From an uncultured Gammaproteobacteria bacterium (GTDB lineage: Bacteria; Patescibacteriota; Microgenomatia; Levybacterales; UBA12049): 64,000 nucleotides of DNA. Shown here piece after piece: positions 1-64,000 of this stretch. The translations under genes were made by a program, and so were the position numbers. Location of the stretch: assembly GCA_964491185.1 (NCBI GenBank), contig CAZBFH010000001.1, positions 16,739 to 80,738 on the forward strand, read 5' to 3'. A model generated the notes under the pieces. The model saw only the letters and a list, made by a program, of their open reading frames with translations. It did not search any database and was not told where the DNA came from. Positions within the stretch are counted from its first letter, which is position 1. Each line of letters begins with the position of its first letter.

Positions 1-1185
1 CTTTCTTGTTCTAATCGCAGTATCTACAACTTTGTATTCATCCCATGGTAAATCACGATTTCCATAAGTCATAGATTTTTCGTGAGCCTTCCCAGTTACA
101 ACAACTAAATCTCCTTTTCCTGCCATCTCAATTGCTGCATTAATCGCATCTTTTCTATCGGCTAATCTAAATACTTTTGCATCTTTTTTCTTAATCCCAC
201 TTGCAATCTCGTCAATAATTTTATCAACATCTTCGCTTCTTGGATCTTCAGCAGTTAATATTAAAATGTCAGCATGCTTTGAAGAGGTTTCTCCCATGAA
301 AGGCCTTTTTGCATGATCCCGCTCCCCAGCTGAACCAAAAACATGAATTATCCTACCACTTGTATGCTCACGTAATGAACCGAGCAATTGCTCGAACGCA
401 TTTGGCGTGTGTGCAAAATCAATTAGAACTGAAAAATCATCCTCATATACAAAGTCCACTCTTCCAAGTGGAAGCTTAAAGGTTTTAATGGCGCTTCTTA
501 TCTCTTCGTGAGTTAAACCTAATGTCTTAGCGACAGCTGCGCCAGCTAGAACATTATATTTATTAAAACTATCAATCATTACACGGGAATCGAACGGAAA
601 GTTATTAAGATTTACATCAGCGCTTTCGGAAAATCCATATGTAATCCAATTTTTATTTTCTTTACTGTTTTTTGCATCCGATAAAAGTGTATAACTCCCA
701 TCATCCCTATTAACTATTGCAATCTTCGCCATTTTTAGAAGCTTTTCTTTTGTATGTAAATAATTATCAAAAGTTTTGTGATAATCTAAATGCTCGCTTG
801 TAATATTTGTTAAAACACCCACCTTAAAAGGTATGCCCCAAGTCCTGTATTGGTCAAGCGCATGAGAGGTTACTTCCAAAACGAAATACTTACTTCCTGA
901 TTGAACAGCCTGTCTAAGAAATTTTTGAAGAGCAAAAGGATTTGGAGTAGTTACATGAAAACCAGTTTCATAATCTTTCTTGCCAACTGATGCACCAATA
1001 CTCGTAAGCATGGACACATTTCTACCACTTGATTTTAGAATGTGATAAATAAGATTTACTGTGGTTGTTTTTCCATCAGTTCCCGTAACTCCAATTACTG
1101 TAAGTTTTCTTCCTGGGAAAATATATGTTAGATTTGCAAAAAAAGCTACTACATGATGGTAAACATTTTTAATTTTTTGAAACAT
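1..1185 (-). CDS. murE: UDP-N-acetylmuramoyl-L-alanyl-D-glutamate--diaminopimelate/lysine ligase (MurE-like). N-terminal part only; the gene continues past the window start.
   Basis: Own translation from ATG at 1185, with an in-frame TAA just upstream. It gives MFQKIKNV...VIGVTGTDGKTTT (Mur ligase P-loop). Further on it gives LEVTSHALDQYR and LTNITSEHLDYH, matching the MurE DHLDYHG region. The gene sits in dcw-cluster context downstream of ftsI and the MurF-like gene. The P-loop is at about residue 32, so the canonical N-terminal domain is missing. Confidence 0.65.
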   Translation of the reverse strand, partial: MFQKIKNVYHHVVAFFANLTYIFPGRKLTVIGVTGTDGKTTTVNLIYHILKSSGRNVSMLTSIGASVGKKDYETGFHVTTPNPFALQKFLRQAVQSGSKYFVLEVTSHALDQYRTWGIPFKVGVLTNITSEHLDYHKTFDNYLHTKEKLLKMAKIAIVNRDDGSYTLLSDAKNSKENKNWITYGFSESADVNLNNFPFDSRVMIDSFNKYNVLAGAAVAKTLGLTHEEIRSAIKTFKLPLGRVDFVYEDDFSVLIDFAHTPNAFEQLLGSLREHTSGRIIHVFGSAGERDHAKRPFMGETSSKHADILILTAEDPRSEDVDKIIDEIASGIKKKDAKVFRLADRKDAINAAIEMAGKGDLVVVTGKAHEKSMTYGNRDLPWDEYKVVDTAIRTRK

Positions 1186-1203
1186 AGTTTAATTATACCC
1201 CAA

Positions 1204-2523
1204 CTACACTCGGCGCATCTTATTCCAAAAGCTTCCTCGTCTCGGTAAAAAATCTTCGTCTCCTTTATTCTTAAGAAGCATTTCCACTGCTCTTTCAAGA
1301 AAAAGCGTATTCTGCGAGCCTTTTACTAAAACTAAATCTCCTTTATGAATTTCTTCTCTAATTACATCCTTAGCCTCTCTGAAAGTTTCAAAACATTTAA
1401 ATTTAAAATTATTTTTTTCTAAAATTGGAGCGACGAATTCGCTCATTAGCGGGCCAATAAGAATTACGAAGTCTAAATTTTTAAGAATTACTTTTGCGAG
1501 ATCCGTATGCTGTATTCTACTTAAAGTTCCAAGCTCTCTCATATCTCCCAAAATTCCTACTGTTCTTCCTTTTTTAATTTCACCAATTATCTCAATTGCA
1601 CCTTTTGCTGCAGCTAAAGAGGAATTATACGAAGAATCTATGATTAGAGCATCCTTTACACCTTCAAATATTGAAAACCTTCCCGGAGGAAGAGAAAAAT
1701 TTTCCTCAATTAATCGTAGTGCTTCATTAATGCTGAATTTACAAATAAACGCTATAGCAACAACTTCCATAAGTGAGTAGGCAAAATACTTAGGCAGAGG
1801 CATTGGAATATTGAGACTATATCGATCTTTTAGAAAGATAAAATTAATTGTAAAATTTTTCTCAGACACCTGAATACTAGAAATATAAAAGTCTGCATTT
1901 TTATCATTTGCTGAAATCGTAACTGTTTTGGACTTTAGAGGAAGAAGGTTTCTTATCTGATTGTCATCAAGATTTACTACCGAAGTACCATTCGCATCAA
2001 TTGCCTTAAGGAGTCTTCCTTCTTCCTTAGCGGTAAGATTCAAAATTTGCTCTCTCCTTTTTATATCATCCTCTTCATTTATTAAGTTATCAAAGTTAAG
2101 ACTATGCTCGATATCTATATTTGTCAAAACTCCAACATTTGGCGTAACGATAGAAAGAAGATATTCCATATTTTTCGGAGGTTTTGGACTATCAATTCCC
2201 ATTTCTAAAACCAAAAACTCATATTTCCTGCTGTTTGTTAAAATTTTAAAAGGTGCAAAAAGTAAAACCTTAAACCATTCCTTGAGGGTATAATTTACAA
2301 CATCAATATCAAGAATATTTAATGGGATCCCTGTCTCGCTATTTTTCCCTTTTCCTTCTTTAATATTAAATTTCGATCCCAAAACTTTTCCAACTAAAAA
2401 AGCTGTTGAAGATTTTCCACTCGCTCCTCCAATCCCAATTACAACAGGATTTATTTTCTTAAGTTGAATCTTTGCAAAATACCGAATATAAGACAAATAA
2501 AATTTTATTAATAAATTCCTCAT
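1204..2523 (-). CDS. murF: Mur ligase, MurF-like (UDP-MurNAc-tripeptide--D-Ala-D-Ala ligase) with a short N-terminus
   Basis: 439 aa. P-loop VVIGIGGASGKSSTA at about residue 30. C-terminal GILGDMRELG...LVKGSQNTLFLERAVEML resembles MurF (vLGDMaELG...LVKGSRS..mEevV). In-frame TAA two codons upstream of the ATG bounds the start. Lies directly downstream of ftsI. Confidence 0.6.
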   Translation of the reverse strand: MRNLLIKFYLSYIRYFAKIQLKKINPVVIGIGGASGKSSTAFLVGKVLGSKFNIKEGKGKNSETGIPLNILDIDVVNYTLKEWFKVLLFAPFKILTNSRKYEFLVLEMGIDSPKPPKNMEYLLSIVTPNVGVLTNIDIEHSLNFDNLINEEDDIKRREQILNLTAKEEGRLLKAIDANGTSVVNLDDNQIRNLLPLKSKTVTISANDKNADFYISSIQVSEKNFTINFIFLKDRYSLNIPMPLPKYFAYSLMEVVAIAFICKFSINEALRLIEENFSLPPGRFSIFEGVKDALIIDSSYNSSLAAAKGAIEIIGEIKKGRTVGILGDMRELGTLSRIQHTDLAKVILKNLDFVILIGPLMSEFVAPILEKNNFKFKCFETFREAKDVIREEIHKGDLVLVKGSQNTLFLERAVEMLLKNKGDEDFLPRRGSFWNKMRRV

Positions 2524-2535
2524 ATCTTAGTTAAC

Positions 2536-4218
2536 CTATTCGTCGGGAGCTATTCCATAATAAGTAAAAAGTTCTTTTGCAATCCCAAAGAATATTGGTG
2601 CAGCTGTCTCTGCACCGTAGATTCTAGCAGTTGGCCTGTCTAAAATCACTAACATAATGAATTTAGGATCATTTGCAGGCGCAAATCCTATAAATGAAGC
2701 TATAGTTTTGTTTGGGTCATATTTTCCCTCAACTGGGATAGAGGCGGTTCCAGTTTTTCCTGCTACTTTATACCCATCTATTTTTGCCCATTTAGCTTCT
2801 CCTTTATCAACTGCATTCACTAAAACCTGCGTCATCACTTTTGCTGTAGCTGGGCTAATAGGTTTTCCAATTTCCTTAGGTGGAATTTTGGTTACCTCTC
2901 CATGAACATCAGTAACAGAAGAAACAATATGTGGCTCCATCATGATTCCATTATTAGCTATGGACGAAAAAGCTGTTAAAAGTTCAATTGGAGTAATCGA
3001 GATTCCTTGTCCAAAACCAGTAGTTGCAAGATCTACTGCATACCAATTCTCTTTAGCTTTAATATCAGAAACTACTTCTCCCTGCAAGTCAATCCCAGTA
3101 AGTTTTCCTATTCCAAAGCGATCTAAATATTTCAACATTCGATCCAGGCCTAACTTTTGAGCCGTATAGACCATTCCAGTATTATCGGAATGCTGAATTA
3201 CTTCAAGCATAGTCGCATTTTCATAATATTCATCATTCCATGTATGAAGATCGTATCCGCCTACTGAAACTGGACCCGAGCAGATCGGACATTTACTTTG
3301 AGGTGTTAATAGTTTTTCATTAAAAGCAGCTGACATAACAAGAGGCTTAAAGGTAGAGCCAGGCTCATATAGATTTGTGACAAATGTATTCTTATATAAA
3401 TCACTTGAATATTCGCCGTATTTTGCAGGATCATACGTAGGAAAATTTGCCATCGTAATTATAGCACCCGTCGCTGGATCCATAATTCCCACCATTCCAC
3501 CTGCTGCTCCATATCTTTCAATTCCCTCCTTAAGCTTTTTTTCTGCCAGAAATTGTATTGAGCGATTAATATGAAGGTTTAAACTGCTCCCGTCAGTTCC
3601 AAAGGATTTCTCATTATCTACTCTTGCTAAAATTGGCCTACCTATAGCGTCGTGTATTTGAATCGCAGATCCATTTTTTCCCCTTAAAAGCCTATCATAG
3701 TATCCTTCAATTCCAGAATAACCTTTACTGCTGCCATTATCATCTTTTCCAACAAAACCTAAAAGATTTGCTGCCATTGAAGCCTCAGGATAAAATCTTT
3801 CAAATTGTTTTTCAAACCCAAGACCTAATATTTTTTCTTTTTCTATCTGCGCCCGAACCTGAGGATCGATTCCATGGGCAATTGGCACCCAAAAAAGATC
3901 TTGATCCAGCTGTGCACTGATTGATGCTTCATCAATTCCTAAACTCTGGGATAAAAATCTTGAAACTTGAGTTTTATTTTTTACTTCTTTGGGATTTGCA
4001 TATAAAAGATAGGTAATTTTATTCGCTGCAATAGGAAATCCATCAGAAGTCATAATTTCACCCCTTACGGGTTCAATTTTTATAGATTGCCCATACTGGA
4101 TTTGACCTAACTCAGATAGAGCTTCAGCCTTAACAACTTGCCAGTAGAAAAGACGAAGCAAAATAACCCCGAAAATTAAAGTAAAGAAAAGTAGAACTGT
4201 ACGATATCTTAAAATCAT
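2536..4218 (-). CDS. ftsI: Penicillin-binding protein transpeptidase (FtsI/PBP2-class)
   Basis: 560 aa. N-terminal TM helix. SxxK motif in PGSTFKPL, SxN in HSDNTG, KTGT in AGKTGTA. Position ftsL-ftsI-mur in the dcw cluster. Confidence 0.88.
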   Translation of the reverse strand: MILRYRTVLLFFTLIFGVILLRLFYWQVVKAEALSELGQIQYGQSIKIEPVRGEIMTSDGFPIAANKITYLLYANPKEVKNKTQVSRFLSQSLGIDEASISAQLDQDLFWVPIAHGIDPQVRAQIEKEKILGLGFEKQFERFYPEASMAANLLGFVGKDDNGSSKGYSGIEGYYDRLLRGKNGSAIQIHDAIGRPILARVDNEKSFGTDGSSLNLHINRSIQFLAEKKLKEGIERYGAAGGMVGIMDPATGAIITMANFPTYDPAKYGEYSSDLYKNTFVTNLYEPGSTFKPLVMSAAFNEKLLTPQSKCPICSGPVSVGGYDLHTWNDEYYENATMLEVIQHSDNTGMVYTAQKLGLDRMLKYLDRFGIGKLTGIDLQGEVVSDIKAKENWYAVDLATTGFGQGISITPIELLTAFSSIANNGIMMEPHIVSSVTDVHGEVTKIPPKEIGKPISPATAKVMTQVLVNAVDKGEAKWAKIDGYKVAGKTGTASIPVEGKYDPNKTIASFIGFAPANDPKFIMLVILDRPTARIYGAETAAPIFFGIAKELFTYYGIAPDE

Positions 4219-4499
4219 CTAAGAGATGCGATTGGCTTAGCCTTTGTTAGGGCAAAATTTGACTTACTGTCAACAAAGCCGATTCGCGCAGCTTCTGAAG
4301 CAACATGAGTTAGGGAGCTTAAGGAATAAATTTTTTCTCTTAAAATAACATTCTCAGTCCTAACCCTCACTAGCTCATCTTGAGTTTTTCCAAGAGCAAC
4401 TCCTTTTGTTGAAATTTTATTAGAAATTGCAGTTCGAGTTATAAATAGTCCTACAATTACTAATATTAAAATGGCTAAAACAAATATTGGTTTTTTCAT
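4215..4499 (-). CDS. ftsL: Cell division protein FtsL-like (septum formation initiator)
   Basis: 94 aa, single N-terminal TM helix then a coiled-coil-like segment. Lies between rsmH and ftsI with 4-nt overlaps on both sides. Confidence 0.5.
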   Translation of the reverse strand: MKKPIFVLAILILVIVGLFITRTAISNKISTKGVALGKTQDELVRVRTENVILREKIYSLSSLTHVASEAARIGFVDSKSNFALTKAKPIASLR

Positions 4500-5374
4500 A
4501 ACTTTTCAAATATCCTAAGCTTTGCGCTTTTACTCCTGCCATTTTCTTTAATTTCCTCTTGTGTTGGTAATATCGGTTTATCTGTTAAAATTTTCCCAAG
4601 TTTTTTTGCTTGAAATTCCAGGAATGCTCTTTTCACTATCCTGTCTTCCAGGGAGTGAAATGTGATTATCGCAATTCTTCCCTCATTCTCAAGTAAATCT
4701 AATGCCTTAGGAAGTGCTTCTTTTAAGCTTCCTAATTCGTCGTTAACCGCTATTCTTAATGCTTGAAATACTCTTTTTCCTGATGTTGCTCTTGCAAAGT
4801 CATTTACTGTCTTGAATCCATAAGCTGTTGCTAAGGTTAACGTTAAGTCGTCTGTAGTTTTAAATGGCGCTATCTTTCTTCTCTTAATAATTAAATCCGA
4901 AACTCTATTTGCATTTGTTTCTTCACCAAAATTTTTAAATAATTCTATGAGCTCACTTTTACCTAAGGCATTTACTAGATCGCTAGCCTTAACAGTTAAA
5001 TCTTTATCCATCCTCATGTCTAAGGGTCCAGGTAAAATGTATGAAAATCCCCTCTCCGGCGTATCAATCTGGTGTGAAGAAATTCCTAAATCAAAAAGAA
5101 TTCCCCATACCTTCTCAAATCCGTGTGCCCGAGCTACTGTGTCAATATTCCTGAAATTTCCCTTAGCGAGAATCAAGTTTTTACTATCAAGTCTAGCTTT
5201 AACAAAAGAGAGTGCTTCATCGTCCTGATCAATTCCCAGAACTACTCCACCACGGTTTAATAACTCTTCAGTGTGTCCACCGCCACCAAGAGTCGCATCA
5301 ATATATTTTCGACCCTTAGCAACATTCAATGCATTAATACCTTCATTTAAAAGTACAGATTTATGATATTTCAT
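4496..5374 (-). CDS. rsmH: 16S rRNA (cytosine1402-N4)-methyltransferase RsmH (MraW)
   Basis: 292 aa. GGGGHTEELL SAM-binding motif, FDLGISSHQ, IAIITFHSLEDR. Follows mraZ. Confidence 0.9.
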   Translation of the reverse strand: MKYHKSVLLNEGINALNVAKGRKYIDATLGGGGHTEELLNRGGVVLGIDQDDEALSFVKARLDSKNLILAKGNFRNIDTVARAHGFEKVWGILFDLGISSHQIDTPERGFSYILPGPLDMRMDKDLTVKASDLVNALGKSELIELFKNFGEETNANRVSDLIIKRRKIAPFKTTDDLTLTLATAYGFKTVNDFARATSGKRVFQALRIAVNDELGSLKEALPKALDLLENEGRIAIITFHSLEDRIVKRAFLEFQAKKLGKILTDKPILPTQEEIKENGRSKSAKLRIFEKL

Positions 5375-5798
5375 TGTTTTTTGTTATTTTTTCAGTAATT
5401 GGTTCGATTTTTTTAATTAATTCTAAATTATGTTGTTCCCAACGCTTTTTGTCCCAAATTTGCACATATCTAATTACTCCCAAAATACTTACTTCATCAC
5501 TCAAGCTCGCATATTCTCTTAAATAGGCAGGAATTATAAACCTTCCCTTGTCATCTAGTCCAACTTCCGAAGCATTACCCAAAAGAAATCTTTCTATCTC
5601 TCGTGCGTTTTTATCAATAATTGGTTTTCCTCTTGTTCCTTCGAGAAGAAGTTCAAATTTACTAACCGATATAACTATCAAAGAGCCTTCAAATCCTTGA
5701 GTAACAATTAAATTGTCACCCAGTTCACGTCGAAATTTAGCTGGTAATATAATTCTGTTTTTCTCATCAATTTTAGTATCTTGCCTGCCTATCAACAT
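5361..5798 (-). CDS. mraZ: Transcriptional regulator MraZ
   Basis: 145 aa with two MraZ half-domains (DEKNRIILPAKFR and DDKGRFIIPAYLR). First gene of the dcw cluster. Confidence 0.85.
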   Translation of the reverse strand: MLIGRQDTKIDEKNRIILPAKFRRELGDNLIVTQGFEGSLIVISVSKFELLLEGTRGKPIIDKNAREIERFLLGNASEVGLDDKGRFIIPAYLREYASLSDEVSILGVIRYVQIWDKKRWEQHNLELIKKIEPITEKITKNNEIS

Positions 5799-5852
5799 AT
5801 TTACCCCGCAGTTGGCGCGGGCTGCCTGATTGGATCAATGTGGATCAATTGT

Positions 5853-5870
5853 CCCACTTTTTCCCACTTT
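5853..5870 (-). promoter_or_regulatory. Putative MraZ operator: two direct AAAGTGGG repeats at 10-bp spacing (minus-strand sense) upstream of mraZ
   Basis: Plus strand reads cccacttt at 5853-5860 and 5863-5870, 55-72 bp upstream of the mraZ ATG (5798). A third copy lies in opposite orientation at 5961-5968. A consensus -35 TTGACA (minus strand, plus coords 5907-5912) lies just upstream. Confidence 0.45.
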
Positions 5871-5992
5871 GAACCATAAACATATTGTGCTCAATTCCGT
5901 GAAAAGTGTCAAGAGGCATTTCACGAAAATAGTGTGATTTAACAATCAAAAACACTACATAAAGTGGGCTTATAAGAATTTACCAGGAAGCT

Positions 5993-6361
5993 CTAAAGAC
6001 CAGCTTCAGACGGAGGCAAAGGATTTGCTCTATTGTAAATTTCTTCAGCTTCTTCCAGCGTTAAGCCCCATTGCTGTCTACCAGGGCCTAAGTATTGACC
6101 TTGACTGTTTTCTAAGCCCCATAAACCTTCGCCTTGATAAACTAATGATGTATCTTTAGGAACCACAAAACAAATTACTCGACTTTCCTCTTCCATAGGT
6201 TTGCCGACTTGATAAGGCATAAACACAAGCTCACTTCCATCTCTCACTAAATTGTCGATTACACTTGGCCATCTTAAATCAGCAGGTGCGGCAATTTTAA
6301 TTTCTTCTGGACGATTTTCAACCATAACGAAACTTATATCACGGGTTTTCAAAAATGTCAA
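5993..6361 (-). CDS. Hypothetical protein (GC-richer than neighbours)
   Basis: 122-aa ORF with no recognisable motif. Separated by 16 nt from the upstream ORF, suggesting co-transcription. Confidence 0.4.
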   Translation of the reverse strand: MTFLKTRDISFVMVENRPEEIKIAAPADLRWPSVIDNLVRDGSELVFMPYQVGKPMEEESRVICFVVPKDTSLVYQGEGLWGLENSQGQYLGPGRQQWGLTLEEAEEIYNRANPLPPSEAGL

Positions 6362-6377
6362 ACTAAAACGAGGCTAA

Positions 6378-6854
6378 TTAAAGTTTTACGATTTTTTGGA
6401 CTTGGTACTCTTTTCCATCTTTCTTAGTGACTTTTAAGTTAATTGTGATATCTGAGGTTACATTATCATAACGGCATTTTCCAGCTGAACAAGTTCCAAA
6501 TTCTCTATAGTTGGTGTCTGTTCGTCCGTCTTTTCCGATTTCCATAATTCCGAAAATTCCTTCATTCGCAGTCTCACCCTCAACCTCTTTCTCATATTCA
6601 ATCGTATATTCAACTAATTCTATGTCCGAAGCTTTTGTGAGATCAAACATAAGAGCTTTATTGTCAGGCCTTATGGTTACTTCCATTCCTATATCTTCGG
6701 GGGTGAGAGTAGGCAAATCTGACTCTGTTATTTCATCAGATGGACGCTCCGAAGAAGAACCTTGCCTAGACCAGAGAAATACTCCTCCTACAACAGCAAG
6801 TATTAAAAATACAGCTACCGCTGCAATTAACTTTTTATTTTTTAATTGATTCAC
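6378..6854 (-). CDS. Hypothetical secreted/membrane-anchored protein
   Basis: 158 aa with an N-terminal hydrophobic helix (LIAAVAVFLILAVVGGVFLW). TTGACA -35 candidate at 6886-6891 (minus strand). Confidence 0.5.
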   Translation of the reverse strand: MNQLKNKKLIAAVAVFLILAVVGGVFLWSRQGSSSERPSDEITESDLPTLTPEDIGMEVTIRPDNKALMFDLTKASDIELVEYTIEYEKEVEGETANEGIFGIMEIGKDGRTDTNYREFGTCSAGKCRYDNVTSDITINLKVTKKDGKEYQVQKIVKL

Positions 6855-6903
6855 TAGATCTAGAATAAACGAAAAAACGACTTAATGTCAAGGATTCCTA
6901 ATC

Positions 6904-6936
6904 TTAGCCTCGCAAGGCCTGGCCTTGCGAGGCTAA
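6904..6936. repeat. Perfect 16-bp-arm palindrome (TTAGCCTCGCAAGGCC t GGCCTTGCGAGGCTAA). REP-like element and possible bidirectional terminator hairpin.
   Basis: Read directly: 6904-6919 is the exact reverse complement of 6921-6936. Lies in the 3' intergenic region after the gene ending at 6955. No U-tract immediately follows on either strand. Confidence 0.55.
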
Positions 6937-6954
6937 ATCCCAAACCATCTCTTG

Positions 6955-7398
6955 TTAAGCAATTTTAGCTACAGGAGGAAAAATGTCTGGAAATGCATTG
7001 GGAATTTCTCGAAGCGCTTCTTCTCCCCTAATTGGCTCATCTTTCCCTTCCATCATGAGCTCAATATCTGCAATCTTTATATCTGGATTTAATGTGGATC
7101 TAGAAATTTGCATAAATAAACTACTTGATCCTTCTTTAAGAGCAACAGCGTCAATTGGAATTATACCCGCGCGTTCGCGAATATCTCCAGAATAACCATA
7201 ACTTTTATTTTTGTGGTCAAAGAAAATTAAAGATGGATAAGGCTCACCTGTATTAACTCCATGCAAAGCATGTGCCGTGATTTGCCCTTGCGCTTCTGGA
7301 ATCATTTCAAGCCTGCTTCCTAATAACTCAATAGCCTCTTCTACCTTCTCAGGAAATGTTAATTGGGGTTTTTCTGCTACCGCAGTGCTTTCAGCCAT
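6955..7398 (-). CDS. Hypothetical protein
   Basis: 147-aa ORF. Its stop overlaps the glyS region, and the ORF starts where glyS ends (7398). Confidence 0.45.
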   Translation of the reverse strand: MAESTAVAEKPQLTFPEKVEEAIELLGSRLEMIPEAQGQITAHALHGVNTGEPYPSLIFFDHKNKSYGYSGDIRERAGIIPIDAVALKEGSSSLFMQISRSTLNPDIKIADIELMMEGKDEPIRGEEALREIPNAFPDIFPPVAKIA

Positions 7399-8780
7399 TA
7401 CTTTATTTTATCAACTATAAAATCATGAAGCTTACTTATTTCAATTCTTTCCTGAGTAGCGCTGTCACGGTCTCTGATGGTCACGGTATCATTTTCAAGG
7501 GTTTCAAAATCCACAGTTATACAATAAGGAGTTCCTGCTTCATCCTGAGAAAGATACCGCTTTCCGATATTTCCTCTATCATCCCAAGATACATTAAAGT
7601 CTTTCTTCAAACTATCATATACGCCACGAGCCTTCTCTACTAGCTCTGGCTTGTTTGCTAAAAGAGGAAATATCGCAGCCTTAAACGGAGCTATTTTTGG
7701 AGAAATTTTCAGTAAGGTTCTCCCGTCAATTTCAGAATATGAATCAACCAAAACCATAAGAAGAAGCCTATTTAAACCTACCGCAGGCTCGATAACATGG
7801 GGCATAATTTTTTCATTTGTATTTGGATCCATAATAGTTAGATCTTTTTTAGAAACATCTGAGTGCTTCGCAAGATCATAATCTGTTCTATAAGCTAAAC
7901 CCCACAACTCCTTAAATCCAAAAGGAAATTTATATTCCAAGTCTTCAGTTCTCTTGCTGTAAAAAGATCTTTCTTTCTCATCATGCTCTCTCCATCTAAG
8001 ATTTTCCTCTCGTATTCCTAAATCCTTAAGCACAAATTCAAATACTCTCTCTTTCCATTCATTAAAAAGTTCCTCCCAATTTGATCTATTAGGATCAAAG
8101 AAATATTCAATTTCACCTTGTTCGAATTCAATTGTTCTAAATATGGAGTTTCCTGGAGTTATTTCATTCCTAAAGCTTTTTCCGATCTGTCCAATTCCGA
8201 AAGGAAGTCTAACACGAGTGGAGTCGACAACATTCTTAAAGTTAATAAATATTCCTTGTGCTGTTTCTCCTCTTAAATATGCTTGCCCTTGTTCTCCTTC
8301 TACAATTCCAAGCTGGATAGGGAAAAGTAAATTAAAATTTCGAACAGCGGTCCAATCTCTTTTACCGCAAACAGGGCAAGAGATTTCATTTTCGTTAACT
8401 AAATGCGAATATTCAGGCGGAGTCAAACCCTCGACTGATTTCTTCTCACCTTTTTTCTCAAAATATCCCTCAATAAGATGATCCGCACGCATTCTAGCTT
8501 TACAATTCTTGCAATCTATCATAGCGTCAGCGAAGCTTGCCGTGTGCCCTGAAGCCTCCCAAACCTTATGATGAGAGATAATACTTGAGTCGAGCCCTAC
8601 CATGTCAGATTGGTTTTGAATGAAAAACTTCCACCAAAGATTTCTTAGATTTCTTAAAAGTTCTGTTCCAAGCGGACCGTAATCATAGCTATTTGCAAGA
8701 CCTCCATAAATTTCAGATCCTGGATAGATAAATCCACGTCTTTTAGAAAGCGAGATAACTTTTTCCATTAACCCATCCAT
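7398..8780 (-). CDS. glyS: Glycine--tRNA ligase, class II alpha2 (archaeal/eukaryote-like) type
   Basis: 460 aa. Motif-2 region FRNEITPGNSIFRTIEFEQGEIEYF and a C-terminal anticodon-binding region. Length and motifs fit GlyRS. Confidence 0.88.
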   Translation of the reverse strand: MDGLMEKVISLSKRRGFIYPGSEIYGGLANSYDYGPLGTELLRNLRNLWWKFFIQNQSDMVGLDSSIISHHKVWEASGHTASFADAMIDCKNCKARMRADHLIEGYFEKKGEKKSVEGLTPPEYSHLVNENEISCPVCGKRDWTAVRNFNLLFPIQLGIVEGEQGQAYLRGETAQGIFINFKNVVDSTRVRLPFGIGQIGKSFRNEITPGNSIFRTIEFEQGEIEYFFDPNRSNWEELFNEWKERVFEFVLKDLGIREENLRWREHDEKERSFYSKRTEDLEYKFPFGFKELWGLAYRTDYDLAKHSDVSKKDLTIMDPNTNEKIMPHVIEPAVGLNRLLLMVLVDSYSEIDGRTLLKISPKIAPFKAAIFPLLANKPELVEKARGVYDSLKKDFNVSWDDRGNIGKRYLSQDEAGTPYCITVDFETLENDTVTIRDRDSATQERIEISKLHDFIVDKIK

Positions 8781-8835
8781 AACGCAATGATAGCAAAATA
8801 GCTACAAATGAACAATGATTTAAAAAATAAGAAGA

Positions 8836-9369
8836 TTAACGATGCATTTCTTGCGCAGCTTTAATTCCCAGTAAATATCCTGAGGCTGCAGTTATCAATG
8901 CTCCCCGATTATTTCCACTAATAATAACCCTTGCAGAAGATGATTCGGGACGATTATCAAAGCCAACAAATAGTCGTCCGTCTCGGGTTGTTTGATGTGA
9001 TTTTACAACTGAACCAATTTGTGTAAGTTTTGGAGCCCCAACATCATCTAATTGAAAATTCTGAAGAGGTATTACTTTTAAGCTATCAATTTCCGTTCTA
9101 AGCAAGACGTGTTCATCTGGAATTGCAGACACGTATGAATCCGGTCTTACGCCTCGAGAATAATTACCATCTAAAAAGTGAGCGAGCATTTCCCGTCCGT
9201 AAGGATCTAATCGTAGACTTAAAGCGCCTGGATACAATTCACCTAAATGTTCCAACATCCTTTCTGTAAATTTGGCAGGATCTCCAACTTCTAGATTAAG
9301 AGTTGTTTCCTGCTTTCTTCTCACTTCCTCATCTGGCGTACCCACACCTGGTTGCCTCCTATCTGTCAT
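8836..9369 (-). CDS. Hypothetical protein (GC-richer)
   Basis: 177-aa ORF. Candidate promoter on the minus strand: TTGACA (plus 9403-9408), 17-nt spacer, TAATAT (plus 9380-9385), then only about 10 nt to the ATG. Confidence 0.45.
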   Translation of the reverse strand: MTDRRQPGVGTPDEEVRRKQETTLNLEVGDPAKFTERMLEHLGELYPGALSLRLDPYGREMLAHFLDGNYSRGVRPDSYVSAIPDEHVLLRTEIDSLKVIPLQNFQLDDVGAPKLTQIGSVVKSHQTTRDGRLFVGFDNRPESSSARVIISGNNRGALITAASGYLLGIKAAQEMHR

Positions 9370-9414
9370 AAGAAGATGAATATTAGCACTTTTTCTTAAT
9401 TTGTCAACAGCTTA

Positions 9415-9948
9415 TTAAAAATTATTGAAGATTCGACGGGTTTTTATTTTCCGCTCCATTATTCCCTCTATAAAACTTTCTGAATCTTCCAAGAAAATCT
9501 GCTCCCTTGGCCAAAAGCCCAGCAAAACAATTAGCTCTTCTTCAAATCTTTTTATTCTTTTTCTTGGATCAGGAGTTATTTCTAAATCATAAAAAACTTG
9601 CTGAAGAAGATTAAAAGCTGCGCGGTTCTCCTGATGCTCTGGGAGCAAACCATCAACCAATTCACAAATATAAAAAGCATATCCTGCTCTTTCAAGATCA
9701 GATTTTAATCCTGAATGATGATTTAGAGTTTCTATTTCTGTAAGGATTGGCATGCGACCATCATGAAGATTAAAAATGCTTAAGTTAAGAAGCTCTATAT
9801 GAGATGATCTGCGACTTGAAATTTTTCTAACTCCCTTAGCGATGACAGAAATTTTTCCTCTATTCTTTGTTAAAACTGTAAGAATTCTATCAGCCTCTCC
9901 GTAATTTTTTCTCTTTATGACAATTCCCTCGGTTTTAAAGGATCTCAT
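9415..9948 (-). CDS. recO: DNA repair protein RecO (short form)
   Basis: 177 aa. N-terminal OB-fold signature MRSFKTEGIVIKRKNYGEADRILTVLTKNRGKISVIAKGVRK. Confidence 0.7.
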   Translation of the reverse strand: MRSFKTEGIVIKRKNYGEADRILTVLTKNRGKISVIAKGVRKISSRRSSHIELLNLSIFNLHDGRMPILTEIETLNHHSGLKSDLERAGYAFYICELVDGLLPEHQENRAAFNLLQQVFYDLEITPDPRKRIKRFEEELIVLLGFWPREQIFLEDSESFIEGIMERKIKTRRIFNNF

Positions 9949-9949
9949 A

Positions 9950-11914
9950 TTACAAGCTTAGTTCAATTTCTTTATCCTGATCGAGTATAAACTTTTGTTT
10001 TTGTTTACCATTTACTTTAATCGTGTATTCATCCTCCGCAGTTCCTGGCTGTTTTTGAATCATAACTGGAAGAGGTGAGCCTTTTTCTACTTTAAATGGA
10101 AGAGTATATTCAAGTGTAAGTTTTCCAATACCAAGTGGCCTGACCGTCAAGAATCCTTCGAAAACAGTTTTTCCAAACTCTTCATATGTGGTCATTTTTA
10201 CTTCTGATCCGCTTGAATCTTTTAATTTACTTCCCTTTGGAACATAAACGCGGAACCAATTTCTCCATGGAGCATTAAGACAAAGGCTATTCTCAGCTTC
10301 TAGATTACAGTTTGAAGGCTTATGTGTATTTTTATAGTTAACAGTAACTTTTTTAGTAATTACTCCATTTCCTCCAACCGTATATTCTTGTTCTACATTT
10401 TGATCTACGAATAGATTTGATTTTGCCCCTCCGAAATTAGCTTCGTTAAGATGGAAATAATCACCCTCAAAGTCCCTAATTTGTCCTGTCGCGTTAACCG
10501 CAGAGAGTCCTTCCATAGCATCTTTATTTTCTAAGCTAAACAAAATATGCTTCTGGCCAATTTCAGAGAACATTGCTTGCATAAGAGGCCCCCAATACTG
10601 CTTAGGCGAGGACTGGAAAGCTTTATTCATAATCGCAAGCATAAGATCCCCTATGATACTTTTCCTATCAGATCTAATATATTGAACTCTGATTCCCGCA
10701 AACTCTTCTAATTCATAAATAACTTGTGGACAATCGCATCTCTCATCAATCTTAGTTGTGTAAGTTTGCCCATTTACCTGAATATCTCCTAAAACATTCA
10801 TCGCAGCGACCAGCGCATTGGTATCAATAGCAATAATTCCGTCTACATCTACGTAATTACCTGCATCTTTATAAATATCTCTAAATTCTTTCATGGACTC
10901 CTGGAAGTCTGGAGAAAGATTACTGTCACGAAGATTTAAGACTGGAACTTTTGGTAGATATTTTAATATTGGCTCTGGAGCTTTTTCCTTACCTGAAATA
11001 GTGTTATCTAGGGTATAAATATCTTCTGAAGTATCAACTTTAATTACGCCTTTATTAATTCTAAAAATCGCATAAGCCGTAAGAAATCCTCCTGTAGGAC
11101 GAAGCTCTTTATCATTCTGGAAAAGCACGAAATATTTCTTTTCTTCTTTCTCTCCTAGAAGCTGCGGGAGAACCTTGATAAATGGACTCGCATCTTCTAT
11201 GAATTTAGTTCCATCATCTGCCAGAGTTCTCATGGTTACCATTCCATTCCTGACTTTTCCTCCTGCTATAAACTTTGGATAATCATTTGGATTTACATAA
11301 GATATTTCTTTCTGGGCGAGCTTTAAAGATTTTGCAATATCATCAATCCTAGGAGTGACCTTTCCCATGGTTTGAACTGCTGTTTCAATCCTTTTTTCTG
11401 CACTTCCCCCGACAAAGCTTCCTTGCCCCTTAAGTCCTAAAACATCTGCATATGGCTCTACCGACTCAACGAACACATCAGCTGCATCTAAACCATAGAA
11501 ACCAGCATTTACCATATGCCTCGCATCGTTATAGTAAATATTAGGTCCAGGAATAAATCTCATAAGAAAAAGTAAATTTAGTTTTTTCTGAGTATCCTTT
11601 AGAGCTTCGCGGGTTTTCTTAAGCTCCTTGCCCGTAGCTTCTATATCCTGCTTCTTAAGTGCGTCCACAGTGGCGTTAACCTGAGCATATGTCTTTTTAG
11701 CTGAAAGGTATGTTAGGAAACCCGGAATGATAATTAAAAGCACTAAAATAACGAAAACCACAAGAAGCCCAAAACCCACTTTTTTATTCTTAAGTCTGCC
11801 AAGTTTTGAAAACCTAGAATTTGCTCTAGGGCTTGTTTGGATTTTTTCTGTTGGAGTATTTGTTGATTTTACGGGCGCTTCTGAGCTAAGCTCAATCTTT
11901 TCGAATCCATCCAT
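9950..11914 (-). CDS. DUF4012-like extracytoplasmic envelope protein with N-terminal TM anchor
   Basis: 654 aa. TM helix at about residues 45-70. FQNDKELRPTGGFLTAYA resembles the conserved LRPTGGF core of DUF4012 proteins, which are often next to polysaccharide loci. Confidence 0.55.
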   Translation of the reverse strand: MDGFEKIELSSEAPVKSTNTPTEKIQTSPRANSRFSKLGRLKNKKVGFGLLVVFVILVLLIIIPGFLTYLSAKKTYAQVNATVDALKKQDIEATGKELKKTREALKDTQKKLNLLFLMRFIPGPNIYYNDARHMVNAGFYGLDAADVFVESVEPYADVLGLKGQGSFVGGSAEKRIETAVQTMGKVTPRIDDIAKSLKLAQKEISYVNPNDYPKFIAGGKVRNGMVTMRTLADDGTKFIEDASPFIKVLPQLLGEKEEKKYFVLFQNDKELRPTGGFLTAYAIFRINKGVIKVDTSEDIYTLDNTISGKEKAPEPILKYLPKVPVLNLRDSNLSPDFQESMKEFRDIYKDAGNYVDVDGIIAIDTNALVAAMNVLGDIQVNGQTYTTKIDERCDCPQVIYELEEFAGIRVQYIRSDRKSIIGDLMLAIMNKAFQSSPKQYWGPLMQAMFSEIGQKHILFSLENKDAMEGLSAVNATGQIRDFEGDYFHLNEANFGGAKSNLFVDQNVEQEYTVGGNGVITKKVTVNYKNTHKPSNCNLEAENSLCLNAPWRNWFRVYVPKGSKLKDSSGSEVKMTTYEEFGKTVFEGFLTVRPLGIGKLTLEYTLPFKVEKGSPLPVMIQKQPGTAEDEYTIKVNGKQKQKFILDQDKEIELSL

Positions 11915-11920
11915 TAAGAT

Positions 11921-11950
11921 ATGATACTAGGTCACAAATGGTCGTGTCAA
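11921..11950 (-). promoter_or_regulatory. Sigma70-like promoter TTGACA-18-TATCAT ending 6 nt before the ATG (leaderless-type transcript)
   Basis: Minus-strand reading: TTGACA (plus 11945-11950), 18-nt spacer, TATCAT (plus 11921-11926), ATG at 11914. Confidence 0.35.
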
Positions 11951-12003
11951 ATTGACAAAATGTGAAAGAAGAAGATCACGCAGTTAGTAACTAGTCAATC
12001 TTT

Positions 12004-12027
12004 CAAGGCCTCCCTGCGAGGCTAAAG
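12004..12027. repeat. Second copy of the GC-rich motif GGCCT(CCC)TGCGAGGCTAAA with short hairpin potential, directly after the stop of the priming transferase
   Basis: caaggcctccctgcgaggctaaag aligns with 6921-6937 (ggccttgcgaggctaaa). The gcctc/gaggc pair can form a 5-bp stem. Confidence 0.45.
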
Positions 12028-12687
12028 GGCGCCTTTCCCTGAAATCATGGCACCTGGGGTTTTCATAATTATAGACATATCATATGCAATTGATCTTTTC
12101 TTAACATACTCAGCATCCATTTTTATTCTTTTATCAAAATTTATCTCAGATCTTCCAGAAACCTGCCAATATCCAGTCACCCCAGGACGTACTGAAAGTA
12201 CAATTTTTACAGGCTCCCGAGTCTCCGGATATCTAACCTGTTGATCCCTAAGCTCATCTGGATAATATGCGCGAGGCCCAACAAGACTCATGTCACCTTT
12301 TAAAATATTAAAAAACTGAGGAACTTCATCAAGAGAATGCTTTCTAATAAAATGCCCAACATTTGTAATCCTTGGATCATCTTTTAACTTATAACTTCCT
12401 TTCTTATAATCCCTATACAGTTCTGCAAATTTAGGATTTTCCCGCAAAAGCTCATGAGCATTTTCAATCATGGAGCGGAATTTATACATCTTAAATAGCT
12501 TGCCGTTTTTTCCAACTCTCTCAGGAGTATCCGCCAAAACAGGCCCTTTTGAGTCAAGCTTAATGGCTATTGCAACTAAAATAATTATTGGGGAAAAGAT
12601 AACAATAAGAACAAGAGACAAAACTATATCTAGTAGTCTCTTAAAAAACTCATACAAAACACTTTTTCTGACTTCGATAATAGGCAT
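12022..12687 (-). CDS. Monotopic polyprenyl-phosphate phosphoglycosyltransferase (PglC/WbaP-C-terminal-like 'bacterial sugar transferase'). Priming enzyme.
   Basis: 221 aa. Re-entrant N-terminal helix, KFRSM motif, VGPRAYYPDE and PGVTGYWQVSGRSEINF, the PF02397 signature. Confidence 0.85.
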   Translation of the reverse strand: MPIIEVRKSVLYEFFKRLLDIVLSLVLIVIFSPIIILVAIAIKLDSKGPVLADTPERVGKNGKLFKMYKFRSMIENAHELLRENPKFAELYRDYKKGSYKLKDDPRITNVGHFIRKHSLDEVPQFFNILKGDMSLVGPRAYYPDELRDQQVRYPETREPVKIVLSVRPGVTGYWQVSGRSEINFDKRIKMDAEYVKKRSIAYDMSIIMKTPGAMISGKGAL

Positions 12688-12688
12688 A

Positions 12689-13762
12689 TTACGTAAGGTG
12701 TTCGTTGGGAGTTCCTGCGAGACTCTCTACTAACTTTTTAATTTTAGGAACAGAAGACTTAGGGCAAACCAAAACTACATCCTCAGTATTAATTACAAGC
12801 ATTTCCGATAAATCAATTCCTACAGTTAACTGGTTTGTGTAATTAAATACGAGGCTATCCCTAGAATCTTCTATCATGACTTTTCCCTTAGTCACATTTT
12901 CATCAACTTTTTCACTAAGCGCTTCTTTTAGAGCCTCCCACGCTCCAATATCACTCCACCCAATATCTACTGAAATTACTGAAATCTTACTTGTTGTAAA
13001 TTTCTCAAGTATTGCGTCGTCAAAACTAATCTTCTCAAGCGTTGGATAAATTTCATCAAGTGATTTTTCAAAATCTGAAGAGTCAACGATTTTGATAAGA
13101 TCCTCATACATTTGAGGCACAAATCTTTCAAATTTCTCAATCAGATAAGAAGGGGTTGTAACAAAATATCCTAAGTTCCAAACATAGTGTTCATCCTGAA
13201 AAAAGTCTTCAGCCTGAGACAGTTTTGGCCTATATTTAAGTTTTTTAAATTCTAACGCTCGAAGACCTTCCTCAGTCCAAAGCTCATCACCGCAATAAAT
13301 CCACCCTACATTTTGGTTTGCGAATCTGGGCTTTTGACCTATGAAAACAAAGTCTGATTTTCCATCAAGAATAGATTTTTCAGCCATACGAAGAGCTTTT
13401 TGAAAAATCTTAATCTCTCTAACCATATGATCACTCCAGATAATCGCCATGGGTTCGTTTGGGAATTTTTTATTAATTATGGCCGTTGTAAGTCCAATTG
13501 CAGGCCCAACATCTCTCATTTCGGGCTCAAAAATAAAATTATCTTTTGGAATCTCAGGGAGCTGCGAAATAACTATATCTTTATATCTTTTTCCAGTAGC
13601 GACATAAATATCTTGCGGGCTAAACTCCGGCTGAAGTCTTGCAACCGCATCTTGAAGAGTTGATTTGTCACCTATTAATTTTCCAAATTGCTTTGGAGTA
13701 TTCTTCCTTGATAGTGGCCAAAGCCTTGTTCCTACTCCTCCTGCGAAAATAACTACTTTCAT
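12689..13762 (-). CDS. manC: Mannose-1-phosphate guanylyltransferase (GDP-mannose pyrophosphorylase, no PMI domain)
   Basis: 357 aa. MKVVIFAGGVGTRLWPLSRKNTPKQF N-terminal nucleotidyltransferase motif typical of ManC. Confidence 0.78.
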   Translation of the reverse strand: MKVVIFAGGVGTRLWPLSRKNTPKQFGKLIGDKSTLQDAVARLQPEFSPQDIYVATGKRYKDIVISQLPEIPKDNFIFEPEMRDVGPAIGLTTAIINKKFPNEPMAIIWSDHMVREIKIFQKALRMAEKSILDGKSDFVFIGQKPRFANQNVGWIYCGDELWTEEGLRALEFKKLKYRPKLSQAEDFFQDEHYVWNLGYFVTTPSYLIEKFERFVPQMYEDLIKIVDSSDFEKSLDEIYPTLEKISFDDAILEKFTTSKISVISVDIGWSDIGAWEALKEALSEKVDENVTKGKVMIEDSRDSLVFNYTNQLTVGIDLSEMLVINTEDVVLVCPKSSVPKIKKLVESLAGTPNEHLT

Positions 13763-14844
13763 AAATTTGTATTCTTTTCTATGAATTCTTCCAAATTTTT
13801 CTTAAAGTTTTTATAAGAAAATCTCTCTGAATTCCTTATTATGTCAGCCTTATTATATAGTCTTTCATCAAATCTTTCCAATACCCTATTTATCGATTCC
13901 GGGCTTTGTTCTTGAAAAAACTCACCAGTAATTCCTTTTTTAACTATGTCCAATGCTCCTCCGCTTTTAAATGCTATGACTGGTTTTCCAAAAGCCTGGG
14001 CCTCTGCCATTACTAATCCAAAGTCTTCATTTCCGGGAAAAATTAAAGCTTTGCAATTTTCATAGTAATACCTAAGCTTCTCATCTGTCAATTCTCCAAG
14101 AAACTGTATGTTTCTATTTGAGCGTTTTTTTAATGATGCCATCATAGGCCCTCCCCCAATTATTTTTAAAGGAAGTCCATTTTTATTAAATGCCTCAACT
14201 GCAAGATCTACTCTTTTGTAATTACTAAATCTAGACATACGTGACACTAGAAGAAAATAATCGTTTTTTCTTTTTTTAATATTTTTGGGAATATCAAGCA
14301 TAAGTGGGGGGAAAATTATTTCACTATTTCGATCGTAATATTTCTTAATTCTATTTTTTACTTCCGAAGAAATCGCAATCATATAATCTGGTCTTTGAGA
14401 AGCCACAAGATCCCATTTTCTTAAATATTTTATGGATCCTGTTGATAAAAATTTAATCAAAGGACTCCTGAAATATTCATCATGCCCACTCCATAAATAT
14501 CTCGTTGGCGTAAGACAATAGCAAACATGTATTGTTCCCGTATTTGTAATTATTCCTTTAGCCGCTTCACTTGTTACTGAGATTACAAGTTCATAGTCAT
14601 CAAATGAAAAGCGCTCAAAAGCAATTGGCATGAAAACTGCAAGAAGCTCATTATACTTTCGAAGAGCAGAAGCACTTTGAAGAAATGAAGTTTTTATTTC
14701 AAAATCATTTGCCCATTTACTCCCTTCAAAACTCCTAACAGATGTGAACAAAGGAGCATCTGGAAACATTTTGTGAAGCGCTAAAAGGACTCTTTCTGCT
14801 CCACCCCATTTATTTACCCGATCATATACTAGTGCGACTTTCAT
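13759..14844 (-). CDS. Glycosyltransferase family 4 (GT-B)
   Basis: 361 aa. C-terminal EDFGLVMAEAQAFGKPVIA (E-x7-E GT4 motif). Confidence 0.8.
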   Translation of the reverse strand: MKVALVYDRVNKWGGAERVLLALHKMFPDAPLFTSVRSFEGSKWANDFEIKTSFLQSASALRKYNELLAVFMPIAFERFSFDDYELVISVTSEAAKGIITNTGTIHVCYCLTPTRYLWSGHDEYFRSPLIKFLSTGSIKYLRKWDLVASQRPDYMIAISSEVKNRIKKYYDRNSEIIFPPLMLDIPKNIKKRKNDYFLLVSRMSRFSNYKRVDLAVEAFNKNGLPLKIIGGGPMMASLKKRSNRNIQFLGELTDEKLRYYYENCKALIFPGNEDFGLVMAEAQAFGKPVIAFKSGGALDIVKKGITGEFFQEQSPESINRVLERFDERLYNKADIIRNSERFSYKNFKKNLEEFIEKNTNL

Positions 14845-14880
14845 ATTATTTATTTAGGCAGAGGTGGCTTATGCCAAATT

Positions 14881-15987
14881 CTATGAGGTGCTACCTTCAT
14901 AAACCGTTAAAGTTTCTCTAGCTGTTTTTTCCCACGAATATTTTCCTGCTTGGTCGTGTCCCTTTTTAACTAATTTCTCTTTATCGGAAAGATTCAAACT
15001 TAAGACGTAGTTCATTTTCGAAAGTATATCATCTGTTTTGAATTGATCAAAGTAAATAATTGAATCCCCAAAAATCTCCCTATGAACAGGTATGTCGGAA
15101 GCCAAGACTAAACAATCATTTTCAAGCGCTTCCAAAGGCGGAAGACTGAACCCCTCCATTAAGCTTGTCCTAACCAACGCAGTTGCACCTTTATAAAGCT
15201 CTGACAATCTTTCGTCCGATACATTTTCCAGAAAGTGCACGCTTCCTTCCTTAAAATTTTTCCTAACATGATCTTTAAGTTTTTTGTATAAAAAATCATT
15301 ACTTCCAACAAAAACTAAACGAAGAGATGAATCTTTTCGTGAAAGAATCTTAAACGATTCAAGAAGAAGTCCTACATTTTTATGCGCAAAAACATTTCCT
15401 ACATAAAGAAAATAATTTTTTATTTTCTCTTCTTTTTTATTGGATTTTTTCATATCATCAGCTGCCTCATAAATAACATCAATTTTTGATTTATTAACTT
15501 TTAAAGTCTCGCTTATATCTTTTTTTGTAAAATCAGAAACAGCAATAATTTTTTTCGAAACTCTAACTGCATTTGCAACTACAACTCGATAAGCGATAAC
15601 TTTAAAACCCAAAAGCCAGAGAGGAAGAGTTGAAGAAGCACCACTTACGTAATGGTGAAAAATTAAATCATGAATCGTTACTACGTATGGACGCCTATAA
15701 AAAATGGGAACACTAAAATAAGGAAAATGCATTAAGTCTAATTTTTCTTTTTTTATAACTTTGGGAAAGAATAATTGCTCTTTAATTGAGTGCCATTTAT
15801 ATTCTGCATTTACTATTTTCCAATTTTTATTTTTTATTTTTTCTTCAATTTCTTTTTTATCAGACTTTAAAACAAACAAAACATAAGAATTTTTATTATC
15901 TATCTCAGATAAATTTATAGTTAGATTTCTAATATATCTACCAACTCCTGTTTGACTCCAAAGGCGACAATCAACTCCTATTTTCAT
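14881..15987 (-). CDS. Glycosyltransferase family 4 (GT-B)
   Basis: 368 aa. EGFSLPPLEALENDCLVLASD motif. Confidence 0.8.
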   Translation of the reverse strand: MKIGVDCRLWSQTGVGRYIRNLTINLSEIDNKNSYVLFVLKSDKKEIEEKIKNKNWKIVNAEYKWHSIKEQLFFPKVIKKEKLDLMHFPYFSVPIFYRRPYVVTIHDLIFHHYVSGASSTLPLWLLGFKVIAYRVVVANAVRVSKKIIAVSDFTKKDISETLKVNKSKIDVIYEAADDMKKSNKKEEKIKNYFLYVGNVFAHKNVGLLLESFKILSRKDSSLRLVFVGSNDFLYKKLKDHVRKNFKEGSVHFLENVSDERLSELYKGATALVRTSLMEGFSLPPLEALENDCLVLASDIPVHREIFGDSIIYFDQFKTDDILSKMNYVLSLNLSDKEKLVKKGHDQAGKYSWEKTARETLTVYEGSTS

Positions 15988-16856
15988 ACTATTTTTTTTC
16001 TTCGGGTTAAAAATAATCTAATATCAATCCCAAGATATACTAACCAATTTAAAAAGAATGGATACTTTTTTGCATAATGTTTTTTGTAAAATATTTTCAT
16101 TGTCATATAAAAATATCCAAGTGATTTATTTTTTGTAGAATTATCTGCACCAGAATTCCTTTGACTATGTTTTTTAATGCCAGAAGACACTCCTTTGACA
16201 TGCAGAATTTTTACCTCTGGAACATACATAACTTTAAATCCTGCTTTTTTTACTCTAAAGCATAGATCAATATCCTCGCCGTAAAGAAAATAATCCTCGT
16301 CAAAATATCCAGTCTTTTCAAGTACTGATTTTCTTATAAACATAAACGCACCAACAACAGAATCCACCTCGTGAGTTTTTGACATATCTCTATTTGTTAA
16401 ATGATAAAGCCTATCGTTCTTTAAAAAGAAGTATAAAAACGAAGCGAATGGAGTCGGAAAACCTCTATGAGAAGCCGCATCAATTGAACCATCTTCTTTC
16501 TCGACTCGAGAAGAAGCAATTCCAACATCTAAATTCGTATCCATGTAATCAGATACAAACTTTAATGTACCTGGTGGAACTTCACTATCTGGATTAAGGG
16601 TTAATAAATATGGAGTATTAGCTTTTTTTAAAACTAAATTATGTGCTTTACCAAATCCTAAATTTTCTTTATTAAAAATAAAATTAAATTGGGGAAATTT
16701 TTCTTTAGCTTTTTCTTGACTTCCATCAGACGAATTATTATCAACTATGAAAACGTCAAATTCTAATTCATTCTCAATTTTTTTCAAAGATTCCAAACAT
16801 TTAATTAGATAGTCTCCAGCATTAAAATTAACGATAGAGATTGTTAGTTTTTTCAT
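15984..16856 (-). CDS. Glycosyltransferase family 2 (GT-A)
   Basis: 290 aa. N-terminal ISIVNFNAGDYL, D-x-D region, rhamnosyltransferase-like. Confidence 0.8.
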   Translation of the reverse strand: MKKLTISIVNFNAGDYLIKCLESLKKIENELEFDVFIVDNNSSDGSQEKAKEKFPQFNFIFNKENLGFGKAHNLVLKKANTPYLLTLNPDSEVPPGTLKFVSDYMDTNLDVGIASSRVEKEDGSIDAASHRGFPTPFASFLYFFLKNDRLYHLTNRDMSKTHEVDSVVGAFMFIRKSVLEKTGYFDEDYFLYGEDIDLCFRVKKAGFKVMYVPEVKILHVKGVSSGIKKHSQRNSGADNSTKNKSLGYFYMTMKIFYKKHYAKKYPFFLNWLVYLGIDIRLFLTRRKKIV

Positions 16857-18023
16857 TTAATTTAAACTTTCGTAAACTTTATCCAATTTTTCAGAAATAT
16901 TTTTCCAGTCAAAGTTTTTTTCTATGAATTTTCTACTATTTCTTGAAATCTTTTCATATAAATATTCATCGGAAAGAAGAAGTGACGCTTTATTGGAAAA
17001 TTCTTCTGGTTTATCGCAAATAATTATTTCCTCATTTTCCGTAGCCTTAATTCCCTCATTCCCAAGTGCAGTAGTGATCACAGGAGTACCGGTAGACATA
17101 GCTTCTAATATTTTAAAATTTGTTCCCCCACCCACCCTAATTGGAGCAAGTAAAATATCAGCCTCTTGAAAAATATTTTCCGTTTTATTCGAAGCATTCT
17201 CATCAAAAACAACAGAGAGGTCCCCAATTGCTTTAATAGAATCTGGAATTTTTTTCCCTACTACCCAAAGAGAAGTATTGGGATTATTCTTCAAAATTTT
17301 AGGCCAGATATTTTTTATAATATAAACTATTGAGTCTCTATTTTGAATCCATTTAAAATCTCCAATAAATAAAACCTTTTTGTGTGTTTTATCTTTTATA
17401 ATTTTTTTCATTTTAAATTTCTGAGTATCAACACCATTTGGAATTATATCTACATCCCTTTTCATCTCTTCTGCCTCTACTTTCGAGACTGCAATTAACT
17501 TAGTAGCTTTTTTCCAATATGCTTTTTCTGCTCTTTTCAGTTTTAAAATATCAAGATATAAAAGAGGACGCCCAATAATTAAACTTTTCTTAACAAACTT
17601 CTCATAAACTTTGTACTCTATATTATGCTCTGCTAAAACAACGGGTAAATTAGTCCTGGGTAAATTTTGCATCACGTAAAAGGTCTCTACGTGAATAAGG
17701 TCAAACACCTCTTCATTTATCAGTTTTGAAATAATTTTTTTCATTTCAAGATTTCTATGTCCTGTTATTAAAAAAGGATCTAAGGAAAATCCTGTTCTTA
17801 AAATGTTTTTCGGGGTCCATTGTTTTTTTCGGTCAACCGTATAAACCTCATCACAAATTTTGGAAACCTCCCCTATGTCTTTCGTAGTCTGATAATCTCT
17901 TTTTTCACAAACCAACGTTATTGAATGTTTTTCCGATAAATTTTTAATAAGATTATAAAGACGAATCTGTCCACCTGAAAAGAGTGGGTAGGGAAGATAT
18001 GATGAAACTATTAATATTTTCAT
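16857..18023 (-). CDS. Glycosyltransferase family 4 (GT-B)
   Basis: 388 aa. MKILIVSSYLPYPLFSGGQIRLYNL N-terminus, C-terminal GT-B nucleotide-binding domain. Confidence 0.8.
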   Translation of the reverse strand: MKILIVSSYLPYPLFSGGQIRLYNLIKNLSEKHSITLVCEKRDYQTTKDIGEVSKICDEVYTVDRKKQWTPKNILRTGFSLDPFLITGHRNLEMKKIISKLINEEVFDLIHVETFYVMQNLPRTNLPVVLAEHNIEYKVYEKFVKKSLIIGRPLLYLDILKLKRAEKAYWKKATKLIAVSKVEAEEMKRDVDIIPNGVDTQKFKMKKIIKDKTHKKVLFIGDFKWIQNRDSIVYIIKNIWPKILKNNPNTSLWVVGKKIPDSIKAIGDLSVVFDENASNKTENIFQEADILLAPIRVGGGTNFKILEAMSTGTPVITTALGNEGIKATENEEIIICDKPEEFSNKASLLLSDEYLYEKISRNSRKFIEKNFDWKNISEKLDKVYESLN

Positions 18024-19459
18024 AGGCTTTTTCTTAAATCAAAAATAATATACTGCTGAGTTTCTTCTAAAACAGCATAATTTTTTCTGAAATAATCATC
18101 GTTGGGTTTAGGGTTAGCAATTACTAGATATTGAGCTCCTAAATCTTTTACCATCACGCTTAAATCATTTTGATAACTTGCCCATCCCTTTCTTCTAGTT
18201 TGATATAAAAAGGATGTATCACCTTCGTAATTTGCAATAACTAATGCATCTTTTGGAGTTAGTCTGTCAACTGCATTTCCACCTGCGATTATCGCATCAT
18301 TTATATCATAGTAATCTCTTACGAAAAACCAACTAAACATACAGGAAAAGACAATAATACCAATAAGGATTATTGGCGTAAGATATTTATTTGCTAAGTT
18401 TTTTCCTAAGTTAAGTAAAAAATCCCCGCCCACTCCAGAAAGTAAACAAAGAGTAGGTAGAATCAATATTTGGTAATAATCATGTTGAATATTTCCCCTT
18501 GCTATTACAATTAAGTAAAGAAGTGAGGAGGCTAGAAAAGAATAGAAAAATAGATAACTTGATTTAGTTTTAGCAACTAATCCAAAAACCACTAAAACTA
18601 ATCCCCAGTAACCAAGTATTAGCTTGGCAATTCTTTCTGCAAAAATCCAATTAAAAAAAGCTCCCTTAAAACGCATGCCACCTTTATTAAAAAGCCATTG
18701 CGACATCGGTATTCCTTCAGGAAATTGTGTCATCCACTGCCTCCATCCAAGCATAGGAAGGAGTGATGTTATAGCAAATACCCAAAGATATGGATTAAGA
18801 ATCATTTTTAATCCAAATGAATTGTATGCTAGATAAACCATAGGAAGAGTAAAAAATACTGCAAAGGGTTTTAGCAAAAATGAAATCGCACTAAATAATA
18901 TTGCCAATAAATAATAAGTAAACTTTTTGTGCTTCGATTTTTCCAAAAGCCATAAATCGAAAAAATAAATTCCCGCTAAAATAGCTGCCGCGGTTGATGT
19001 ATCAGGCAAAATTGTTCTCCCATAATAAACACTAAATGGAAGGATTGCAAAAAAAAATGCACCAATTATTCCTGCTCTTTCATTCTGATGTCTTTTGAGT
19101 AATAAAAAAATTAACAATGCGGTAGAGAGAGATGCGAAAATAGTAACTAGTCTTCCCCATTCTTCCAGGGTAAAAACTGGAAATAATCTATATAACCCTC
19201 CCTGAAATAAATTGTAAATTGGAAACTCTACAAAACGATATCCATTTGGATTATTTAACCCTGAAGGAACATTTGATAAATCATGATACTTTGGATGAAG
19301 CAGATCAAATCCATTTTCTACAAAAAGTCTTGAAACGGATGATGTATCAGCTTGACGCCAGCTATGCCAGTCAGCAACTGGACCATTAAATTTATAAAGT
19401 CTTAGAATAAGTCCAAGGAGTAATACACCAATAAGAAGCCCCAAGTGAATTCTTTTCAT
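18020..19459 (-). CDS. Polytopic GT-C-type glycosyltransferase (ArnT/PMT/GT39-83-like)
   Basis: 479 aa with about 12 predicted TM helices. First loop motif WRQADTSS and the overall architecture resemble ArnT-like lipid-linked sugar transferases. Confidence 0.5.
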   Translation of the reverse strand: MKRIHLGLLIGVLLLGLILRLYKFNGPVADWHSWRQADTSSVSRLFVENGFDLLHPKYHDLSNVPSGLNNPNGYRFVEFPIYNLFQGGLYRLFPVFTLEEWGRLVTIFASLSTALLIFLLLKRHQNERAGIIGAFFFAILPFSVYYGRTILPDTSTAAAILAGIYFFDLWLLEKSKHKKFTYYLLAILFSAISFLLKPFAVFFTLPMVYLAYNSFGLKMILNPYLWVFAITSLLPMLGWRQWMTQFPEGIPMSQWLFNKGGMRFKGAFFNWIFAERIAKLILGYWGLVLVVFGLVAKTKSSYLFFYSFLASSLLYLIVIARGNIQHDYYQILILPTLCLLSGVGGDFLLNLGKNLANKYLTPIILIGIIVFSCMFSWFFVRDYYDINDAIIAGGNAVDRLTPKDALVIANYEGDTSFLYQTRRKGWASYQNDLSVMVKDLGAQYLVIANPKPNDDYFRKNYAVLEETQQYIIFDLRKSL

Positions 19460-19480
19460 TAAGTTTATTTTAATTTATCC

Positions 19481-22400
19481 CTAGGGCATTATCAAATCTG
19501 AAGTAGGTTTTATTTTTCGATCAACTTCCTCTACATTTCCCCCATCCGTAAATCTAAATACAGGATGCGCTAACGAAGTGCCTGCTGCTTCAATGGCACT
19601 CTTTTCATCTGAGTGAATAAATATTTTCGCATCGTCATTTTTAAATGCGAACCAAACTGCATCAGGAAGTCCAACTGGAAATACCCATGCCTGACCATCT
19701 TTAGTTGGCACATTTACAAAATGGAACTCTGTGTCCACCTGCGACCAATAACTTGTATAAAGTGACTCCATAGAAATAAAGAATCTCTTTGTTTTATTTC
19801 CTGCCTCATGCCAATTAAAGAAAGTGCTTTGATTTTGAATTAAATGAAAAAGGGCAAATACAATTATTACGACGGTTGAAGCCCCCAATGCAATTTCCCG
19901 TCCGCTGTTAAGCAAATATTGATGTAGCTTTTTGAATAGAATTGTAAAAATAAAGACCAACCCCATTGTTGATAGATAACTGTATCTTGAAGTCATATTT
20001 CCCAGACCTAAAAATGGAAGAAGAGATATTACAAAAAACATAAGACCAAATGCCATGATCTTTTTTTCACTCGCTTCAAATAGCTTTGAAAATACTTTAT
20101 AAGCAAAAAATCCTACTAAAACTACCAAAGGAATAATAATTACAAAAATTATTAAATTTTCTCTGGCAAATATTCTCACAGAATTGTAAAAAGATAATGA
20201 CATTGGGCCTATCAAGCCAAGCGAGAAATATCCAAATATGTTTCCGATTATATTGAAAGGTAAATTAAGCGGATCATAACTATAGTCACCGCTAAACCAA
20301 TGACTCTTCGAAACAACTCTAAGAAGCAAATATCCCGCAACTGGAATAAATATCAGGTAGTTCTCAAATTGCTTTGGCAATGTTTTCAGCGATGCTGTGA
20401 ATCCGCTTTTATAAATCTTGTATGCGATCATTAAGGCTGGCGCTACTACTCCTAATTCATGAAACATTAAGGCAAAACAAACACTTAAAATGGCGCCTAC
20501 TAAATAATATATTTTTCTTTTTTCATCCCAAAAAATAAACAGAAGTAATGCTAGAAGCGAGAATACGCCGTTAAAAAGATGTCCAATTGAAGAAATCCAG
20601 AAAATATTTTCAAGTGGTCCACTTAAAACTAGGAATGTGAATGCAGAAAATGCTGCTAGTTTTATATCTTTGAAAATTTTTCTTGCAATGATAAAGAAAA
20701 GGGCAATAGCAGTAAAGTGAAGCATTAAGGAAGACAAATGATAAACAACCTGATTTAGCCAGAAAATTTGATACATAAAGTAGAAATAAATTTTCATTCC
20801 AGGTCTATAGAAAAAACCATCAGAATTTAGAAAATAATTCGTAAATAAATGCACCTGTGAACAATTCGTGCAATCTGCTGCCCAGCGAAGCCAAGTAAAG
20901 TCATCAGCAACAAAATAGTTATTAAGCATTGGTGAAAATAGAACTACGGATGTTATAAAAAGATAAAGAACAATTGCATAACTACTTCCCAACGCTTTCT
21001 TAACTTCATTACTTAAAGTGAAACTATGAACCTGATAAAGCCTGAGAATTCCGAATACAATACCGACTAAAATCCAAAGTAAAAATGCTATCTTTGAAGC
21101 TTCAAATACGTCTATTAATACAGCATTTAAAGACAGTCCTATAACACCCGCTACAAAACCAAGGACGAAACTCTTCGCGAGAGGTGAGTCAATATCAGGA
21201 TATATTTTTTTAACATAAATTCCTAAAATCAGAAATAGAAGAAAGAATGCTAAGAATCCCAAAATTCCAACCTCTCCAAGAATTCTAAGAAAATTATTGT
21301 CTACTGCCAGACTAACAGAACCATAACCACTTCCTATTAAAAGGTTCTTTTTAAATGCTTCAATTGCCCTCGGCCATTCCCCCTGAAATCTAGTTGTAAA
21401 CGAAAGATCGTAAGCAGAGGCTCTCTTAACAATAAAATTTCCCTTTAATATAAGCGCCTGTCCAGACGAACTTGATTGAAGATTCTGAGGAATTTCTATA
21501 AAAAAACTATCTGCTCTTTTAATGACTGGGGAAAGATATAAGTTCGTATATCCAGTTCCCTGCGGCAAATTCTCACCTGTTGAAATATTTACAGCTGTAA
21601 GAATTGGCACTTCTCCGGGTATAAGTCTATAGGGGAGTATTATTGCGTCATCAGGGTCAATAGATTCTTTTTGACTCTCCTTAATGGCATTTGCTAGCTC
21701 TTCTTGATCCCTGACTGTTCTTTGAAGAACTATCTTATCTTTAAAGTACTCCTTAGGGACGAATCTTACATGCCCAACTGATTCACCTGTTGCTGCGTCA
21801 ACCAAAACATCAGCTTCCGAAACGGTACTCTTAAATCTATCAAAAAGCGAAGATTGAAAAGTGACGAAGAAAGTTCCTCCAATTAAAATAACCGGGATTA
21901 GTGCAATAACAAGCTTTCTTTTTTGGAAAAAAAGCAAAAATCCAAGTGAAACAAATAGTACAAAAAAAGAAACACGAGAAACTGTCATTAAAAGAAGCAT
22001 CACTCCCGCAAATGAAATACATGCCAAAATTATTCTGATAATCAAATTTTTCAAACCTAGCGAAAGACTTACCAGGATAGGAATTATTAAAACTAAATAG
22101 GCCGCTAAGTCATAATGACCTGCAAATGTTGAAGGCACACGCGACAATGCTGAAAGAGTAATTGGAGTACCCTTCGCAAACTCTTCATTCATTGTAAGAA
22201 ACGCTGGGAATCCGAGATATTTCTGACCAAAACCATATGCTATTACGCCTATTAATGTAATAACAACCACAGAAACTATAACTGGCATGTGCTTTTTATT
22301 CTTCATGCCTTGATAACCAATGAAAAACAAACTTAGGTACTCTATGTGACGAATTAAACTAAGGAAAGCAACATTTGGATATGCATTTGAAATAGTTGGA

Positions 22401-22753
22401 AAAATAAGAAGAATACCATGAATCGTAGCTACCCCTCCAATTATCCAGAAAGCTAAAATTGGTAAAGTAAGAGGAGTTTTAAGTGTAATTTTCTTTCTGA
22501 CAAGTAACGTTAGCCAAGAAAGAATAACAAATAAAATAACGAAATCCTCGACTCTTATATAAACCCACGTATTCTGTATATCAAGAAGTGGAAGCTTAGG
22601 ATAGAGAGGAATAAATAAAAGCAGGAAAAGACTTTCAAGAAACAAAATGTTTTCCCAAATCCAAGTTAAAGCTTTTCCTGGTTTAGTTTTTAAGAAGCTT
22701 GAGAGCTTGACCATAAGTATTTGTATAATAACTATTATTAGATATCTTACCAA
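19481..22753 (-). CDS. Very large polytopic membrane protein: O-antigen ligase/polymerase (Wzy_C)-like N-terminal half fused to a second multi-TM module
   Basis: 1090 aa. TVSRVSFFVLFV segment resembles the Wzy_C (T.SRg) core. A soluble middle domain is followed by a second TM bundle (about residues 600-1000). The start overlaps the upstream GT2 by about 70 nt. Confidence 0.45.
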   Translation of the reverse strand: MVRYLIIVIIQILMVKLSSFLKTKPGKALTWIWENILFLESLFLLLFIPLYPKLPLLDIQNTWVYIRVEDFVILFVILSWLTLLVRKKITLKTPLTLPILAFWIIGGVATIHGILLIFPTISNAYPNVAFLSLIRHIEYLSLFFIGYQGMKNKKHMPVIVSVVVITLIGVIAYGFGQKYLGFPAFLTMNEEFAKGTPITLSALSRVPSTFAGHYDLAAYLVLIIPILVSLSLGLKNLIIRIILACISFAGVMLLLMTVSRVSFFVLFVSLGFLLFFQKRKLVIALIPVILIGGTFFVTFQSSLFDRFKSTVSEADVLVDAATGESVGHVRFVPKEYFKDKIVLQRTVRDQEELANAIKESQKESIDPDDAIILPYRLIPGEVPILTAVNISTGENLPQGTGYTNLYLSPVIKRADSFFIEIPQNLQSSSSGQALILKGNFIVKRASAYDLSFTTRFQGEWPRAIEAFKKNLLIGSGYGSVSLAVDNNFLRILGEVGILGFLAFFLLFLILGIYVKKIYPDIDSPLAKSFVLGFVAGVIGLSLNAVLIDVFEASKIAFLLWILVGIVFGILRLYQVHSFTLSNEVKKALGSSYAIVLYLFITSVVLFSPMLNNYFVADDFTWLRWAADCTNCSQVHLFTNYFLNSDGFFYRPGMKIYFYFMYQIFWLNQVVYHLSSLMLHFTAIALFFIIARKIFKDIKLAAFSAFTFLVLSGPLENIFWISSIGHLFNGVFSLLALLLFIFWDEKRKIYYLVGAILSVCFALMFHELGVVAPALMIAYKIYKSGFTASLKTLPKQFENYLIFIPVAGYLLLRVVSKSHWFSGDYSYDPLNLPFNIIGNIFGYFSLGLIGPMSLSFYNSVRIFARENLIIFVIIIPLVVLVGFFAYKVFSKLFEASEKKIMAFGLMFFVISLLPFLGLGNMTSRYSYLSTMGLVFIFTILFKKLHQYLLNSGREIALGASTVVIIVFALFHLIQNQSTFFNWHEAGNKTKRFFISMESLYTSYWSQVDTEFHFVNVPTKDGQAWVFPVGLPDAVWFAFKNDDAKIFIHSDEKSAIEAAGTSLAHPVFRFTDGGNVEEVDRKIKPTSDLIMP

Positions 22754-23564
22754 ATAAGTAAACCATCCCAGCTTTTATAAAAAGAGTAAGTCTCACAATC
22801 TGATAACTTAAACCACCTTGGTGTTTTTTATAAAAATATAAAACTCCTTTATAGATATTTATGATTGCAAAACCTTTATTACTACTACCCTGCTCTAGGT
22901 GAATAGTAGAAACATCTGGGAAAAAATACGTTTTATATCCTTTTTTCTTTGCTCTAAAAGAGAGCTCCATATCCTCAACATACATAAAAATATTCCTATC
23001 AAATCCTTCAATTTCGTTAAATAATTTTTTATTAACCATTAGACTTGCTCCAGCCACCCAGTCAACTTTACAAATTTTATCCGGACTAGATTTTAACAGA
23101 CCAAACCTTTCTCCACCAAAAATCATAATGAAAAAATTTAAAAGTGTATAGAATTTTCCTACAGAAACCTGAGGCGACCCGTCAGAATTAGTAAGCTTTC
23201 CCCCTAGAATCACCACATCATTATGTTCTTTAAGAAAATCTGCCATTTTAAGATAACCCTTATCCTTGGTCTCTGTATCAGAATTTAAGAATAAAACATA
23301 ATCGCCTTTTGAGCTTTCAGCTCCAAGATTACATCCTTTTCCAAAGCCTAAATTTTCCAAACTTTTTATTAGTTTTATTTTTTTATGAGAATTAGTAAAA
23401 TTCTCAACTTCTTTAAGATTTTTTTCACTTGATGCATTATCGACAATAATTATTTCAATTTTTTCGTTTTTTATTTCTTGATCAAATTGAAGAATCAATG
23501 AATCTATGCATTTCTTGATTAACTGAGGCGTGTTATAGCTTAAAATTACAATTGATAACGTCAT
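22683..23564 (-). CDS. Glycosyltransferase family 2
   Basis: 293 aa. LSIVILSYNTPQLIKKCIDSL, D-x-D and ED motifs. Confidence 0.75.
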   Translation of the reverse strand: MTLSIVILSYNTPQLIKKCIDSLILQFDQEIKNEKIEIIIVDNASSEKNLKEVENFTNSHKKIKLIKSLENLGFGKGCNLGAESSKGDYVLFLNSDTETKDKGYLKMADFLKEHNDVVILGGKLTNSDGSPQVSVGKFYTLLNFFIMIFGGERFGLLKSSPDKICKVDWVAGASLMVNKKLFNEIEGFDRNIFMYVEDMELSFRAKKKGYKTYFFPDVSTIHLEQGSSNKGFAIINIYKGVLYFYKKHQGGLSYQIVRLTLFIKAGMVYLFGKISNNSYYTNTYGQALKLLKN

Positions 23565-24118
23565 TATCTAAACCAAGCAGCTCTACCTAATTTATATTGG
23601 AGGTCTTTATTGGATCTTTCTCCTATTTCTTTTGCTGGAACTCCACCTACGATTTTGAATTCAGAAACATTTTTGGTGACTACTGCTCCTGCTGCTACCA
23701 CGGCACCTTTACCTATGCTTACACCTGGTAAAATTATTGCTCGAGGGCCTATGAACACATAATCCTCGATTTCAACAGGCGCAGTAACAGCTTTGAAATT
23801 TTCATCTTTTATATCGTGTTCTGAGTTATAAATCATTACCCCCGTTGCGATATCTACGTGGTTACCAATCCGGAGCTTGTCTCTTCCATCTAAAACTGCC
23901 CATTCGCCGACTATAGTATCATTCCCAATCTCAATTCCACCTGGCTTATAGGTGGAAAGAGCCATGTGAATAGTGGAGCCTCTCCCAATCTTCATTCCAA
24001 AAACTCTATAGGAAAAGCGCCTTAAATGATGACTCGGAACAAACCCAATTATCCAAATGAGAAATCCATTTATGAATTCTAAAATTATTGCATTCATTCT
24101 TCTGTTTATCTTACCCAC
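23564..24118 (-). CDS. Hexapeptide-repeat (LbH) sugar O-acetyltransferase with N-terminal hydrophobic helix
   Basis: 184 aa. Repeated [LIV]G-x4 hexapeptides (IGNHVDIATGVMI..IGPRAIILPGVSIGKGAVVAAGAVV). WcaF/NodL-like. Confidence 0.72.
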   Translation of the reverse strand: MGKINRRMNAIILEFINGFLIWIIGFVPSHHLRRFSYRVFGMKIGRGSTIHMALSTYKPGGIEIGNDTIVGEWAVLDGRDKLRIGNHVDIATGVMIYNSEHDIKDENFKAVTAPVEIEDYVFIGPRAIILPGVSIGKGAVVAAGAVVTKNVSEFKIVGGVPAKEIGERSNKDLQYKLGRAAWFR

Positions 24119-25244
24119 GACCTACCCCCTCTAGTACTTCTAAAGTCTGTCTTGCTGATTTTTCCCAGGAGAATTTTTCTACTTGTTTTTTACCCTTTTC
24201 GATCAGCTGCTTCTTAAGATTATTATCTCCTAATAATTTTTTCATTTTATTAGCTATGTCATCTGCGTCATTTGGATCCACATAAAGAGCAGCGTCTCCT
24301 CCTACCTCAGGTAGACTTGATACGTTACTCGTTATGACAGGTGTTTCATAACTCATAGCTTCAAGAACCGGAATACCAAAACCTTCATAAAGACTTGGAA
24401 GAATAAAAAATTCCGCATTCCTGTAAATTGCTGGCAAATCCTCATCTGAAACATTTTCTAAAAACAAAACTTTGTCTTTTACGTTATATTTTTCAGGAGC
24501 ATTTAATATCTCTTCAAATTGCCAGCCGCGTCTTCCGACGATCACCAAACTAACATCAGTCTCAATCTTAGAATATGCTTCGATAAGACGCTCTATATTT
24601 TTTCTTGGCTGAAGAGTACCTACAAAAAGAATATATTTATTTTTTATTCCAAATTTTTTTTCTAAATCTTCCATTTTCAGCTTATTGTTAACAGGCAAAC
24701 TAGTATTGATTCCTGGGTAAATTACCTCTATTTTATTACCTGAAACACCGTATTCTTTGATTATATCACTCTTACTCGACTCACTAATTGTCAGAATCTT
24801 CTCGGATTTTCTAGCTGAATATTTCGTCCATTTTTTAAGCTGAATTAAATCTTTTTTCTTAAAAAGCTGTGGAAAATAAATATATGAAACGTCTAGGATG
24901 GAGACTACAGATTTTTTAGGTGAGAATATTGGTAAATAGTGAGTTGGGGTGAAAAAAACATCAAGCGATCTATTTTTCAATAAATTTAATGATAAAGATG
25001 TAATAGTCCACATTTTTCTAGAGGGTAACACGGTATACCTCCATTTATCAGTTGCTTTGGGAAGATCATTTGTCGGACTTTGGGGCATATAGATTTCGTA
25101 GTTATTTTCTTTATCAAGTTTTGCAAGATTTGTTAAAAGCTCAAAGCAATAAACACTACTTCCTACTCTATTTGGTAGACCAGTGTCTTTGTTATAACCA
25201 AACCTTGGAACCACTGCTTCGTAACCATTAATACCTATTTTCAT
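24111..25244 (-). CDS. Glycosyltransferase family 4
   Basis: 377 aa. EGFGIPVLEAMSYETPVITSNVSSLPEVGGDAALYVDP. Confidence 0.8.
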   Translation of the reverse strand: MKIGINGYEAVVPRFGYNKDTGLPNRVGSSVYCFELLTNLAKLDKENNYEIYMPQSPTNDLPKATDKWRYTVLPSRKMWTITSLSLNLLKNRSLDVFFTPTHYLPIFSPKKSVVSILDVSYIYFPQLFKKKDLIQLKKWTKYSARKSEKILTISESSKSDIIKEYGVSGNKIEVIYPGINTSLPVNNKLKMEDLEKKFGIKNKYILFVGTLQPRKNIERLIEAYSKIETDVSLVIVGRRGWQFEEILNAPEKYNVKDKVLFLENVSDEDLPAIYRNAEFFILPSLYEGFGIPVLEAMSYETPVITSNVSSLPEVGGDAALYVDPNDADDIANKMKKLLGDNNLKKQLIEKGKKQVEKFSWEKSARQTLEVLEGVGRG

Positions 25245-25245
25245 A

Positions 25246-25818
25246 TTAGATCGAGGGATAAATTACTTTTATTTTTTCTTTATCAATTTTTAGAATTTCC
25301 TCTATGTCTTTCTTGCTCGATTCTGAAATCGTAAAAACAATACTAGATTCTTTTTTAAGCCACTTAAGTTTTCTTTTTTGAGATGCAACAATATTTGGAG
25401 AGATCAATAGCCTCAAAGGACTAAATTCTGTTTTACTGTGTGTTTCTTCTGGGTATTTGTAAACAATTAAATCATATATAACTGTCGCTTTTTTTGCGCT
25501 TCTTGTAGGCGGTTCTGTCCAGTCAGATGTAATAAATATATCTACATCTCCAATCAACCACTCAATTGGAAGAATATGTAGCCTATTCCAAATAAAATCT
25601 AAAGCAAGAGGTGGAAACTTAAAAGTTTTTATAGTAACCCTTGGACTTTCCTGAACATTAAATAAAGAAAGATCTAAATCTCGTCTTAAAGATGAGAAAA
25701 ATAAAACATATTCATTTTTCGTATCCAGTTTTAGTAGATTCTCAACAAGATTAGCGAGATAATTCGCTACTCCAGTTTTTGAATACACAACTTGGCTAAC
25801 ATCAATTCCTATTTTCAT
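25246..25818 (-). CDS. GT4 N-terminal-domain-only fragment (190 aa). Truncated paralog or gene remnant, possibly a split GT.
   Basis: MKIGIDVSQVVYSKTGVANYLANLVENL resembles the N-terminus of the GT4 at 14881-15987. The ORF ends at IKVIYPSI, exactly where the C-terminal GT-B domain would begin. Its stop TAA is 1 nt before the ATG of the complete GT4 downstream. Confidence 0.45.
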   Translation of the reverse strand: MKIGIDVSQVVYSKTGVANYLANLVENLLKLDTKNEYVLFFSSLRRDLDLSLFNVQESPRVTIKTFKFPPLALDFIWNRLHILPIEWLIGDVDIFITSDWTEPPTRSAKKATVIYDLIVYKYPEETHSKTEFSPLRLLISPNIVASQKRKLKWLKKESSIVFTISESSKKDIEEILKIDKEKIKVIYPSI

Positions 25819-26046
25819 CTAATTATTATGACGAAGTTTAGCTAAATTTAAAATGACCGCAAATGAAAACAGCAAGAAAGAGAACCAAACTAATTTTTGT
25901 GCTGTAAAAAATACCCATTGGCTAAAAAGAGGAATTGAAACGATCAAGCAAGAGAGTCCCACGATAGCAAACATTTTTGGATCTCTTTTTATAAAGAGCA
26001 ACAGAAAGACTGCTATAAATAGTGTGTCCTGTGGTTTAAGATCCAT
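25819..26046 (-). CDS. Small 2-TM membrane protein directly downstream of the CsbB/GtrB-like GT2
   Basis: 75 aa with two hydrophobic helices. Position suggests an accessory role (flippase or partner) for the polyprenyl-P-sugar synthase. Confidence 0.35.
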   Translation of the reverse strand: MDLKPQDTLFIAVFLLLFIKRDPKMFAIVGLSCLIVSIPLFSQWVFFTAQKLVWFSFLLFSFAVILNLAKLRHNN

Positions 26047-26051
26047 TTGAA

Positions 26052-27032
26052 TTAACTGGAATATTTTAAGAGAACCTTTGATTCGCTTTCGTTCTTACTG
26101 TTTATATTTAAAACCAAGTCAGCAATGAGCCCTGTAAATCCAGCCTGAAGACCAGAAATAATTAAAAGCATACCTAAAAATAAAAGCGGTCTTCTTCCTA
26201 TGGATTCTCCCTGAAAATGAATAAAAGAAAGATAAAGAAGGATTACGAGACCTAGAAAAACTAACAACCCACCAAAAAATCCAAAAAAATGAAGCGGACG
26301 CTTACTATATTTACTTAAAAATACCATTGTCATCATGTCAGGCATTTGAGTAAGAACTTTTATAGCTCCGTATTTAGATTTTCCCCAGCGTCTTTCATCA
26401 TGAACCACTGGAACCTCAGTTACCCTAAATCCTTCTTGTGCAACCAGAAGCGGGATAAATCTATGCATTCCTCCATATAGATTTACTGACTTTGCAGCTT
26501 CACTTATGTATAGTTTCAATCCACAATTATAATCATGAAGTTTTACTCCCCAGAATGTGGACGCCACCAGATTAAAGACCTTTGAAAAAATAATTTTAGT
26601 AATTGAATCTTTTCTCTCTTTTCTCCAGCCAGAAACCATATCATAACCCTCTTTATGCTTTTCTATTAGCTTGTGGACCTCTGATGGCTTATCTTGAAGA
26701 TCTGCATCCATCGTGACTATCAAATCCCCTTTTGCTTTTTGAAAACCAAATGTCAAAGCTTCTGCTTTTCCATGATTTCGTCTAAATGAATAAATACTAA
26801 TATTTGAATCTTTCTTCTCAAGGTCTTTAATCAAACTCAATGTCGTGTCATTTGAACCATCATCTATAAAAACAATTTCGTATTCTTTAGACAGAATCTT
26901 TGCGTGTTTTGTGAGCTCTTCGTAGAAATGAAGAATACTTTCCTCTTCGTTAAAAACTGGAATAACGTAACTAATCATAATTGCGGATCTAAACCTAATT
27001 TTATCATTTCTGAAGCTTTTATCAAAATGCAC
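26052..27032 (-). CDS. Polyprenyl-phosphate sugar synthase (GtrB/CsbB/DPM1-like GT2 with C-terminal TM hairpin)
   Basis: 326 aa. ISYVIPVFNEEESI..IVFIDDGSNDTT GT2 core plus two C-terminal TM helices (HFFGFFGGLLVFLGLV..LLFLGMLLIISGLQAGFTGLIADLV). The true start may be the internal MISYVIPV. Confidence 0.78.
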   Translation of the reverse strand: MHFDKSFRNDKIRFRSAIMISYVIPVFNEEESILHFYEELTKHAKILSKEYEIVFIDDGSNDTTLSLIKDLEKKDSNISIYSFRRNHGKAEALTFGFQKAKGDLIVTMDADLQDKPSEVHKLIEKHKEGYDMVSGWRKERKDSITKIIFSKVFNLVASTFWGVKLHDYNCGLKLYISEAAKSVNLYGGMHRFIPLLVAQEGFRVTEVPVVHDERRWGKSKYGAIKVLTQMPDMMTMVFLSKYSKRPLHFFGFFGGLLVFLGLVILLYLSFIHFQGESIGRRPLLFLGMLLIISGLQAGFTGLIADLVLNINSKNESESKVLLKYSS

Positions 27033-27043
27033 TAGTTATTTTA

Positions 27044-27071
27044 TTGACAATCTAATAAAAGTATATATAAT
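27044..27071 (+). promoter_or_regulatory. Perfect consensus sigma70 promoter TTGACA-16-TATAAT, 11 nt upstream of the 27083 ATG
   Basis: ttgaca at 27044-27049 and tataat at 27066-27071, read directly. There is no SD sequence before the ATG. Confidence 0.5.
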
Positions 27072-27082
27072 ACTGCTCGAGT

Positions 27083-27619
27083 ATGATAACAGAAGCTGTT
27101 CCGGGCTTAAGACCCTTACACGAAACGCCAATACCAGAAAGAGATAGAATTGAACCTTTACTCCTGGCACTAGGAGTTACAAATGTTATACTTGACTATC
27201 CTTTTCCAAAATCTCCTACAGGAGTGAGCTGGGCATCACCAGGTCATTTAGACGAAAGGGTAAGAACAGCGGGCACTGATGGAATTGAACTAAGAAGATC
27301 TACCAAAAGGATGGGACCCACTCTTAAATACGCCACATACCCAGGCGTCTTTACATCAGCTACGCCTCACTGGGTCGAGCAGGAATTTGGAGAAATTGAA
27401 CATCCATCATATCAAGGAGACGATGCTACTTATACTTTTACAAGAGCAACATTTTCTGAAGGACAATATAGGATCCATACTCTTGTTGAAAGAACAGAAG
27501 GAGACGGCGTAGAAGCAGATTTTTCCGTTAAAGACTTGAGATATTTACTCCGTCCCCCAATAGAAACTGCAAAACAAACGCCTGCATCAAGACTTTCTTG
27601 GGCTGTAAGACAAAGCTAA
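27083..27619 (+). CDS. Orphan hypothetical protein. The only plus-strand gene in the window, with GC markedly higher than its flanks.
   Basis: 178-aa ORF with a non-repetitive, globular-looking sequence. Consensus promoter upstream. Its 3' end overlaps the stop of the convergent 27587-29560 gene by 33 nt. Confidence 0.45.
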   Translation: MITEAVPGLRPLHETPIPERDRIEPLLLALGVTNVILDYPFPKSPTGVSWASPGHLDERVRTAGTDGIELRRSTKRMGPTLKYATYPGVFTSATPHWVEQEFGEIEHPSYQGDDATYTFTRATFSEGQYRIHTLVERTEGDGVEADFSVKDLRYLLRPPIETAKQTPASRLSWAVRQS

Positions 27620-29560
27620 ATTCTTAATTAGGATAGAAATCAAACTTATTAAAACTACAGCACTTATCACTAATCCAATATTTACAAATTCCTGAGGTTT
27701 GTAATAAATTTCGAGGCCATAATTCCCATCTTTTGGCAATCTAAAACTGTTAAGATTTTTCTGATATGCTTCACTTCTTACCTCGAAATCCTCCCCTCTT
27801 GCTACCCAACCACTATCAAATCCTTGAGAAAAAACTAGCAAATCTCCTTTTTTAGCATTTTCTAATTTTAATTTATAAAGCGTAGGATTCTTAAATTCCC
27901 AGGAAATAATTAAGCTTCTATCTAAGTCATCCAAGAGAAGTGGTGCTGAAAAGAGATCTGTCTGGGAATACGTCAGATAAGTTTTAATACCTTCGTCAAT
28001 GCTTGTTCTTTGAAGATAATCAATTTTTTCAATTTTATTTATTACCTTTCTTCTTTCAACTTCACTATATTTTCGATCTTTCAAAAAAATTTCTTCATCT
28101 GGATCGGTTGGAATTATGATAAGTCCTACTGAATACCTAGCTAATTCTTCTTCACTGATTTTTTCTATATTTCTCCCCTTGAATAAAACTTCAGAATCGG
28201 ATGACGGAATTGATGGATCAAAATATCCATACTTTTGTCTCTTTGGGACCCAAAGAACTCTTGAAAAAGAATATTGCGAGGAATTATTCTTAAAATTTTT
28301 CAATTCAGAATTTAACTGAACATAGTCCACTGGAATTTCTTTTGGTTTAAAAATCCCGATTAGGTCACCGCTCCAAAATGGCTTGAGAATTAGGAAAAGA
28401 AAAATAACAAATGCGCCCACAATAAGATATCTAAATTTCTCAAATTTATCAGAAATAGAATTAAGGAAATACGGAATAAGAATGCTAAATGAAATTGCAA
28501 TTAATAAATAAAATTTTGTAGAATCCCTAAACAAAGAAAATCCCGGTAATTTTTCAAATAAAAAAATATAAATATCTCCAAAGGGATCACTTGCTCCCTT
28601 TCCTAAAAAAATGCCCACCAAACCGACAACTACAAAAAATAAAATTTCTTTTTTTGCCTTAAACATTAATGACCCAAAGGCTAAAATTGGAAGAACTAAA
28701 AATTCAGGTCTTTGAAAATAAATTTTCCCAAAAATATTTTCAGGCCAGTTGGGATGAAGAAAAGAAATTGTATTTTCTATTGTCGCAAAGCTTAAAAATT
28801 TTACCCCCGCTACAGACGAATAAGAACCCACGAATTGAGCACTTGACCCTAATATAAATGACATAATAGCTGGTAAAATCCAGTATGAATTTATTGCACC
28901 AGCGATCAAAAAGTTTATTAAAATAAAACTTATTTTTTTTAAGTTTATTTTTTTAATAAAAAACGTGAAGTACAAAAATGCGATTAGAAAAGTGAGCACT
29001 GCTACTCTTGGATCAAGCGCAATAACAAACCCCGATATCAAACAAGAAACAAACAAATTTTTATATGTCGTTTCATCAAATAAATTAATTATTCTTAGTA
29101 AAACTAATGGCGCTAATGCATATGCAAATGCGATTCCAAATTGTCCACCTCCAACTATTAAAAGGATATACGTATTAAATGTGAAAATTATTGAAGACAA
29201 ACTTCTAAACAAATCGTTTTTAATAAAAGGTTTTGAAAATTTAAAAGAAGAAAAGATTGATAAGGCAATAAAAGGCAAAAGCCAAAATATCCTTTGAGAA
29301 AACCACCAAGGAATATCTAACGAATTGGAAATAAAGTAAACAAAATTTGCATATAGATCAATCCACATCGTCTTTAAGGCTGATCCTCCAATTCCTCCAT
29401 TTCCCATGTAATCCCAAGATAAAGACCAGAAAGGAAAATAATCACGAGATTCTCTAAAGAGCAGGGGCCAATCATGAGCCACAATTACATATTTTGAAAG
29501 AAACGGCAAACAAAAAATAATTACAAATACAAGAAGCGGTGTGAGCTTAACTATCCTCAT
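27587..29560 (-). CDS. YfhO-like polytopic GT-C glycosyltransferase with large extracytoplasmic domain and C-terminal TM anchor
   Basis: 657 aa. N-terminal AHDWPLLFRESRDYF loop motif and multi-TM core with GASDPFGDIYIFLFEKLPGFSLFRD. C-terminal SQGFDSGWVARGEDFEV...LEIYYKPQEF followed by a final TM helix. Paralog of 29878-33318 and 59872-61524. Confidence 0.55.
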   Translation of the reverse strand: MRIVKLTPLLVFVIIFCLPFLSKYVIVAHDWPLLFRESRDYFPFWSLSWDYMGNGGIGGSALKTMWIDLYANFVYFISNSLDIPWWFSQRIFWLLPFIALSIFSSFKFSKPFIKNDLFRSLSSIIFTFNTYILLIVGGGQFGIAFAYALAPLVLLRIINLFDETTYKNLFVSCLISGFVIALDPRVAVLTFLIAFLYFTFFIKKINLKKISFILINFLIAGAINSYWILPAIMSFILGSSAQFVGSYSSVAGVKFLSFATIENTISFLHPNWPENIFGKIYFQRPEFLVLPILAFGSLMFKAKKEILFFVVVGLVGIFLGKGASDPFGDIYIFLFEKLPGFSLFRDSTKFYLLIAISFSILIPYFLNSISDKFEKFRYLIVGAFVIFLFLILKPFWSGDLIGIFKPKEIPVDYVQLNSELKNFKNNSSQYSFSRVLWVPKRQKYGYFDPSIPSSDSEVLFKGRNIEKISEEELARYSVGLIIIPTDPDEEIFLKDRKYSEVERRKVINKIEKIDYLQRTSIDEGIKTYLTYSQTDLFSAPLLLDDLDRSLIISWEFKNPTLYKLKLENAKKGDLLVFSQGFDSGWVARGEDFEVRSEAYQKNLNSFRLPKDGNYGLEIYYKPQEFVNIGLVISAVVLISLISILIKNLALSYSPRKS

Positions 29561-29891
29561 TTTTTTTAAAAATATAAATATAAATTCCCTGAAATACTCC
29601 CAGAAAAATAGCTACCATACCATAGAATGCTAACTTTTCAGCGATTAAATCCTGTCCTTTTATTAAAAGGAGTTGACATAAAATTATTAGAACTATCGAA
29701 ATTATATAAACGTATCTATACGGAAATCCTAAAATTGAAATCACTATTACTATACTAAATAAAAAAATTACTTGCGAGTCTAAGAAAATATTAAAGTATG
29801 GTAGGGTCGATAAAAAAACAAAAACAATAGAAAGTCCAAGTAAGAGAATCTTCATATTTTTTGGAGTAATATTATTTTTAATTCTTCCCAT
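29547..29891 (-). CDS. Small 4-TM membrane protein (GtrA-like size and topology)
   Basis: 114 aa, four hydrophobic segments. Lies between two YfhO-like genes. Confidence 0.35.
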   Translation of the reverse strand: MGRIKNNITPKNMKILLLGLSIVFVFLSTLPYFNIFLDSQVIFLFSIVIVISILGFPYRYVYIISIVLIILCQLLLIKGQDLIAEKLAFYGMVAIFLGVFQGIYIYIFKKNEDS

Positions 29892-32800
29892 GTTTTAATT
29901 TTAGCAAGATTAATACAAATACAAATAATGTCACTATGCTTATAATTATTCCTATGTAAAATGCTTTCTGAGGTTCGTAAAAGATTGCTATTTCAAAATC
30001 TCCTGTACCGTCAACATACCATGCATTTGAAAATCCGTTTGACTTAATATGATTAACTTCTGGTATTGGGTTAGTTGTAAATACAGGCACTAAACTTCTA
30101 TCAAATACTCTATCTTCTGATTTTAACTCTTTAATTTCTCCGTTAAAATATTCTCTTTTTACTTCATCTTCACTATCCCTGCGATTAAAGACATATGCCT
30201 TCCATCCCGTACTAAAGCTATTTCCAAAATTAAGAAAAAATGGACCTCTTGCATTAGTCACATTGACAACATAATGCGTGGGATTAATCTTTTTAAATGA
30301 GATATTAGGAATATTTTGATCCTCATTTTTTATATTTCTAAATAGATAAATTTTTGGTGAAAGCTTCCTGGTCAGTTTTAGATTCCTAATTGAAATATTG
30401 TTTTTATTTTTAGAAATATTTTTAACAATTAAATTTATGCCATTTGGACTTATACTATTATTTTTTAACTCCTGAGAAACAAGTTCCCAATCAGAATTTT
30501 CATATACATTAAACCTTGAATTTACAGACATGTCATGATCTGTTAAAGTTTCAATTATGGCCTCAGAAGATGTTTTATATTCAAATGTTAATAGATATTT
30601 ATCGTACTCACCAATGTCTTTTAAATTTAGTCTAATACTGTGGCCATTAGCTAAAGAGAACTCATCCAGTCTCTGATCCAAGACTTCACTAGATTCATCA
30701 TTAAGATTAACCCTTAACCTATGCTCACCTTTATCAAGAGTGATCGGACTTTCTAGTTCTATTTCTTTTTCATCCAGCAACATCGATGTAATATTTAATT
30801 TGTCGAAATTCTTAAGCTCATAACTATCCTTTTCCTCAATATTAAAAACTAGATTTTTCTCTTTCAGTGATCTAGGACGCCAAACATCTTTCTCAATCAA
30901 GGAAATATTTGCGTTAACAAATTCCGTTAGGCTAGATACCACTGATCTCAAGCCGTTATCATCTGTATAAAGTGTTTCTAGTAATTCTTTCTGTGAATAC
31001 AGATAAGCGGCTAATTTATATTTATATTTATCATTTTGAAGTCCTTCTAACTGATTAGATCCTTTAAGCGCATTTCCGATCAACTCTTTGTATTCCTGAC
31101 TCAAGACCTGAAGCTTTAATTCATTTTTCTTAGAGCTTACTTGAGACTGATAAAAAATGCCTTCAAATTCAGAAATTCTTGCATGTGAAAACGCTAGATT
31201 TAGATCAATTTTCTGTGCGGGGTCAGTAACTTGAGATCTCAACTTATTTTCCTTACTTATCTTGAATCGATAGAAAATAGATCCAGGCAAAACATTAGCT
31301 TTGGGTACTAATAGATTTATCCTCATTGACTCGTACTCCCGGTCAGAACATAAGATACACTCTGGCTTATTATAAATTTGATTACTAATTTTGTTAATTA
31401 TTCCCTGCTTGCCAGCATTTTCCACATCCTCATTAATCGATAATATTCTTTCCTGTTTTTCATTAGAAATTAGATCTAAGCTACTGTCTAATTCAAGATT
31501 AGAGCTAATTATTTTAAGCGGAGAGTAAAAAAGCGGAAGATAATAAGAAGAATTTACATTTAAAATTTCCCATTCACCAAATATTTTATCTGATTTTATT
31601 TCTTTGTTTTCTAATAATTCTTTTTTTTCTGATTGAATTATATTATCTCTATTTGATTTATTACTATAGATGATATCGTTTCTGACTAAGATTTTATTTA
31701 TTCCGGTTCTACCTAAGAGTTTCGTAAAGGATTCTGAATTGTTTTTTTCAGTTGCTTTATAGATTTGATTAACAATCTCGGGAGCCACTGTATCATTGGA
31801 AACTACTGAATTGTTCAGCGAAAGAAACGATAATGGCTCAAGACTCCAAAATCCCCAACCATAACTATCTACTTTATAGAGTGGGTCCAATTTCGGAATA
31901 AGGATTAACCTATTACTTGAGTCCAAACTATTCAAATATGTGTTTGAATCGTAAACATAATTTGGTACTGAAACTTTTGTTACAAACGGTTTATTGAATT
32001 GAAAAAAGTTAGAATTAAAAAATGGAAAATGGTAAACAAGAAGTATTAATATGACAAAAAATCCAACCATATTAAACATAATTTTATTCCGGATAAACTT
32101 ATTGAGAATTAAATTTAAATAAAAACTTGAAAGAAGAATTAATGAAAACCAAACCGCAGGACCAAATTTATAAATAGCGGATCTAAAAATAGCAAATCCC
32201 GGAATATGTTCAACTAAAAAAATATAAATAAACCCAAAAGGAGGATGTGATCCACCCGCAAACACGATCCCAACAAATAAAACGATAAAAAGTAAATGTA
32301 TTAAATCCTGCTGTTTTTTTATCATATCTTTTCTGTTTTGAAAAAATAATCCAAAAAGTATTAACAGTATTGGAACAAAACTCAAAACAATTAGAGCTGG
32401 ATTATTTATGAAATGATATGAGAATGAGTGACTTGGGTTATCATACCAATCAGGAATTCCCTGAAGCCTAATTAGATTTAGTACACTCGCATACTTATTT
32501 ATGGCGTTCTCCCATGCAAGTATTCCAGATATTCCTCCAATTGAAGAAAGTACACCCGAGTAACCATTTAATGCAGTGTAAATCTGAGGCAAAATAAAGT
32601 AAGCATTAATTGATAAAAATCCTAAGGCGAATAGAGCCACTGTTTTAAATGTATGAACTATTGCTTTAAATCCCGATTCTCTAATATTTAAAATTGTTAC
32701 GAAAACGAACGTTAATCCGTAAACAAGAATTAAAGATCCATAAAGCGGGGGTGAACCCCCACCATTCAAAAAAAATGAAAGAATAGAAAAGAGAATTGTT

Positions 32801-33318
32801 CCTTTTACCAATGAGTACTGCTTATTTAATGTTTTATAAATTATAAGAAGTCCCAAGGGAAGTGCTGCAAATAAAGAAAACTTTGCTCTCTCCGCGATAA
32901 ACCATGCCTGTAAAATAAAGAAATTGTACATGTGGAAAATGCTGCCAAAAATTCTCATAATCCAAAATTCTTTTTGAGGGAAAAAATTTCGTATGAATAT
33001 ATACATAGAAATTCCCATCACAAAAAACCAGAAAACGAAAGCCGCTTTTTGTCCCATAGCTAACGAGCCTAAAATAACGCTAAAGAAAGTTTCCGGGAAC
33101 TGAATAACAAGAAAGCCTTTAAGTATCCCCCAGTCAGTTCCGAAGTTGTGAAGAAAGTTCCATGAGTAAAATAAATTTATTAAATGATTGAGATAATTAA
33201 GCCTGAATCCTGAATCATGGCCTATTATTGCTTCTCCGTTTCGAAGCCACCACAACGGAGTGAGACTTGCCAAAAAAACCAGTAAAATTTCCTTGTGTTT
33301 CTTAAAATTTTTAATCAT
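29878..33318 (-). CDS. Giant YfhO-like GT-C membrane protein (1146 aa) with expanded Asn/Ser/Lys-rich extracytoplasmic region and C-terminal TM anchor
   Basis: N-terminal GHDSGFRLNYLNHL and GGSHPPFGFIYIFLVEHIPGFAIFRS align with the 657-aa paralog. C-terminal FGNSFSTGWKAYV...FEIAIFYEPQKAFYIGIIISIVTLFVFVLILL. Confidence 0.55.
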   Translation of the reverse strand: MIKNFKKHKEILLVFLASLTPLWWLRNGEAIIGHDSGFRLNYLNHLINLFYSWNFLHNFGTDWGILKGFLVIQFPETFFSVILGSLAMGQKAAFVFWFFVMGISMYIFIRNFFPQKEFWIMRIFGSIFHMYNFFILQAWFIAERAKFSLFAALPLGLLIIYKTLNKQYSLVKGTILFSILSFFLNGGGSPPLYGSLILVYGLTFVFVTILNIRESGFKAIVHTFKTVALFALGFLSINAYFILPQIYTALNGYSGVLSSIGGISGILAWENAINKYASVLNLIRLQGIPDWYDNPSHSFSYHFINNPALIVLSFVPILLILFGLFFQNRKDMIKKQQDLIHLLFIVLFVGIVFAGGSHPPFGFIYIFLVEHIPGFAIFRSAIYKFGPAVWFSLILLSSFYLNLILNKFIRNKIMFNMVGFFVILILLVYHFPFFNSNFFQFNKPFVTKVSVPNYVYDSNTYLNSLDSSNRLILIPKLDPLYKVDSYGWGFWSLEPLSFLSLNNSVVSNDTVAPEIVNQIYKATEKNNSESFTKLLGRTGINKILVRNDIIYSNKSNRDNIIQSEKKELLENKEIKSDKIFGEWEILNVNSSYYLPLFYSPLKIISSNLELDSSLDLISNEKQERILSINEDVENAGKQGIINKISNQIYNKPECILCSDREYESMRINLLVPKANVLPGSIFYRFKISKENKLRSQVTDPAQKIDLNLAFSHARISEFEGIFYQSQVSSKKNELKLQVLSQEYKELIGNALKGSNQLEGLQNDKYKYKLAAYLYSQKELLETLYTDDNGLRSVVSSLTEFVNANISLIEKDVWRPRSLKEKNLVFNIEEKDSYELKNFDKLNITSMLLDEKEIELESPITLDKGEHRLRVNLNDESSEVLDQRLDEFSLANGHSIRLNLKDIGEYDKYLLTFEYKTSSEAIIETLTDHDMSVNSRFNVYENSDWELVSQELKNNSISPNGINLIVKNISKNKNNISIRNLKLTRKLSPKIYLFRNIKNEDQNIPNISFKKINPTHYVVNVTNARGPFFLNFGNSFSTGWKAYVFNRRDSEDEVKREYFNGEIKELKSEDRVFDRSLVPVFTTNPIPEVNHIKSNGFSNAWYVDGTGDFEIAIFYEPQKAFYIGIIISIVTLFVFVLILLKLKHGKN

Positions 33319-34972
33319 TTTTTTGACTACTAATACTTGCTACTCTTTCTCTTGTCTCATCTGTGATATCTATAACTTTTTGATTACTACTATCGATAAA
33401 AAAACCGTGAACCATTTCAGTTTCCAATTTTTTTTCTTTTATTTCGCTGATCATCTTATCAATATCTTGATAATAACCAAAACTAAGTGCGCCTTTTGCC
33501 TTGTATCCTTCAGCACCCAAATCCCAAAGATAATTTTCTTCTAAAAAGGCTTTCGGAATTTTTCCTGAATCAAAATACCATACCTCTAAAACATAACCTA
33601 AGCCATTTTGAAATGGATTAGTGATATTTCCATAATAGTTTTTATCGCTTATTACGTAAAAAATAGAATTATTATCTGGTGTAGGATAAATTTTCTTAAT
33701 TCCATTTAAAACTTTTACCCTCTCTGATCCAATTTTCTCCTGATAATTAATTTCATTTTTTATTACCTCTGCATGATGAAAGAAAAAGAATACCGTAATT
33801 GGAATTATCAAAAATTTCGCAAATCTATTTAAGCTAGATAAGTGATAAGCCACAAAACCAAATAATATAGAAGCTGTTACTGCTCCAACATAAAAATATC
33901 TTGATGAAAGATATGAACTGTCCCTATGAACAACCATGTAGGGAAGGAAGCTTAGAAAGAAAAAAGCAAGACAAAAAATAATATTTCTCTTAGTATTCCT
34001 ATCTTTTAACCTAAGAATAATTATTAGGATTATCCCCAAAATCGAAAAAGATCCAATTACTGAAACCATATCTGCAGCTAGACTTTGCGCAACTAAATCT
34101 CTTGCTGGAGAATCTATAAGAAATTTATACTGAGTTTTAATAATTTCAGGAGTCAAATTGTAGAGATCCGTAGGTGGAACAAAAATCTGAAACAGAGAAG
34201 TAAGCGGATATAAAACTACGTGAACAAGTGCAGACTTAATGGGACTTTGCCCTGCATTTACAAAGCCCACAGCATTATCGGTCCTGAAGAATAAACCAAG
34301 ATATCTAAAAAAACCAATGAGAGAGCCATAAATTAGCAAAGGTAAATGAACAATGAACGCTTCTCTTATTTTTATTTTTTCTTTAAAAGTAAAATAAGTT
34401 AAAGGATATAAAATAAATAAAAACAAAGCACTCTCCTTAAAAAGGAGAGAGATGAGTCCCAATAGATAACTTAGGTATAAAGTTTTTCTTTTCTCTGATT
34501 TTAAAAATTCTATGAAAAAAATTACCGAAAGAATTAGAAATGTTGTTGCGGGTAATCCACCCACAGCGGCAGCCCATGTCACAGCCTGGGAAGAAACGCT
34601 GGAAACTAAAAAGAACAATGATGCACTAAAAGAAATCCATGTTTTGTTAAAAAGTTTTTTCGCTAATATATAAACCAAAAGCGCGTTAATAACATGAATG
34701 GAAACAGCGAATGCGGCAATGGGTAAAATTTCAAATCTAAAATAATTGAGCAAAATTAAGTTAAGTGCGCGACTTAATGGTCTCCCACCCCCCAGCAAAA
34801 GCTGCTCCGGAGTTGTGTAATGAACAATATTACCGACTCCCTGAACTAAATTATGACCAATAGCTTGCCACTCATCTTGTTGATAAAAAGTTTTTGGGAG
34901 ATCCCAAAAGATAAATAAAGCCAATATTATTATTACCGGTAAATAAAAGTATTTTTTAATTATTTCGAGCAT
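33311..34972 (-). CDS. Polytopic GT-C-like membrane protein (PMT_2/GT39-like) with C-terminal soluble domain
   Basis: 553 aa. First extracytoplasmic loop YQQDEWQAIGHN with acidic DE motif, then about 11 TM helices. Confidence 0.45.
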   Translation of the reverse strand: MLEIIKKYFYLPVIIILALFIFWDLPKTFYQQDEWQAIGHNLVQGVGNIVHYTTPEQLLLGGGRPLSRALNLILLNYFRFEILPIAAFAVSIHVINALLVYILAKKLFNKTWISFSASLFFLVSSVSSQAVTWAAAVGGLPATTFLILSVIFFIEFLKSEKRKTLYLSYLLGLISLLFKESALFLFILYPLTYFTFKEKIKIREAFIVHLPLLIYGSLIGFFRYLGLFFRTDNAVGFVNAGQSPIKSALVHVVLYPLTSLFQIFVPPTDLYNLTPEIIKTQYKFLIDSPARDLVAQSLAADMVSVIGSFSILGIILIIILRLKDRNTKRNIIFCLAFFFLSFLPYMVVHRDSSYLSSRYFYVGAVTASILFGFVAYHLSSLNRFAKFLIIPITVFFFFHHAEVIKNEINYQEKIGSERVKVLNGIKKIYPTPDNNSIFYVISDKNYYGNITNPFQNGLGYVLEVWYFDSGKIPKAFLEENYLWDLGAEGYKAKGALSFGYYQDIDKMISEIKEKKLETEMVHGFFIDSSNQKVIDITDETRERVASISSQKND

Positions 34973-35948
34973 TTTGAGAATCTCTATACCATTCTATAGT
35001 TTTTTTTAAACCTTCGTCCAACATCACTTTAGGTTCATAGCCTATTTCTTTCCTAGCTTTCGTATTGTCACTATTCCTTCTCGGACTACCATTTGGCTTT
35101 GAAGTATCAAGCTCTATTTCATATTTCTTACCTGAGATTTTTAATATTTTTTCTACCAACTCTCTTACTGAAACCTCTTCATCGGTACCCAAATTAATTG
35201 GATCAGGCACAGGATATTTTTCTATAGCATGAATCATTAACTCAGCAAGGTCTGTGACATACAGGAAGGCCCGAGTTTGTTTTCCATCTCCCCAAACTAT
35301 TACAGGATTCTCTCCTTCAGTTATTCTTTTAATAAGTGCGGGAATTACATGAGAAGTTTGCGTGTCAAAATGGTCTCGGGGTCCATAACAGTTATAAGGC
35401 CTCACAATTCCAACCTTCATTCCAAACTCTTGTGCGTAATAATAACCTGACTTCTCATTTATTCTTTTTGCCCACCCATATCCTCCATTCGTAGGTTCGG
35501 GTTCATCTAAAAATCCTTCTGACTCAGGCGTCGGCACACTACAATTTCTTGGATAAACACATGCAGAGGAAATAATCAAAAACCTTTCTACTCCAGCTTT
35601 TCTGGCAGATTCAATCATTACAGAACCTATAAGTAAATTATCCCGAAGCATAGTCGCTTGGTGTTTTCTGTTATAGTCTATGCCTCCTACTCTAGCGGCA
35701 AGATTCATAACAATGCTTTGCCCCTGACAGGCTTTTTCTGAAATACTAGAATCAGTGCAGTCACCTTGAATAAATTGGAATTTCCCAGCATACGCTTCTA
35801 AATTCTTTATGCTTCCATTCTGAAGATTATCTAAAACTGTCACAACTGCTCCTCTTTCAATTAATTTTTCTACAACGTGACTCCCTATAAAACCTGCCCC
35901 ACCAGTAACTAATACTTTTTTATTTTTCCAAAACTGTGAGGTTTTCAT
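34956..35948 (-). CDS. NAD-dependent NDP-sugar epimerase/reductase (extended SDR)
   Basis: 330 aa. VLVTGGAGFIGSHVVEKL Rossmann motif, VLDNLQNGS, catalytic YGWAK (YxxxK), GKQTRAFLYVTDLAE. The SSACVYP segment lacks the Asp-Glu dyad of 4,6-dehydratases. Confidence 0.65.
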   Translation of the reverse strand: MKTSQFWKNKKVLVTGGAGFIGSHVVEKLIERGAVVTVLDNLQNGSIKNLEAYAGKFQFIQGDCTDSSISEKACQGQSIVMNLAARVGGIDYNRKHQATMLRDNLLIGSVMIESARKAGVERFLIISSACVYPRNCSVPTPESEGFLDEPEPTNGGYGWAKRINEKSGYYYAQEFGMKVGIVRPYNCYGPRDHFDTQTSHVIPALIKRITEGENPVIVWGDGKQTRAFLYVTDLAELMIHAIEKYPVPDPINLGTDEEVSVRELVEKILKISGKKYEIELDTSKPNGSPRRNSDNTKARKEIGYEPKVMLDEGLKKTIEWYRDSQNARNN

Positions 35949-36886
35949 TTTTTGGCTAAAATGTATAGACCTGGCCAGAATAAATCTGTACTTGAGGCAA
36001 CAAATCTGGCAATTTTTCTAAGAATATCAAATTTAAAATATTCAAAAAGTAATGGCACTTCTAATCGATTTACATCAATGTTTGATTTTTTAAATCCTGA
36101 CTCTTTAAATATTTTTCGAAGTTGTCTCTTCGTAAATGAATATTCATATCCATAAATCATACGTCTACTTTTAAATATTTTTATATGCACAAATTCAGCA
36201 ATTTGTTTTAAGACCGGAGCATTTGGGATGTTTCCCCAGACCTGCCTATATGTTAAAGATCCTAGGTTAAGATAAGGCACAGTATTGAATGCTACTCCGC
36301 CTGCTTTCAAGACCCTGTAATTCTCTTTTACAACTCCTACTGTGTCTTTAAAATGCTCAATTACTCCTCCACCATATAAAAGATCAAACGTGTTTTCTTT
36401 AAATGGCATCTTAGAAATATCACCACAGACTAATAGGTAATTCTTTATCTTTTCCTCATCTAAATAAAATTTAGCAAGCCTAAGCGCATTAACAGAGTAA
36501 TCAATTCCGACCACAAACGATCCCATTTTAGCTAGTTCTTGCCCTACAAAAAAAGGTCCACATCCAATCTCTAAATATTTCTTGTTTTTCAATGATGCAA
36601 AATTTCTCTTTATATATTTCATATTAGAATCAAGATAAGTATTTTGAAAACCTCTCTTTAAGCCCATGAGCTCTTTCTTATTTACCGTTTTTTTATATTC
36701 GTCATCCCATTTCTCAAGAGATAGCTTTACATCTTTCGCCATTGAGGAAGGTAGAAGAACTGGAACGTTATTTACGATGGGATAGTCTAGTTGACACTTA
36801 ACGCATTTTAGTTTTTTATTTTTCAAAACCAGATTTCCCCTACACTCAGGGCAACACAGAAACTTTACGTATTCTTCTTTAAACAT
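35945..36886 (-). CDS. SAM-dependent methyltransferase with N-terminal Trm112-like zinc ribbon
   Basis: 313 aa. CCPEC..CVKC four-Cys ribbon followed by class I MTase motif YLEIGCGPFFVGQELAKMGSFVVGIDYS. Confidence 0.65.
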   Translation of the reverse strand: MFKEEYVKFLCCPECRGNLVLKNKKLKCVKCQLDYPIVNNVPVLLPSSMAKDVKLSLEKWDDEYKKTVNKKELMGLKRGFQNTYLDSNMKYIKRNFASLKNKKYLEIGCGPFFVGQELAKMGSFVVGIDYSVNALRLAKFYLDEEKIKNYLLVCGDISKMPFKENTFDLLYGGGVIEHFKDTVGVVKENYRVLKAGGVAFNTVPYLNLGSLTYRQVWGNIPNAPVLKQIAEFVHIKIFKSRRMIYGYEYSFTKRQLRKIFKESGFKKSNIDVNRLEVPLLFEYFKFDILRKIARFVASSTDLFWPGLYILAKK

Positions 36887-38033
36887 AATTGATATGGTTC
36901 AATTTTTTAAATGCACTGTCAAACACATTATCCCATGAATATTCTCTTGAAAGCTTAATTGAATTTTCCCTCATCACCTCAAGTTGTTTTTTATTAGATA
37001 AGGATTCGATAATTGAAGATGACAAATCTGAAATATTATCCGAAGTTAATACACCTGCATTTCTATTTTTTATAACATCCGCTATGTGTGAAATATTTGT
37101 CATAACTATTGGCAGACCTGCTCCCAGGTAAGTTTTTATTTTACCAGGGTCTGTGAAGTATTTAAAGCTCTTTTTTGTTATTAGATATGGGGCAATTCCA
37201 AGTTGCGACTGAGAAAGGATTTTATCCACATCCCTATTTTCTTTAACAAACCCCAAAAACTCGACATTCTTTTCAACTTTTAGCTTCCTAGCCATCGCGG
37301 TTAACAAATCAAGCTCTTCACCCGAACCAATGATGGTAAGTTTTGTTGTGGGAATTTTTTTTACAATCATAGGCATGCTCTCAATCAAAAGATTAATGCC
37401 TTGGTCTTTAGATAAAATTCCTAAATAAACTATTGAGTTCTCTTTTTTATTATTTTTTATTTTCGTAGGATTACAACCCACAGGCACTGTTATTTGTTTT
37501 TTTAAATATTTATCTTTTAGCCCATTATTACATCTGGCTACTGCCATTTGATCTGATAAGTTCCACGTCTGATCTGAGTATTTAACACAAAACAAATCTA
37601 TGTAGTTATAAATTTTATTTAGAATTGGATTCTTAAATCTATAAGGCACATAATCGATTACGTAATAAATAACTTTATCAACCTTTCCCAATTTTTTTAG
37701 AATAATTCCAGTTAAAGCATTTAAATTATCAACGCCAAAATAAATATTTGTTTTTTCATTTCTTAAAAAATAAATTAAATTAAAAAATACATCTTTTATA
37801 AAAAATAAAAACTCTGGTCCAAAACCTGAAACACTTTCCGTTTCACTTTTTAATTCTCCGCTCTTATAAAGCTTAATATTAGATTTTAACGAAACACTAT
37901 CTCTTGCCCCCTTAAATGGATGAGTTATATAAACAATTTTGTTTGATTTTTTTAAAAGATAAAAAAGTAATTCCTCTTCAACTAGAGATGTAATCGTATA
38001 CGTATGATGAATAATTGCTATTTTTGAATACAT
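36879..38033 (-). CDS. GT4-like glycosyltransferase (paralog of 50120-51268)
   Basis: 384 aa. GIILKKLGKVDKVIYYVIDYVPYRFKNPILNKIYNYID aligns with GLILKKTGKVNKLISFTVDYSPKRFSNSVLNNLYHFID in the 50120 gene. Confidence 0.65.
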   Translation of the reverse strand: MYSKIAIIHHTYTITSLVEEELLFYLLKKSNKIVYITHPFKGARDSVSLKSNIKLYKSGELKSETESVSGFGPEFLFFIKDVFFNLIYFLRNEKTNIYFGVDNLNALTGIILKKLGKVDKVIYYVIDYVPYRFKNPILNKIYNYIDLFCVKYSDQTWNLSDQMAVARCNNGLKDKYLKKQITVPVGCNPTKIKNNKKENSIVYLGILSKDQGINLLIESMPMIVKKIPTTKLTIIGSGEELDLLTAMARKLKVEKNVEFLGFVKENRDVDKILSQSQLGIAPYLITKKSFKYFTDPGKIKTYLGAGLPIVMTNISHIADVIKNRNAGVLTSDNISDLSSSIIESLSNKKQLEVMRENSIKLSREYSWDNVFDSAFKKLNHINYV

Positions 38034-39010
38034 TATTTTAATATTTTATTTTTAGTAAAAACATATGCATAAAGCGCAGGAACAGTAACACAAAAAATAG
38101 GATGCAGAAACCATGCTATATCAGGCTTCTTTAAAAAGTTTTTTATACTAATAAATAATGGGTATATTACCGTAACCATTAAAATTAGAGTTATAAAAAA
38201 GTGAGCGGAATTTACTCCATAATCATATTTCCTGAACTTTCTGTATTTCAAAAATAGGATCAAATTTCTGTATAGTTTTTTATGGAAATCAAAAAATGTA
38301 GAAACATACTTGTGCTCTACGGAAAATTTCATAAGCAGAAATTGATCATTTCCTTTTTCAACCAGCTCATAAATTGAATCTAAATGAAATAAATATGGTT
38401 CCCATGAAGAATTATCAACAATTAGTTTTCTCCGGGAGATATACCCCTGCGAACCCATTGTCGGCAAATTGTCTTTGTTAAATTTAGCAACAAAATATTT
38501 ATCGTTCTCATTTATAATATTTTCTTTCCTGATCCACTTTTTCTCTACAGGAGACAAAACTCCTCTTTTCCCTAGCATGTATACAAATGGATCATTTATC
38601 CCATATAGCTCACAATATCTATCATAAATATTATGGCTCTTACTATATTTCCAGTAAATTGCTTGTGCTCCAACCGCCTTTGGATTCTCAATAAGTGAAT
38701 ATATAAAATCTTTAATCCAGGATTTAGAAGTAAGTCTTAGATCAGCATCCATAAAAAGAACAAACTCCCCAGTTGCTTTTGAAATACCGATACTTTTTGA
38801 TTTTTCAATATGCTTAAATCCACTTACAAATACTTTTGCACCAAGTGATCTAGCAATTTCTACTGTGCCGTCTGTAGAATTATCGTCAATAACAATTATC
38901 TCAATTAGCTTTCGGGGGTAATCCTGAAGATATATAGATTCGATACAGGCTTTTATATTTTTCTCTTCATTAAATGTGGGGGTTATCACACTAATCCTTG
39001 GCAAACTCAT
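38033..39010 (-). CDS. GT2 glycosyltransferase with C-terminal TM segment (paralog of 53350-54360)
   Basis: 325 aa. ISVITPTFNEEKNI..IIVIDDNSTDGT. C-terminal PDIAWFLHPIFCV matches RDIAWFLHPFVCF of the 53350 gene. Confidence 0.75.
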   Translation of the reverse strand: MSLPRISVITPTFNEEKNIKACIESIYLQDYPRKLIEIIVIDDNSTDGTVEIARSLGAKVFVSGFKHIEKSKSIGISKATGEFVLFMDADLRLTSKSWIKDFIYSLIENPKAVGAQAIYWKYSKSHNIYDRYCELYGINDPFVYMLGKRGVLSPVEKKWIRKENIINENDKYFVAKFNKDNLPTMGSQGYISRRKLIVDNSSWEPYLFHLDSIYELVEKGNDQFLLMKFSVEHKYVSTFFDFHKKLYRNLILFLKYRKFRKYDYGVNSAHFFITLILMVTVIYPLFISIKNFLKKPDIAWFLHPIFCVTVPALYAYVFTKNKILK

Positions 39011-39876
39011 AAACTACTGAATAAGTAAGCTATATATTTACTTAATCCATCTTCCCATTTTGGCATAATAACTCCTATTTTTTTAGCCTTTACATTTTTA
39101 AGCACTCCATATTCTGGAACCGGAACATCATTATAATTTCCCCCTCTTTTAACAGGAATTATTTTCAAATCTAGCTTTGCGCTCCTGACAATTTCCTTAG
39201 CGAAATCCGCCCAAGAAGCTGACCCTTCATTCACCAAGTGGAATACTCCACTCGCTTTTTTATTTTCGGCAAGTTTTAACGTAGCAATTGCAAGATCATT
39301 TGCGTTTGCAAAACAGGCCTCATAGTCTGATGCTATTTCAAGTTCCTTTTTTATTTTTGCTTGATTTAAAATGTAAAGAACAAAATTTCCTCCTTTTATC
39401 CTACTCCCCTTATGTCCCCCAAATATTCCACAAGTTCTTATTACAATTGAATCATTATTATAATTTAATGACACCAATTCCCGCCCTAAACACGCAAGCC
39501 CATACATTTGCAGGGGATTTGCCAAATCTGTTTCAACATAAGGTTTTCTCTTTTTTCCATCAAATACCTTATCACTACTATAGTCTATATACCTTGCCCC
39601 AAGATCCTTGCAAACCTTCGCCATATTTTTCGTTGCAAAAACATTTATTTTGAAAAGCTTTTCTGGGTATTTCTCACAATCTACTAGCACATGATATGAG
39701 GCTGTATTTATTACAACATCAGGTTTTTTGGACACAATTTTTTTCCTTACTAACTCATGGTCAGTAATATCTAAATCTTTACTCTCATAAGCAAAGATTG
39801 TGTGACCACGCTTTTTACTTTCAATTAAAATTTCACTTCCTAGTTGCCCTTTCTTACCAATCAAAAAAATCTTCAT
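39007..39876 (-). CDS. RmlD-like NDP-4-keto-6-deoxyhexose 4-reductase (dTDP-4-dehydrorhamnose reductase family)
   Basis: Probable start is MKIFLIGKKGQLG (ORF-track start 39936 would overlap the RmlC-like gene by 60 nt). SSDKVFDG..PY.E.D..NPLQMYGLACLGRE matches the RmlD STDYVFDG/YGxSK pattern. Confidence 0.65.
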   Translation of the reverse strand: MKIFLIGKKGQLGSEILIESKKRGHTIFAYESKDLDITDHELVRKKIVSKKPDVVINTASYHVLVDCEKYPEKLFKINVFATKNMAKVCKDLGARYIDYSSDKVFDGKKRKPYVETDLANPLQMYGLACLGRELVSLNYNNDSIVIRTCGIFGGHKGSRIKGGNFVLYILNQAKIKKELEIASDYEACFANANDLAIATLKLAENKKASGVFHLVNEGSASWADFAKEIVRSAKLDLKIIPVKRGGNYNDVPVPEYGVLKNVKAKKIGVIMPKWEDGLSKYIAYLFSSL

Positions 39877-40394
39877 AATTTTATATCCGGCCATTTCGCA
39901 TCTTTTTCTGAAAGAATAGACTTTCCAATAGGCCACTTAATTTTTATTTTAGGATCATTCCATCTAACTCCATTTTCATATTCGGGTGAATAATATTGTG
40001 AAACAAAATACTCTACTGTTGTGTCATTTTCTAATGCTTGGAAACCATGGGCAAATCCTTTCGGCACTAGAATCATTTTATTATTTTTACTTGTTAGCTT
40101 TACCCCAAACCATCTTCCGTAAGTTTTTGAATCCTTACGTAAATCAATAGCGACATCATAAATCGATCCGCTTAAACAATGAACTAATTTATCTTCCTGT
40201 CTAGGTTTTTTTTGGTAATGCATTCCTCTTATCATCCCAGAATTTTTCGTGTAGGATTTATTAATCTGAACAATTTTAAATTTTCCTGGAAACAACTTAT
40301 CGTCAAAAACTCTTGTAAAAAACCCCCTTTCGTCTTCTCTCAATTCTAAATCTACGACCAATAAATCTTTTATTTTTGTTTTAATAAATTTCAT
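39873..40394 (-). CDS. RmlC-like NDP-4-keto-6-deoxyhexose 3,5-epimerase (cupin)
   Basis: 173 aa. MIRGMHYQKKPRQEDKLVHCLSGSIYDVAIDLR and GFAHGFQALENDTTVEYFVSQYY, the RmlC family signature. Confidence 0.75.
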   Translation of the reverse strand: MKFIKTKIKDLLVVDLELREDERGFFTRVFDDKLFPGKFKIVQINKSYTKNSGMIRGMHYQKKPRQEDKLVHCLSGSIYDVAIDLRKDSKTYGRWFGVKLTSKNNKMILVPKGFAHGFQALENDTTVEYFVSQYYSPEYENGVRWNDPKIKIKWPIGKSILSEKDAKWPDIKL

Positions 40395-40395
40395 A

Positions 40396-41424
40396 CTAAT
40401 TCCAATAAAGATTGTTATTTATTTTTTTCTCCTGTTGAAGCTTCTTTAAAACAGCAAGACGCGTGTATGTACCTGTCATTAAATCTCGCTTCGTGTAATG
40501 ATGCTCAAGATTTTTAATTAAATCTTTTACAGATTTATCCATATTCCATTTTTTCTTAAAAGATGGAAAAGTTTTTGAAAATTTATCAAAATCCACCCTG
40601 TAACTTCTCGAATCTTTTACTGTCTTATTTGCCAATTCAACATCACAATTCTTCAAATATTTTTTAACAATTTCCAAAACTTCTCTAATTTGATAATTCC
40701 CGTCATTAAATCCAACATTAAAAATTTCACCGTTTATTTTTTCTACATCAACTAATAAGAATTCTAAAAAAGCCTGACTTAAATCTCTGACATCAATAAG
40801 TGGTCTCCAGGGAGTTCCGTCACTCAATAATACAATTTTTCCTGTTGCTAATCCATTAACAATAAAATTATTAACAACTAAGTCATCACGAAATTTTGGG
40901 GAATATCCATAAACAGTAGAGTTTCTCATTATACCTACACAAAAATCATTGTCTGATATTTTTTTTAGATAATTTTCTGACAGAAGCTTTGTTTTGGCAT
41001 ATTCCGTTAGAGGATTTATCTTAGATTCTTCGCTTACTTTTTCTTCCTTTGTTTTTCCGTAAATACTACAACTTGAAGAAAAAATAAACCTCCTAATGCC
41101 AGCCTTTTTTGCTAGCATTGCTAAATTTGCAGTAGATTTAAAATTTATATCCTGAGTGAGCTTTGGATTAAGTTCGCCAATCGGATCGTTTGATAAAGCA
41201 GCTAAATGAATTACTGAATCAAAACCCTGTAGGTCAGTTTGGGAAATATCCCTAATATCTTTATTTATTGATTTATATTTCTTACTTTTAATATCAGTGG
41301 AAAGTCTTTTTTTATAAAAATTAGTATCTAGCCCTGTAACATCGTAGCCTTTTGATAAAAGTAAATCCGTTAATACTGCGCCAATATATCCTTTGTCTCC
41401 TGTAACCAAAACCTTTCTTGACAT
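40396..41424 (-). CDS. NAD-dependent NDP-sugar epimerase (extended SDR; not a 4,6-dehydratase)
   Basis: Probable start MSRKVLVTGDKGYIGAVL (ORF-track start 41520 overlaps the rfbF-like gene by 95 nt). SSSCSIYG...YAKTK catalytic region without the D-E dehydratase dyad. Confidence 0.55.
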   Translation of the reverse strand: MSRKVLVTGDKGYIGAVLTDLLLSKGYDVTGLDTNFYKKRLSTDIKSKKYKSINKDIRDISQTDLQGFDSVIHLAALSNDPIGELNPKLTQDINFKSTANLAMLAKKAGIRRFIFSSSCSIYGKTKEEKVSEESKINPLTEYAKTKLLSENYLKKISDNDFCVGIMRNSTVYGYSPKFRDDLVVNNFIVNGLATGKIVLLSDGTPWRPLIDVRDLSQAFLEFLLVDVEKINGEIFNVGFNDGNYQIREVLEIVKKYLKNCDVELANKTVKDSRSYRVDFDKFSKTFPSFKKKWNMDKSVKDLIKNLEHHYTKRDLMTGTYTRLAVLKKLQQEKKINNNLYWN

Positions 41425-41425
41425 A

Positions 41426-42133
41426 TTATTTCCAAATTTTCCATTTAGGATTTTTCTTCCACATCCTATTAAACTCTTCCATATCCTGATATGTATCCAT
41501 CGCATGCCAGAATTTATCATGATTATAAACCGCTAACTGCTTCTTCTTGGTAAGACGCAAAAATGCATCCTCAATCATTTCTCCTTTTCTTAAGTATGAA
41601 AGAAAACTCTTATTGAAAATCATAAATCCACCATTCACGTATTCCTTAAGGATTGGTTTTTGCCTAAAAGAAATAATTAAATTATTTTCGTCAGAATTAA
41701 TTAAACCCCACTTAGATGTTGGATGGACTCCCGTTATGGTACCGATTACATTTTTCTTTTTATGATATTTTATGAGGTCATTCACGTCGACATCTCCGAC
41801 ACCATCTCCATATGTAACCATAAACTTGTCTGTTTTAATATACTTTCTTAACTTTAAAATTCTTTCCCCAGTTAAAGTTTCTTGACCGGTATCAACTGCT
41901 GTTATGTTAAATTTTTCTTTATTATTTTTTGAAAAATAATCAGCAATCATTTCTCCCTTATAACCAAGTGCGAATATAAAATTATTAAATCCAAGATGCT
42001 TATACACCTTCATTATATGCCAGATGATTGGCTTTTCACCTACTGCAATCATTGACTTAGGCTTAAATTCAGTTTCTTCTCTAAGCCTACTACCTAAACC
42101 ACCACATAAAATAATAACTGGAATATTCTTCAT
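41426..42133 (-). CDS. rfbF: Glucose-1-phosphate cytidylyltransferase (CDP-glucose pyrophosphorylase, RfbF/DdhA-like)
   Basis: 235 aa. ILCGGLGSRLREETEFKPKSMIAVGEKPIIWHIMKVYKHLGFNNFIFALGYKGEMIADYF closely follows the RfbF consensus (GGLGTRL..KPKPMVEIGGKPILWHIMK..GYKGY.IKEYF). Confidence 0.78.
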   Translation of the reverse strand: MKNIPVIILCGGLGSRLREETEFKPKSMIAVGEKPIIWHIMKVYKHLGFNNFIFALGYKGEMIADYFSKNNKEKFNITAVDTGQETLTGERILKLRKYIKTDKFMVTYGDGVGDVDVNDLIKYHKKKNVIGTITGVHPTSKWGLINSDENNLIISFRQKPILKEYVNGGFMIFNKSFLSYLRKGEMIEDAFLRLTKKKQLAVYNHDKFWHAMDTYQDMEEFNRMWKKNPKWKIWK

Positions 42134-43125
42134 TTTGTTAAATTTTTAGTTAGAAGCCCTTTGATAAAATATGCTCCATAAGCAACATGTGTTAGTGGAA
42201 TTGCAAAAGAGACGATTACCGCACCAATTGGGTCAGTTCTTGTGACAGTAGTCATAAAATATGTATAAAGCATAAGTCCAAATATAGCAAGAACTGGAAT
42301 TAAGATAGATGGGAAAAGTATTACAGAAATCAGAGTTATAATAAGCCCAATGGTAAACAAAGAAGGAAGAAAATATATGATTTCTCTTGATGTGTCCGGA
42401 TATTTTTTCGCAAAATAACCACGATGAAGACCAATATTAGAAATTTGCTTAAGATGAGGAATAAAAAGAGATCTTCTATGATGATAGACAACCGAATTAG
42501 GTTCATACAATATTTTTTTTCCTGTTTTTATAATAGATAGGCATAATTTCGTATCTTCTCCACACCACAATGTAGTTTTAAATCCTCCTATTTTTTTGTA
42601 TAGATCTTTTCTAACTAAAAAATTATATGTTGGATGATCTTCAACAAAACTCTTTGTTCCCGGTACAAATCTTATCCTCGTAGACCCACTACAAAATTCT
42701 GAAGAAAGAGTAAGCCCTCCCAGCTTTTGGAAATATGAATCCTCCTGAGGTGTTACACCCGGACCGCAAACAGCACCTATCATTGGGTCATCAAAATGCT
42801 TTACGGCTTCTTTTAACCAATATCTATCGGGGTATGCATCGTCATCAATAAATGCAATGATTTCTCCTTTTGCAAAATTAATCGCATAATCTCTTTTCTC
42901 GCCAGGTCCCGTAATTTTCTTACCTGTATTAATAAATCTGGTTTTAGGAAGCTTAATTTCAGAAATTTTTTTATCTGAAACAATTATAATCTCGTAATCT
43001 GGGTAATCAATATTTAAATGATTCTGGAAGTCATTATAAAAAGATTTGGAGTTTAAGTTAAGAACTCGATGAAAAGTGGTAACAATAGAAACCTTAGGAA
43101 CCGATTCCTGCCGACTATATTTCAT
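42130..43125 (-). CDS. GT2 glycosyltransferase with C-terminal TM helices
   Basis: 331 aa. VSIVTTFHR..IIIVSD..GAVCGPGV, then two C-terminal TM segments. Confidence 0.7.
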   Translation of the reverse strand: MKYSRQESVPKVSIVTTFHRVLNLNSKSFYNDFQNHLNIDYPDYEIIIVSDKKISEIKLPKTRFINTGKKITGPGEKRDYAINFAKGEIIAFIDDDAYPDRYWLKEAVKHFDDPMIGAVCGPGVTPQEDSYFQKLGGLTLSSEFCSGSTRIRFVPGTKSFVEDHPTYNFLVRKDLYKKIGGFKTTLWCGEDTKLCLSIIKTGKKILYEPNSVVYHHRRSLFIPHLKQISNIGLHRGYFAKKYPDTSREIIYFLPSLFTIGLIITLISVILFPSILIPVLAIFGLMLYTYFMTTVTRTDPIGAVIVSFAIPLTHVAYGAYFIKGLLTKNLTK

Positions 43126-43153
43126 ATAACAACTGCTTGATTATACAGTCCGT

Positions 43154-43714
43154 TTAGGTAATTATCAAACGATTTTCTTTTATCTTTTTAATCACTTTTG
43201 CTGGATTACCTGCAGCCAAGGAATTCGCTGGAATATCTTTTGTTACAACACTCCCTGCTCCAATTACACAATTATCTCCTATCGTAACTCCTGGTAAAAT
43301 TATACATCTTGAAGTGATCCATACATTTTTACCAATCATAACGGGTTCTGCGATAATTCTTTGATAATCTTTTGGATCGTGAGTCGCTGTAATAATCATG
43401 TTTTCAAATGAAAAAGCTGACCCCTCTCCAATATACACAGGTGCATAGTCCATAATGAAAGTGTCATTAAGGTATACATTTTCAGCAAATATTTTTCCAT
43501 AAAAAAATCTAAAACCTGGTCCAAAATGAATATTGCGACAATCCTTTAAATAAAATTTAATAAAAAATTTAAATGGAGAAAGTAAAAGCAGAAACTTACT
43601 AAAAAGAACCATCATTAGAATAAAGTTTTTAGGCGGAATCGGTTTATAAACAATTGTTTCTTTTTTCATAGAAATTTTATTTCTCGTAATTATACAATGT
43701 TTTACGTAATCCAT
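43154..43714 (-). CDS. Hexapeptide-repeat sugar O-acetyltransferase (paralog of 23564-24118)
   Basis: 186 aa. IGKNVWITSRCIILPGVTIGDNCVIGAGSVV hexapeptide repeats and an N-terminal hydrophobic segment. Start may be the internal MKKETIV. Confidence 0.7.
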   Translation of the reverse strand: MDYVKHCIITRNKISMKKETIVYKPIPPKNFILMMVLFSKFLLLLSPFKFFIKFYLKDCRNIHFGPGFRFFYGKIFAENVYLNDTFIMDYAPVYIGEGSAFSFENMIITATHDPKDYQRIIAEPVMIGKNVWITSRCIILPGVTIGDNCVIGAGSVVTKDIPANSLAAGNPAKVIKKIKENRLIIT

Positions 43715-45143
43715 CCTTGTCGTAATAAAAAGTATATATATTGTAATTTGCGCTATTTTTCAGTTTCTTTTCCAAATCTTTTTTATTTAGAATTATACTT
43801 ATTTTTTCAAAAGGAACTTTATAGTGTACTGAGAAGCTTGCTCGAGGATCCATAAATGCTACCTGGATTGATGAATCAAATCGCACAATCATTGTACTTT
43901 CTTGAAAAACATCAAAGTAAAAAACACTCATTTTATATGGATCAACCCTGGGAACAAATTGCTTAAGATCAGAAAATAATTTTTCTGCATGAACACTTCT
44001 GTCTCTAACAAAATTCTCTTGATGATTAAAACTTAAATTCATTAATATGATCGTATAGGAAACTAAAAAAACGCAAAGAACCATTACTAATCTTTCTTTT
44101 GATAATCTTAAACAAAGTAAAGACAATAAAATTGGTGGAATCATTGAAAACCCTACGAAAGATAACGACAGATATCTATTTAATTCCGCATTTGCATCAA
44201 AACTCGGCAATAAAATAAAAAACCCTAAAAATCCACCGATTAAAAAAATCAAAGACAAGAGTAGGGATTTCGATAAAAGGATATTTTTTCTAAAAAATAC
44301 TACAAATGAAATAATGATGATGGTAAAACAGATACCCACTAAGTCTTTAGGTGCATCAGAGTTAATTGACTTAGGCAAAACCATATTCCCAATCACTGAG
44401 AAAAATAAACTGAAGTTTTCAAAGGAGAATGATTTAATAAACTTACCAAGCATTCCACCTCCATATAAAGCGACTCCTGAAATGAAGTACAAAAAAACAA
44501 ATACCAAATTTCTCATTATAAAAAACCTTACCCACGATTTTGTTGTTTTCAATTTTTTAGTACTTAATGAGATAACTAAATCCATTAAAATTAAAAAAAA
44601 TAACATTTGAAATGCTCTAAATGGAAACAGAACTAATCCTAAGGAAAATATCCCCAATGAAATAAAATAATAAATTTTACTTCTTGTTTCTAGATAATAT
44701 ATATTCGAAATTAACAATAGCATCGTTAAAAATACATTCAGATTATCAACTGATGCAGTATTCATTTGGGAGAAAGATTCAATGCCTATATAACCAGTTG
44801 CAAAAATTAGTGAAGAAAAGAAAGCAATAATTTTATTTTTTGTAAATTTTTCTACAAATAGATAGACCGACATGGATGCAAAAACATGAGTTATTATTCC
44901 AAATAGGAAAAATGGCTTAGGATTTAGTCCAAAAATATCGTAAATCCATCCATAAAACTTAGGAACAAATGTATAGAAAGGCGGATAATATTTTAAATCA
45001 TTAATGTGATGATATAAAACTGCATAATCATCTGAATAAAAATAAAAATCTAAAGTATTTTTAAGCGACAAATAGCTAACTAAGATTATTACCAGCAATA
45101 CAAATAATGAACTAATTCCTAGGTTTCGTCTTGTGATTTTCAT
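43677..45143 (-). CDS. Polytopic GT-C-like membrane protein with C-terminal soluble domain
   Basis: 488 aa. First loop FYSDDYAVLYHH (DD motif), about 11 TM helices, C-terminal 130-aa soluble region. Immediately downstream of the DPM-synthase-like GT2. Confidence 0.4.
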   Translation of the reverse strand: MKITRRNLGISSLFVLLVIILVSYLSLKNTLDFYFYSDDYAVLYHHINDLKYYPPFYTFVPKFYGWIYDIFGLNPKPFFLFGIITHVFASMSVYLFVEKFTKNKIIAFFSSLIFATGYIGIESFSQMNTASVDNLNVFLTMLLLISNIYYLETRSKIYYFISLGIFSLGLVLFPFRAFQMLFFLILMDLVISLSTKKLKTTKSWVRFFIMRNLVFVFLYFISGVALYGGGMLGKFIKSFSFENFSLFFSVIGNMVLPKSINSDAPKDLVGICFTIIIISFVVFFRKNILLSKSLLLSLIFLIGGFLGFFILLPSFDANAELNRYLSLSFVGFSMIPPILLSLLCLRLSKERLVMVLCVFLVSYTIILMNLSFNHQENFVRDRSVHAEKLFSDLKQFVPRVDPYKMSVFYFDVFQESTMIVRFDSSIQVAFMDPRASFSVHYKVPFEKISIILNKKDLEKKLKNSANYNIYTFYYDKDGLRKTLYNYEK

Positions 45144-45184
45144 TTAAATAATCTGGGGATAATACCACATTTCTATTGTAGTCC

Positions 45185-45877
45185 TTATTTACTTTGAAAA
45201 TAAAGCTGATTAAGCAGCGAGAGAATAAATTTGAGCCCAGTTATTGTTTTTAACTTTGACCTTCCCCATCCCCGTGCTCTCTCCCTACTTGGAATCTCCT
45301 TGATCTCATAACCCTTTTTAAGAACTGAAACTACCATCTCTTGTTCAACGCCAAAATCATCTGATTTTAATTTCAAACTCTGCGCAGTAGATTTCCTAAT
45401 CGCTCTAAAGCTGTATAGAATATCAGTAAGATTGGTCTTAAATTTTTGATTTACTAATGCAACAAGCACATCACAACCTGCAGCCCTAATTATTCCTATT
45501 AAATCGATGGTCACATCTGCACTTCCTCCTGTCCTTCTAGAGCCTATTACAAGATCTGCTTCATTTTTTAAAATGGGCTCTACGAAATCTGGGATATCAT
45601 TTTCGTCGTGTGATCCATCTGCATCAAAAAAAAGAATTATGCTTTTTTTTGCATTTTTAATTCCTATTTTTAAAGCATCTCCTCTTCCCTTTCTGTGATC
45701 CAAGAAGAATCTTGCGCCAAATTTTTCAGCTATCTCTCGCGTTCCGTCATTCGAATGACCATCAACTACTATTATGTCTGAGGAATATTTCTTAACTGAC
45801 TCGAGGATTTTCTTAATTCCTTCACCTTCGTTTTTACAGGCAATTACTATACTTACCTTGGATTTGTCGTAAGACAT
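45185..45877 (-). CDS. Soluble DPM-synthase/Ppm1-like GT2 (polyprenyl-phosphate sugar synthase candidate)
   Basis: 230 aa. VSIVIACKNEGEGIKKI..IIVVDGHSNDGTREIAE..FFDADGSH. Confidence 0.68.
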   Translation of the reverse strand: MSYDKSKVSIVIACKNEGEGIKKILESVKKYSSDIIVVDGHSNDGTREIAEKFGARFFLDHRKGRGDALKIGIKNAKKSIILFFDADGSHDENDIPDFVEPILKNEADLVIGSRRTGGSADVTIDLIGIIRAAGCDVLVALVNQKFKTNLTDILYSFRAIRKSTAQSLKLKSDDFGVEQEMVVSVLKKGYEIKEIPSRERARGWGRSKLKTITGLKFILSLLNQLYFQSK

Positions 45878-45878
45878 T

Positions 45879-46544
45879 TTATTTAGACTTCTTTACTCTA
45901 ACCACACAGTAAAGAGAAAGATCTAGAGGCATAAATGGAAAATAGTGAATTCTCTTATCTATCTTAACTTCTTCATTGATAGCCTTAAGAATCTGTTTGT
46001 GACCCGATGGATGAATATCATTTGGATCGAAACTTAAAAAGTGATCAATAATAAAATCTGTCATAGGATTTTTTACTGGAAATCCCATAACCAATGTCCC
46101 ACCCGGCTTCAAAACTCTATACATTTCACTAACCGCTTTATTGAGCTCTTTTCCCTTGAAGTGCTCGAGCACACTTATACAAACTGCAGCATCAAAAAAA
46201 TTATCTTTATATGGAGATTTAAAGATTGAACCCACAATTAACTCCGCATTTACCCCTTCTTTCTTTAGAATTTGCTTCACTAATTTCATTTGTTTTTCTG
46301 GAATCGTGTCAATTCCGTAGATTTTTTTGCCTAGCTTTGCAAGCATAGGAACAAATGTTCCACCCCCATATCCCACATCTAGAATTCTGTCGTATTTTTT
46401 ACGTCCTAACATTGAAAATGCCAACTCTAATCTTTTTCTCATGAAATATCCCTGGAAAGGTCGATAGTACTGATCAATCGTATAGTCGATGTACGTGTAT
46501 TTTAAAGGGATGAGGTTTTCTTTCTTAGGAATTTTTAATTTCAT
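45879..46544 (-). CDS. SAM-dependent methyltransferase (class I, Methyltransf_11/25-like)
   Basis: 221 aa. ILDVGYGGGTFVPMLAKLGKKIYGIDT and LKPGGTLVMGF. Confidence 0.7.
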   Translation of the reverse strand: MKLKIPKKENLIPLKYTYIDYTIDQYYRPFQGYFMRKRLELAFSMLGRKKYDRILDVGYGGGTFVPMLAKLGKKIYGIDTIPEKQMKLVKQILKKEGVNAELIVGSIFKSPYKDNFFDAAVCISVLEHFKGKELNKAVSEMYRVLKPGGTLVMGFPVKNPMTDFIIDHFLSFDPNDIHPSGHKQILKAINEEVKIDKRIHYFPFMPLDLSLYCVVRVKKSK

Positions 46545-46561
46545 TATTTGTTAATTTATTG

Positions 46562-46589
46562 ATTTTAGCATGTATTTTTTGATTTTCAA
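46562..46589 (-). promoter_or_regulatory. Candidate internal promoter TTGAAA-16-TAAAAT, 13 nt upstream of the methyltransferase ATG
   Basis: Minus-strand reading of plus 46584-46589 (tttcaa) and 46562-46567 (atttta). Lies in a 59-nt intergenic gap. Confidence 0.3.
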
Positions 46590-46603
46590 ATAGCAGTTTA
46601 TGC

Positions 46604-49096
46604 CTAAAGCTTTATGCGAGGCTTTAAAGTAACTGAATTTATTAAAATCTCAAACGGCCCGTCACCAAAGTCTAATGAGACATTTGTAAAATATTTTTTT
46701 AGATAATCACCACTTCCAGAATAAATTTCCCCTTCCGGTATTTCAGCATTTATTTTTTGATTTGCCAAACTAAATTTAAATGGAAAATATAAGTATTGAT
46801 AGTTCTGAACAGATCCTGTTTTATTCGTTTCCCACGTTAATTTTGCCCAAAAAGTATCAAGTCCGATTTTATGCAAATATTCTAGGTCTTGATGTCCATT
46901 CATAAAATCAAACATATTTACCATATCCTTGAATAATCTACTCCTATCACTATAAAGACCGACTATATCATTTGAAGAAGAATTGATAACTTCGAATTCA
47001 TCAATAGCTACAAAATCTCCTCCTGAAGTTGTATGAATCTCCATTTTTACGTATCTCGCAATAACAGGATCGAAGGAATCAATTTTTTCAAAAACAGTAG
47101 AATTTTTTACATCTATAACTTTTTTCCAATTCTTGTTGTCCCTAGAAACTGAAACTGAATATGTTGCAGGAATTCTCGTAGATTTCTCTAATGATCCCCA
47201 TGACACTGCAGAAATTTCCTTCTCCATTCCCAAATCCACCTGTATCCAAGGCACGAATGAGTCTGCAATCCACATGGATCTCTTACCCGGATTCCCATCA
47301 ATTAAATTTTTAGGCAAAACGTGAAAGAAGGGTTCTCCCTCTCTTTGAGACATTGTGTATGCTGTTTTTACTTTCACAGTTTTAAGATACTCATTTCTCT
47401 GAAGAGAGTAATTTGCTAATGCTCTAAACTTCTGGCTGTCTGGATTTCTTCCAATAACACTCAAAACCTCAAAAGCACTTAAATCCATATCCAAATTATA
47501 TGGCAAATCGACAACTGGACCCTGGAAATTAGAACTCTTGTAAACATTGTCAAATTTATTAATACTGATTTGATAATTTTTTTGGTTTAAGAGTAATTTT
47601 TTTGTTCTTTCAGTTTCATTAATTAATCCATTACTCAAACTGTGATCTAAAAAAACGACATCATTAATATTCACCTTGCCATTTTTTACTTTTGAAAGAA
47701 CCGCAATAAGCTGAGATTCAACTCTAAAAGGCTCATCTTCAAGATTTGAGTACTTTTTATCTTTAATCGTAAACCACTCCAAAAGATAATCTCCTAAAGC
47801 AGGAGCATGCGGATATAAATAAAAAGTAGTATTGTCAGAAAGTTTTGGAAAATATGAATTAAATTTTGTATAAAAACCTTTGGCTGGCTTGTAAAAATCT
47901 ACATACACTTCCCTTTCAATTTTCCATATTAAAATAAGATTAACAACCACAACTACTGCAACGAATAATTTTAATAGCTTTAAATTCGTAAAATAATTGA
48001 TTAAAATTATTCCCAAGAGAACACTGGTTCCTAAGAATGCAAAATACCTATAACGCATTGTGTTGTATTCATATGCTCGCGATAAAACCTCCGGAGTACT
48101 AGGAACAGCAAGTGAAACAAATACTGAGAACAGCCCTAACCAAATTAAGAAAAATAAAAATATTCTAAAATATGCTTTAGATTTTTTCAGTTTTAGCCAA
48201 ATCAATCCAAATAATCCAACGGTCATCCATCCAACAGCTGGAAAAAAGTATTTATTCATTGTTTCGTAATAAACAAACTTCGAACCTTGTTCCCTTAAAT
48301 AGTTCATAAGATCATATGGAATAATTTGCGGTGGAATTAGTTTTCCAATCGTGAGAAATGCAGCCTTAGCATACTCAAAATACAATCCATCACTCATAAA
48401 CCTCATTTGGAGCTTTACATTCCCATCAGCTGTATCTCCCGGAGTACCCCCATATAAGGATCTAATTAAAAAGAATCCCAGGATTATTAACGCGAATGGA
48501 ATTTGTCTTTTTACAATTCCCAAGATTTCTTTTTGTGAAAAAATATTTTTTGTAAAAATGACATCCATTGCAAAAATTAGAGGAATTAATACAATTCCTG
48601 TCTCTCTGACAAAAAATCCCAAAAAAGCTGAAAGAAGAGAAAGAACAAGCATTCTTTTATCATTTTTTTCTTTATATTTAAAAAATGCAGTTAAGCTTAT
48701 AAGTAAACAGATTAGGAGTAATGGATAATAAGAATTAAAGCTTCCCCAAGTGAGAACGTCGTTATAACAAGTGGTGACAGTGAAAATTAACGAGGAAATA
48801 AATGCAAGTTGTCTCTTTTTCGAAATCGTATATATAAATTTATAGAATAGAAGATAGGCAATTACTTGAACAATTAAAGCTGTTAAATACCATCCCCAAG
48901 GATTCCAACCAAATATTTTCCAGTCCAGAAAATATAAAAATCCATGACCTTTGATTAAATTTACTACCGTGTATGGAGCAATACCCGTTAACCACGTAGC
49001 TTCATACGCCTTAAAAAACCAAAAATTTAGTGTTGGGAACCAAGCTAGTACTCCAAGAAACGCAATAATTAAGTAATTCCTTTTATCTGGATTCAT
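46604..49096 (-). CDS. Polytopic membrane protein (GT-C-like) with C-terminal extracytoplasmic F5/8 type C (discoidin) carbohydrate-binding domain
   Basis: 830 aa. About 13 N-terminal TM helices. C-terminal NLIDGNPGKRSMWIADSFVPWIQVDLGMEKEISAVSWGS matches the discoidin signature (W..........WIQVDLG....I..V). Confidence 0.5.
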   Translation of the reverse strand: MNPDKRNYLIIAFLGVLAWFPTLNFWFFKAYEATWLTGIAPYTVVNLIKGHGFLYFLDWKIFGWNPWGWYLTALIVQVIAYLLFYKFIYTISKKRQLAFISSLIFTVTTCYNDVLTWGSFNSYYPLLLICLLISLTAFFKYKEKNDKRMLVLSLLSAFLGFFVRETGIVLIPLIFAMDVIFTKNIFSQKEILGIVKRQIPFALIILGFFLIRSLYGGTPGDTADGNVKLQMRFMSDGLYFEYAKAAFLTIGKLIPPQIIPYDLMNYLREQGSKFVYYETMNKYFFPAVGWMTVGLFGLIWLKLKKSKAYFRIFLFFLIWLGLFSVFVSLAVPSTPEVLSRAYEYNTMRYRYFAFLGTSVLLGIILINYFTNLKLLKLFVAVVVVVNLILIWKIEREVYVDFYKPAKGFYTKFNSYFPKLSDNTTFYLYPHAPALGDYLLEWFTIKDKKYSNLEDEPFRVESQLIAVLSKVKNGKVNINDVVFLDHSLSNGLINETERTKKLLLNQKNYQISINKFDNVYKSSNFQGPVVDLPYNLDMDLSAFEVLSVIGRNPDSQKFRALANYSLQRNEYLKTVKVKTAYTMSQREGEPFFHVLPKNLIDGNPGKRSMWIADSFVPWIQVDLGMEKEISAVSWGSLEKSTRIPATYSVSVSRDNKNWKKVIDVKNSTVFEKIDSFDPVIARYVKMEIHTTSGGDFVAIDEFEVINSSSNDIVGLYSDRSRLFKDMVNMFDFMNGHQDLEYLHKIGLDTFWAKLTWETNKTGSVQNYQYLYFPFKFSLANQKINAEIPEGEIYSGSGDYLKKYFTNVSLDFGDGPFEILINSVTLKPRIKL

Positions 49097-50123
49097 CTTT
49101 ATAATTTTCTAAATTCCCACTACTTAAAAAATAGTAATACTTAATATTAACTTTCCTCGTTAAAATATTTACAAAACTGTCATCATTTACTTTTCTGATA
49201 TTCTTTTGTACTTTCCCTCTTTCCTTTAACATTCTTGAAAAATTGAACATGTTCCAGAATATTGCTTTTTGAATTGCTACCGCATAACCTGGTTTTCCAA
49301 TCAACAGATAGAGAACGGTTGAAACTTCACAAATAATTAAATGCGGAATTAAAATTGAAATAATATTTTTTATTTCAAAATTTTTTAAATATGTGTAAAG
49401 TCTATTTTTAAAAGAATGGTATTGAATAAATGCGCTTGGAAGCTTCTCTGAGGTCTTTCCCCCTTTATGATAAATTATTGGCTTTGTGAGAATTTTAATC
49501 TTGTGGCCATTTAACCAAACTCTATGTGAGAAGTCAGTTTCTTCGAAATAAGCGAAATAGCTTTCGTCGAAAAGTCCAATTTCCTCAACTAGATTTCTCC
49601 TAACTAAAAAGCAGGCTCCATATGCTGTAAAGATTTCATATGACTCTTTATAATTTGAAGGTTTAAATGTTTTCCCGTAATCAAGGTGGTATAAGAATCC
49701 GCTTTTTAAGATAAAACTCCCAACTGAATTAATTTTTTCATGCATTGAAGTATTAGGTCTATGAAAAAGAATAGTCGGCTGAATAACAGCGAGACTTTTG
49801 TCTTTTTCTATAAACTCCACTAATTCATCAAGGAAATTTTTTGTGACAATCGTGTCATTGTTTAGAAATAATATATATTTTCCTCGACAATATTTAAGTC
49901 CAAAATTATTGCCACCAGCAAATCCTAAGTTTTTTTTAGATTTTATTATTTTGACCTTTGGATAATATTTTTCGGTAAATTCTACAGAATTATCTACTGA
50001 GCCGTTGTCCACCATTATGACCTCAAAATTCGAATAGGAAATTTTAAATAATGACTCAAAACAATCTTTCAAATGTTCCTTAGAATTCCAATTTACGATA
50101 AGAATTGATACTAATGGTTTCAT
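49083..50123 (-). CDS. GT2 glycosyltransferase
   Basis: 346 aa. VSILIVNWNSKEHLKDCFESL, IMVDNGSVDNS, D-x-D. Confidence 0.75.
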   Translation of the reverse strand: MKPLVSILIVNWNSKEHLKDCFESLFKISYSNFEVIMVDNGSVDNSVEFTEKYYPKVKIIKSKKNLGFAGGNNFGLKYCRGKYILFLNNDTIVTKNFLDELVEFIEKDKSLAVIQPTILFHRPNTSMHEKINSVGSFILKSGFLYHLDYGKTFKPSNYKESYEIFTAYGACFLVRRNLVEEIGLFDESYFAYFEETDFSHRVWLNGHKIKILTKPIIYHKGGKTSEKLPSAFIQYHSFKNRLYTYLKNFEIKNIISILIPHLIICEVSTVLYLLIGKPGYAVAIQKAIFWNMFNFSRMLKERGKVQKNIRKVNDDSFVNILTRKVNIKYYYFLSSGNLENYKDESR

Positions 50124-51268
50124 ATCAAATCTCCTTTTTTAAATGCATTGTCTAATGTTTTTTCAATATCGGTATCCTCTGACATTCTCAATGCATTTTC
50201 TCTAAGCGACATATAAAATTTTCTATCCAAAATAAGTTTTTCAATTGCTTGCGCTAGTTCTTTTTTGTCTTTTTTTATGTATATCCCTGCATTATTTGTT
50301 TTAATTTCTTCTGCTGTTCCAATATTTCCTGATATAACAACTGGAAGACCTAGAGCTAAATAGTCTCTCGCTTTCATCGAATCGCTGTAATAAGACCAAG
50401 GAGCATTATCAGTATAAATTGCAATTCCGATCCCTTGCGTAGCTAGAATCTCAAATACTTCTTTATGAGTTTTTAAACCCGCTAAAATTATATTTTTCGA
50501 AAGCTTTCTTAGCTCAATATCTTTTTTTAGATCATTCATTCCTTCACCCTGTCCGATAATAGTGAGTTTTAACTGGGGATGTTTTTTAACTAAAGTCTGC
50601 ATTGCATCAATAATTAATCCAAAATCAAGAGCTTTTGAAATTGTACCAATTGTAATTAGGTTTTGGGAATTTGGACTCTTACTAATTAGCTTTTTAATCT
50701 CTCTTACAGCGGGGGCATTGGGGACTAAGAATAAATTTTCTTTTTTCTTACCCTGAATTATCCGCAAATCAAAAATTCTGGATGAAACCACCCATGCCTG
50801 ATCTGATAATTTTAATGTGATTTTATCGATAAAATGATAAAGATTATTTAACACAGAATTACTAAACCTTTTAGGAGAGTAGTCAACCGTAAATGAAATA
50901 AGCTTATTCACTTTTCCAGTCTTCTTTAAAATTAACCCCCAAAGACTATTTAGAGGATCGATTCCAATGTAAGCCACCTTTTTACTCTCTATATATTTAT
51001 TCACAATTCTAATTGTCTGAATTCCTTCAATAACTCTATTCAATGGCTCAAAAAGACTTATATTGGAATCAATTTCAAACTCCTTAGATTTACCATCTTT
51101 TTTTAAATGAATTAATGTTTTGTCTCCTTTAAAAAGTGAGTGCCTAATGAAGAGATAATCCTCACCTTTTTTATCCAGATAAGAGACAATATTGTGTGCG
51201 GGTCCCGCTACGTCTTTTGTATCAGAGAGGACTGCATGAGTTACTACTATAAATTTATTTTTCATCAC
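50120..51268 (-). CDS. GT4-like glycosyltransferase (paralog of 36879-38033)
   Basis: 382 aa. See the alignment under 36879-38033. C-terminal GT-B domain ...GLPVVISGNIGTAEEI. Confidence 0.65.
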   Translation of the reverse strand: MMKNKFIVVTHAVLSDTKDVAGPAHNIVSYLDKKGEDYLFIRHSLFKGDKTLIHLKKDGKSKEFEIDSNISLFEPLNRVIEGIQTIRIVNKYIESKKVAYIGIDPLNSLWGLILKKTGKVNKLISFTVDYSPKRFSNSVLNNLYHFIDKITLKLSDQAWVVSSRIFDLRIIQGKKKENLFLVPNAPAVREIKKLISKSPNSQNLITIGTISKALDFGLIIDAMQTLVKKHPQLKLTIIGQGEGMNDLKKDIELRKLSKNIILAGLKTHKEVFEILATQGIGIAIYTDNAPWSYYSDSMKARDYLALGLPVVISGNIGTAEEIKTNNAGIYIKKDKKELAQAIEKLILDRKFYMSLRENALRMSEDTDIEKTLDNAFKKGDLI

Positions 51269-52139
51269 TCATTTTCTTTAGCCCTTCGATTATTTTAAGC
51301 GGCTTAATATTTAATTGTTTTTCAATTTTTAATGTGACAAAAGTTGTGTCCTTTGGCCTTGGGACAATATTTTTAAAAAAATCACTCGTTACTGAATTAA
51401 TAAGACTTGTGTCTAATCCAAAAACCTTCGCAGTCATTATGGCAAGATCGTATCTATTTATGGATTCTGCTCCACCCACATTATATGTCTCGTTAATCTT
51501 ATTCTTTTTTATAATTTCCCAAATTACATCTACTGCCTGACCTACATAGAGGTGGTTGTTGTACACATCATTTACTACATTAATTGTATTTTTTTTCTTA
51601 AGCTCTTCGATAACCCATCCAACAGGATTATTTCTTCCTCCTTTTGGCGCCCAGCCATACATTGTCATAAGCCTAATTATGGAATACTGCACTCCACTTT
51701 TTTTTATTATTTCTTCACCTTTCTCCTTAGTATATCCATAATAATCCAGTGGATGAATCTTCGAATCCTCAACATATGGAGGTTTTTTCCCATCAAAAAT
51801 TGCATTAGATGAAGTAAATATTACAAATGATCCGAACTCACTTGATGCATCAACAATATTTCTTGTCCCACCAACATTTATATTTTCCGCCTCATTCTTA
51901 TGAGTCTCACAATAGTCAACGTTCCCAATTGCAGCTGCATGCACAATATAATTTGGTTTTATTTTTCTTACTAAGTCAAACACCTCATCTCTATTTGAAA
52001 CATCAAGTGGATAGAAGTTTTTTTTCTTTAAATTACTATTTCTGTTAAATGTTCCAAAAAGTTCGAAGTCCTTATGAGAAGAGTCAAAAAAATATTTACC
52101 AAGAAGTCCTGTAGCTCCAGTAAATAAAACTTTTTTCAT
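51255..52139 (-). CDS. RmlD-fold NDP-sugar 4-reductase (CDP-abequose/paratose synthase-like)
   Basis: 294 aa. LFTGATGLLGKYF Rossmann motif. TSSNAIFDGKKPPYVEDSKIHPLDYYGYTKEKGE (YxxxK). Confidence 0.6.
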   Translation of the reverse strand: MKKVLFTGATGLLGKYFFDSSHKDFELFGTFNRNSNLKKKNFYPLDVSNRDEVFDLVRKIKPNYIVHAAAIGNVDYCETHKNEAENINVGGTRNIVDASSEFGSFVIFTSSNAIFDGKKPPYVEDSKIHPLDYYGYTKEKGEEIIKKSGVQYSIIRLMTMYGWAPKGGRNNPVGWVIEELKKKNTINVVNDVYNNHLYVGQAVDVIWEIIKKNKINETYNVGGAESINRYDLAIMTAKVFGLDTSLINSVTSDFFKNIVPRPKDTTFVTLKIEKQLNIKPLKIIEGLKKMSDEK

Positions 52140-53324
52140 TTATTTTTTACTCCTGAAGTATTTGTGGAATTTTTTAATCATATAATCTAATTCTTTTTGT
52201 GTTATTCCCATATGGCACCCTATGTAGAACGCATTACTATTAAGTTTTTTTGATACTGGGTACTTATATTCTATATCACCAAATAATTTTTTGTATACTG
52301 GTTGATTTACTAATGGTAGTAAGTATCTTGTCTCTACTAGATTCTTTTCTAAATAATTAACTAAGTCATTTCTGCTGTAGGGATCTTTAACAACAATCGG
52401 ATAGAACATGAAAGCGTGCTCAGTGTCTTTTCTTACTTTTGGTAGTTGTAAATATTCCTGTAAAGATTCCAGACCTTTTGATAAATATGCTGCATTTTTT
52501 TGTCTTTTTTTAATCATTTGCTTGTGTCTCTTTATCTGGCCGTAACCAATCGCTGCTTCAAGCTCAGTTGCTCTATATGAATAACCTATGTGTTCAAACG
52601 AAAATCTCTTGCTTACTATATTGAATAATTTTTTATTGTCTTTTACTTTATCATCGTCCATCGAAAGATATATACTATCTCTTCCATGATTAAATAGGCT
52701 TTTAATTAGAATCGCCAATTCAGGATCATTAGTTGTAGCAAATCCCCCTACTCCAGTTATTAAAATATGGGCAACGTAGGTTGAAAAACATGATACCTCA
52801 CCCCAGGAACCGGCAGGATTACCTTTATATTTTGCAAACATAGTCTCACATGAATCCTCCAGAATCTTAAGCCTATGTTTTTTAGCGATCTTTAGAATTG
52901 GATCCATATCGCAGGGATGCCCACCGATATGCACAGGAATGATAGCTCGAGTTTTTTTTGTTATAACTTTTTCAATTTTCGTAGGATCAATTTCAAAATA
53001 ATCAGGCTCCACATCTACAAACACAGGTTTTAATTTATTTTGAAGAATAATATTAACTGTAGCTACAAATGTTAGGGCAGGAACTATAACCTCGTCGTTA
53101 TCCTTCCAATTGTATTTGATTTTTAAAGCATGAAGTCCTGCTTGAAGAGCACTAGTTCCACTGTTACAGAACATTGCGAATTTCCTATCATGAGCTTTCC
53201 TAAATTCGTACTCGAACTTTTGATGATATTTTCCATATGACAGTCTTTCTTTAGTAAGGGCATCTAAGACATACTTTCTCTCAAGCTTTCCGATGGAGGC
53301 GTCTCCAACGCCAATTTGTCTCAT
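52140..53324 (-). CDS. DegT/DnrJ/EryC1-family PLP/PMP enzyme with His replacing the Schiff-base Lys: NDP-4-keto-6-deoxyhexose 3-dehydrase-like (E1/DdhC or ColD type)
   Basis: 394 aa. GEVSCFSTYVAHILITGVGGFATTND aligns with the family consensus GD.GCFSFH.TKN.TTGEGGAV.TND, with H at the lysine position. Confidence 0.55.
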   Translation of the reverse strand: MRQIGVGDASIGKLERKYVLDALTKERLSYGKYHQKFEYEFRKAHDRKFAMFCNSGTSALQAGLHALKIKYNWKDNDEVIVPALTFVATVNIILQNKLKPVFVDVEPDYFEIDPTKIEKVITKKTRAIIPVHIGGHPCDMDPILKIAKKHRLKILEDSCETMFAKYKGNPAGSWGEVSCFSTYVAHILITGVGGFATTNDPELAILIKSLFNHGRDSIYLSMDDDKVKDNKKLFNIVSKRFSFEHIGYSYRATELEAAIGYGQIKRHKQMIKKRQKNAAYLSKGLESLQEYLQLPKVRKDTEHAFMFYPIVVKDPYSRNDLVNYLEKNLVETRYLLPLVNQPVYKKLFGDIEYKYPVSKKLNSNAFYIGCHMGITQKELDYMIKKFHKYFRSKK

Positions 53325-53349
53325 AATCTTAGGAATTATAACATATGTC

Positions 53350-54360
53350 TTATTTTCTATTTAGCGATTTATTTACAACAGCCGCTCCATAAACTAATAG
53401 AAATGCAAAACAAACAAAAGGATGCAAAAACCATGCAATATCCCTGACTTTTAGATATCCCCTAACACTATCCATAAATGGCTTTATGAATGTTGCGGAA
53501 TAAATAACAAATTTAATAAGTCCTACGCGATCTGTCGAACTTACATATACCGCATATCTTCTTTTTTTCAAACTTTCAAAGTATTGTTTTTCCATTATTT
53601 TCCTGCGTCTTGCCATAAATCTTATAAACCAAAGTATTTTGGTTTTTTTGTAATGAATTATGTCATCCTTAACAAAGGCATACGTGTTATACCCCTTTTT
53701 GATTAAGTCATAATTTATATCAATATGGAAAAAATTCTCAGGTCCTTGAACAGTGTGTCTTAAGAGATCTCGTCTAATCATTGCGCCATTTGCCCCTAAT
53801 GTTGGAATTTTGGGTGGAGAAAACTTAACTAAAAAATATTTACCCATGTCTTGGCTTTCACCTAAAAGGTTATAGCTATCAAATGCCCAAGAAAGCCTTG
53901 CATCTTTTCCAAGATAGTATGGAACGGGATCAACTCCTCCAATTAATGCGAAGTATCTATCCAGGATATTATCATTTTTATTGTGATTAAAACGAAGAAC
54001 CTCAACTCCTGTTATCTCGCTGTTCTCAACTAGTGGCGCAACCATATTCTTAAGCCAATTTTTGTGCGGCAAGATATTATCGTGATCAATTAAAAGAATA
54101 ATTTCATTTTTTGCATGTGAAACAGCAACGCCTTTGTTGTACTCAGCTTCTTGTTTTTCCGGTGGAATTTTAAACAATTTATGAGGATAATTTTTTAAAA
54201 TCTCTAAAGTTTTGTCCTTGGATCCACCATCCGCAATTAATAACTCGATCTTTTCTTTGGGATAATCCTGAGAGAAAAGACTATCTAAAGAAAGCTTTAA
54301 GGAAAACTCAGAATTATATGTTGCCATTGCTACTGAAATGGATGGAAGTTTATTTATCAT
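53350..54360 (-). CDS. GT2 glycosyltransferase with C-terminal TM segment (paralog of 38033-39010)
   Basis: 336 aa. ISVAMATYNSEFSL..LLIADGGSKDKT. C-terminal RDIAWFLHPFVCFAFLLVYGAAVV. Confidence 0.72.
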   Translation of the reverse strand: MINKLPSISVAMATYNSEFSLKLSLDSLFSQDYPKEKIELLIADGGSKDKTLEILKNYPHKLFKIPPEKQEAEYNKGVAVSHAKNEIILLIDHDNILPHKNWLKNMVAPLVENSEITGVEVLRFNHNKNDNILDRYFALIGGVDPVPYYLGKDARLSWAFDSYNLLGESQDMGKYFLVKFSPPKIPTLGANGAMIRRDLLRHTVQGPENFFHIDINYDLIKKGYNTYAFVKDDIIHYKKTKILWFIRFMARRRKIMEKQYFESLKKRRYAVYVSSTDRVGLIKFVIYSATFIKPFMDSVRGYLKVRDIAWFLHPFVCFAFLLVYGAAVVNKSLNRK

Positions 54361-55469
54361 TGGTTTGCAAATTCTAAAAATTTATCAGTCGTATTTTCCC
54401 AAGTATGTTTTTTTCTCTCATCAATTGCTCCCTTTTGAAGTTTTAAGTACAAATCATCGCTAGTTAAAATTTTCTGGATGTTTTCAGAGAGATTTTCAGG
54501 GTTATTTTGACTACAAATTATTCCATTAATATTTTCCTTAACAATATCCCTAAGTCCAGGAACATTATAAACGACAGCTGGAGTCGCTCTAGCGCCCGCT
54601 TCGTGCACCGTAAGTCCCCATCCTTCTTTTACTGAGGGGGCGATCAATAAATGAGCTCTTGTTAAAAGTTCTTCCTTCTTTTCTTCACTCACAAAGTCTA
54701 AAAATTTAACATTTTCTAAAAGATCTAAATCCTTAACTAATTTTTTAAGCTCATTGACAAAATAATCTTCTCCGCGCCCTATTATCCAAAGTTTGATTTC
54801 TGGAATATTTTCTTTAATCAGTCCTACAGCCTTAATTGCATCTATTACTCCCTTTGTTCTAGAAAGCCGCGAAACAAAAATGATAGTTTTGTCTTTTTCT
54901 TTCCTAGGAAGTGCTGTTACCACATTTGAGTTTGATCCCATCGGAATAACTTTCACCTGTGATTTCGAAAATCCATTCTTTTCAATTTCTATTTTTGAAG
55001 ACTGCGAAATCGTAATAATAGGTATATTTTTATAAAAAATTGGGTAAATTTTTTCAATTATTTTTCCTAAAATATTGAAAGGGAATCCAACAGCAATATT
55101 CCAAAGATCTCCAGCTATTTCACAAATTAAGGCGACTTTTCTCTCCCGAACATAAAGAGTGGTAAAGAAAGGTATTCCATGCACTTCATCAATTACTAAA
55201 TCAACTTTCCCTTGAAAATCTTTTTTATAAAGCTTAAAGGCGAGGAAATGAACTGATTTAAAAAGTCTTCTCGCATCTGGATCACCAGTTCTAATTATCC
55301 TAACGCCATCTATCATCTCCTCTTCTTTTGCATCAGGAAACTTCGCGCTAATTTGCGTTACTGTATGTCCTTTCTTTACGAAACCAGCCGCCAACTCTTG
55401 TGTCAGTATTTCCGCTCCACCTGATAAAGGATTTTTAATATCTCTCCAGTTTAAAATTAATATTTTCAT
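54357..55469 (-). CDS. Glycosyltransferase family 4
   Basis: 370 aa. MKILILNWRDIKNPLSGGAEI N-terminus. C-terminal EGWGLTVHEAGARATPAVV. Confidence 0.8.
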   Translation of the reverse strand: MKILILNWRDIKNPLSGGAEILTQELAAGFVKKGHTVTQISAKFPDAKEEEMIDGVRIIRTGDPDARRLFKSVHFLAFKLYKKDFQGKVDLVIDEVHGIPFFTTLYVRERKVALICEIAGDLWNIAVGFPFNILGKIIEKIYPIFYKNIPIITISQSSKIEIEKNGFSKSQVKVIPMGSNSNVVTALPRKEKDKTIIFVSRLSRTKGVIDAIKAVGLIKENIPEIKLWIIGRGEDYFVNELKKLVKDLDLLENVKFLDFVSEEKKEELLTRAHLLIAPSVKEGWGLTVHEAGARATPAVVYNVPGLRDIVKENINGIICSQNNPENLSENIQKILTSDDLYLKLQKGAIDERKKHTWENTTDKFLEFANQ

Positions 55470-56800
55470 ATATCTGTATAAAGAATTATCGCCAGAAAAC
55501 TTAGCGAAAATATTCCAATTAAAAATAAGTAATTCAAAACAGGGATATAATTCTTAATTTTTTTATTTTGGAAAAATAGAGGCAACAAGCTCAAACTTGA
55601 TAAAAATAGATATGATCTAAAAACAATGAATGAAAATCCGAACATCTTAGTCCATGTTAGTTCTAAAAGTGAAAGTCCTATAAATAAAATAAACATAAAT
55701 GTAAGAAGAATATTTTTATTAAAATAATCTTTTATAAAAACAGCTAATGAAATTGCAAGAAATGGATAGAAGGGATACCTATACCATCCATGCCCTGGTT
55801 CGTTTGGAATTGCAAAAATAAATACCCCAAGATAAGCAAGGAGTCCTAGAACTGGAATTAAATTTTTTCTAAAATCTTTCAATAAAAGCAAGAAAAACGA
55901 TATCCACCCGAAATAAATCCATCCATCGATTAAATGTCTATCTGCCAAAAAGGGATCCTTAAAAATCGCGTACACGCTATTAAAAGTAAGATCGTATCTT
56001 TGAAGCTGCAACTTCCATAGACTAACGAAAAGATTCCAATCGTAATAATATCCATAAGCTAAGTAACCTAAGAAAAATAATAAGACAGTCGAGAATACAA
56101 TTAGACTTTCTTTATATTTTTTAAAATATATTAAAATTGAAATAACTGCTAAGCTCGCGGCTATCCATGGAATTTTTGAAATAATTAGTAATCCACAAAT
56201 AAGAGAAGCGATAATAATAAAAAACTTATTATTGGTTTTTATATACTTAACAGTTAGTAAAAGTGCCGTAAGAAAACCTGGAATAAAAAAATTCTCATTT
56301 TGAACAAGCCTTGAACCAATTGCAACAGTTGGAATTACTGCATAAATTAAACTTGTTAAAAGGGCAGTTTCTCGATCATAAACTTCTTTTACTAAAAGAA
56401 AAAGCACTCCAATCGAAATCACACCAAGAATGATTGCAAGTGGACGAATCCTCCCAACGTCAATGTCATACATGTTATCTGCTCCATTTAAAATAGCGAA
56501 TGATCCAGCAACAATTCCAAAAAAAGGTGGATGCTCTAGATAAGGATTAACTATCCAGAACGCGGCTCCTTTATAAATAAGGTGATCTCTCTCAGAATTA
56601 ATATATTGTGGATGAGATGACCAAGATTTCGGTACTCCTTCTTGAAAAAGATTTACTCCAAGCCATGTCCAAGCAAACTCATCCATTGTTGCGCCAAATC
56701 TAGGTGCAGTTTGATAATGATGGAACCTTAAAACAAATCCTATTAGAAGAATGGGAATTAAAATAATGAGAGTTTTACTCTTAAAAAGACTTACAATCAT
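55466..56800 (-). CDS. GT-C glycosyltransferase of the PMT/ArnT (GT39/GT83) type
   Basis: 444 aa. First loop MDEFAWTW...EGVPKSW with the DE motif, then YLEHPPFFGIVAGS (cf. the eKPPL motif of ArnT/PMT). About 11 TM helices. Confidence 0.55.
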   Translation of the reverse strand: MIVSLFKSKTLIILIPILLIGFVLRFHHYQTAPRFGATMDEFAWTWLGVNLFQEGVPKSWSSHPQYINSERDHLIYKGAAFWIVNPYLEHPPFFGIVAGSFAILNGADNMYDIDVGRIRPLAIILGVISIGVLFLLVKEVYDRETALLTSLIYAVIPTVAIGSRLVQNENFFIPGFLTALLLTVKYIKTNNKFFIIIASLICGLLIISKIPWIAASLAVISILIYFKKYKESLIVFSTVLLFFLGYLAYGYYYDWNLFVSLWKLQLQRYDLTFNSVYAIFKDPFLADRHLIDGWIYFGWISFFLLLLKDFRKNLIPVLGLLAYLGVFIFAIPNEPGHGWYRYPFYPFLAISLAVFIKDYFNKNILLTFMFILFIGLSLLELTWTKMFGFSFIVFRSYLFLSSLSLLPLFFQNKKIKNYIPVLNYLFLIGIFSLSFLAIILYTDI

Positions 56801-57528
56801 TTGTAATAGTTAAGGATCCTTATTCTATAAAAAACTGCCAAAGTATCAACCATCGTCCAAAAAGATATTTTCCAAAAATTCTTACTAGTTACACTCCCTT
56901 GCTTAAAGCTTAATTTTATAGGCGCTTCAATAATTCTTGTATATCCAAGTAACCTAGCTACAGCTAAAACTTCTACATCAAAAGCAAAAGCTTTTACGAT
57001 TATTTTTGGGAAAACCTCCTTAGCCGTTTTTTTTCTAAAAAACTTAAGCCCAACCTGCGTATCTCTAACATTTAGCCTAAAAAGTATTTTAATAAGCGTC
57101 CTATATCCCCAAGACAATATTTTCCGACTCAATGGATACTCTATTATCGAGTCTGGGTGTAGCTTACTACCAATTACAATATCAGCTCGCGACAATTCCA
57201 TCATATTAAGCATTATTGATATTTCAGAAGGATTTAGATCCATTCCTGCATCAATAAATCCAATAATATCCCCTCTCGCTTTCTCTACTCCAAGCTTTAT
57301 CGCAAACCCTTTTCCCTTATTTTCTCCATATCCAATTAGAATTACTTTATTATTTTTAATATCTTTTAATTTTTCATAAGTTTTATCTAAGAATCCATCA
57401 ACCACAACTATGATCTCGTATTCTGTGGATAATGAACCCAAAACAAAATCAAGACTTTTAATATCTTCAATTATAGTTTTTTCTTGTTTGTAAGCAGGAA
57501 CTATTAAAGAAATGAAATTAGCGGCCAT
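56797..57528 (-). CDS. Soluble DPM-synthase/GtrB-like GT2 (polyprenyl-phosphate sugar synthase candidate)
   Basis: 243 aa. ISLIVPAYKQEKTI, IIVVVDGFLDKT, FIDAGMD. 4-nt overlap with the downstream PMT-like gene. Confidence 0.68.
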   Translation of the reverse strand: MAANFISLIVPAYKQEKTIIEDIKSLDFVLGSLSTEYEIIVVVDGFLDKTYEKLKDIKNNKVILIGYGENKGKGFAIKLGVEKARGDIIGFIDAGMDLNPSEISIMLNMMELSRADIVIGSKLHPDSIIEYPLSRKILSWGYRTLIKILFRLNVRDTQVGLKFFRKKTAKEVFPKIIVKAFAFDVEVLAVARLLGYTRIIEAPIKLSFKQGSVTSKNFWKISFWTMVDTLAVFYRIRILNYYK

Positions 57529-57533
57529 AGTAA

Positions 57534-58817
57534 TTATTTGTAAGAATATTTGAACTCATTTATCTTTAAATAATACATGACAAGTGAAATCATAAGCAAC
57601 AATGATGAAAAAATAGATACGTATATAATTTGACCAAAATTAGAATGATATATCCACATTAAGATTATCTGAAGTGCTGCGAATAAAAGAGCAATCATAA
57701 ATACTCTTGTTTTTTTAATCGAAAGAAAAAAGCTGACAAAAACATTGTTAACGCTATAAATTGTTAAAAATATTCCAAAAAGACCAAGGTATGGAGCGAC
57801 TGATAAATACTCCCCTCCTCCTAAGAAAATTGAGACAGTGAAATTGGAAAAAAGAAAATAAAATCCAGTCATTAATATTGATGGGATAAGAACTAAAGAT
57901 AATGCGATATAGAAAAGATTATTATAATTTTCTTTATTAGTATGACGTTTAACGATTAACGGAAACATAGCTATTGGAATTGGTCCCGTAAAGTAAAAAA
58001 TAACTTTGCCAATTAGAGATAGGCCCCCGTAAAACCCGGCATCCTGTGAATTAAAAAAATGTTTAACAACTAACACATCTGTTGATATGAAGGAGGATAA
58101 AGAAAAAATGGCAATCGTCGTTGGTATAGCATAAGATAGAATGTCGTTCCTCCCAATATTGATTTTCTTACTTGCATTTAAAATCACAGATTTTAACGGT
58201 ATAAAACCAAAAACAAAATCAAGAAGAGAAAAAATTATTACAGCAGCTAATGCACCATAAACCTTAAAACCCATCATAATAAGAATTATTCCGCTTATCA
58301 GCTTTCCAACTCCCGCTATTAGATACAAAGACCCGAGTAACTTAAACTTAAGCATACTTTGGATAAATGCCATATTTAAAGTAGCTAAGTAAAAAATTGA
58401 TATAGAAAATCCAACCATAATTACAAGACCAATATCGTTAATCTTTAGGAATGAAAGTATTAAAGGTGAAAGCGTGATAATTCCAATATTTAAAATCACG
58501 CTGAACAATAGTAAATATTTGAAAGATTTTATATAAAACGCACCTGCTCTTTGAGTTTCATTTTTTGAAAAAAACTGGGCCGCGTATCTAACAATAATCG
58601 ATGATAATGAGCTTGCAGGAATTATCACAAGAGTAATTAAAGACATTAAGCTTGCAAATGTTCCATAATCTGAATATGTCAAATTCCTTGCGAAGTAAAC
58701 ATTTAAAATAAATGCTAGAAAACTTGATGCAGTAGTTCCAACTAAAACAAAAAAGCTCCCAGATATTAAATCATGCTTTATGCTATTTATTATGATTTTC
58801 CTTATTTTTTCGATCAT
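57534..58817 (-). CDS. Wzx-type polysaccharide/oligosaccharide flippase (MOP superfamily)
   Basis: 427 aa with 12-14 TM helices. N-terminus ...SGSFFVLVGTTASSFLAFILNVYFARNLTYSDYGTFASLMSL is typical of Polysacc_synt (PF01943/PF13440) proteins. Confidence 0.68.
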   Translation of the reverse strand: MIEKIRKIIINSIKHDLISGSFFVLVGTTASSFLAFILNVYFARNLTYSDYGTFASLMSLITLVIIPASSLSSIIVRYAAQFFSKNETQRAGAFYIKSFKYLLLFSVILNIGIITLSPLILSFLKINDIGLVIMVGFSISIFYLATLNMAFIQSMLKFKLLGSLYLIAGVGKLISGIILIMMGFKVYGALAAVIIFSLLDFVFGFIPLKSVILNASKKINIGRNDILSYAIPTTIAIFSLSSFISTDVLVVKHFFNSQDAGFYGGLSLIGKVIFYFTGPIPIAMFPLIVKRHTNKENYNNLFYIALSLVLIPSILMTGFYFLFSNFTVSIFLGGGEYLSVAPYLGLFGIFLTIYSVNNVFVSFFLSIKKTRVFMIALLFAALQIILMWIYHSNFGQIIYVSIFSSLLLMISLVMYYLKINEFKYSYK

Positions 58818-59875
58818 TTTTTATTGAAAATTTCAACATATGCATCATATGTTTCTTTAGCAGTCTTTTCCCATGAGAATTTTTTTACATTTTCAAATCC
58901 TTGCTTTATTAAATTCTCTCTAAATTTTTCATCTTCAATAACCCCACTTAACCCTGCTTTAATTGAATCAGTGCTTAATGGATCAACATAACACGCCCCA
59001 TCTCCTGCCACCTCCGCAAGTGACCCTAATTTTGAAGTTATAACAGGACAACCCGACTGCATCGCTTCAAGAATTGGCAAACCAAAGCCCTCATAAAGTG
59101 AAGGCATCACGAGAACAGTTGCAACGTTATATATCGCTACCAAATCCTCATCGTCAACAAAACCCAAAGAAATAACTTTATTATTTTTTGACGCAAGTTC
59201 TTGTGCTTTCTTTAAATCCTTATTCCAGAGATTATCAGCATCATATTGAGTATTTTTAAACGCCTGTCCAACGATCACCAATGAATAATTAGTATTATTT
59301 ATTGCCTCAATAAGTCTTGGAAGATTTTTATTTGGAGTAACATCTCCTACATATAGAGCAAACTTATCAGGTAAACTAAATTTTCTAACCACTTCTTTCT
59401 TTTTTTCTTCAGTAATTTGCCTAAAGTGCTTGGCTGCCGCAAGATAAATTACTTTAATTCCCGATGTTTCGTAACCAACGATTTTCGCTATATCTTTTTT
59501 TGATGATTCTGAATCTGTAATAATTAGATCTGAATTTTTAAGTATTTTTTTTTGTATTTGCCATTTAAATGCCCCTTTTATACCAACTGGGAAATCATTC
59601 CTGAAAACTAACGGGGTGAGATCATGAACCGTTATTATTGTTTTTACAGTCTTTATGATGGGAAGTGTTATAAAAAATGGTTCAAAATATGGGTAATGGA
59701 TTAGATCAGTTGAGTGAGAGATTTTATCACCTCTCTTAATCAAAACGAAATCCTCTGGGCCATATTTTTCTATTAAGGCCTCCTTGAGATTATTTAAGTA
59801 AAATCCAGTACCTCTTACTCTATGCTGAAGATAATGGCCGGAAGTTATGGGAGAAACATCAATTGCTACCTTCAT
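58814..59875 (-). CDS. Glycosyltransferase family 4
   Basis: 353 aa. EGFGLPILEAMQSGCPVITSKLGSLAEVAGDGACYVDP. Confidence 0.8.
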   Translation of the reverse strand: MKVAIDVSPITSGHYLQHRVRGTGFYLNNLKEALIEKYGPEDFVLIKRGDKISHSTDLIHYPYFEPFFITLPIIKTVKTIITVHDLTPLVFRNDFPVGIKGAFKWQIQKKILKNSDLIITDSESSKKDIAKIVGYETSGIKVIYLAAAKHFRQITEEKKKEVVRKFSLPDKFALYVGDVTPNKNLPRLIEAINNTNYSLVIVGQAFKNTQYDADNLWNKDLKKAQELASKNNKVISLGFVDDEDLVAIYNVATVLVMPSLYEGFGLPILEAMQSGCPVITSKLGSLAEVAGDGACYVDPLSTDSIKAGLSGVIEDEKFRENLIKQGFENVKKFSWEKTAKETYDAYVEIFNKK

Positions 59876-61524
59876 TTCTTAATTTTAATGTATTTCTCCC
59901 TCATAAACAAACAAAATAACGAAAACGTTGAAAATATTGTAATAATCAAAGAAATGATTTGAAGCTTGGTACTTTTTAGAATTATCTCCAGACTATGCTG
60001 ACCCCTAGGTACACTTACTTCAAATATCCCATCCTTGGTAGTTTTTATAGGTATCTGATTACCATCAAGCTTTACAGTCCAACCTGGAAAATACGCGATA
60101 TTAATTCTAATTTTACCCTCAGTTTCACCTGAAATAAAAACATTTTCACCTGTGACATTACTAGAGATAGTTTTTATCTTGATTTCTTTTGATGAAATTC
60201 TTTCATTTACTGGCTCAAGCTTTGCATTGAAATTAAGTGTATTGAAAACATTCCCTGGACTGTTTGTTCCATTGGTAAAATTATCCCTAGAAAGATAATA
60301 CTCATCGTCTCTTAAGTGATGATAAGGAGCCTTAATGTAATTAAACGAAAATCCAATTGAGAGCGCTATTAACACTAAAGAAAGAATGATTCGAATCTTT
60401 TCTTTTTTTATCAAAGTTTCTGAAACAATAAAACCGGCAAGAAATGATGATGCCAAGATAAGTACACTTAAGAGTCTCCATGGAAATTGAATATAAGACA
60501 CTAAGGGAACATTTTGCCAAATAAATTTAGAAAAGGGCGTTATCAGAAAAAGTGTAAAGATGAATATAAACAAGAATAAACCTACGATTCCAATTCTTTT
60601 CTTAAATATAAAAATTGCCGAACATATTAGTATTACCAAAAGATTTACGATTCCTATTTGAAATGACATTTGATCAGGCATATTAACTCCTGAAAACCCA
60701 TATCCCCATGATGAATAAATTAGTTTATAAATTACGGGGAAATGCTCGGTCGGATCGAAAATCTGAAGTCCTCTTACATATTTTGTTTCAAGAATGGCAG
60801 GTAGCCAAAAAATTGCCGAAAGTCCAATTCCAAAAAAAGAAATAAAAATCGAAGAGCTAAATTCTTTTAATTTAATTATGATATTTTGTTTTTTTGAAAA
60901 AGATGAAAAAAATGCATACACTAAAAAGAGGGAGAAGAAAACAACCGCAAGGATATTATGAGCTAAAACTATTAACGCTAGGATAAATGATGTTAATACA
61001 AAATATTTTATCTTCTTAGAATCCATATATGATTGATAACCCCACAATAATCCTGGGGCTAGTCCCAAGCTCCATACTTCTCCAACTGAACCTCTCACAT
61101 AAATATCAAGCAAATGATACGGTGAGTAGGCGTAGAAAACGGAACTCACTAAAGCACCCCAGTTTCCCCAAAACCTTCTGGACCATAGGTAAGTAAAAAT
61201 TGAACCAATAATAGTCGCAAAAATCATATTCAACTTTAATGAATCAATAAAACTAAATCCTACTAGATGCGTGAATGATGCTACATAGTTTGGAAGAGGA
61301 TAAACATAATTGAATAGTGGTATTCCATATCCATTATTAAAATCTTCAGCCCATCTTGGATAAAGAGTTCCTTCATTTATGGATTTGAAGAATTGCTGAA
61401 ATCTTAGAACATGAAACTCTCCATCATGTGTTGGTGGAAGACCAGGTTTTAAAAGAGAAATTACAGATAAAAACGAGATGGCGACTCCTGCAATCAATAA
61501 TTTATAATTTTTAGCTTTCTTCAT
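59872..61524 (-). CDS. YfhO-like polytopic GT-C glycosyltransferase with C-terminal TM anchor
   Basis: 550 aa. N-terminal loop PTHDGEFHVLRFQQF...LYPRWAEDFNNGYGIPLFNYVYPLP. C-terminal IAYFPGWTVKLDGNQIP...LEIILKS followed by a TM helix. Paralog of 27587 and 29878. Confidence 0.5.
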   Translation of the reverse strand: MKKAKNYKLLIAGVAISFLSVISLLKPGLPPTHDGEFHVLRFQQFFKSINEGTLYPRWAEDFNNGYGIPLFNYVYPLPNYVASFTHLVGFSFIDSLKLNMIFATIIGSIFTYLWSRRFWGNWGALVSSVFYAYSPYHLLDIYVRGSVGEVWSLGLAPGLLWGYQSYMDSKKIKYFVLTSFILALIVLAHNILAVVFFSLFLVYAFFSSFSKKQNIIIKLKEFSSSIFISFFGIGLSAIFWLPAILETKYVRGLQIFDPTEHFPVIYKLIYSSWGYGFSGVNMPDQMSFQIGIVNLLVILICSAIFIFKKRIGIVGLFLFIFIFTLFLITPFSKFIWQNVPLVSYIQFPWRLLSVLILASSFLAGFIVSETLIKKEKIRIILSLVLIALSIGFSFNYIKAPYHHLRDDEYYLSRDNFTNGTNSPGNVFNTLNFNAKLEPVNERISSKEIKIKTISSNVTGENVFISGETEGKIRINIAYFPGWTVKLDGNQIPIKTTKDGIFEVSVPRGQHSLEIILKSTKLQIISLIITIFSTFSLFCLFMREKYIKIKK

Positions 61525-62636
61525 TTGAAGACATTTTTCAATGCGGCCTTAATATCATTTAAGGAGAAAAATAGTAATCCAATTATCGGAGTATATGTGA
61601 CGATTATTTTAATTAAAGGAGTTATTCCAAAATGCGTTCCTAAATACATATAAGGAATATATCTAAGCATTAATCCGAATGACAAAGTAAATCCTAATAT
61701 TTTTAATTTTTTATTTTCTGAAAGTGATATAAAAGCTAAAAACCAAATTCCATACCAAGGGTAAATTTCCTCTCTGATTGGAGACAAAAGAAATATCACA
61801 AACATTAACGCGAAGGAATAAGTGTAAATCTTTTCCCAATCGATTTTTCTTTTTTTTATTCTGAGAAACAAATAATAAATGAAAACCGGTACAAGAAGAA
61901 TAGTGGCATATTTTATTAAAATCGAAAATACAAGAAATATAATAGCTAGAATAATCTTTTCTTTTTTTAAAAGATAAAATGAAAGAAATGCAAAAAATAT
62001 CATCGAAACGTCATTATGCCCCGAAACAAATGTTTCGATTAAAACTAGGGGACTTAAAGCAAAATATGCGACATTTCCAATATTCTTAGTGAATTTGTAA
62101 ATCAGATAAATGATCCCGAAATAGAAAATCATTACAAAGAGCTTAAAGTTAAACAACGTCAGAAGGAAATTATTAAATCCGAGAAAATGTGGAAGACTTG
62201 TAATCCCAATCCAAGATGGACCATAAAGAGCGACTTTATTTGCTGCATGCGTGAATCCTAAGTATGGGTCTCCTAAGAACTCAATTGGCATAATTATAAA
62301 GGGATTCTCGTGATATAAATATAAAATTTTAGCAGTAAAAATATAATTAAATATGTCATATGAAAGAATTGCCGGATAAGAAAAAAATAAGAGAACAGCA
62401 GAAAGAACAACAACATTCATTAATATTTTTTCTGTAATCCTCCTGAGAAAGAAAAAATAAAATAGGAAAAATAAAGAAATAAAAATTAAGTAAATAAGAG
62501 CAACCAATTCTCTATTAAGAGTTGCAAAGGCTGTATAAAGACTCGTCATGTAAGTCAGATTTTGATCTACAAATAAATATGAGAAAAATGTGAACGCCAG
62601 AAGAAATAAACCATAACCTAAAATCAAAAGCTTCAT
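61521..62636 (-). CDS. Polytopic membrane protein (GT87/DUF2029-like glycosyltransferase candidate)
   Basis: 371 aa with about 11 TM helices. SGHNDVSMIFFAFLSFYLL segment. No soluble domain. Confidence 0.4.
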   Translation of the reverse strand: MKLLILGYGLFLLAFTFFSYLFVDQNLTYMTSLYTAFATLNRELVALIYLIFISLFFLFYFFFLRRITEKILMNVVVLSAVLLFFSYPAILSYDIFNYIFTAKILYLYHENPFIIMPIEFLGDPYLGFTHAANKVALYGPSWIGITSLPHFLGFNNFLLTLFNFKLFVMIFYFGIIYLIYKFTKNIGNVAYFALSPLVLIETFVSGHNDVSMIFFAFLSFYLLKKEKIILAIIFLVFSILIKYATILLVPVFIYYLFLRIKKRKIDWEKIYTYSFALMFVIFLLSPIREEIYPWYGIWFLAFISLSENKKLKILGFTLSFGLMLRYIPYMYLGTHFGITPLIKIIVTYTPIIGLLFFSLNDIKAALKNVFK

Positions 62637-63157
62637 AAAACACTATTTCTAATATTTATTGAATCATCAATTAATCCCTTTAAATTTAAATTTGTTGAAG
62701 GAGATTTTTCCGGACTCCAATTAACCTCTTCTGGCAATTGACCCGCCAAACCCCCTAGAAGATCCATATGTCTCCGTGAGGCTTCCCTAAGCAACTCTTC
62801 TCTTTCAGAAATGTCTTTTCCATTTCTCTGAGCGTTTTCAAGATTAGGATAAATTTCCATAAAATATTCATCTGATTTCTTAAGAGCTTTTGTAGCTAAT
62901 AAATATTGCTTATAATCAAACAACGTCTTAGCCTCGACTAAATAATGGTCAGATTCTTTAAGATTGTAATCAAATTTACCAAAATCACCGAAATAAATAT
63001 ATTTACTTATTTTTGAAACAATAAGTCTTGGTTTATATAAAATATTTCCTGGCATATATGAAGGGTAAGGGAGAACATAAGTAGATTCAGCGCTAACATT
63101 TCCCGGCAAAAATAGGAATAGACTAAAACAGAAAATTAGGAAAATCTTCTTAGACAT
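62633..63157 (-). CDS. Secreted hypothetical protein (cleavable signal peptide)
   Basis: 174 aa. MSKKIFLIFCFSLFLFLPGNVSA-ESTY signal peptide with an AXA-like cleavage site. Confidence 0.45.
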   Translation of the reverse strand: MSKKIFLIFCFSLFLFLPGNVSAESTYVLPYPSYMPGNILYKPRLIVSKISKYIYFGDFGKFDYNLKESDHYLVEAKTLFDYKQYLLATKALKKSDEYFMEIYPNLENAQRNGKDISEREELLREASRRHMDLLGGLAGQLPEEVNWSPEKSPSTNLNLKGLIDDSINIRNSVL

Positions 63158-64000
63158 TTTTTGTATGCCACTGCCAGGCGGTTTTTACAATTGTTTCTAT
63201 GTCTGAATACTTTGGTGCAAATCCCAAGCCCTCTCTGGCCTTAGTGTTATCTGCATATATCATTGCAGGATCACCAGATCTTCTGGGCTTTATGTCTACT
63301 GGAAAATCTACTCCACTTACTTTTTTTATTTCTTCAAGAATTTGAAGATTTGAATATCCTATTCCTGCGCCTAAATTAAAATAATCACTCTCCCCTTTTT
63401 CTACAAGTAAATTCAGAGCTTGAAGATGCGCAATTGCTAAATCCTCTACGTGTATGTAGTCTCTCACGCAAGTTCCATCTTTTGTTTCGTAATCATTCCC
63501 AAACAAAGAGAAGGAAGCATTAGATATGGCTGCTTGAATGGCAATTGGAATAATGTGAGTTTCTGGATCATGATTTTCACCAATTGAACCATCCAGAGCA
63601 GCTCCAGCCGCATTAAAATATCGTAAATTAACATGCTTTATTCCATATACCTTCTCATACCAATCTAGAATATTTTCAAACATCAGCTTTGAGTCACCAT
63701 AAACGCTTTCTGGTTTTTTTGACTCATTCTCTGATACAGGTAAATTCTTAGGGGTTCCGTAAATTGCACATGTTGAGGAGAAAATTATCTTCTTAATCCC
63801 TTTTTCTTTCATAAATTCAAGGAGATTCAAACCACCTTGAATATTATTGTTGAAATATTTATAAGGATCTTTCATCGATTCACCTGCAAGAGCAGATGCA
63901 GCAAAATGTATTACCCCGTCAAATTCATATTTACCAAGATTCTCAAATAGAAAGTCTTTATTCTTAAGATCTCCGATAATTAAATTTCCACTAACCGCTT
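63150..64000 (-). CDS. galE: UDP-glucose 4-epimerase GalE (5' end lies beyond the window)
   Basis: ORF track begins at M63875, but own translation of 63876-64000 continues in frame without stops (…VSGNLIIGDLKNKDFLFENLGKYEFDGVIHFAASALAGES-MKDPYKYF). This matches the GalE vIHFAA..VGES region. Downstream: NLRYFNAAGA..DGTCVRDYIHVEDLAIAH. Confidence 0.8.
   Translation of the reverse strand, partial: AVSGNLIIGDLKNKDFLFENLGKYEFDGVIHFAASALAGESMKDPYKYFNNNIQGGLNLLEFMKEKGIKKIIFSSTCAIYGTPKNLPVSENESKKPESVYGDSKLMFENILDWYEKVYGIKHVNLRYFNAAGAALDGSIGENHDPETHIIPIAIQAAISNASFSLFGNDYETKDGTCVRDYIHVEDLAIAHLQALNLLVEKGESDYFNLGAGIGYSNLQILEEIKKVSGVDFPVDIKPRRSGDPAMIYADNTKAREGLGFAPKYSDIETIVKTAWQWHTKNV

Follow-up and report, generated by a model that had tools for sequence, protein, structure and literature searches.

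A probable MraZ operator of phased GTGG boxes at the predicted dcw promoter of a Levybacteria genome

The leader of mraZ in the Levybacteria DNA analysed here, a window of 64,000 nucleotides, very probably contains the MraZ operator of the dcw (mra) promoter. The putative operator (5853–5880) covers the predicted transcription start, and binding of MraZ to it would autorepress mraZ-rsmH-ftsL-pbp. An initial annotation had proposed a probable MraZ operator upstream of mraZ; comparison with related leaders bears this proposal out, as does the match to the MraZ box known from experiment, and as a reading of the leader sequence it is strongly supported. On the mraZ strand the predicted layout runs TTGACA, 17 nt, CACAAT, atgttt, ATGG ttc AAAGTGGG aa AAAGTGGG ac AATTGATCCA CATTGATCCA ATC AGGCAG, and continues from AGGCAG as CCCGC gccaact GCGGG G TAAAT ATG. 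The features of this leader and the genes that follow it are listed in Table 1.

Table 1. Features of the mraZ leader and the adjoining dcw genes, in positions of the window
Feature	Position	Strand	Remarks
Inverted AAAGTGGG	5961–5968	+	species-specific; not counted as part of the operator
Distal pair TAGTGT (5952–5957)-N16-ACACTATTTT (5926–5935)	5926–5957	−	ends 13 nt upstream of the -35
Inverted repeat TTTCGTGAAA (5895–5904) ... TTTCACGGAA (5919–5928)	5895–5928		10-nt arms, 90% complementary; brackets the -35
-35 hexamer TTGACA, predicted mra promoter	5907–5912	−	promoter scan
Predicted -10 hexamer CACAAT	5884–5889	−	promoter scan; CAAAAT in most Levybacteria
Box 0, degenerate, tttATGGttc	5871–5880	−	core ATGG 5874–5877; exactly 10 bp upstream of box 1
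Box 1, AAAGTGGG	5863–5870	−	core GTGG 5864–5867; invariant in all close relatives
Box 2, AAAGTGGG	5853–5860	−	core GTGG 5854–5857; invariant in close relatives except for one flank change in L110
Quasi-palindrome AAAGTGGGACAATTGATCCACATT	5837–5860		centre CAATTG; box 2 and first decamer; 15-nt arms, 80% complementary
Tandem decamers AATTGATCCA / CATTGATCCA	5831–5850	−	predicted 5' UTR; in phase with the boxes
AGGCAG leader motif	5822–5827	−	immediately before the mraZ start; many Levybacteria have (A)GGCAGG(A)
G+C-rich hairpin CCCGC-gccaact-GCGGG	5805–5821	−	-10 kcal/mol; between AGGCAG and GTAAAT-ATG
mraZ coding sequence, 145 aa	5361–5798	−	ATG at 5798; first gene of the dcw cluster; Pfam MraZ PF02381, E 3e-26
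rsmH/mraW	4496–5374	−	directly after mraZ; Methyltransf_5 match, 3e-90
ftsL-like ORF	4215–4499	−	from the ORF list
PBP transpeptidase	2536–4218	−	from the ORF list
439-aa ORF	1204–2523		Mur-ligase-like, judged from sequence and not by domain scan

The leader contains a pair of AAAGTGGG copies. The plus-strand cccacttt pair from which the operator was first proposed is present at both positions and corresponds to AAAGTGGGaaAAAGTGGG on the mraZ strand, with a start-to-start distance of exactly 10 bp. The initial annotation was right about these two copies but missed the degenerate ATGG box that lies in phase with them. The cores are of the GTG(G/T) type with 6-nt gaps, and the set of two perfect GTGG cores and one in-phase ATGG stands at the low end of the range seen among relatives. 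The boxes end 54 nt upstream of the mraZ ATG. Exact 9-mer tandem repeats with a period of 10 occur only twice in the 64 kb, as the box pair and as a pair of decamers which abuts it in phase; shuffled sequences held a mean of 0.53 such repeats per window. The pattern GTG[GT]-N6-GTG[GT] also has two occurrences in the window when both strands are counted, one in the mraZ leader and the other at 32252–32265. The latter (GTGTttgcggGTGG, minus strand) lies inside an ORF of 1146 aa and is probably a chance match.

For comparison, mraZ loci were gathered from species-representative genomes, metagenomes and exact-protein look-ups. This provided 73 non-redundant Patescibacteria mraZ upstream regions of 200 nt each, and the remaining 417 kb of the same loci, read on both strands, formed the background. 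The initial annotation had suggested looking for the boxes in related mraZ leaders, and they are conserved there at 10-bp phasing: at least two phased GTG(G/T) boxes are present in 59 of the 73 Patescibacteria leaders and at least three in 28, while the background contains six two-box and no three-box matches, an enrichment of about 300-fold. At least two phased boxes also occur in 30 of 31 leaders from Actinomycetota and Bacillota, often as aaaGTGGag. Most Levybacteria have three GTGG boxes plus ATGG, and the clade of the window has two plus ATGG. Within this clade the stretch of 27 nt that begins with ATGG and ends with GTGGGAC does not vary, unlike the promoter spacer, which does so at about 7 of 17 positions. 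The ATGG of box 0 is conserved in this phase in the close clade; in most Levybacteria the sequence caAAATGG overlaps the -10. The pair of AAAGTGGG copies might instead be a neutral tandem duplication, or a purine-rich RNA element of the 5' UTR unrelated to MraZ binding, as the boxes are predicted to be transcribed. Such a reading is extremely improbable and is effectively refuted already by the comparative data, since a phased GTGG array stands upstream of mraZ in three sampled phyla, with the enrichment given above, and according to the literature is bound experimentally by MraZ in four species.

The names of homologues place the window in Candidatus Levybacteria of the Patescibacteria. The boxes lie upstream of a cognate mraZ, which is followed on the same strand by rsmH, an ftsL-like ORF and a PBP gene. 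The MraZ encoded in the window matches the M. genitalium MraZ structures 9qlr and 9qlg with an E value of 3e-19 and identical residue numbering. These structures are cryo-EM complexes with DNA in which K13, R15 and R86 contact the MraZ box (PMC12957436). All three residues, and with them the two DXXXR motifs, are retained in the window, and in an alignment of 34 Levybacteria MraZ homologues the three residues are invariant. Box sequence, box phasing, conservation of the boxes in orthologous leaders and conservation of the contact residues are matters of direct observation.

Several other features of the surroundings were recorded. Between the mraZ promoter and a conserved upstream gene of 158 aa lies an ORF of 110–122 aa (5993–6361, minus strand), which has no Pfam match. 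It is found in the species of the window and in L114, L117 and L126, and is absent in L001, L081, L109, L111 and L113 (L numbers denote the loci compared); judged from this distribution it is probably a lineage-specific gene insertion. The minus strand holds 57 of the 58 crude ORF calls in the window, and these ORFs span about 96% of it. A perfect G+C-rich palindrome, AGCCTCGCAAGGCC-a-GGCCTTGCGAGGCT, is located at 6906–6934, 20 nt 3' of the ORF at 6955–7398, and has no T-run after it. Several public MAG records with Levybacteria-type mraZ loci are titled 'uncultured Gammaproteobacteria bacterium' (L001, L005, L007, L010–L013, L015, L017 and L018); their MraZ identity to the window reaches 92%, and these titles appear to be mislabelled. 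Samples that contain the species of the window include SRR31051132 and SRR16481182.

The promoter assigned to this leader is of the sigma-70 type, TTGACA-17-CACAAT, and matches the consensus at 10 of 12 positions in a promoter scan. Its perfect -35 on the minus strand had been recognised in the initial annotation, which left the -10 unnamed. TTGACA is near-invariant in its position across Levybacteria leaders, for which the consensus anchored on the -35 reads TTGACA-N17-tCAAAATgg-t.AAAGTGGgaaAAAGTGGgaaAAAGTGGGA. The -10 CACAAT is weak, with four of six matches, and was assigned by consensus only. The predicted promoter ends 6 nt before box 0, a layout like that of E. coli, and the transcription start is predicted to fall within box 0.

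By homology with E. coli, B. subtilis and Mycoplasma, MraZ would be expected to bind these boxes, transcription to start where it is predicted and regulation to take the direction of repression. Since the boxes begin 6 nt after the predicted -10, the transcription start would be covered, and MraZ binding would exclude RNA polymerase. In the proposed mechanism three boxes in 10-bp register (ATGG, GTGG, GTGG), each preceded by an A-rich flank, would cover the predicted start and the first ~25 nt of the transcript. An oligomer of MraZ would line one face of the helix, with each box and its major groove taken by one subunit, and bound MraZ would block RNA polymerase, resulting in autorepression of the cluster. 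Autorepression via MraZ boxes at the start site has been reported in E. coli, B. subtilis and M. genitalium (PMC12957436; bioRxiv 10.1101/2022.02.09.479790; PMC8475190). In M. gallisepticum, MraZ overexpression is associated with increased FtsZ, according to the summary in PMC8475190, so the direction of MraZ regulation is not universal. A mini-ORF over the boxes (ATGGTTCAAAGTGGGAAAAAGTGGGACAATTGA) was considered and rejected; it is not conserved, and other Levybacteria reach a stop after two codons. Searches against Rfam gave no match at the gathering score in the window and none at E ≤ 1 in 5700–6050.

The operator of E. coli Pmra, with its MraZ boxes, was reportedly described by Eraso et al. 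in 2014. The E. coli details used here come from the K-12 genome sequence and from secondary citations in PMC8475190. In the K-12 genome Pmra reads TTGACA...TAAACT-cctttca-GTGGgaaattGTGGggcaaaGTGGgaat, with the boxes caGTGGgaaattGTGGggcaaaGTGGgaat. Pmra and the window promoter both stand immediately before mraZ, where the dcw cluster begins, and both have a TTGACA -35. A few nucleotides after the -10 (7 nt in E. coli) come boxes that have a GTGG core and are spaced by 6 nt, and the third box of E. coli, AAAGTGGGAA, has the same sequence as boxes 1 and 2 of the window. They differ in that E. coli has three full GTGG cores and the window two plus ATGG. A further difference is the tandem decamer, joined in some members by a G+C hairpin, which the clade of the window carries between operator and start codon. 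Across phyla, the published MraZ consensus consists of GTG(G/T) boxes separated by 6 nt, three in number or four in M. genitalium, and every characterised site is made up of direct repeats (PMC12957436). M. gallisepticum has the site (AAAGTGKN3)3 (PMC5282649), and in M. genitalium transcription starts inside the first MraZ box (PMC12957436), which matches the predicted position of the start in the window. The window shares with Mollicutes the AAAGTG(G/T) box, the A-rich 5' flank, the 10-bp period and the contact residues K13, R15 and R86, but Mollicutes prefer GTGT, and M. genitalium has four AAAGTGT/G boxes where the window has GTGG(G) and three boxes. The B. subtilis site consists of three GTGG[A/T]G repeats, which occur at no other promoter than mra and are needed for repression (bioRxiv 10.1101/2022.02.09.479790); the array analysed here, too, is all but unique within the 64 kb, although its flank is GTGGGA rather than the GTGGAG/GTGGTG of the B. 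subtilis triple. The operator had been described as a lineage-specific hybrid of mycoplasma and E. coli forms. This idea was rejected on the strength of the E. coli sequence, the published consensus and the leaders of Bacillota and Actinomycetota, in which the AAAGTGG form is also common. Given the E. coli K-12 boxes quoted above, TGGGN is just another register of GTGGG, and the hybrid reading is a false dichotomy.

A third AAAGTGGG copy in inverted orientation, upstream of the -35, had also been listed with the operator. The copy is present, but a role as a MraZ box does not hold, as the site reads AAAGTAGG in relatives. In six related species (11 loci) the site is AAAGTAGG (cctacttt on the mraZ strand; L001, L081, L117, L114, L109, L111, L113, L120 and L126) or, in L116, AAAGTAGA (tctacttt), and the G is found only in contigs of the window's own species (L105–L108). 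The site sits within a differently conserved motif, CTACAT/CTACTTTAT, which precedes TAGTGT. The 8-mer AAAGTGGG itself occurs four times in the window, where 2.1 copies are expected and 19 of 100 shuffles reach four; because this count is at chance level, an isolated inverted copy has no statistical weight. As an auxiliary MraZ box it was therefore rejected in favour of a coincidental match.

The tandem decamer pair that had been attached to the proposed operator, TGGATCAATG / TGGATCAAT(T) at 5831–5850, is real, but it is restricted to one genus-level clade and is not a general operator feature. Tandem Repeats Finder (TRF) gives a period of 10, 1.9 copies and a 100% match. On the plus strand the decamers read (T)TGGATCAAT GTGGATCAAT, which produces an inverted GTGG at 5840–5843. 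The pair recurs with 0–2 changes in four other species with 84–92% MraZ identity (L117/L118/L114/L115/L126; L109/L110; L116; L113/L120). Over the 29 nt that run from the first decamer to the end of AGGCAG, L109, L116, L113 and L120 match the window at all 29 positions, whereas the 4-fold-degenerate sites of mraZ in decamer-carrying relatives are 63–85% identical to the window, a difference which argues for purifying selection on the decamer segment. In L001 and L081, in which mraZ is only ~5% diverged from L117, and in a further lineage, L111/L112, the decamers are replaced by an unrelated 'type B' segment (aaatgatatRgtttgaRg...). Type A cassettes, which hold the decamers and AGGCAG, and type B cassettes occupy the stretch from the last box to the start codon; they are interleaved among species only 5–15% diverged in mraZ, a pattern that suggests recombination or polymorphism shared across species. 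Since type B takes their place in sister lineages, the decamers appear to be a dispensable cassette; from the sequence comparison they are best described as a clade-specific 5'-UTR element which is constrained, dispensable and not a defining part of the operator.

What this element might do was considered in several ways. The decamers cannot be read as forward MraZ boxes, as their in-phase tetramers, TGAT and TTGA, have only TG in common with the box core. Pairing of UGAUCC in the decamer with a GGAUCA in the 3' tail of 16S rRNA was a further candidate. One candidate role, tentative and on balance unlikely, is in RNA: UUGAUCCAC AUUGAUCCA would pair with the transcribed box 0/box 1 sequence UGGUUCAAAGUGG to form a 5'-proximal stem-loop affecting the stability or translation of mraZ mRNA. 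Of 13 positions in the two segments 11 are complementary, and both the minimum-free-energy and the centroid folds contain the pairing. The only substitution in the stem among relatives (CCA to CCG, in L117, L114 and L126) replaces a U-A pair by a U-G wobble, and the identity of the 29-nt segment in L109, L116, L113 and L120, despite an identity of only 63–80% at the 4-fold sites of mraZ, fits a constrained stem. This remains a single informative substitution, however, and the fold is no better than that of shuffled sequences (z -1.45; 16 of 200 shuffles fold as well); in type B leaders (L001, L081, L111) the counterpart is limited to 6 bp rich in A/U, and nothing equivalent exists in more distant Levybacteria.

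It is also conceivable, though doubtful, that the decamers extend the operator in DNA, the opposite-strand TTGG-N6-GTGG and the quasi-palindrome with box 2 recruiting a second, inverted MraZ oligomer that would offset the small number of perfect boxes. The clade does have two perfect forward boxes, compared with three in the majority of Levybacteria, the decamers keep the 10-bp register, and the inverted GTGG at 5840–5843 is accompanied by a 15-nt palindrome arm, 80% complementary, around CAATTG. Against such a convergent site, the second inverted box is TTGG, or TCGG in L117, L114 and L126; the flanks AATGTGGAT differ from the consensus AAAGTGGGA; the inverted site is 14 bp centre-to-centre from box 2 and therefore off-phase; and few other leaders have an inverted CCAC downstream of the array. 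It would also depart from the characterised MraZ sites, all of which are direct repeats (PMC12957436).

Binding of another protein to the decamers, for example DnaA, which would couple dcw expression to replication, is very unlikely. The sequence TGATCCACA (5839–5847) matches the DnaA box TTATCCACA at eight of nine positions, TGATCCAAT matches it at six of nine, and the segment is conserved within the clade. Position 2 of the DnaA box is a conserved T. It is at this position that TGATCCACA has its mismatch, a G, while TGATCCAAT, in the second decamer, has three mismatches; the decamer segment is moreover absent from sister lineages. A DnaA box array with the consensus TTATNCACA was rejected, as one-mismatch matches are too common in the window, at 31 against about 19 expected by chance. 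Among the three readings, the RNA stem in the 5' UTR is preferred by a small margin over a convergent MraZ site and by a wide one over a site of the DnaA type.

The sequences listed in the initial annotation were all found as described, but that list missed the distal motifs, the inverted repeat around the -35 and the G+C hairpin at AGGCAG. GGC[AG]G occurs in 36 of 54 Levybacteria mraZ leaders. AGGCAGG was rejected as a generic ribosome-binding site: most genes of the window have no Shine-Dalgarno-like sequence, and in the few that do it is the canonical AAGGAG/AGGAG, so the motif is specific to the mraZ leader. Nearly all start codons in the window are preceded by A/T-rich sequence without a Shine-Dalgarno motif; canonical AAGGAG/AGGAG precedes the ORFs at 49083–50123 and 51255–52139.

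The 3' arm of the hairpin together with the next G makes a GGGG run, 5 nt before the ATG. This is the only Shine-Dalgarno-like G-run there, and it could be a sequestered Shine-Dalgarno sequence. The hairpin is identical in L125 (79% MraZ identity). Both stem strands are changed in L113 and L120 (CCCCG..CGGGG), L085 has CCGCGCC..GGCGGG, and L117, L114, L109 and L116 have no hairpin. More distant Levybacteria carry unrelated hairpins at the same GGCAG(G) position, with two tandem hairpin-GGCAGGA modules in L090. In general, a G+C hairpin often interrupts (A)GGCAGG(A) or comes after it; even close relatives differ in having it, and its stem varies on both strands, as noted at 5804–5827 of the window and in L125, L113, L120, L085, L018, L008, L021, L029, L034, L090 and L095. 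Judged from these sequences, it is plausible that the hairpin modulates translation.

Upstream of the promoter, the pair TAGTGT-N16-ACACTATTTT is the only match to this pattern in the 64 kb, where 0 are expected. It is conserved phylum-wide with fixed spacing, 17–18 nt from TTGACA (L001–L036, L081–L099). An intrinsic terminator hairpin formed by TAGTGT...ACACTA was considered and rejected. At -1 to -8 kcal/mol the stems are weak, the N16 spacer is no more structured than shuffled versions of itself (mean z -0.06), and the arms evolve independently, since in one subgroup the left arm TAGTGT becomes TTGRGT and the right arm does not compensate; a terminator scan found no intrinsic terminator. 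In our own reading against the published consensus, the right half of the pair together with its T-tract resembles an UP element in its position, and the pair could serve as an UP-like element or be bound by a second regulator. In the inverted repeat that brackets the -35 (CGTGAAA...TTTCACG), L113 changes both arms symmetrically (TGTGAAA..TTTCACA), and many mraZ promoters of Levybacteria have GTGAAAA or TTTTCAC between the -35 and the -10. A broader proposal would take the distal pair and this inverted repeat as the operator of a second cell-division regulator in the Candidate Phyla Radiation (CPR), and the type A and type B cassettes, with their decamers and inverted GTGG, as an accessory layer for the tuning of autoregulation, either a convergent MraZ site or a switch in the 5' UTR. 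This combination is improbable; if true, the Levybacteria dcw promoter would carry more than a MraZ operator.

To our knowledge, no promoter or operator of a CPR bacterium has been characterised experimentally. Judged on its sequence, the leader described here appears to be a textbook MraZ operator in a new lineage; it is ordinary, and it leaves the understanding of MraZ unchanged. Anything new could come only from the decamer cassette, the start-codon hairpin and the distal motifs. The CPR preserves the MraZ box with its 10-bp phasing and its place over the predicted transcription start, as well as the DNA-contact residues of MraZ, and the predicted sigma-70-type promoter and the putative repressor site may together provide an anchor for the annotation of regulatory DNA in these bacteria.

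Follow-up and report, generated by a model that had tools for sequence, protein, structure and literature searches.

A REP-type palindrome in a Microgenomates-group Patescibacteria genome, probably spread by a RAYT-like Y1 transposase

The perfect GC-rich palindrome found at positions 6904–6936 of the 64-kb stretch of DNA analysed here as a whole (the window) belongs to a family of short hairpin repeats which is dispersed among Microgenomates-group Patescibacteria and which, in related genomes, flanks a gene for a Y1/HUH transposase. The palindrome is probably a REP of this family that was spread in trans by a RAYT, and the probability of this reading is estimated at about 0.8. The preliminary description of the window had offered a REP-like repeat as one of several options, and this option is supported by the RAYT-like Y1 gene which the family flanks, by the clustering of copies at gene 3′ ends, and by the absence of the element from the orthologous sites of close relatives. 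REP/RAYT is a known kind of element that apparently has not yet been described in this lineage, since none of the papers in the literature searched connects REP/RAYT with Patescibacteria or with the candidate phyla radiation.

Structure and Setting of the Window Copies

The arms of the palindrome, TTAGCCTCGCAAGGCC and GGCCTTGCGAGGCTAA, are 16 nt each, separated by one central base and complementary at all 16 nt, exactly as had been claimed. Read on the minus strand the element is TTTAG-CCTCGCAAGG-CCAGG-CCTTGCGAGG-CTAAG and agrees with the family consensus at 26 of 26 positions. Folding, which had been proposed as a check, yielded a hairpin with a 15-bp stem and a 3-nt loop that is stable far beyond shuffled sequences, both as RNA (−28.2 kcal/mol, z −6.8) and as single-stranded DNA (−18.8 kcal/mol, z −8.5). 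No other perfect GC-rich hairpin of at least 8 bp occurs in the window. At 33–35 nt the palindrome has the size and form expected of REPs, namely a GC-rich palindrome of 20–40 nt folding into a stem-loop.

The palindrome is intergenic, and every real gene in its neighbourhood is encoded on the minus strand. The stop codon of a 147-aa ORF, which comes after the glycyl-tRNA synthetase (GlyRS) gene, is situated 19 nt upstream, and a promoter-like site preceding a 158-aa ORF (6378–6854, minus strand) starts 13 nt downstream (Table 1). Neither of these two ORFs matched a Pfam or NCBIfam family. The only homologues of the 147-aa protein were near-identical members of its own 90% cluster, so it was of no use for wider synteny, and syntenic relatives were reached through the cluster members. 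No tRNA or tmRNA genes and no Rfam matches were found in the whole window, and the Rfam search of the window and of the palindromes from 18 loci, at gathering and at permissive thresholds, returned no family beyond miRNA/snoRNA noise with E > 0.1. The region 12000–64000 consists of approximately 50 kb of genes, nearly all on the minus strand, with several glycan- and sugar-transfer domains (Bac_transf, NTP_transferase, PMT_2 with an F5/8 type C domain, and DUF4012).

Table 1: Coordinates of the palindrome copies and neighbouring features in the window and in other loci (L numbers).
Feature	Location	Strand	Remarks
Intact REP-type palindrome	window 6903–6937	.	arms 6904–6919 and 6921–6936
147-aa orphan ORF	window 6955–7398	-	last gene of the GlyRS unit; from the ORF list
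Promoter-like site TTGACA-18-TATTCT	window 6862–6891	-	consensus scan 10/12; hexamers kept in relative L243
Decayed copy (REP-type)	window 11997–12026	-	TTTAGCCTCGCAGGG (12026–12012), AGG, CCTTGAAAGATT (12008–11997)
Bac_transf (PglC-like) gene	window 12022–12687	-	Pfam PF02397, E 3e-63; stop inside the decayed copy
Third in-frame copies in RAYT-like genes	L102 4053–4081; L135 4373–4401; L148 837–865; L168 566–594; L176 4463–4491; L199 1062–1090; L208 481–509		
CopA copy	L189 3352–3380		ORF 2661–4973, minus strand
Other CopA copies	L159 1704–1732; L225 9346–9374		decayed in L241 and L242; REP-less orthologue in L240

The second copy in the window is decayed: one arm is matched at 14 of 15 positions and the other at 8 of 12, the centre is 2 nt shorter, and the sequence folds no better than shuffles either as RNA or as DNA. 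The site is an exact match to TTTAGCCTCGCARGG, the pattern used in the genome scan described below, and its TAG (12024–12022) serves the PglC-like gene as stop codon. Thus the recurrence that had been reported at 12007–12027 directly after this stop is a real relative of the palindrome, but it overlaps the TAG rather than lying beyond it.

The other reported matches did not hold. The copy said to span the stop of the 830-aa gene at 46615–46629 is a bare 9-mer (46615–46623, codons K-P-R-I) that lies inside the ORF, 9–18 nt before the stop codon (46604–46606) and so not across it, and has no second arm, and the weaker variant near 12708 likewise has no partner arm; both are at chance level. In a first-order Markov simulation of the window approximately 1.0 match to any 9-mer of the 16-nt arm was expected per simulated window, with a 0.53 probability of at least one, so the lone 9-mer matches at 46615, 6369, and 62928 carry no weight, and these three, together with the one near 12708, were dropped as chance-level fragments. 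The 9-mer TGCGAGGCT itself occurs four times over both strands of the window (0.09 expected), and two of these occurrences are the palindrome's own arms. The earlier count of a 9-mer found three times in 64 kb with about 0.06 expected is an over-count. Of the four copies claimed, two are not real, and there is no series of elements punctuating operons, the window containing one intact and one decayed copy per 64 kb, a count which applies to the window only.

Distribution of the Repeat Family

The family follows the pattern (T)TAG-CCTCGCAAGG-N5-CCTTGCGAGG-CTA(A), and more than 140 near-exact copies were recovered from Patescibacteria (Microgenomates) genomes and groundwater metagenomes, none being predicted by chance. 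The exact scan for the 15-mer TTTAGCCTCGCARGG in one genome per species gave at least 120 stretches, most of them chance 15-mers in unrelated bacteria. Among the genome matches listed, about 35 stretches hold the complete dyad TAGCCTCGCAAGG-N5-CCTTGCGAGGCTA, whose 5-nt centre varies, with at least 36 copies in all. They come from Levy-, Davies-, and Shapirobacteria, from other MAGs of Patescibacteria/Microgenomates, and from TPA MAGs of low GC content that are labelled “uncultured Gammaproteobacteria”. The metagenome scan for the exact dyad of 24 specified bases returned 110 stretches, many from groundwater, where practically none would be expected by chance; the scan of viral contigs returned zero copies and so gave no sign of carriage by phages. 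In the Shapirobacteria MAG PEZH01 copies were found on 4 contigs.

Alignment of 122 exact copies defined the conserved block (t)(t)T-AGCCTCGCAAGG-N5-CCTTGCGAGGCT-A(a), with T at position −1 in 101 copies and A at position +1 in 109, and conservation ends 3 nt outside the arms. The 5-nt centres of these copies fall into a few classes, each seen in both orientations. Compensatory arm variants (AGCTTCGCAAGG/CCTTGCGAAGCT and AGCTTTGCAAGG/CCTTGCAAAGCT) point to a constraint on the hairpin.

The TPA MAGs titled “uncultured Gammaproteobacteria bacterium” that contain the repeat (37–42% GC) comprise L009, L012, L024, L025, L031, L033, L039, L041, L047, L091, L111, and L116; the palindrome of L033 is identical to that of the window, the RAYT of L041 is 100% identical to that of the Hainich groundwater contig L204, and the genes at some of these loci include RibD, with an FMN riboswitch, and citrate synthase. 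Unless the labels are unreliable, the family crosses phyla.

Partner Transposase

Between two copies of the palindrome in L014, L041, and L102 there is an ORF of 221–238 aa which belongs to the Pfam family Y1_Tnp (IS200-like; PF01797), scoring 45–52 bits against a cut-off of 23. The tblastn search found this protein in 22 palindrome-bearing loci, and in nearly all of them each end of the gene has a copy no more than tens of nucleotides away. In order to avoid selection bias, three further loci (L235/L236, L237/L238, and L239) were picked by protein homology alone, and the palindrome was present at the Y1 gene in all three, on both sides in L235/L236 and L237/L238; two of the three carry the compensatory variant AGCTTCGCAAGG...CCTTGCGAAGCT. 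The same repeat flanking a RAYT gene, the arrangement known as a REPtron, is consequently found in relatives (22 + 3 loci) and not inside the window, where no Y1/RAYT homologue was detected in the 64 kb.

The protein family is large, with at least 7,994 clusters at E ≤ 1e-10, and among the source names are “transposase [Patescibacteria group bacterium]”, Levybacteria, Daviesbacteria, and the JGI name “REP element-mobilizing transposase RayT”. The HUH motif NHFHF (HFH) and the tyrosine motif YIH(K/R)(Q/N) are invariant in the alignments, as is expected of a RAYT with a Y1_Tnp domain. The sole NCBIfam hit was REP_Tyr_transpos (NF047646), with 32–40 bits against a cut-off of 80, which places these proteins in a distant clade outside the equivalog itself. 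A PDB search with the protein and its profile gave marginal results only (E about 0.15 to ISDra2). The AlphaFold model (pLDDT 82.5) had 4ER8_A, the E. coli REP-associated transposase in complex with a REP hairpin, as its top Foldseek match in the PDB, with E 8e-5 and a target-normalised TM-score of 0.58, followed by the IS608, ISDra2, and IS200 transposases; on the basis of this model the predicted fold is closest to that of the solved TnpA-REP. In L175 the palindrome on either side of a Y1 gene whose product is 36% identical is a different one, TACACCTTCCAGGTGTA, so that the repeat changes together with the protein clade. The copies of this palindrome at L175 3668–3698 and 4408–4438 are inverted and recur in L223, and this looks like a second REP/RAYT pair from a similar community.

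Several further features of the RAYT-like genes were observed. Most of them have a third palindrome in frame right after the catalytic YIHKQ, read as ALASQGxALRGW (Table 1). Its distances to the two flanking copies are fixed, 536 nt to the upstream copy and about 203 nt to the downstream copy, and the RAYTs of L041 and L177, which have no third copy, are 7-8 residues shorter at this place. Upstream of the RAYT gene of L239 (7792–7851) three tandem repeats of the left half-arm GCTAGCTTCGCAAGT, with a period of 15 nt, precede the full palindrome.

The tight bracketing of the Y1 gene also suggests another reading, namely that the palindromes are the subterminal hairpins at the left and right ends of an autonomous insertion sequence of the IS200/IS605 type, that the Y1 gene travels together with its flanks, and that solitary copies such as that of the window are what excision or deletion of the element left behind and were not mobilised in trans. 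Its probability is low. It would agree with the loop orientation that the two flanking copies share in L102, L148, L158, and L199, as the ends of IS200/IS605 elements do, with the IS transposases being the next-best fold matches, and with the apparent scarcity of dispersed copies near RAYT loci, none being found away from the gene in L235–L239 (14–21 kb each). However, the solitary copies retain just the hairpin of approximately 33 nt and no adjoining IS sequence, and about 150 palindrome-bearing loci stand against 22 with the Y1 gene. The orientation of the flanking copies varies from locus to locus and is not consistently inverted, and TnpA-REP is a better structural match than the IS transposases. 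Almost all clusters of the Y1 protein were located on one to three contigs, which, with 8–20 kb of each genome read, is only suggestive of a single copy but also speaks against an autonomous element. An integron attC site was dropped as a candidate because the unit falls short of the length of an attC and the Y1 gene accounts for the spacing, and a CRISPR was dropped because there is no array.

Placement Relative to Genes and Comparison with Relatives

Among the family copies with at most two mismatches 107 of 158 are intergenic, and about one-third lie in coding sequence. The proposed check for enrichment at gene 3′ ends was run family-wide and bore the idea out: a copy is located within 10 nt of 35 of the 101 neighbouring gene 3′ ends versus 6 of the 87 gene 5′ ends. 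The stop codons adjacent to copies are TAG in 63% of cases against a background of 22%, and in 19 cases the element's own TAG serves as the stop. According to Di Nocera et al. (2013, PMC3733652), REPs favour sites downstream of ORFs and their termini can supply a TAG stop; the present family behaves in the same way, the decayed window copy giving the stop of the PglC-like gene. Placement beside RNA genes was also seen: in L119 (3423–3453) only 3 nt separate a copy from the 3′ end of a tRNA gene, and 8 nt separate it from a convergent ORF, and in L063 (4554–4584) a copy overlaps the stop of a ComF-like ORF and has a tmRNA gene 70 nt downstream of it.

The syntenic relatives L243–L246 have 82–89% nucleotide identity to the window and are without the element at both window sites (L243 and L244 at 6904–6936; L243, L245, and L246 at 11997–12026). 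Such presence/absence polymorphism is expected of REPs and indicates a recent, lineage-specific gain. After the 147-aa ORF the relatives have a stretch of approximately 100 nt that contains a U14 tract and another GC-rich hairpin (CCTGCCTGCCGGCAGGCAGG); they share with the window the end of the flanking gene and the TTGACA/TATTCT promoter-like site. In L243 (6445–6565, the ortholog of window 6855–6954) the palindrome CCTGCCTGCCGGCAGGCAGG lies within a long fold which is followed by U14, and it may represent another repeat family or an ancestral terminator. At the second site the sugar transferase of the relatives ends with GCC CTC TA(G/A), the spacer follows directly, and about 20 nt of the window are absent; the window reads GCC CTT TAG CCTCGCAGGGAGGCCTTGAA. 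The element was thus gained in register with the pre-existing stop of the sugar transferase. The strain contigs L001–L003, which are 98.9% identical to the window, have a G.G mismatch in the middle of the stem, so strong selection on the hairpin is unlikely.

This last observation bears on the view, also raised in the preliminary description, that the palindrome is a terminator or mRNA-stabilising hairpin evolved by the host, with no mobile history and with its likeness to other copies due to selection for a good stem, which we consider very improbable. The location between a stop codon and a promoter-like site, the different hairpin with U14 found at the same place in relatives, and the very high stability of the RNA hairpin fit this view, but sister strains tolerate the mismatch, about one-third of family copies are inside coding sequences, and the family has a specific link with a Y1 transposase. 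Besides, the GC-rich hairpin is followed by no U tract on either strand, the mRNA strand 3′ of it reading GAUUAGGAAUCC, and it is therefore not a canonical intrinsic terminator; the terminator scan of the window missed it because of the absent T tract. Finally, the identical 26-nt arm sequence is found in hundreds of unrelated loci and lineages, a recurrence impossible by convergence, which excludes a host-evolved terminator as the origin.

The binding site of the regulator HrcA, CIRCE, which stands upstream of chaperone genes, is TTAGCACTC-N9-GAGTGCTAA, and the ends TTAGC...GCTAA of the palindrome recall it. That the palindrome is a CIRCE-like operator of a dimeric transcription factor, as its perfect dyad just upstream of a −35-like hexamer and these outer bases might suggest, is hardly credible, since its spacing and inner sequence are unlike those of CIRCE, the central 5 nt vary freely as in a hairpin loop, and the copies stand in ORFs and at 3′ rather than 5′ ends beside genes that are unrelated across loci and include no chaperones, the window neighbours being orphan ORFs, GlyRS, and a sugar transferase. 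Placement beside unrelated genes and within coding sequences thus gives no support to the protein-binding site proposed earlier.

Copies inside Genes

The intragenic copies are in frame in long ORFs, where they read as LASQGxxLRG[WY] or xSLARxxLARL, and the host genes include CopA, TopA, MgsA, TGT, RibD, Fmt, and glycosyltransferases. In CopA the segment from the GNxxLM motif to GKT comprises 20-21 aa in 113 of 114 close homologues with both motifs, whether the repeat is present or not, and the lone outlier of 50 residues is due to a match to an upstream GN. The CopA repeat of 31–33 nt occupies the place of 11 unrelated codons in a 76%-identical orthologue with the length unchanged, and the REP-bearing CopAs are not mutual closest relatives. 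Similarly, MgsA (L165) and TGT (L025) have no gain of 11 residues in comparison with solved homologues, and the PDB search with the Fmt example gave no match at the chosen threshold.

The copies in genes may have arisen by insertion and a subsequent selected deletion, by template-switch completion of a half-site, or by cut-and-replace. The speculation may be extended to the whole family, which would then be written into genomes by length-preserving replacement, that is, cut-and-replace or conversion by the Y1 enzyme. Its starting points are the CopA copies and the third, in-frame copy of most RAYT genes. This proposal is tentative and has a small though appreciable chance of being correct; we know of no description of such a mode of propagation in REP/RAYT systems. 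If true, it would explain how one arm sequence has stayed identical across a class of ultra-small bacteria. Apart from the repeat, the CopA-like protein of L189 has at residues about 553–575 a segment of approximately 22 residues (HPRPDRGSMDSRLRGNDNNGRME) that is absent from all close CopA homologues and may be encoded by an inserted repeat of another kind.

Comparison with Known Systems

To our knowledge, REP/RAYT systems have been studied almost entirely in Proteobacteria. In the E. coli system (TnpA-REP/YafM, 4ER8) and in Pseudomonas REPINs a short GC-rich hairpin likewise brackets a Y1/HUH gene, and the present family resembles them in the location of copies downstream of genes, often at a TAG stop, in the presence of some intragenic copies, in the co-variation of transposase clade and repeat, and in the predicted 4ER8-like fold. 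There are also differences. One end of a REP bears a conserved tetranucleotide, GTAG or CGTC (Di Nocera et al. 2013, PMC3733652), whereas this family has TAG/CTA at both ends of a perfect dyad and does not show the one-sided GTAG/CGTC tag. REP doublets (REPINs) were not seen in the family, and its apparent copy number is low, with one intact and one decayed copy in the window and none dispersed at L235–L239, in contrast to the high copy number which is a hallmark of classical REPs. Moreover, one arm sequence is common to genomes labelled Levy-, Davies-, and Shapirobacteria with transposases 55–70% identical, most RAYT genes of the family hold an in-frame copy of the repeat, and the proteins score below the NCBIfam RAYT cut-off.

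With elements of the IS200/IS605 group (IS608, ISDra2) the family shares the predicted Y1/HUH fold, the presumed recognition of hairpins on single-stranded DNA, and placement beside a short specific target, as its copies abut (T)TAG; in contrast, its solitary hairpins greatly exceed the transposase genes in number, no TnpB partner was seen, and the protein of 220–240 aa has a C-terminal extension. Rickettsia palindromic elements (RPEs) and intragenic REPs are similar in their in-frame presence in housekeeping genes. RPEs add 30–50 residues to proteins, whereas in CopA 11 REP codons replace 11 native codons at the same length, and the window copies are not intragenic. The likeness to rho-independent terminators consists in a GC-rich stem-loop right after a gene, in a spacer which in relatives contains a hairpin with U14, but the family has no U tract and its sequence is conserved across loci, which is not the case for terminators.

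Proposed Mechanism and Significance

In the mechanism which we propose, the unit of approximately 33 nt would fold into a hairpin on single-stranded DNA, and a cognate Y1/HUH RAYT, which would be encoded elsewhere in this genome between copies of the same palindrome, would recognise and cut it. The enzyme would then spread copies in trans with a preference for sites beside (T)TAG, and this preference would account for the frequent coincidence of copies with TAG stop codons. In E. coli the recognition of the REP hairpin on single-stranded DNA by TnpA-REP has reportedly been established in vitro. The intact window copy, between the 147-aa ORF and the next promoter-like site, would be young, and the copy at the PglC-like stop would be old and decayed. 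When transcribed, the intact copy would form a hairpin of −28 kcal/mol at the 3′ end of the GlyRS/147-aa message, where, to judge from its position, it probably acts as a partial barrier to read-through or a block to 3′-exonucleases; since it stands where the relatives have a spacer with a hairpin and a U tract, such a secondary role in termination or 3′ protection is plausible.

In summary, a palindrome without explanation can now be placed in a defined mobile-element system, and REP/RAYT is probably to be extended to the reduced genomes of Patescibacteria, where the partner transposase accounts for at least 7,994 (about 8,000) protein clusters. For genome annotation it is relevant that copies create TAG stops or lie across them, and that housekeeping proteins acquire LASQG..LRGW or SLAR..LARL peptides from them. 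The length-neutral copies inside genes pose a concrete mechanistic question, and the pair of a compact, sequence-invariant hairpin and its transposase is well suited to the study of how RAYTs recognise REPs and how REPs move.

Follow-up and report, generated by a model that had tools for sequence, protein, structure and literature searches.

What kind of surface glycan would call for the 46 minus-strand ORFs that fill positions 12022-64000 of the window, the 64,000-nucleotide stretch of DNA analyzed here? The host is a Levybacterium (Levybacteria; Microgenomates, CPR), which agrees with the CPR-like genome supposed in the preliminary description, and the ORF listing (45 of them complete and one, a GalE-type epimerase, open to 63998) agrees with its count of about 45 co-oriented genes. 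The locus begins with the DUF4012 gene at 9950 rather than at 12022, and its distal end lies past 64000, outside the window. At least 54 kb of it are within the window, whose source contig is 87 kb, and relatives have at least 10 kb more upstream; the whole is probably 60-80 kb. With the chromosomes or largest contigs of relatives (0.76-0.82 Mb) as a yardstick, this corresponds to up to about one tenth of the genome, and the large share of coding capacity previously claimed for the system holds.

Is the locus an acquired island, as it was originally called? A surface-glycan flexible island like those characteristic of free-living bacterioplankton, whether hypervariable or gained by horizontal transfer, would fit the total GC content, which at 0.323 is below the 0.366 of the adjoining core genes, a middle section that is unlike between genera, and the single-gene differences among close relatives, which include an additional GT2, an added 611-aa protein, another DegT and a pseudogenised SDR. 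However, the GC and codon comparison with the core that had been proposed gave no foreign signature: GC3 is 0.253 in the locus and 0.251 in core genes, and mean amino acid identities to three relatives are practically those of the core (locus/core 71.5/73.4, 79.5/81.0 and 85.1/85.4). Cassette variability, the subject of another proposed check, is found between genera in the middle section, but within the genus the order is fixed, being the same gene for gene in three genus-level relatives. No tRNA gene, integrase or flanking-repeat boundary was seen at the locus, and the backbone is conserved class-wide: the order DUF4012, PglC, four GTs, GT-C and Wzy_C protein is kept in 50 of 55 related loci. 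An acquired island is thus very improbable, and already largely refuted. In the window and in related species the backbone adjoins recO and the dcw cell-wall/division cluster, and dcw genes lie no more than 10 kb away in 45 of 51 loci. A distant Levybacterium keeps the AftD-like-to-PMT_2 backbone and the GalE-MptA/B-YfhO block but differs in the middle. The locus is probably a native, vertically inherited envelope-glycan super-cluster. That it could be an assembly chimera or a mis-binned contig, a concern raised at the outset, is hardly credible. There is one local rise in GC, to 0.43-0.47 at 27.1-27.5 kb, within the sole GC break of the locus (27.0-27.6 kb), but Logan assemblies made independently from three sequencing runs reproduce all tested junctions, including this break and both sides of the rise, at 99.5-100% identity (98.75% for one strain variant), and four other MAGs have the same gene order.

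At this position a 178-aa gene on the plus strand (27083-27619; GC 0.426, GC3 0.246) interrupts the array. It is preceded by a perfect sigma-70 promoter (TTGACA-16-TATAAT, 27044-27071), is found in two independent assemblies, and is missing from CAYQEJ01, in which only 20 nt separate the two neighbouring genes. Its product has a weak KS-C-terminal-like match to 7zma (E=3.5e-5). The gene is outside the glycan pathway and restricted to this strain lineage.

The conserved backbone extends from 9950 to approximately 33300, all on the minus strand, as are the genes of the middle section and distal block. Its first gene encodes a 654-aa membrane-anchored DUF4012 protein with one N-terminal TM (9950..11914; Pfam PF13196, 86 bits), which is a locus member and the proximal boundary, since its place is immediately after the priming transferase in 68 of the 69 related loci. 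DUF4012 is a family enriched in CPR and Gram-positive bacteria (PMC6744442), and in the Bifidobacterium longum EPS locus it likewise adjoins the priming GT (PMC5412050). The priming enzyme is a small monotopic phosphoglycosyl transferase (12022..12687; Pfam Bac_transf, 212.9 bits). It is PglC-like in size and WbaP-like in its catalytic domain, with PDB sequence matches to WbaP (8t53, 166 bits) exceeding those to PglC (8g1n, 107 bits). A mannose-1-phosphate guanylyltransferase-like protein for GDP-mannose supply (12689..13762; Pfam NTP_transferase and ManC beta-helix; NCBIfam GMP_PMI 220 bits, under the cut-off) is followed by four cytoplasmic GTs (13759..18023) assigned by Pfam as GT4 (13759-14844), GT4 (14881-15987), GT2 (15984-16856) and GT4 (16857-18023), and by a 479-aa PMT_2 family GT-C with about eight TM (18020..19459; 42.6 bits), an assignment drawn from Pfam, a TM scan and synteny.

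The next protein (19481..22753, likely starting at ATG 22714) has about 17 TM and is a fusion of a Wzy_C/WaaL-like N-half with a GT-C C-half. The window copy matches Wzy_C only at E=0.005, and its orthologs match Wzy_C in 13 of 17 cases (best 3.5e-15) and PMT_2 in 3 of 17, and the C-half aligns with the family of the 33311 GT-C at 99.5% in hhalign. Fold matches of its AF2 model (pLDDT 84.8) comprise GT-C enzymes, including Pmt4 and Pmt1-Pmt2, and WaaL 7tpg (target-normalised TM 0.61). In Daviesbacteria-like loci the N-half is a separate protein at the same position. It may be of the polymerase, ligase or O-oligosaccharyltransferase type, which are alike in sequence and fold. Pfam identifies a GT2 (22683-23564), a hexapeptide acyltransferase (23564-24118) and a GT4 (24111-25244), whose order is kept in CAYQEJ01 and the distant JAUSEW01. 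A 190-aa half-GT4 with the N-terminal Rossmann domain only (25246..25818; Pfam Glyco_transf_4 only) is a conserved stand-alone ORF, whose orthologs measure 176 aa in locus L088 (60-63% identity) and 185 aa in locus L104 (58% identity). Directly downstream of an ArnC-like GT2 lies a 75-aa protein with two TM (25819..26046; ORF and TM scan), kept in L088 (77 aa) and L104 (76 aa), which by analogy with described pairs (PMC10821137) is a candidate GacJ/WpsB-like activator. The GT2 itself (26052..27032; Pfam GT2 112.7 bits) has two C-terminal TM, resembles polyprenyl-phosphate-sugar synthases of the ArnC/PgfS/GacI type (NCBIfam ArnC 170 bits and PgfS 152 bits, both under cut-offs), and is 89% identical to the CAYQEJ01 copy.

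Beyond the plus-strand gene is a 657-aa GT-C with about nine TM (27587..29560) akin to its AftD-like paralog (hhalign to the AftD1146 family 98.8%, E 6e-17; Pfam GT-C_AftD E=0.0028), and then a 114-aa protein with four TM by TM scan (29547..29891), for which Pfam and NCBIfam gave no match. Positional orthologs of the latter measure 111 aa in L088 and 125 aa in L104, and it could be a small flippase for lipid-linked sugars or an accessory subunit. The backbone closes with an AftD-like GT-C of 1146 aa (29878..33318; Pfam PF11847 33.1 bits, over the cut-off of 26), in which an N-terminal GT-C domain is followed by a large extracytoplasmic part made of helices and a beta-sandwich and, at the C-terminus, by a TM. 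The best PDB fold matches to its AF2 model (pLDDT 83) are mycobacterial AftD 6wby, 6wbx and 6w98 (E 6e-13 to 2.5e-12).

Genes for sugar nucleotides, methyl and acetyl groups and amino sugars lie in the middle section. Next to the backbone is a 553-aa GT-C with about eight TM (33311..34972; Pfam PMT_2 E=1e-3; hhalign 99.5% to the C-half of u1090 and 98.3% to the 46604 family), after which Pfam identifies an SDR nucleotide-sugar epimerase/dehydratase (34956-35948), a SAM methyltransferase (35945-36886), a GT4 (36879-38033) and a GT2 (38033-39010); the top NCBIfam match in 34956..36886 is GDP-L-fucose synthase-like (209 bits, under the cut-off). A four-gene 6-deoxyhexose module (39007..42133; Pfam, NCBIfam) consists of RmlD (39007-39936, likely start 39876; NCBIfam rmlD 209.8 bits, under 224), RmlC (39873-40394; rmlC 193.9 bits, over the cut-off of 155.8), an SDR dehydratase/epimerase (40396-41520, likely start 41424) and a sugar-1-phosphate nucleotidyltransferase (41426-42133), with a glucose-1-phosphate cytidylyltransferase-like NCBIfam match of 216 bits, under 300. 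Next are a GT2 with two C-terminal TM (42130-43125), a hexapeptide acyltransferase (43154-43714, likely start 43669), both from Pfam, and a GT-C of 488 aa and about nine TM that has no Pfam match and was recognized by hhalign (43677..45143; 46604 family 99.0%, E 3e-18; u1090 C-half 98.7%). A short GT2 resembling Dol-P/polyprenyl-P-hexose synthases (45185-45877; NCBIfam AglJ 130.8 bits, PpgS 73 bits, under cut-offs) and a second SAM methyltransferase (45879-46544; Pfam) precede an 830-aa GT-C (46604..49096; Pfam PMT_2 27.7 bits) that bears a C-terminal discoidin (F5/8 type C) carbohydrate-binding domain (60.9 bits), an architecture found in 62 homologs. A six-gene run (49083..55469; Pfam, NCBIfam) encodes GT2 (49083), GT4 (50120), RmlD-like reductase (51255), DegT/RfbH-type PLP enzyme (52140), GT2 (53350) and GT4 (54357). 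It is followed by a 444-aa PMT_2 GT-C (55466-56800; Pfam), a short polyprenyl-P-sugar synthase-like GT2 (56797-57528; weak NCBIfam matches to PpgS, PgfS and ArnC), and a Wzx-type MOP flippase of 427 aa with 12 predicted TM (57534..58817), for which the window copy matches Pfam Polysacc_synt at only 22.6 bits, under the cut-off, and orthologs match PF01943 at E <= 1e-5.

Beyond the flippase are a GT4 (58814), a YfhO/PTPS-related GT-C (59872), an MptA/B family GT-C (61521; precomputed PF26314) and a protein with a TM and DUF5667 (62633), the others being Pfam assignments. The 58814..63157 block is kept in JAHZTO01, CAZAZU01 and the distant JAUSEW01. The UDP-glucose 4-epimerase GalE (63150..64000; NCBIfam galE 355 bits, over the cut-off of 262) is cut by the window end. 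In locus L002, the 321-aa GalE comes after a membrane protein of 196 aa and a GT-C of the PMT_2 type, and relatives have further GT-Cs past the distal end of the window.

The preliminary gene inventory proved accurate. Its 17 GT-A/GT-B enzymes are exactly the nine GT2 and eight GT4 found by Pfam, to which the half-GT4 is added, and its approximately ten GT-C-like membrane proteins correspond to ten GT-C domains, six from Pfam (18020, 29878, 33311, 46604, 55466, 59872), one from PF26314 (MptA_B; 61521) and three from profile-profile comparison by hhalign (43677, 27587 and the C-half of 19481). Pfam and ortholog matches also confirm the priming enzyme, Wzx and Wzy_C-like protein, nucleotide-sugar enzymes, two methyltransferases and two acetyltransferases in 12022-64000, and hence a cytoplasmic lipid-linked line of phosphoglycosyl transferase, GT-A/GT-B enzymes, Wzx and Wzy_C alongside many extracytoplasmic GT-Cs. 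NCBIfam equivalog cut-offs are passed only by RmlC and GalE; nearly all specific enzyme assignments, including the three polyprenyl-P-sugar synthase-like GT2s, fall below them. Pfam scans of the window found no chain-length regulator (Wzz/PCP), LCP-type ligase to peptidoglycan, ABC exporter or GtrA-family flippase. Both results count against the native super-cluster reading.

How might these proteins work together? The priming transferase would place a hexose-1-phosphate on undecaprenyl phosphate, and the cytoplasmic GT4 and GT2 enzymes would extend it with mannose, rhamnose-type 6-deoxyhexose, galactose-type and amino-dideoxy sugars supplied by locus-encoded enzymes, with methyl and acetyl groups added. 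Wzx would flip the lipid-linked oligosaccharide, and the Wzy_C domain would polymerise it or ligate it to an acceptor. In parallel, the three DPM1/ArnC-like GT2s would make polyprenyl-monophosphate sugars, which at least ten GT-Cs may use outside the membrane, extending and branching the product. The gene families, the folds of two key proteins, synteny and native composition are established by the analysis; the substrates, order of steps, acceptor and number of polymers are our inference.

Whether all of this serves one surface-glycan system, as was first proposed, is less certain, because the locus is modular: an ancient backbone from DUF4012 through the AftD-like GT-Cs (with the priming transferase, ManC, GT4/GT2s, PMT_2 GT-C, Wzy_C-GT-C fusion, and ArnC/GacI-like GT2 with its small membrane partner), a conserved distal block (GalE, DUF5667, MptA/B-type and YfhO-type GT-Cs), and a middle subject to cassette exchange between genera. 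Several independent pathways could be co-located here, one for a backbone polymer, one for a rhamnose-type polymer and several three-component systems for decoration, appearing as a single array only through tight packing and the leading-strand placement of almost all genes. Co-orientation is not specific to the glycan block because the whole window, including RecO, an aaRS and the mraZ-mraW-ftsI-mur (dcw) genes, is on the minus strand, and GC skew is uniformly negative across it. Only the backbone is conserved across Microgenomates, three separate polyprenyl-P-sugar synthase-like GT2s are present, and promoter-like sites occur in the few intergenic gaps, at 11950 (11950-11921, 11/12 matches), 43168 (43168-43140, 11/12 matches) and 46589. 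Set against this is the packing: non-coding DNA is 1.6% in 9950-64000 but 7.2% in the adjacent core part (1-9949), genes overlap at 29 of 45 junctions, 14 of these being 4-nt ATGA overlaps, and the gaps of the block have no terminator-like sites. The other junctions are three abutting, 12 with gaps of 1-59 nt and one of 554 nt; the four long overlaps (-71, -64, -95, -38) become -32, -4, +1 and +7 with ortholog-length start codons and are artefacts of start-codon choice. The minus-strand array described as uninterrupted is therefore tightly packed but not continuous, with the plus-strand ORF in its 554-nt segment. In 54 kb a single priming transferase, a single Wzx and a single Wzy_C domain were found, so that at least the pyrophosphate-linked line is not duplicated. 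Separate pathways are accordingly a possibility, though a doubtful one.

It is less likely still, and on balance improbable, that the locus serves mainly to O-glycosylate proteins of the cell surface (S-layer, pilin or others). In that case an undecaprenyl-pyrophosphate oligosaccharide would be transferred to Ser/Thr/Tyr via a PglL/WsaB-type Wzy_C oligosaccharyltransferase, and PMT_2-type GT-Cs would O-mannosylate proteins directly from polyprenyl-P-mannose. The Wzy_C domain is common to O-oligosaccharyltransferases, the WaaL fold match does not discriminate, and several GT-Cs match PMT_2, with Pmt4 and Pmt1-Pmt2 among the fold matches. The Geobacillus S-layer glycan cluster combines a WbaP-like priming enzyme, GalE, Rml enzymes and methyltransferases, all of which are present here. 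Protein glycosylation by GtrB and a GT-C exists in streptococci (PMC12041528). However, 10-15 GT-Cs are far above the number in known protein glycosylation systems, the AftD-like, MptA/B-family and discoidin-carrying GT-Cs point to glycan-on-glycan extension, the window contains no S-layer or pilin gene, and adjacency of DUF4012 and priming enzyme is otherwise known from a polysaccharide locus (PMC5412050). Part or all of the output of the native super-cluster could nevertheless be glycoprotein, since PMT_2-type enzymes include protein mannosyltransferases.

The design of the locus recalls the machinery with which Gram-positive bacteria and mycobacteria build their cell-wall polysaccharides. 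Wzx/Wzy and GT-C-type enzymes are an established combination in mycobacterial arabinogalactan and lipoarabinomannan. Wzx/Wzy assembly with GT-C decoration is likewise established in lactococci and streptococci for their rhamnose cell-wall polysaccharides, and Gram-positive wall polysaccharides employ GacI/GacJ or WpsA/WpsB, a Wzx and GT-C enzymes (PMC10821137, PMC8035078). The novelty first ascribed to this combination was therefore overstated, although the view that it has not been characterised in such lineages is consistent with the literature covered, incompletely, in which we found no description. New features are its scale, its occurrence in a CPR bacterium, the fusion of Wzy_C with GT-C and the linkage to dcw and DUF4012, and the product is most likely a wall-associated heteropolysaccharide or lipoglycan that replaces teichoic acids.

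What kind of locus fills most of the window? The preliminary description saw an uninterrupted minus-strand island of glycan genes from 12022 to 64000, and a large co-oriented glycan array is indeed present, subject to corrections of its continuity, its co-orientation and its boundaries. The array lies on the minus strand over the entire 64-kb window, with a GC content of 0.29-0.38 and a GC skew that is negative throughout. From 12022 to the right end it comprises 46 minus-strand ORFs, the last of which, a GalE-type epimerase, has a frame open to 63998 and is cut by the window end. Packing is tight: 29 of the 45 junctions overlap (14 of the 4-nt ATGA type), three abut, 12 are gaps of 1-59 nt, and one is a gap of 554 nt, where a single plus-strand ORF breaks the series. 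Four long overlaps stem from the longest-ORF rule, and start codons giving ortholog length change them to -32, -4, +1 and +7. The non-coding share is 1.6% between 9950 and 64000, versus 7.2% in the housekeeping part of the window. Co-orientation is not specific to the glycan genes, for recO, an aminoacyl-tRNA synthetase gene, mraZ, mraW, ftsI and two mur ligase genes share the strand. Promoter and terminator counts did not exceed those of shuffled controls and therefore do not define operons. The window contains no tRNA, and a search of all of it at gathering thresholds returned no Rfam family.

The block begins at a DUF4012 gene (9950-11914), which belongs to it, and runs past 64000. What lies beyond 64000 was read only from L002, a strain fragment that is 98.75% identical, and from relatives. 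L002 encodes a membrane protein of 196 aa and the terminal part of a PMT_2-type GT-C (a polytopic extracytoplasmic glycosyltransferase), and two relatives have upstream of GalE, on the same strand, a PMT_2 GT-C, two more polytopic proteins, a GT2 and two PTPS-related GT-Cs. A metagenome scan with a relative's upstream GT-C matched only relatives at 41-51% and reached no distal boundary. In the distant Levybacterium JAUSEW01, a strand switch about 9 kb upstream of GalE may be the distal end, in which case the block there would measure about 80 kb, 27 kb of it unseen. The core side of the window (1-9948), downstream of the block, holds recO, a class II aminoacyl-tRNA synthetase gene, mraZ-mraW-ftsI and the two mur ligase genes. 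It also encodes four small proteins without a Pfam match (5993-6361, 6378-6854, 6955-7398 and 8836-9369), the second of which is kept across Levybacteria. Logan contigs show an ORF of 94 aa between mraW and ftsI, presumably where ftsL belongs.

The suspected CPR-like host was correctly judged. The priming enzyme, used as query against the GTDB species representatives, gave 80 loci, with best identities of 95-97%. These are the best priming-enzyme matches and thus orthologous neighborhoods by construction; the properly named ones are Candidatus Levybacteria/Levyibacteriota, with Gottesman-, Davies- and Roizmanbacteria more distant. Relatives are represented by a chromosome of 762,565 bp and a contig of 784,859 bp, and the source contig of the window has 87,140 bp. 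Many representatives that are clearly Levybacteria by synteny and identity are titled 'uncultured Gammaproteobacteria bacterium', and three others bear the labels Pacearchaeota, Bacteroidetes and Eisenbacteria; all of these titles seem to be placeholders or to belong to mis-binned entries.

The term island did not survive comparison with these relatives. The GC3 of the locus (0.253) equals that of the core (0.251), the difference in total GC being confined to codon positions 1-2, and mean amino acid identity of locus and core is 71.5 versus 73.4 with CAYQEJ01, 79.5 versus 81.0 with CAZAZU01 and 85.1 versus 85.4 with CAYILI01. The order PMT_2, GT4, (GT2), GT4, GT4, (ManC), PglC is retained in 50 of the 55 loci with enough flank, DUF4012 is the gene next after the priming enzyme in 68 of 69, and in 45 of 51 the division and cell-wall (dcw) genes are no more than 10 kb away. 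No integrase or transposase was matched by Pfam in the window, nor were flanking repeats marking an island found. Core-like GC3 and identity together with conserved order argue against an acquired or hypervariable island, a reading that is now highly improbable and essentially excluded. An assembly chimera is still more improbable and likewise essentially excluded. CAYQEJ01 and JAHZTO01 are gene-for-gene collinear with the window from GT4/Wzx to PMT_2, with minor changes (an extra GT2, a pseudogenized SDR), and CAZAZU01, otherwise collinear too, carries an additional 611-aa protein, has one GT2 reversed and encodes a different DegT. The pseudogene, in an otherwise intact block, is the ortholog of the SDR gene at 40396-41520, split over three frames at 1652-2927 of locus L088 (CAYQEJ010000001.1), with an opposite-strand 147-aa ORF called over it.

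JAUSEW01, whose AftD-like protein is 35% identical to the window copy, retains two stretches. The first runs AftD-like protein, small TM protein, GT-C, ArnC-like GT2, 76-aa protein, half-GT4, GT4, acyltransferase, GT2, the fusion protein described below and PMT_2; the second runs GalE, MptA/B, YfhO. Between them (2380-10023 of L104 and 12800-15824 of L105, both on JAUSEW010000027.1) lie other sugar-modification cassettes, partly on the opposite strand, encoding a formyltransferase, WbqC, a methyltransferase, DegT, a carbamoyltransferase and a split transketolase-like pair.

The sole opposite-strand gene of the window is a plus-strand 178-aa ORF at 27083-27619, inside the 554-nt segment (27033-27619 region) between an ArnC-like GT2 and the next GT-C. 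GC is raised to 0.43-0.47 in this segment. The ORF itself has a total GC of 0.43 and a GC3 of 0.246, which is the genome value, indicating that it is read in that frame. A perfect TTGACA-16-TATAAT lies at 27044-27071, 12 nt upstream of its ATG; it is the only perfect promoter site in the scan of 9000-28999, and no 12/12 match is listed in the other two scans. The same flanks occur in two independent assemblies, and in CAYQEJ01 the ORF is absent and the flanking genes are 20 nt apart. Residues 46-136 weakly match the C-terminal part of a ketosynthase domain (7zma, E=3.5e-5), and there is no Pfam match. A structured RNA was considered for the GC-rich 27.0-27.6 kb and rejected, as the GC3, the perfect promoter and the weak protein match favor a protein gene; Rfam gave no RNA family on 26950-27700 at E<=1. 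No terminal or flanking repeats were found around the insertion, and PADLOC and phage searches were negative for this ORF and the small unknown proteins.

The gene content proved close to what had been proposed. A Pfam scan of every ORF found the 17 GT-A/GT-B enzymes counted in the preliminary description (nine GT2 and eight GT4) plus one half-GT4, along with one Bac_transf priming enzyme, two hexapeptide acyltransferases, two SAM methyltransferases, ManC, RmlC, RmlD, an RmlD-like reductase, a sugar-1-phosphate nucleotidyltransferase and a DegT/RfbH-type PLP enzyme; besides the GalE-type epimerase at the window end, there are SDR epimerases/dehydratases at 34956-35948 and 40396-41520. In all, 28 glycosyltransferase domains are encoded in 52 kb. 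Only RmlC and GalE pass NCBIfam equivalog cut-offs, all other assignments being family-level resemblances. The priming enzyme scores 212.9 bits for Bac_transf; its size is PglC-like, and its catalytic domain scores 166 bits for WbaP versus 107 bits for PglC. Three GT2s resemble, at family level and below equivalog cut-offs, polyprenyl-phosphate sugar synthases: 26052-27032 (ArnC 170 bits, PgfS 152 bits), 45185-45877 (AglJ 131 bits, PpgS 73 bits) and 56797-57528 (PpgS 47 bits).

Small proteins accompany some of these enzymes. The half-GT4 (25246-25818; 190 aa, N-terminal Rossmann domain only) and a 75-aa two-TM protein (25819-26046) are separate intact ORFs in L088 and also in L104, and look like functional accessory subunits rather than decay products; a recent pseudogene was rejected for the half-GT4, the intact ORF being kept in the distant Levybacterium. 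The 75-aa protein comes after the ArnC/GacI-like GT2, as do GacJ and WpsB. A DUF5667-like segment forms a stand-alone membrane-anchored protein (62633-63157), encoded immediately upstream of the MptA/B-type GT-C among close relatives, and recurs as a helical insert at residues 676-748 of the AftD-like protein, which suggests a GT-C-associated module; PF18915 was confirmed in CAZAZU01 only, the positional proteins in JAHZTO01 and JAUSEW01 having no Pfam match.

About 10 GT-C-like proteins had been claimed, and Pfam, precomputed MptA_B annotation and profile-profile comparison together give ten GT-C domains in the window, or at least 13 with the relatives' upstream genes counted. A TM scan found 12 polytopic proteins in the block. 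Six match GT-C families directly (PMT_2, GT-C_AftD, PTPS_related/YfhO), and a 371-aa protein belongs to the MptA_B family in precomputed annotations. Two without a direct family match were placed by profile-profile comparison, 43677-45143 with a discoidin-GT-C family (99.0%) and 27587-29560 with an AftD-like family (98.8%); the C-terminal half of 19481-22753 matched the 33311 family at 99.5%. The protein at 43677-45143 was also considered as the missing Wzy and rejected, profile-profile comparison making it a clear GT-C paralog. The N-terminal domain of the AftD-like protein (29878-33318) scores 33.1 bits for PF11847 against a gathering cut-off of 26. Its AF2 model (pLDDT 83) has mycobacterial AftD structures as its top three PDB fold matches (6wby, 6wbx and 6w98; E 6e-13 to 2.5e-12, TM 0.40-0.45), and the overall fold is predicted to be a GT-C joined to extracytoplasmic carbohydrate-binding modules. 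A profile of its family against the PDB gave nothing significant, only a marginal match at E 0.09. No UbiA-type or DprE-type protein, as in decaprenyl-phospho-arabinose synthesis, was matched among the window ORFs, and with no arabinofuranose donor genes there the donor sugar cannot be called arabinose. One GT-C carries a discoidin domain and the AftD-like protein carries beta-sandwich modules, which suggests extension of glycan on glycan.

The claimed Wzx and Wzy_C-like proteins were both upheld, the latter as a real but subtle relationship. Wzx has 12 TM segments; the window copy scores 22.6 bits for PF01943 against a cut-off of 28.2, and four orthologs carry the domain unambiguously at E <= 1e-5. 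The 1090-aa protein at 19481-22753 reaches 17 bits for Pfam Wzy_C (E=0.005; gathering cut-off 31.7), but 13 of 17 orthologs match Wzy_C (best E 3.5e-15) and three of 17 match PMT_2 in the other half. A profile of the protein matched no PDB sequence; since sequence profiles were uninformative for it and for the AftD-like family, fold comparison was needed. An AlphaFold model, with an alignment built from representative-search matches (pLDDT 84.8, pTM 0.86), aligns with GT-C enzymes and with WaaL, an O-antigen ligase (7tpg, TM 0.61 on target). Ortholog and fold matches together identify the protein as a Wzy_C/WaaL-like domain fused to a GT-C domain. There is no other Wzy candidate, because all other polytopic proteins resolve as GT-C. 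The domain type occurs in polymerases, ligases and O-oligosaccharyltransferases, and from sequence and model the fusion is a candidate for each role. In Daviesbacteria-like genomes the Wzy_C half stands unfused (463-478 aa) at the matching position, and a search of 1.8 billion cluster representatives returned about 35 fusions of full length as well as homologs of the N-half alone and of the C-half alone.

The combination of Wzx/Wzy-type assembly with GT-C decoration had been regarded as uncharacterized in such lineages; in design it is not new. Lactococcal and streptococcal wall polysaccharides are built by lipid-linked assembly, Wzx and three- or four-component GT-C steps (PMC10821137, PMC8035078, PMC9574508). 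Like the rhamnose cell-wall polysaccharide loci of these bacteria (cwps/PSP; GAC gacA-L), the Levybacterium locus belongs to a single-membrane Gram-positive-type envelope, carries Rml genes together with many GT2/GT4 enzymes of the cytoplasm, places a small membrane protein after a GacI/WpsA-like GT2, and divides into a conserved core and a variable region. Unlike them, it is two to three times larger, has its ten or more GT-C domains in place of one to three, is primed by a small WbaP-like PGT instead of TagO/GacO, shows no ABC exporter, LCP or GacH-type gene, and adds the Wzy_C-GT-C fusion and the DUF4012 protein; its small partner proteins have no sequence match to GacJ/WpsB. In three-component glycosylation (PMC5836110, PMC7389260, PMC11127046), a GtrB/CsbB-type GT2, a GtrA/GtcA flippase and a GT-C such as YfhO act together. 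The Levybacterium locus has three GtrB/ArnC/DPM1-like GT2s, a YfhO/PTPS-related GT-C and other GT-Cs, but the GT-Cs far outnumber the donor synthases, and the search for a GtrA-family protein was negative: neither the 114-aa four-TM protein (a positional candidate) nor the 75-aa protein gave a match even at E <= 5.

Wzx/Wzy O-antigen or capsule loci and PglL/WsaB O-glycosylation loci likewise gather a PGT, GT-A/GT-B enzymes, Wzx and a Wzy_C protein in one co-oriented cluster. The Levybacterium locus differs in that its Wzy_C is fused to a GT-C and it has no Wzz/PCP or tyrosine kinase; an outer membrane and a lipid A-core acceptor are absent too. No chain-length regulator was matched by Pfam at E <= 1e-3 in any window ORF, and it is the DUF4012 protein that sits next to the priming enzyme. 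Mycobacterial arabinogalactan and lipoarabinomannan follow the same design of lipid-linked assembly plus GT-Cs; in this comparison of pathway logic, drawn from general knowledge, the mycobacterial genes are scattered and those of Levybacterium form one block. Arabinogalactan and LM/LAM assembly in mycobacteria and corynebacteria (AftD, MptA/MptB, Emb, Ppm1, PMT) likewise uses polyprenyl-monophosphate sugars and many extracytoplasmic GT-Cs, and shared with it are the AftD-like fold, an MptA/B-family GT-C, ManC, Ppm1-like GT2s and rhamnose enzymes. However, the AftD-like protein is only 9% identical to AftD, its sequence profile fails to reach AftD, it has a single C-terminal TM segment unlike the mycobacterial enzyme, and the UbiA/DprE-type genes of mycobacteria have no counterpart among the window ORFs. 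DUF4012, a family common to CPR and Gram-positives (PMC6744442), directly adjoins the priming GT in the EPS locus of Bifidobacterium longum 105-A (PMC5412050). That locus is a conventional strain-variable EPS cluster with Wzz, whereas the Levybacterium DUF4012 gene joins the glycan block to recO and dcw in an arrangement conserved across a class. In our literature search, incomplete in coverage, no such locus turned up for Levybacteria or for any other CPR bacteria.

How might these enzymes work together? From the gene families, two folds, synteny and native composition observed here, established knowledge of the families leads us to infer the following as the most likely route. The single priming enzyme would put hexose-1-phosphate onto undecaprenyl phosphate, and cytoplasmic GT4 and GT2 enzymes would extend it with GDP-mannose (ManC) and a 6-deoxyhexose nucleotide (nucleotidyltransferase, SDR, RmlC, RmlD). 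Further donors would be of UDP-galactose type (GalE) and an amino- or deoxy-sugar (DegT, reductase, acyltransferases), with methylation afterwards. The single Wzx would flip the lipid-linked product, and the Wzy_C domain would polymerize it or pass it to an acceptor. Outside the membrane, GT-C enzymes would consume polyprenyl-monophosphate sugars supplied by the three DPM1/ArnC-like GT2s, one of which has a conserved 75-aa membrane partner recalling GacI/GacJ or WpsA/WpsB (PMC10821137). As the window holds no chain-length regulator, LCP ligase, exporter or GtrA-type flippase, the acceptor candidates are peptidoglycan, lipid and protein.

Were the acceptor protein, the locus would O-glycosylate proteins, the Wzy_C domain acting as oligosaccharyltransferase and the PMT_2 enzymes as protein mannosyltransferases; the domain types would allow this, the carbohydrate-binding modules point toward glycan, and we consider it unlikely. 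That several independent pathways are merely packed together is possible, if short of probable: co-orientation extends to the housekeeping genes and three GT2s resemble polyprenyl-phosphate sugar synthases, set beside one priming enzyme, one Wzx and one Wzy_C domain, and such packing is partly compatible with the route inferred above. Only tentatively, and as a rather doubtful whole, do we propose that Microgenomates, with Levybacteria as the extreme form, make a wall-linked heteroglycan or lipoglycan that is essential to them, on a mycobacteria-like line of extracytoplasmic GT-Cs seeded by a dcw-coupled module of a PglC-type priming enzyme, four GTs, a GT-C, a Wzy_C protein and DUF4012. This would be the CPR counterpart of teichoic acids or arabinogalactan, with the Wzy_C-GT-C fusion and DUF4012 as an unrecognized ligation/export core, and it would form the main interface with hosts and phages.

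What sets the locus apart from known systems is its scale in a genome of about 0.8 Mb, its CPR host, the Wzy_C-GT-C fusion and the class-wide DUF4012/recO/dcw linkage of its backbone; so large a number of GT-C paralogs in a single block is unusual. CPR bacteria combine minimal genomes with a presumed life attached to other cells, and to our knowledge almost nothing is known of their surface chemistry. Structural and biochemical studies, like comparative surveys, have concrete targets in the fusion, DUF4012, the AftD-like enzyme and the GT2 plus the small membrane protein that accompanies it. The locus also extends to CPR the logic, known from Gram-positives and mycobacteria, by which lipid-linked assembly is followed up with GT-C elaboration. 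A Levybacterium spends about 7-10% of its genome (size taken from relatives) on one conserved glycan factory, and since part of this factory is shared class-wide and lies next to division genes, the surface glycan is a prime candidate for host recognition, phage defense and wall integrity.
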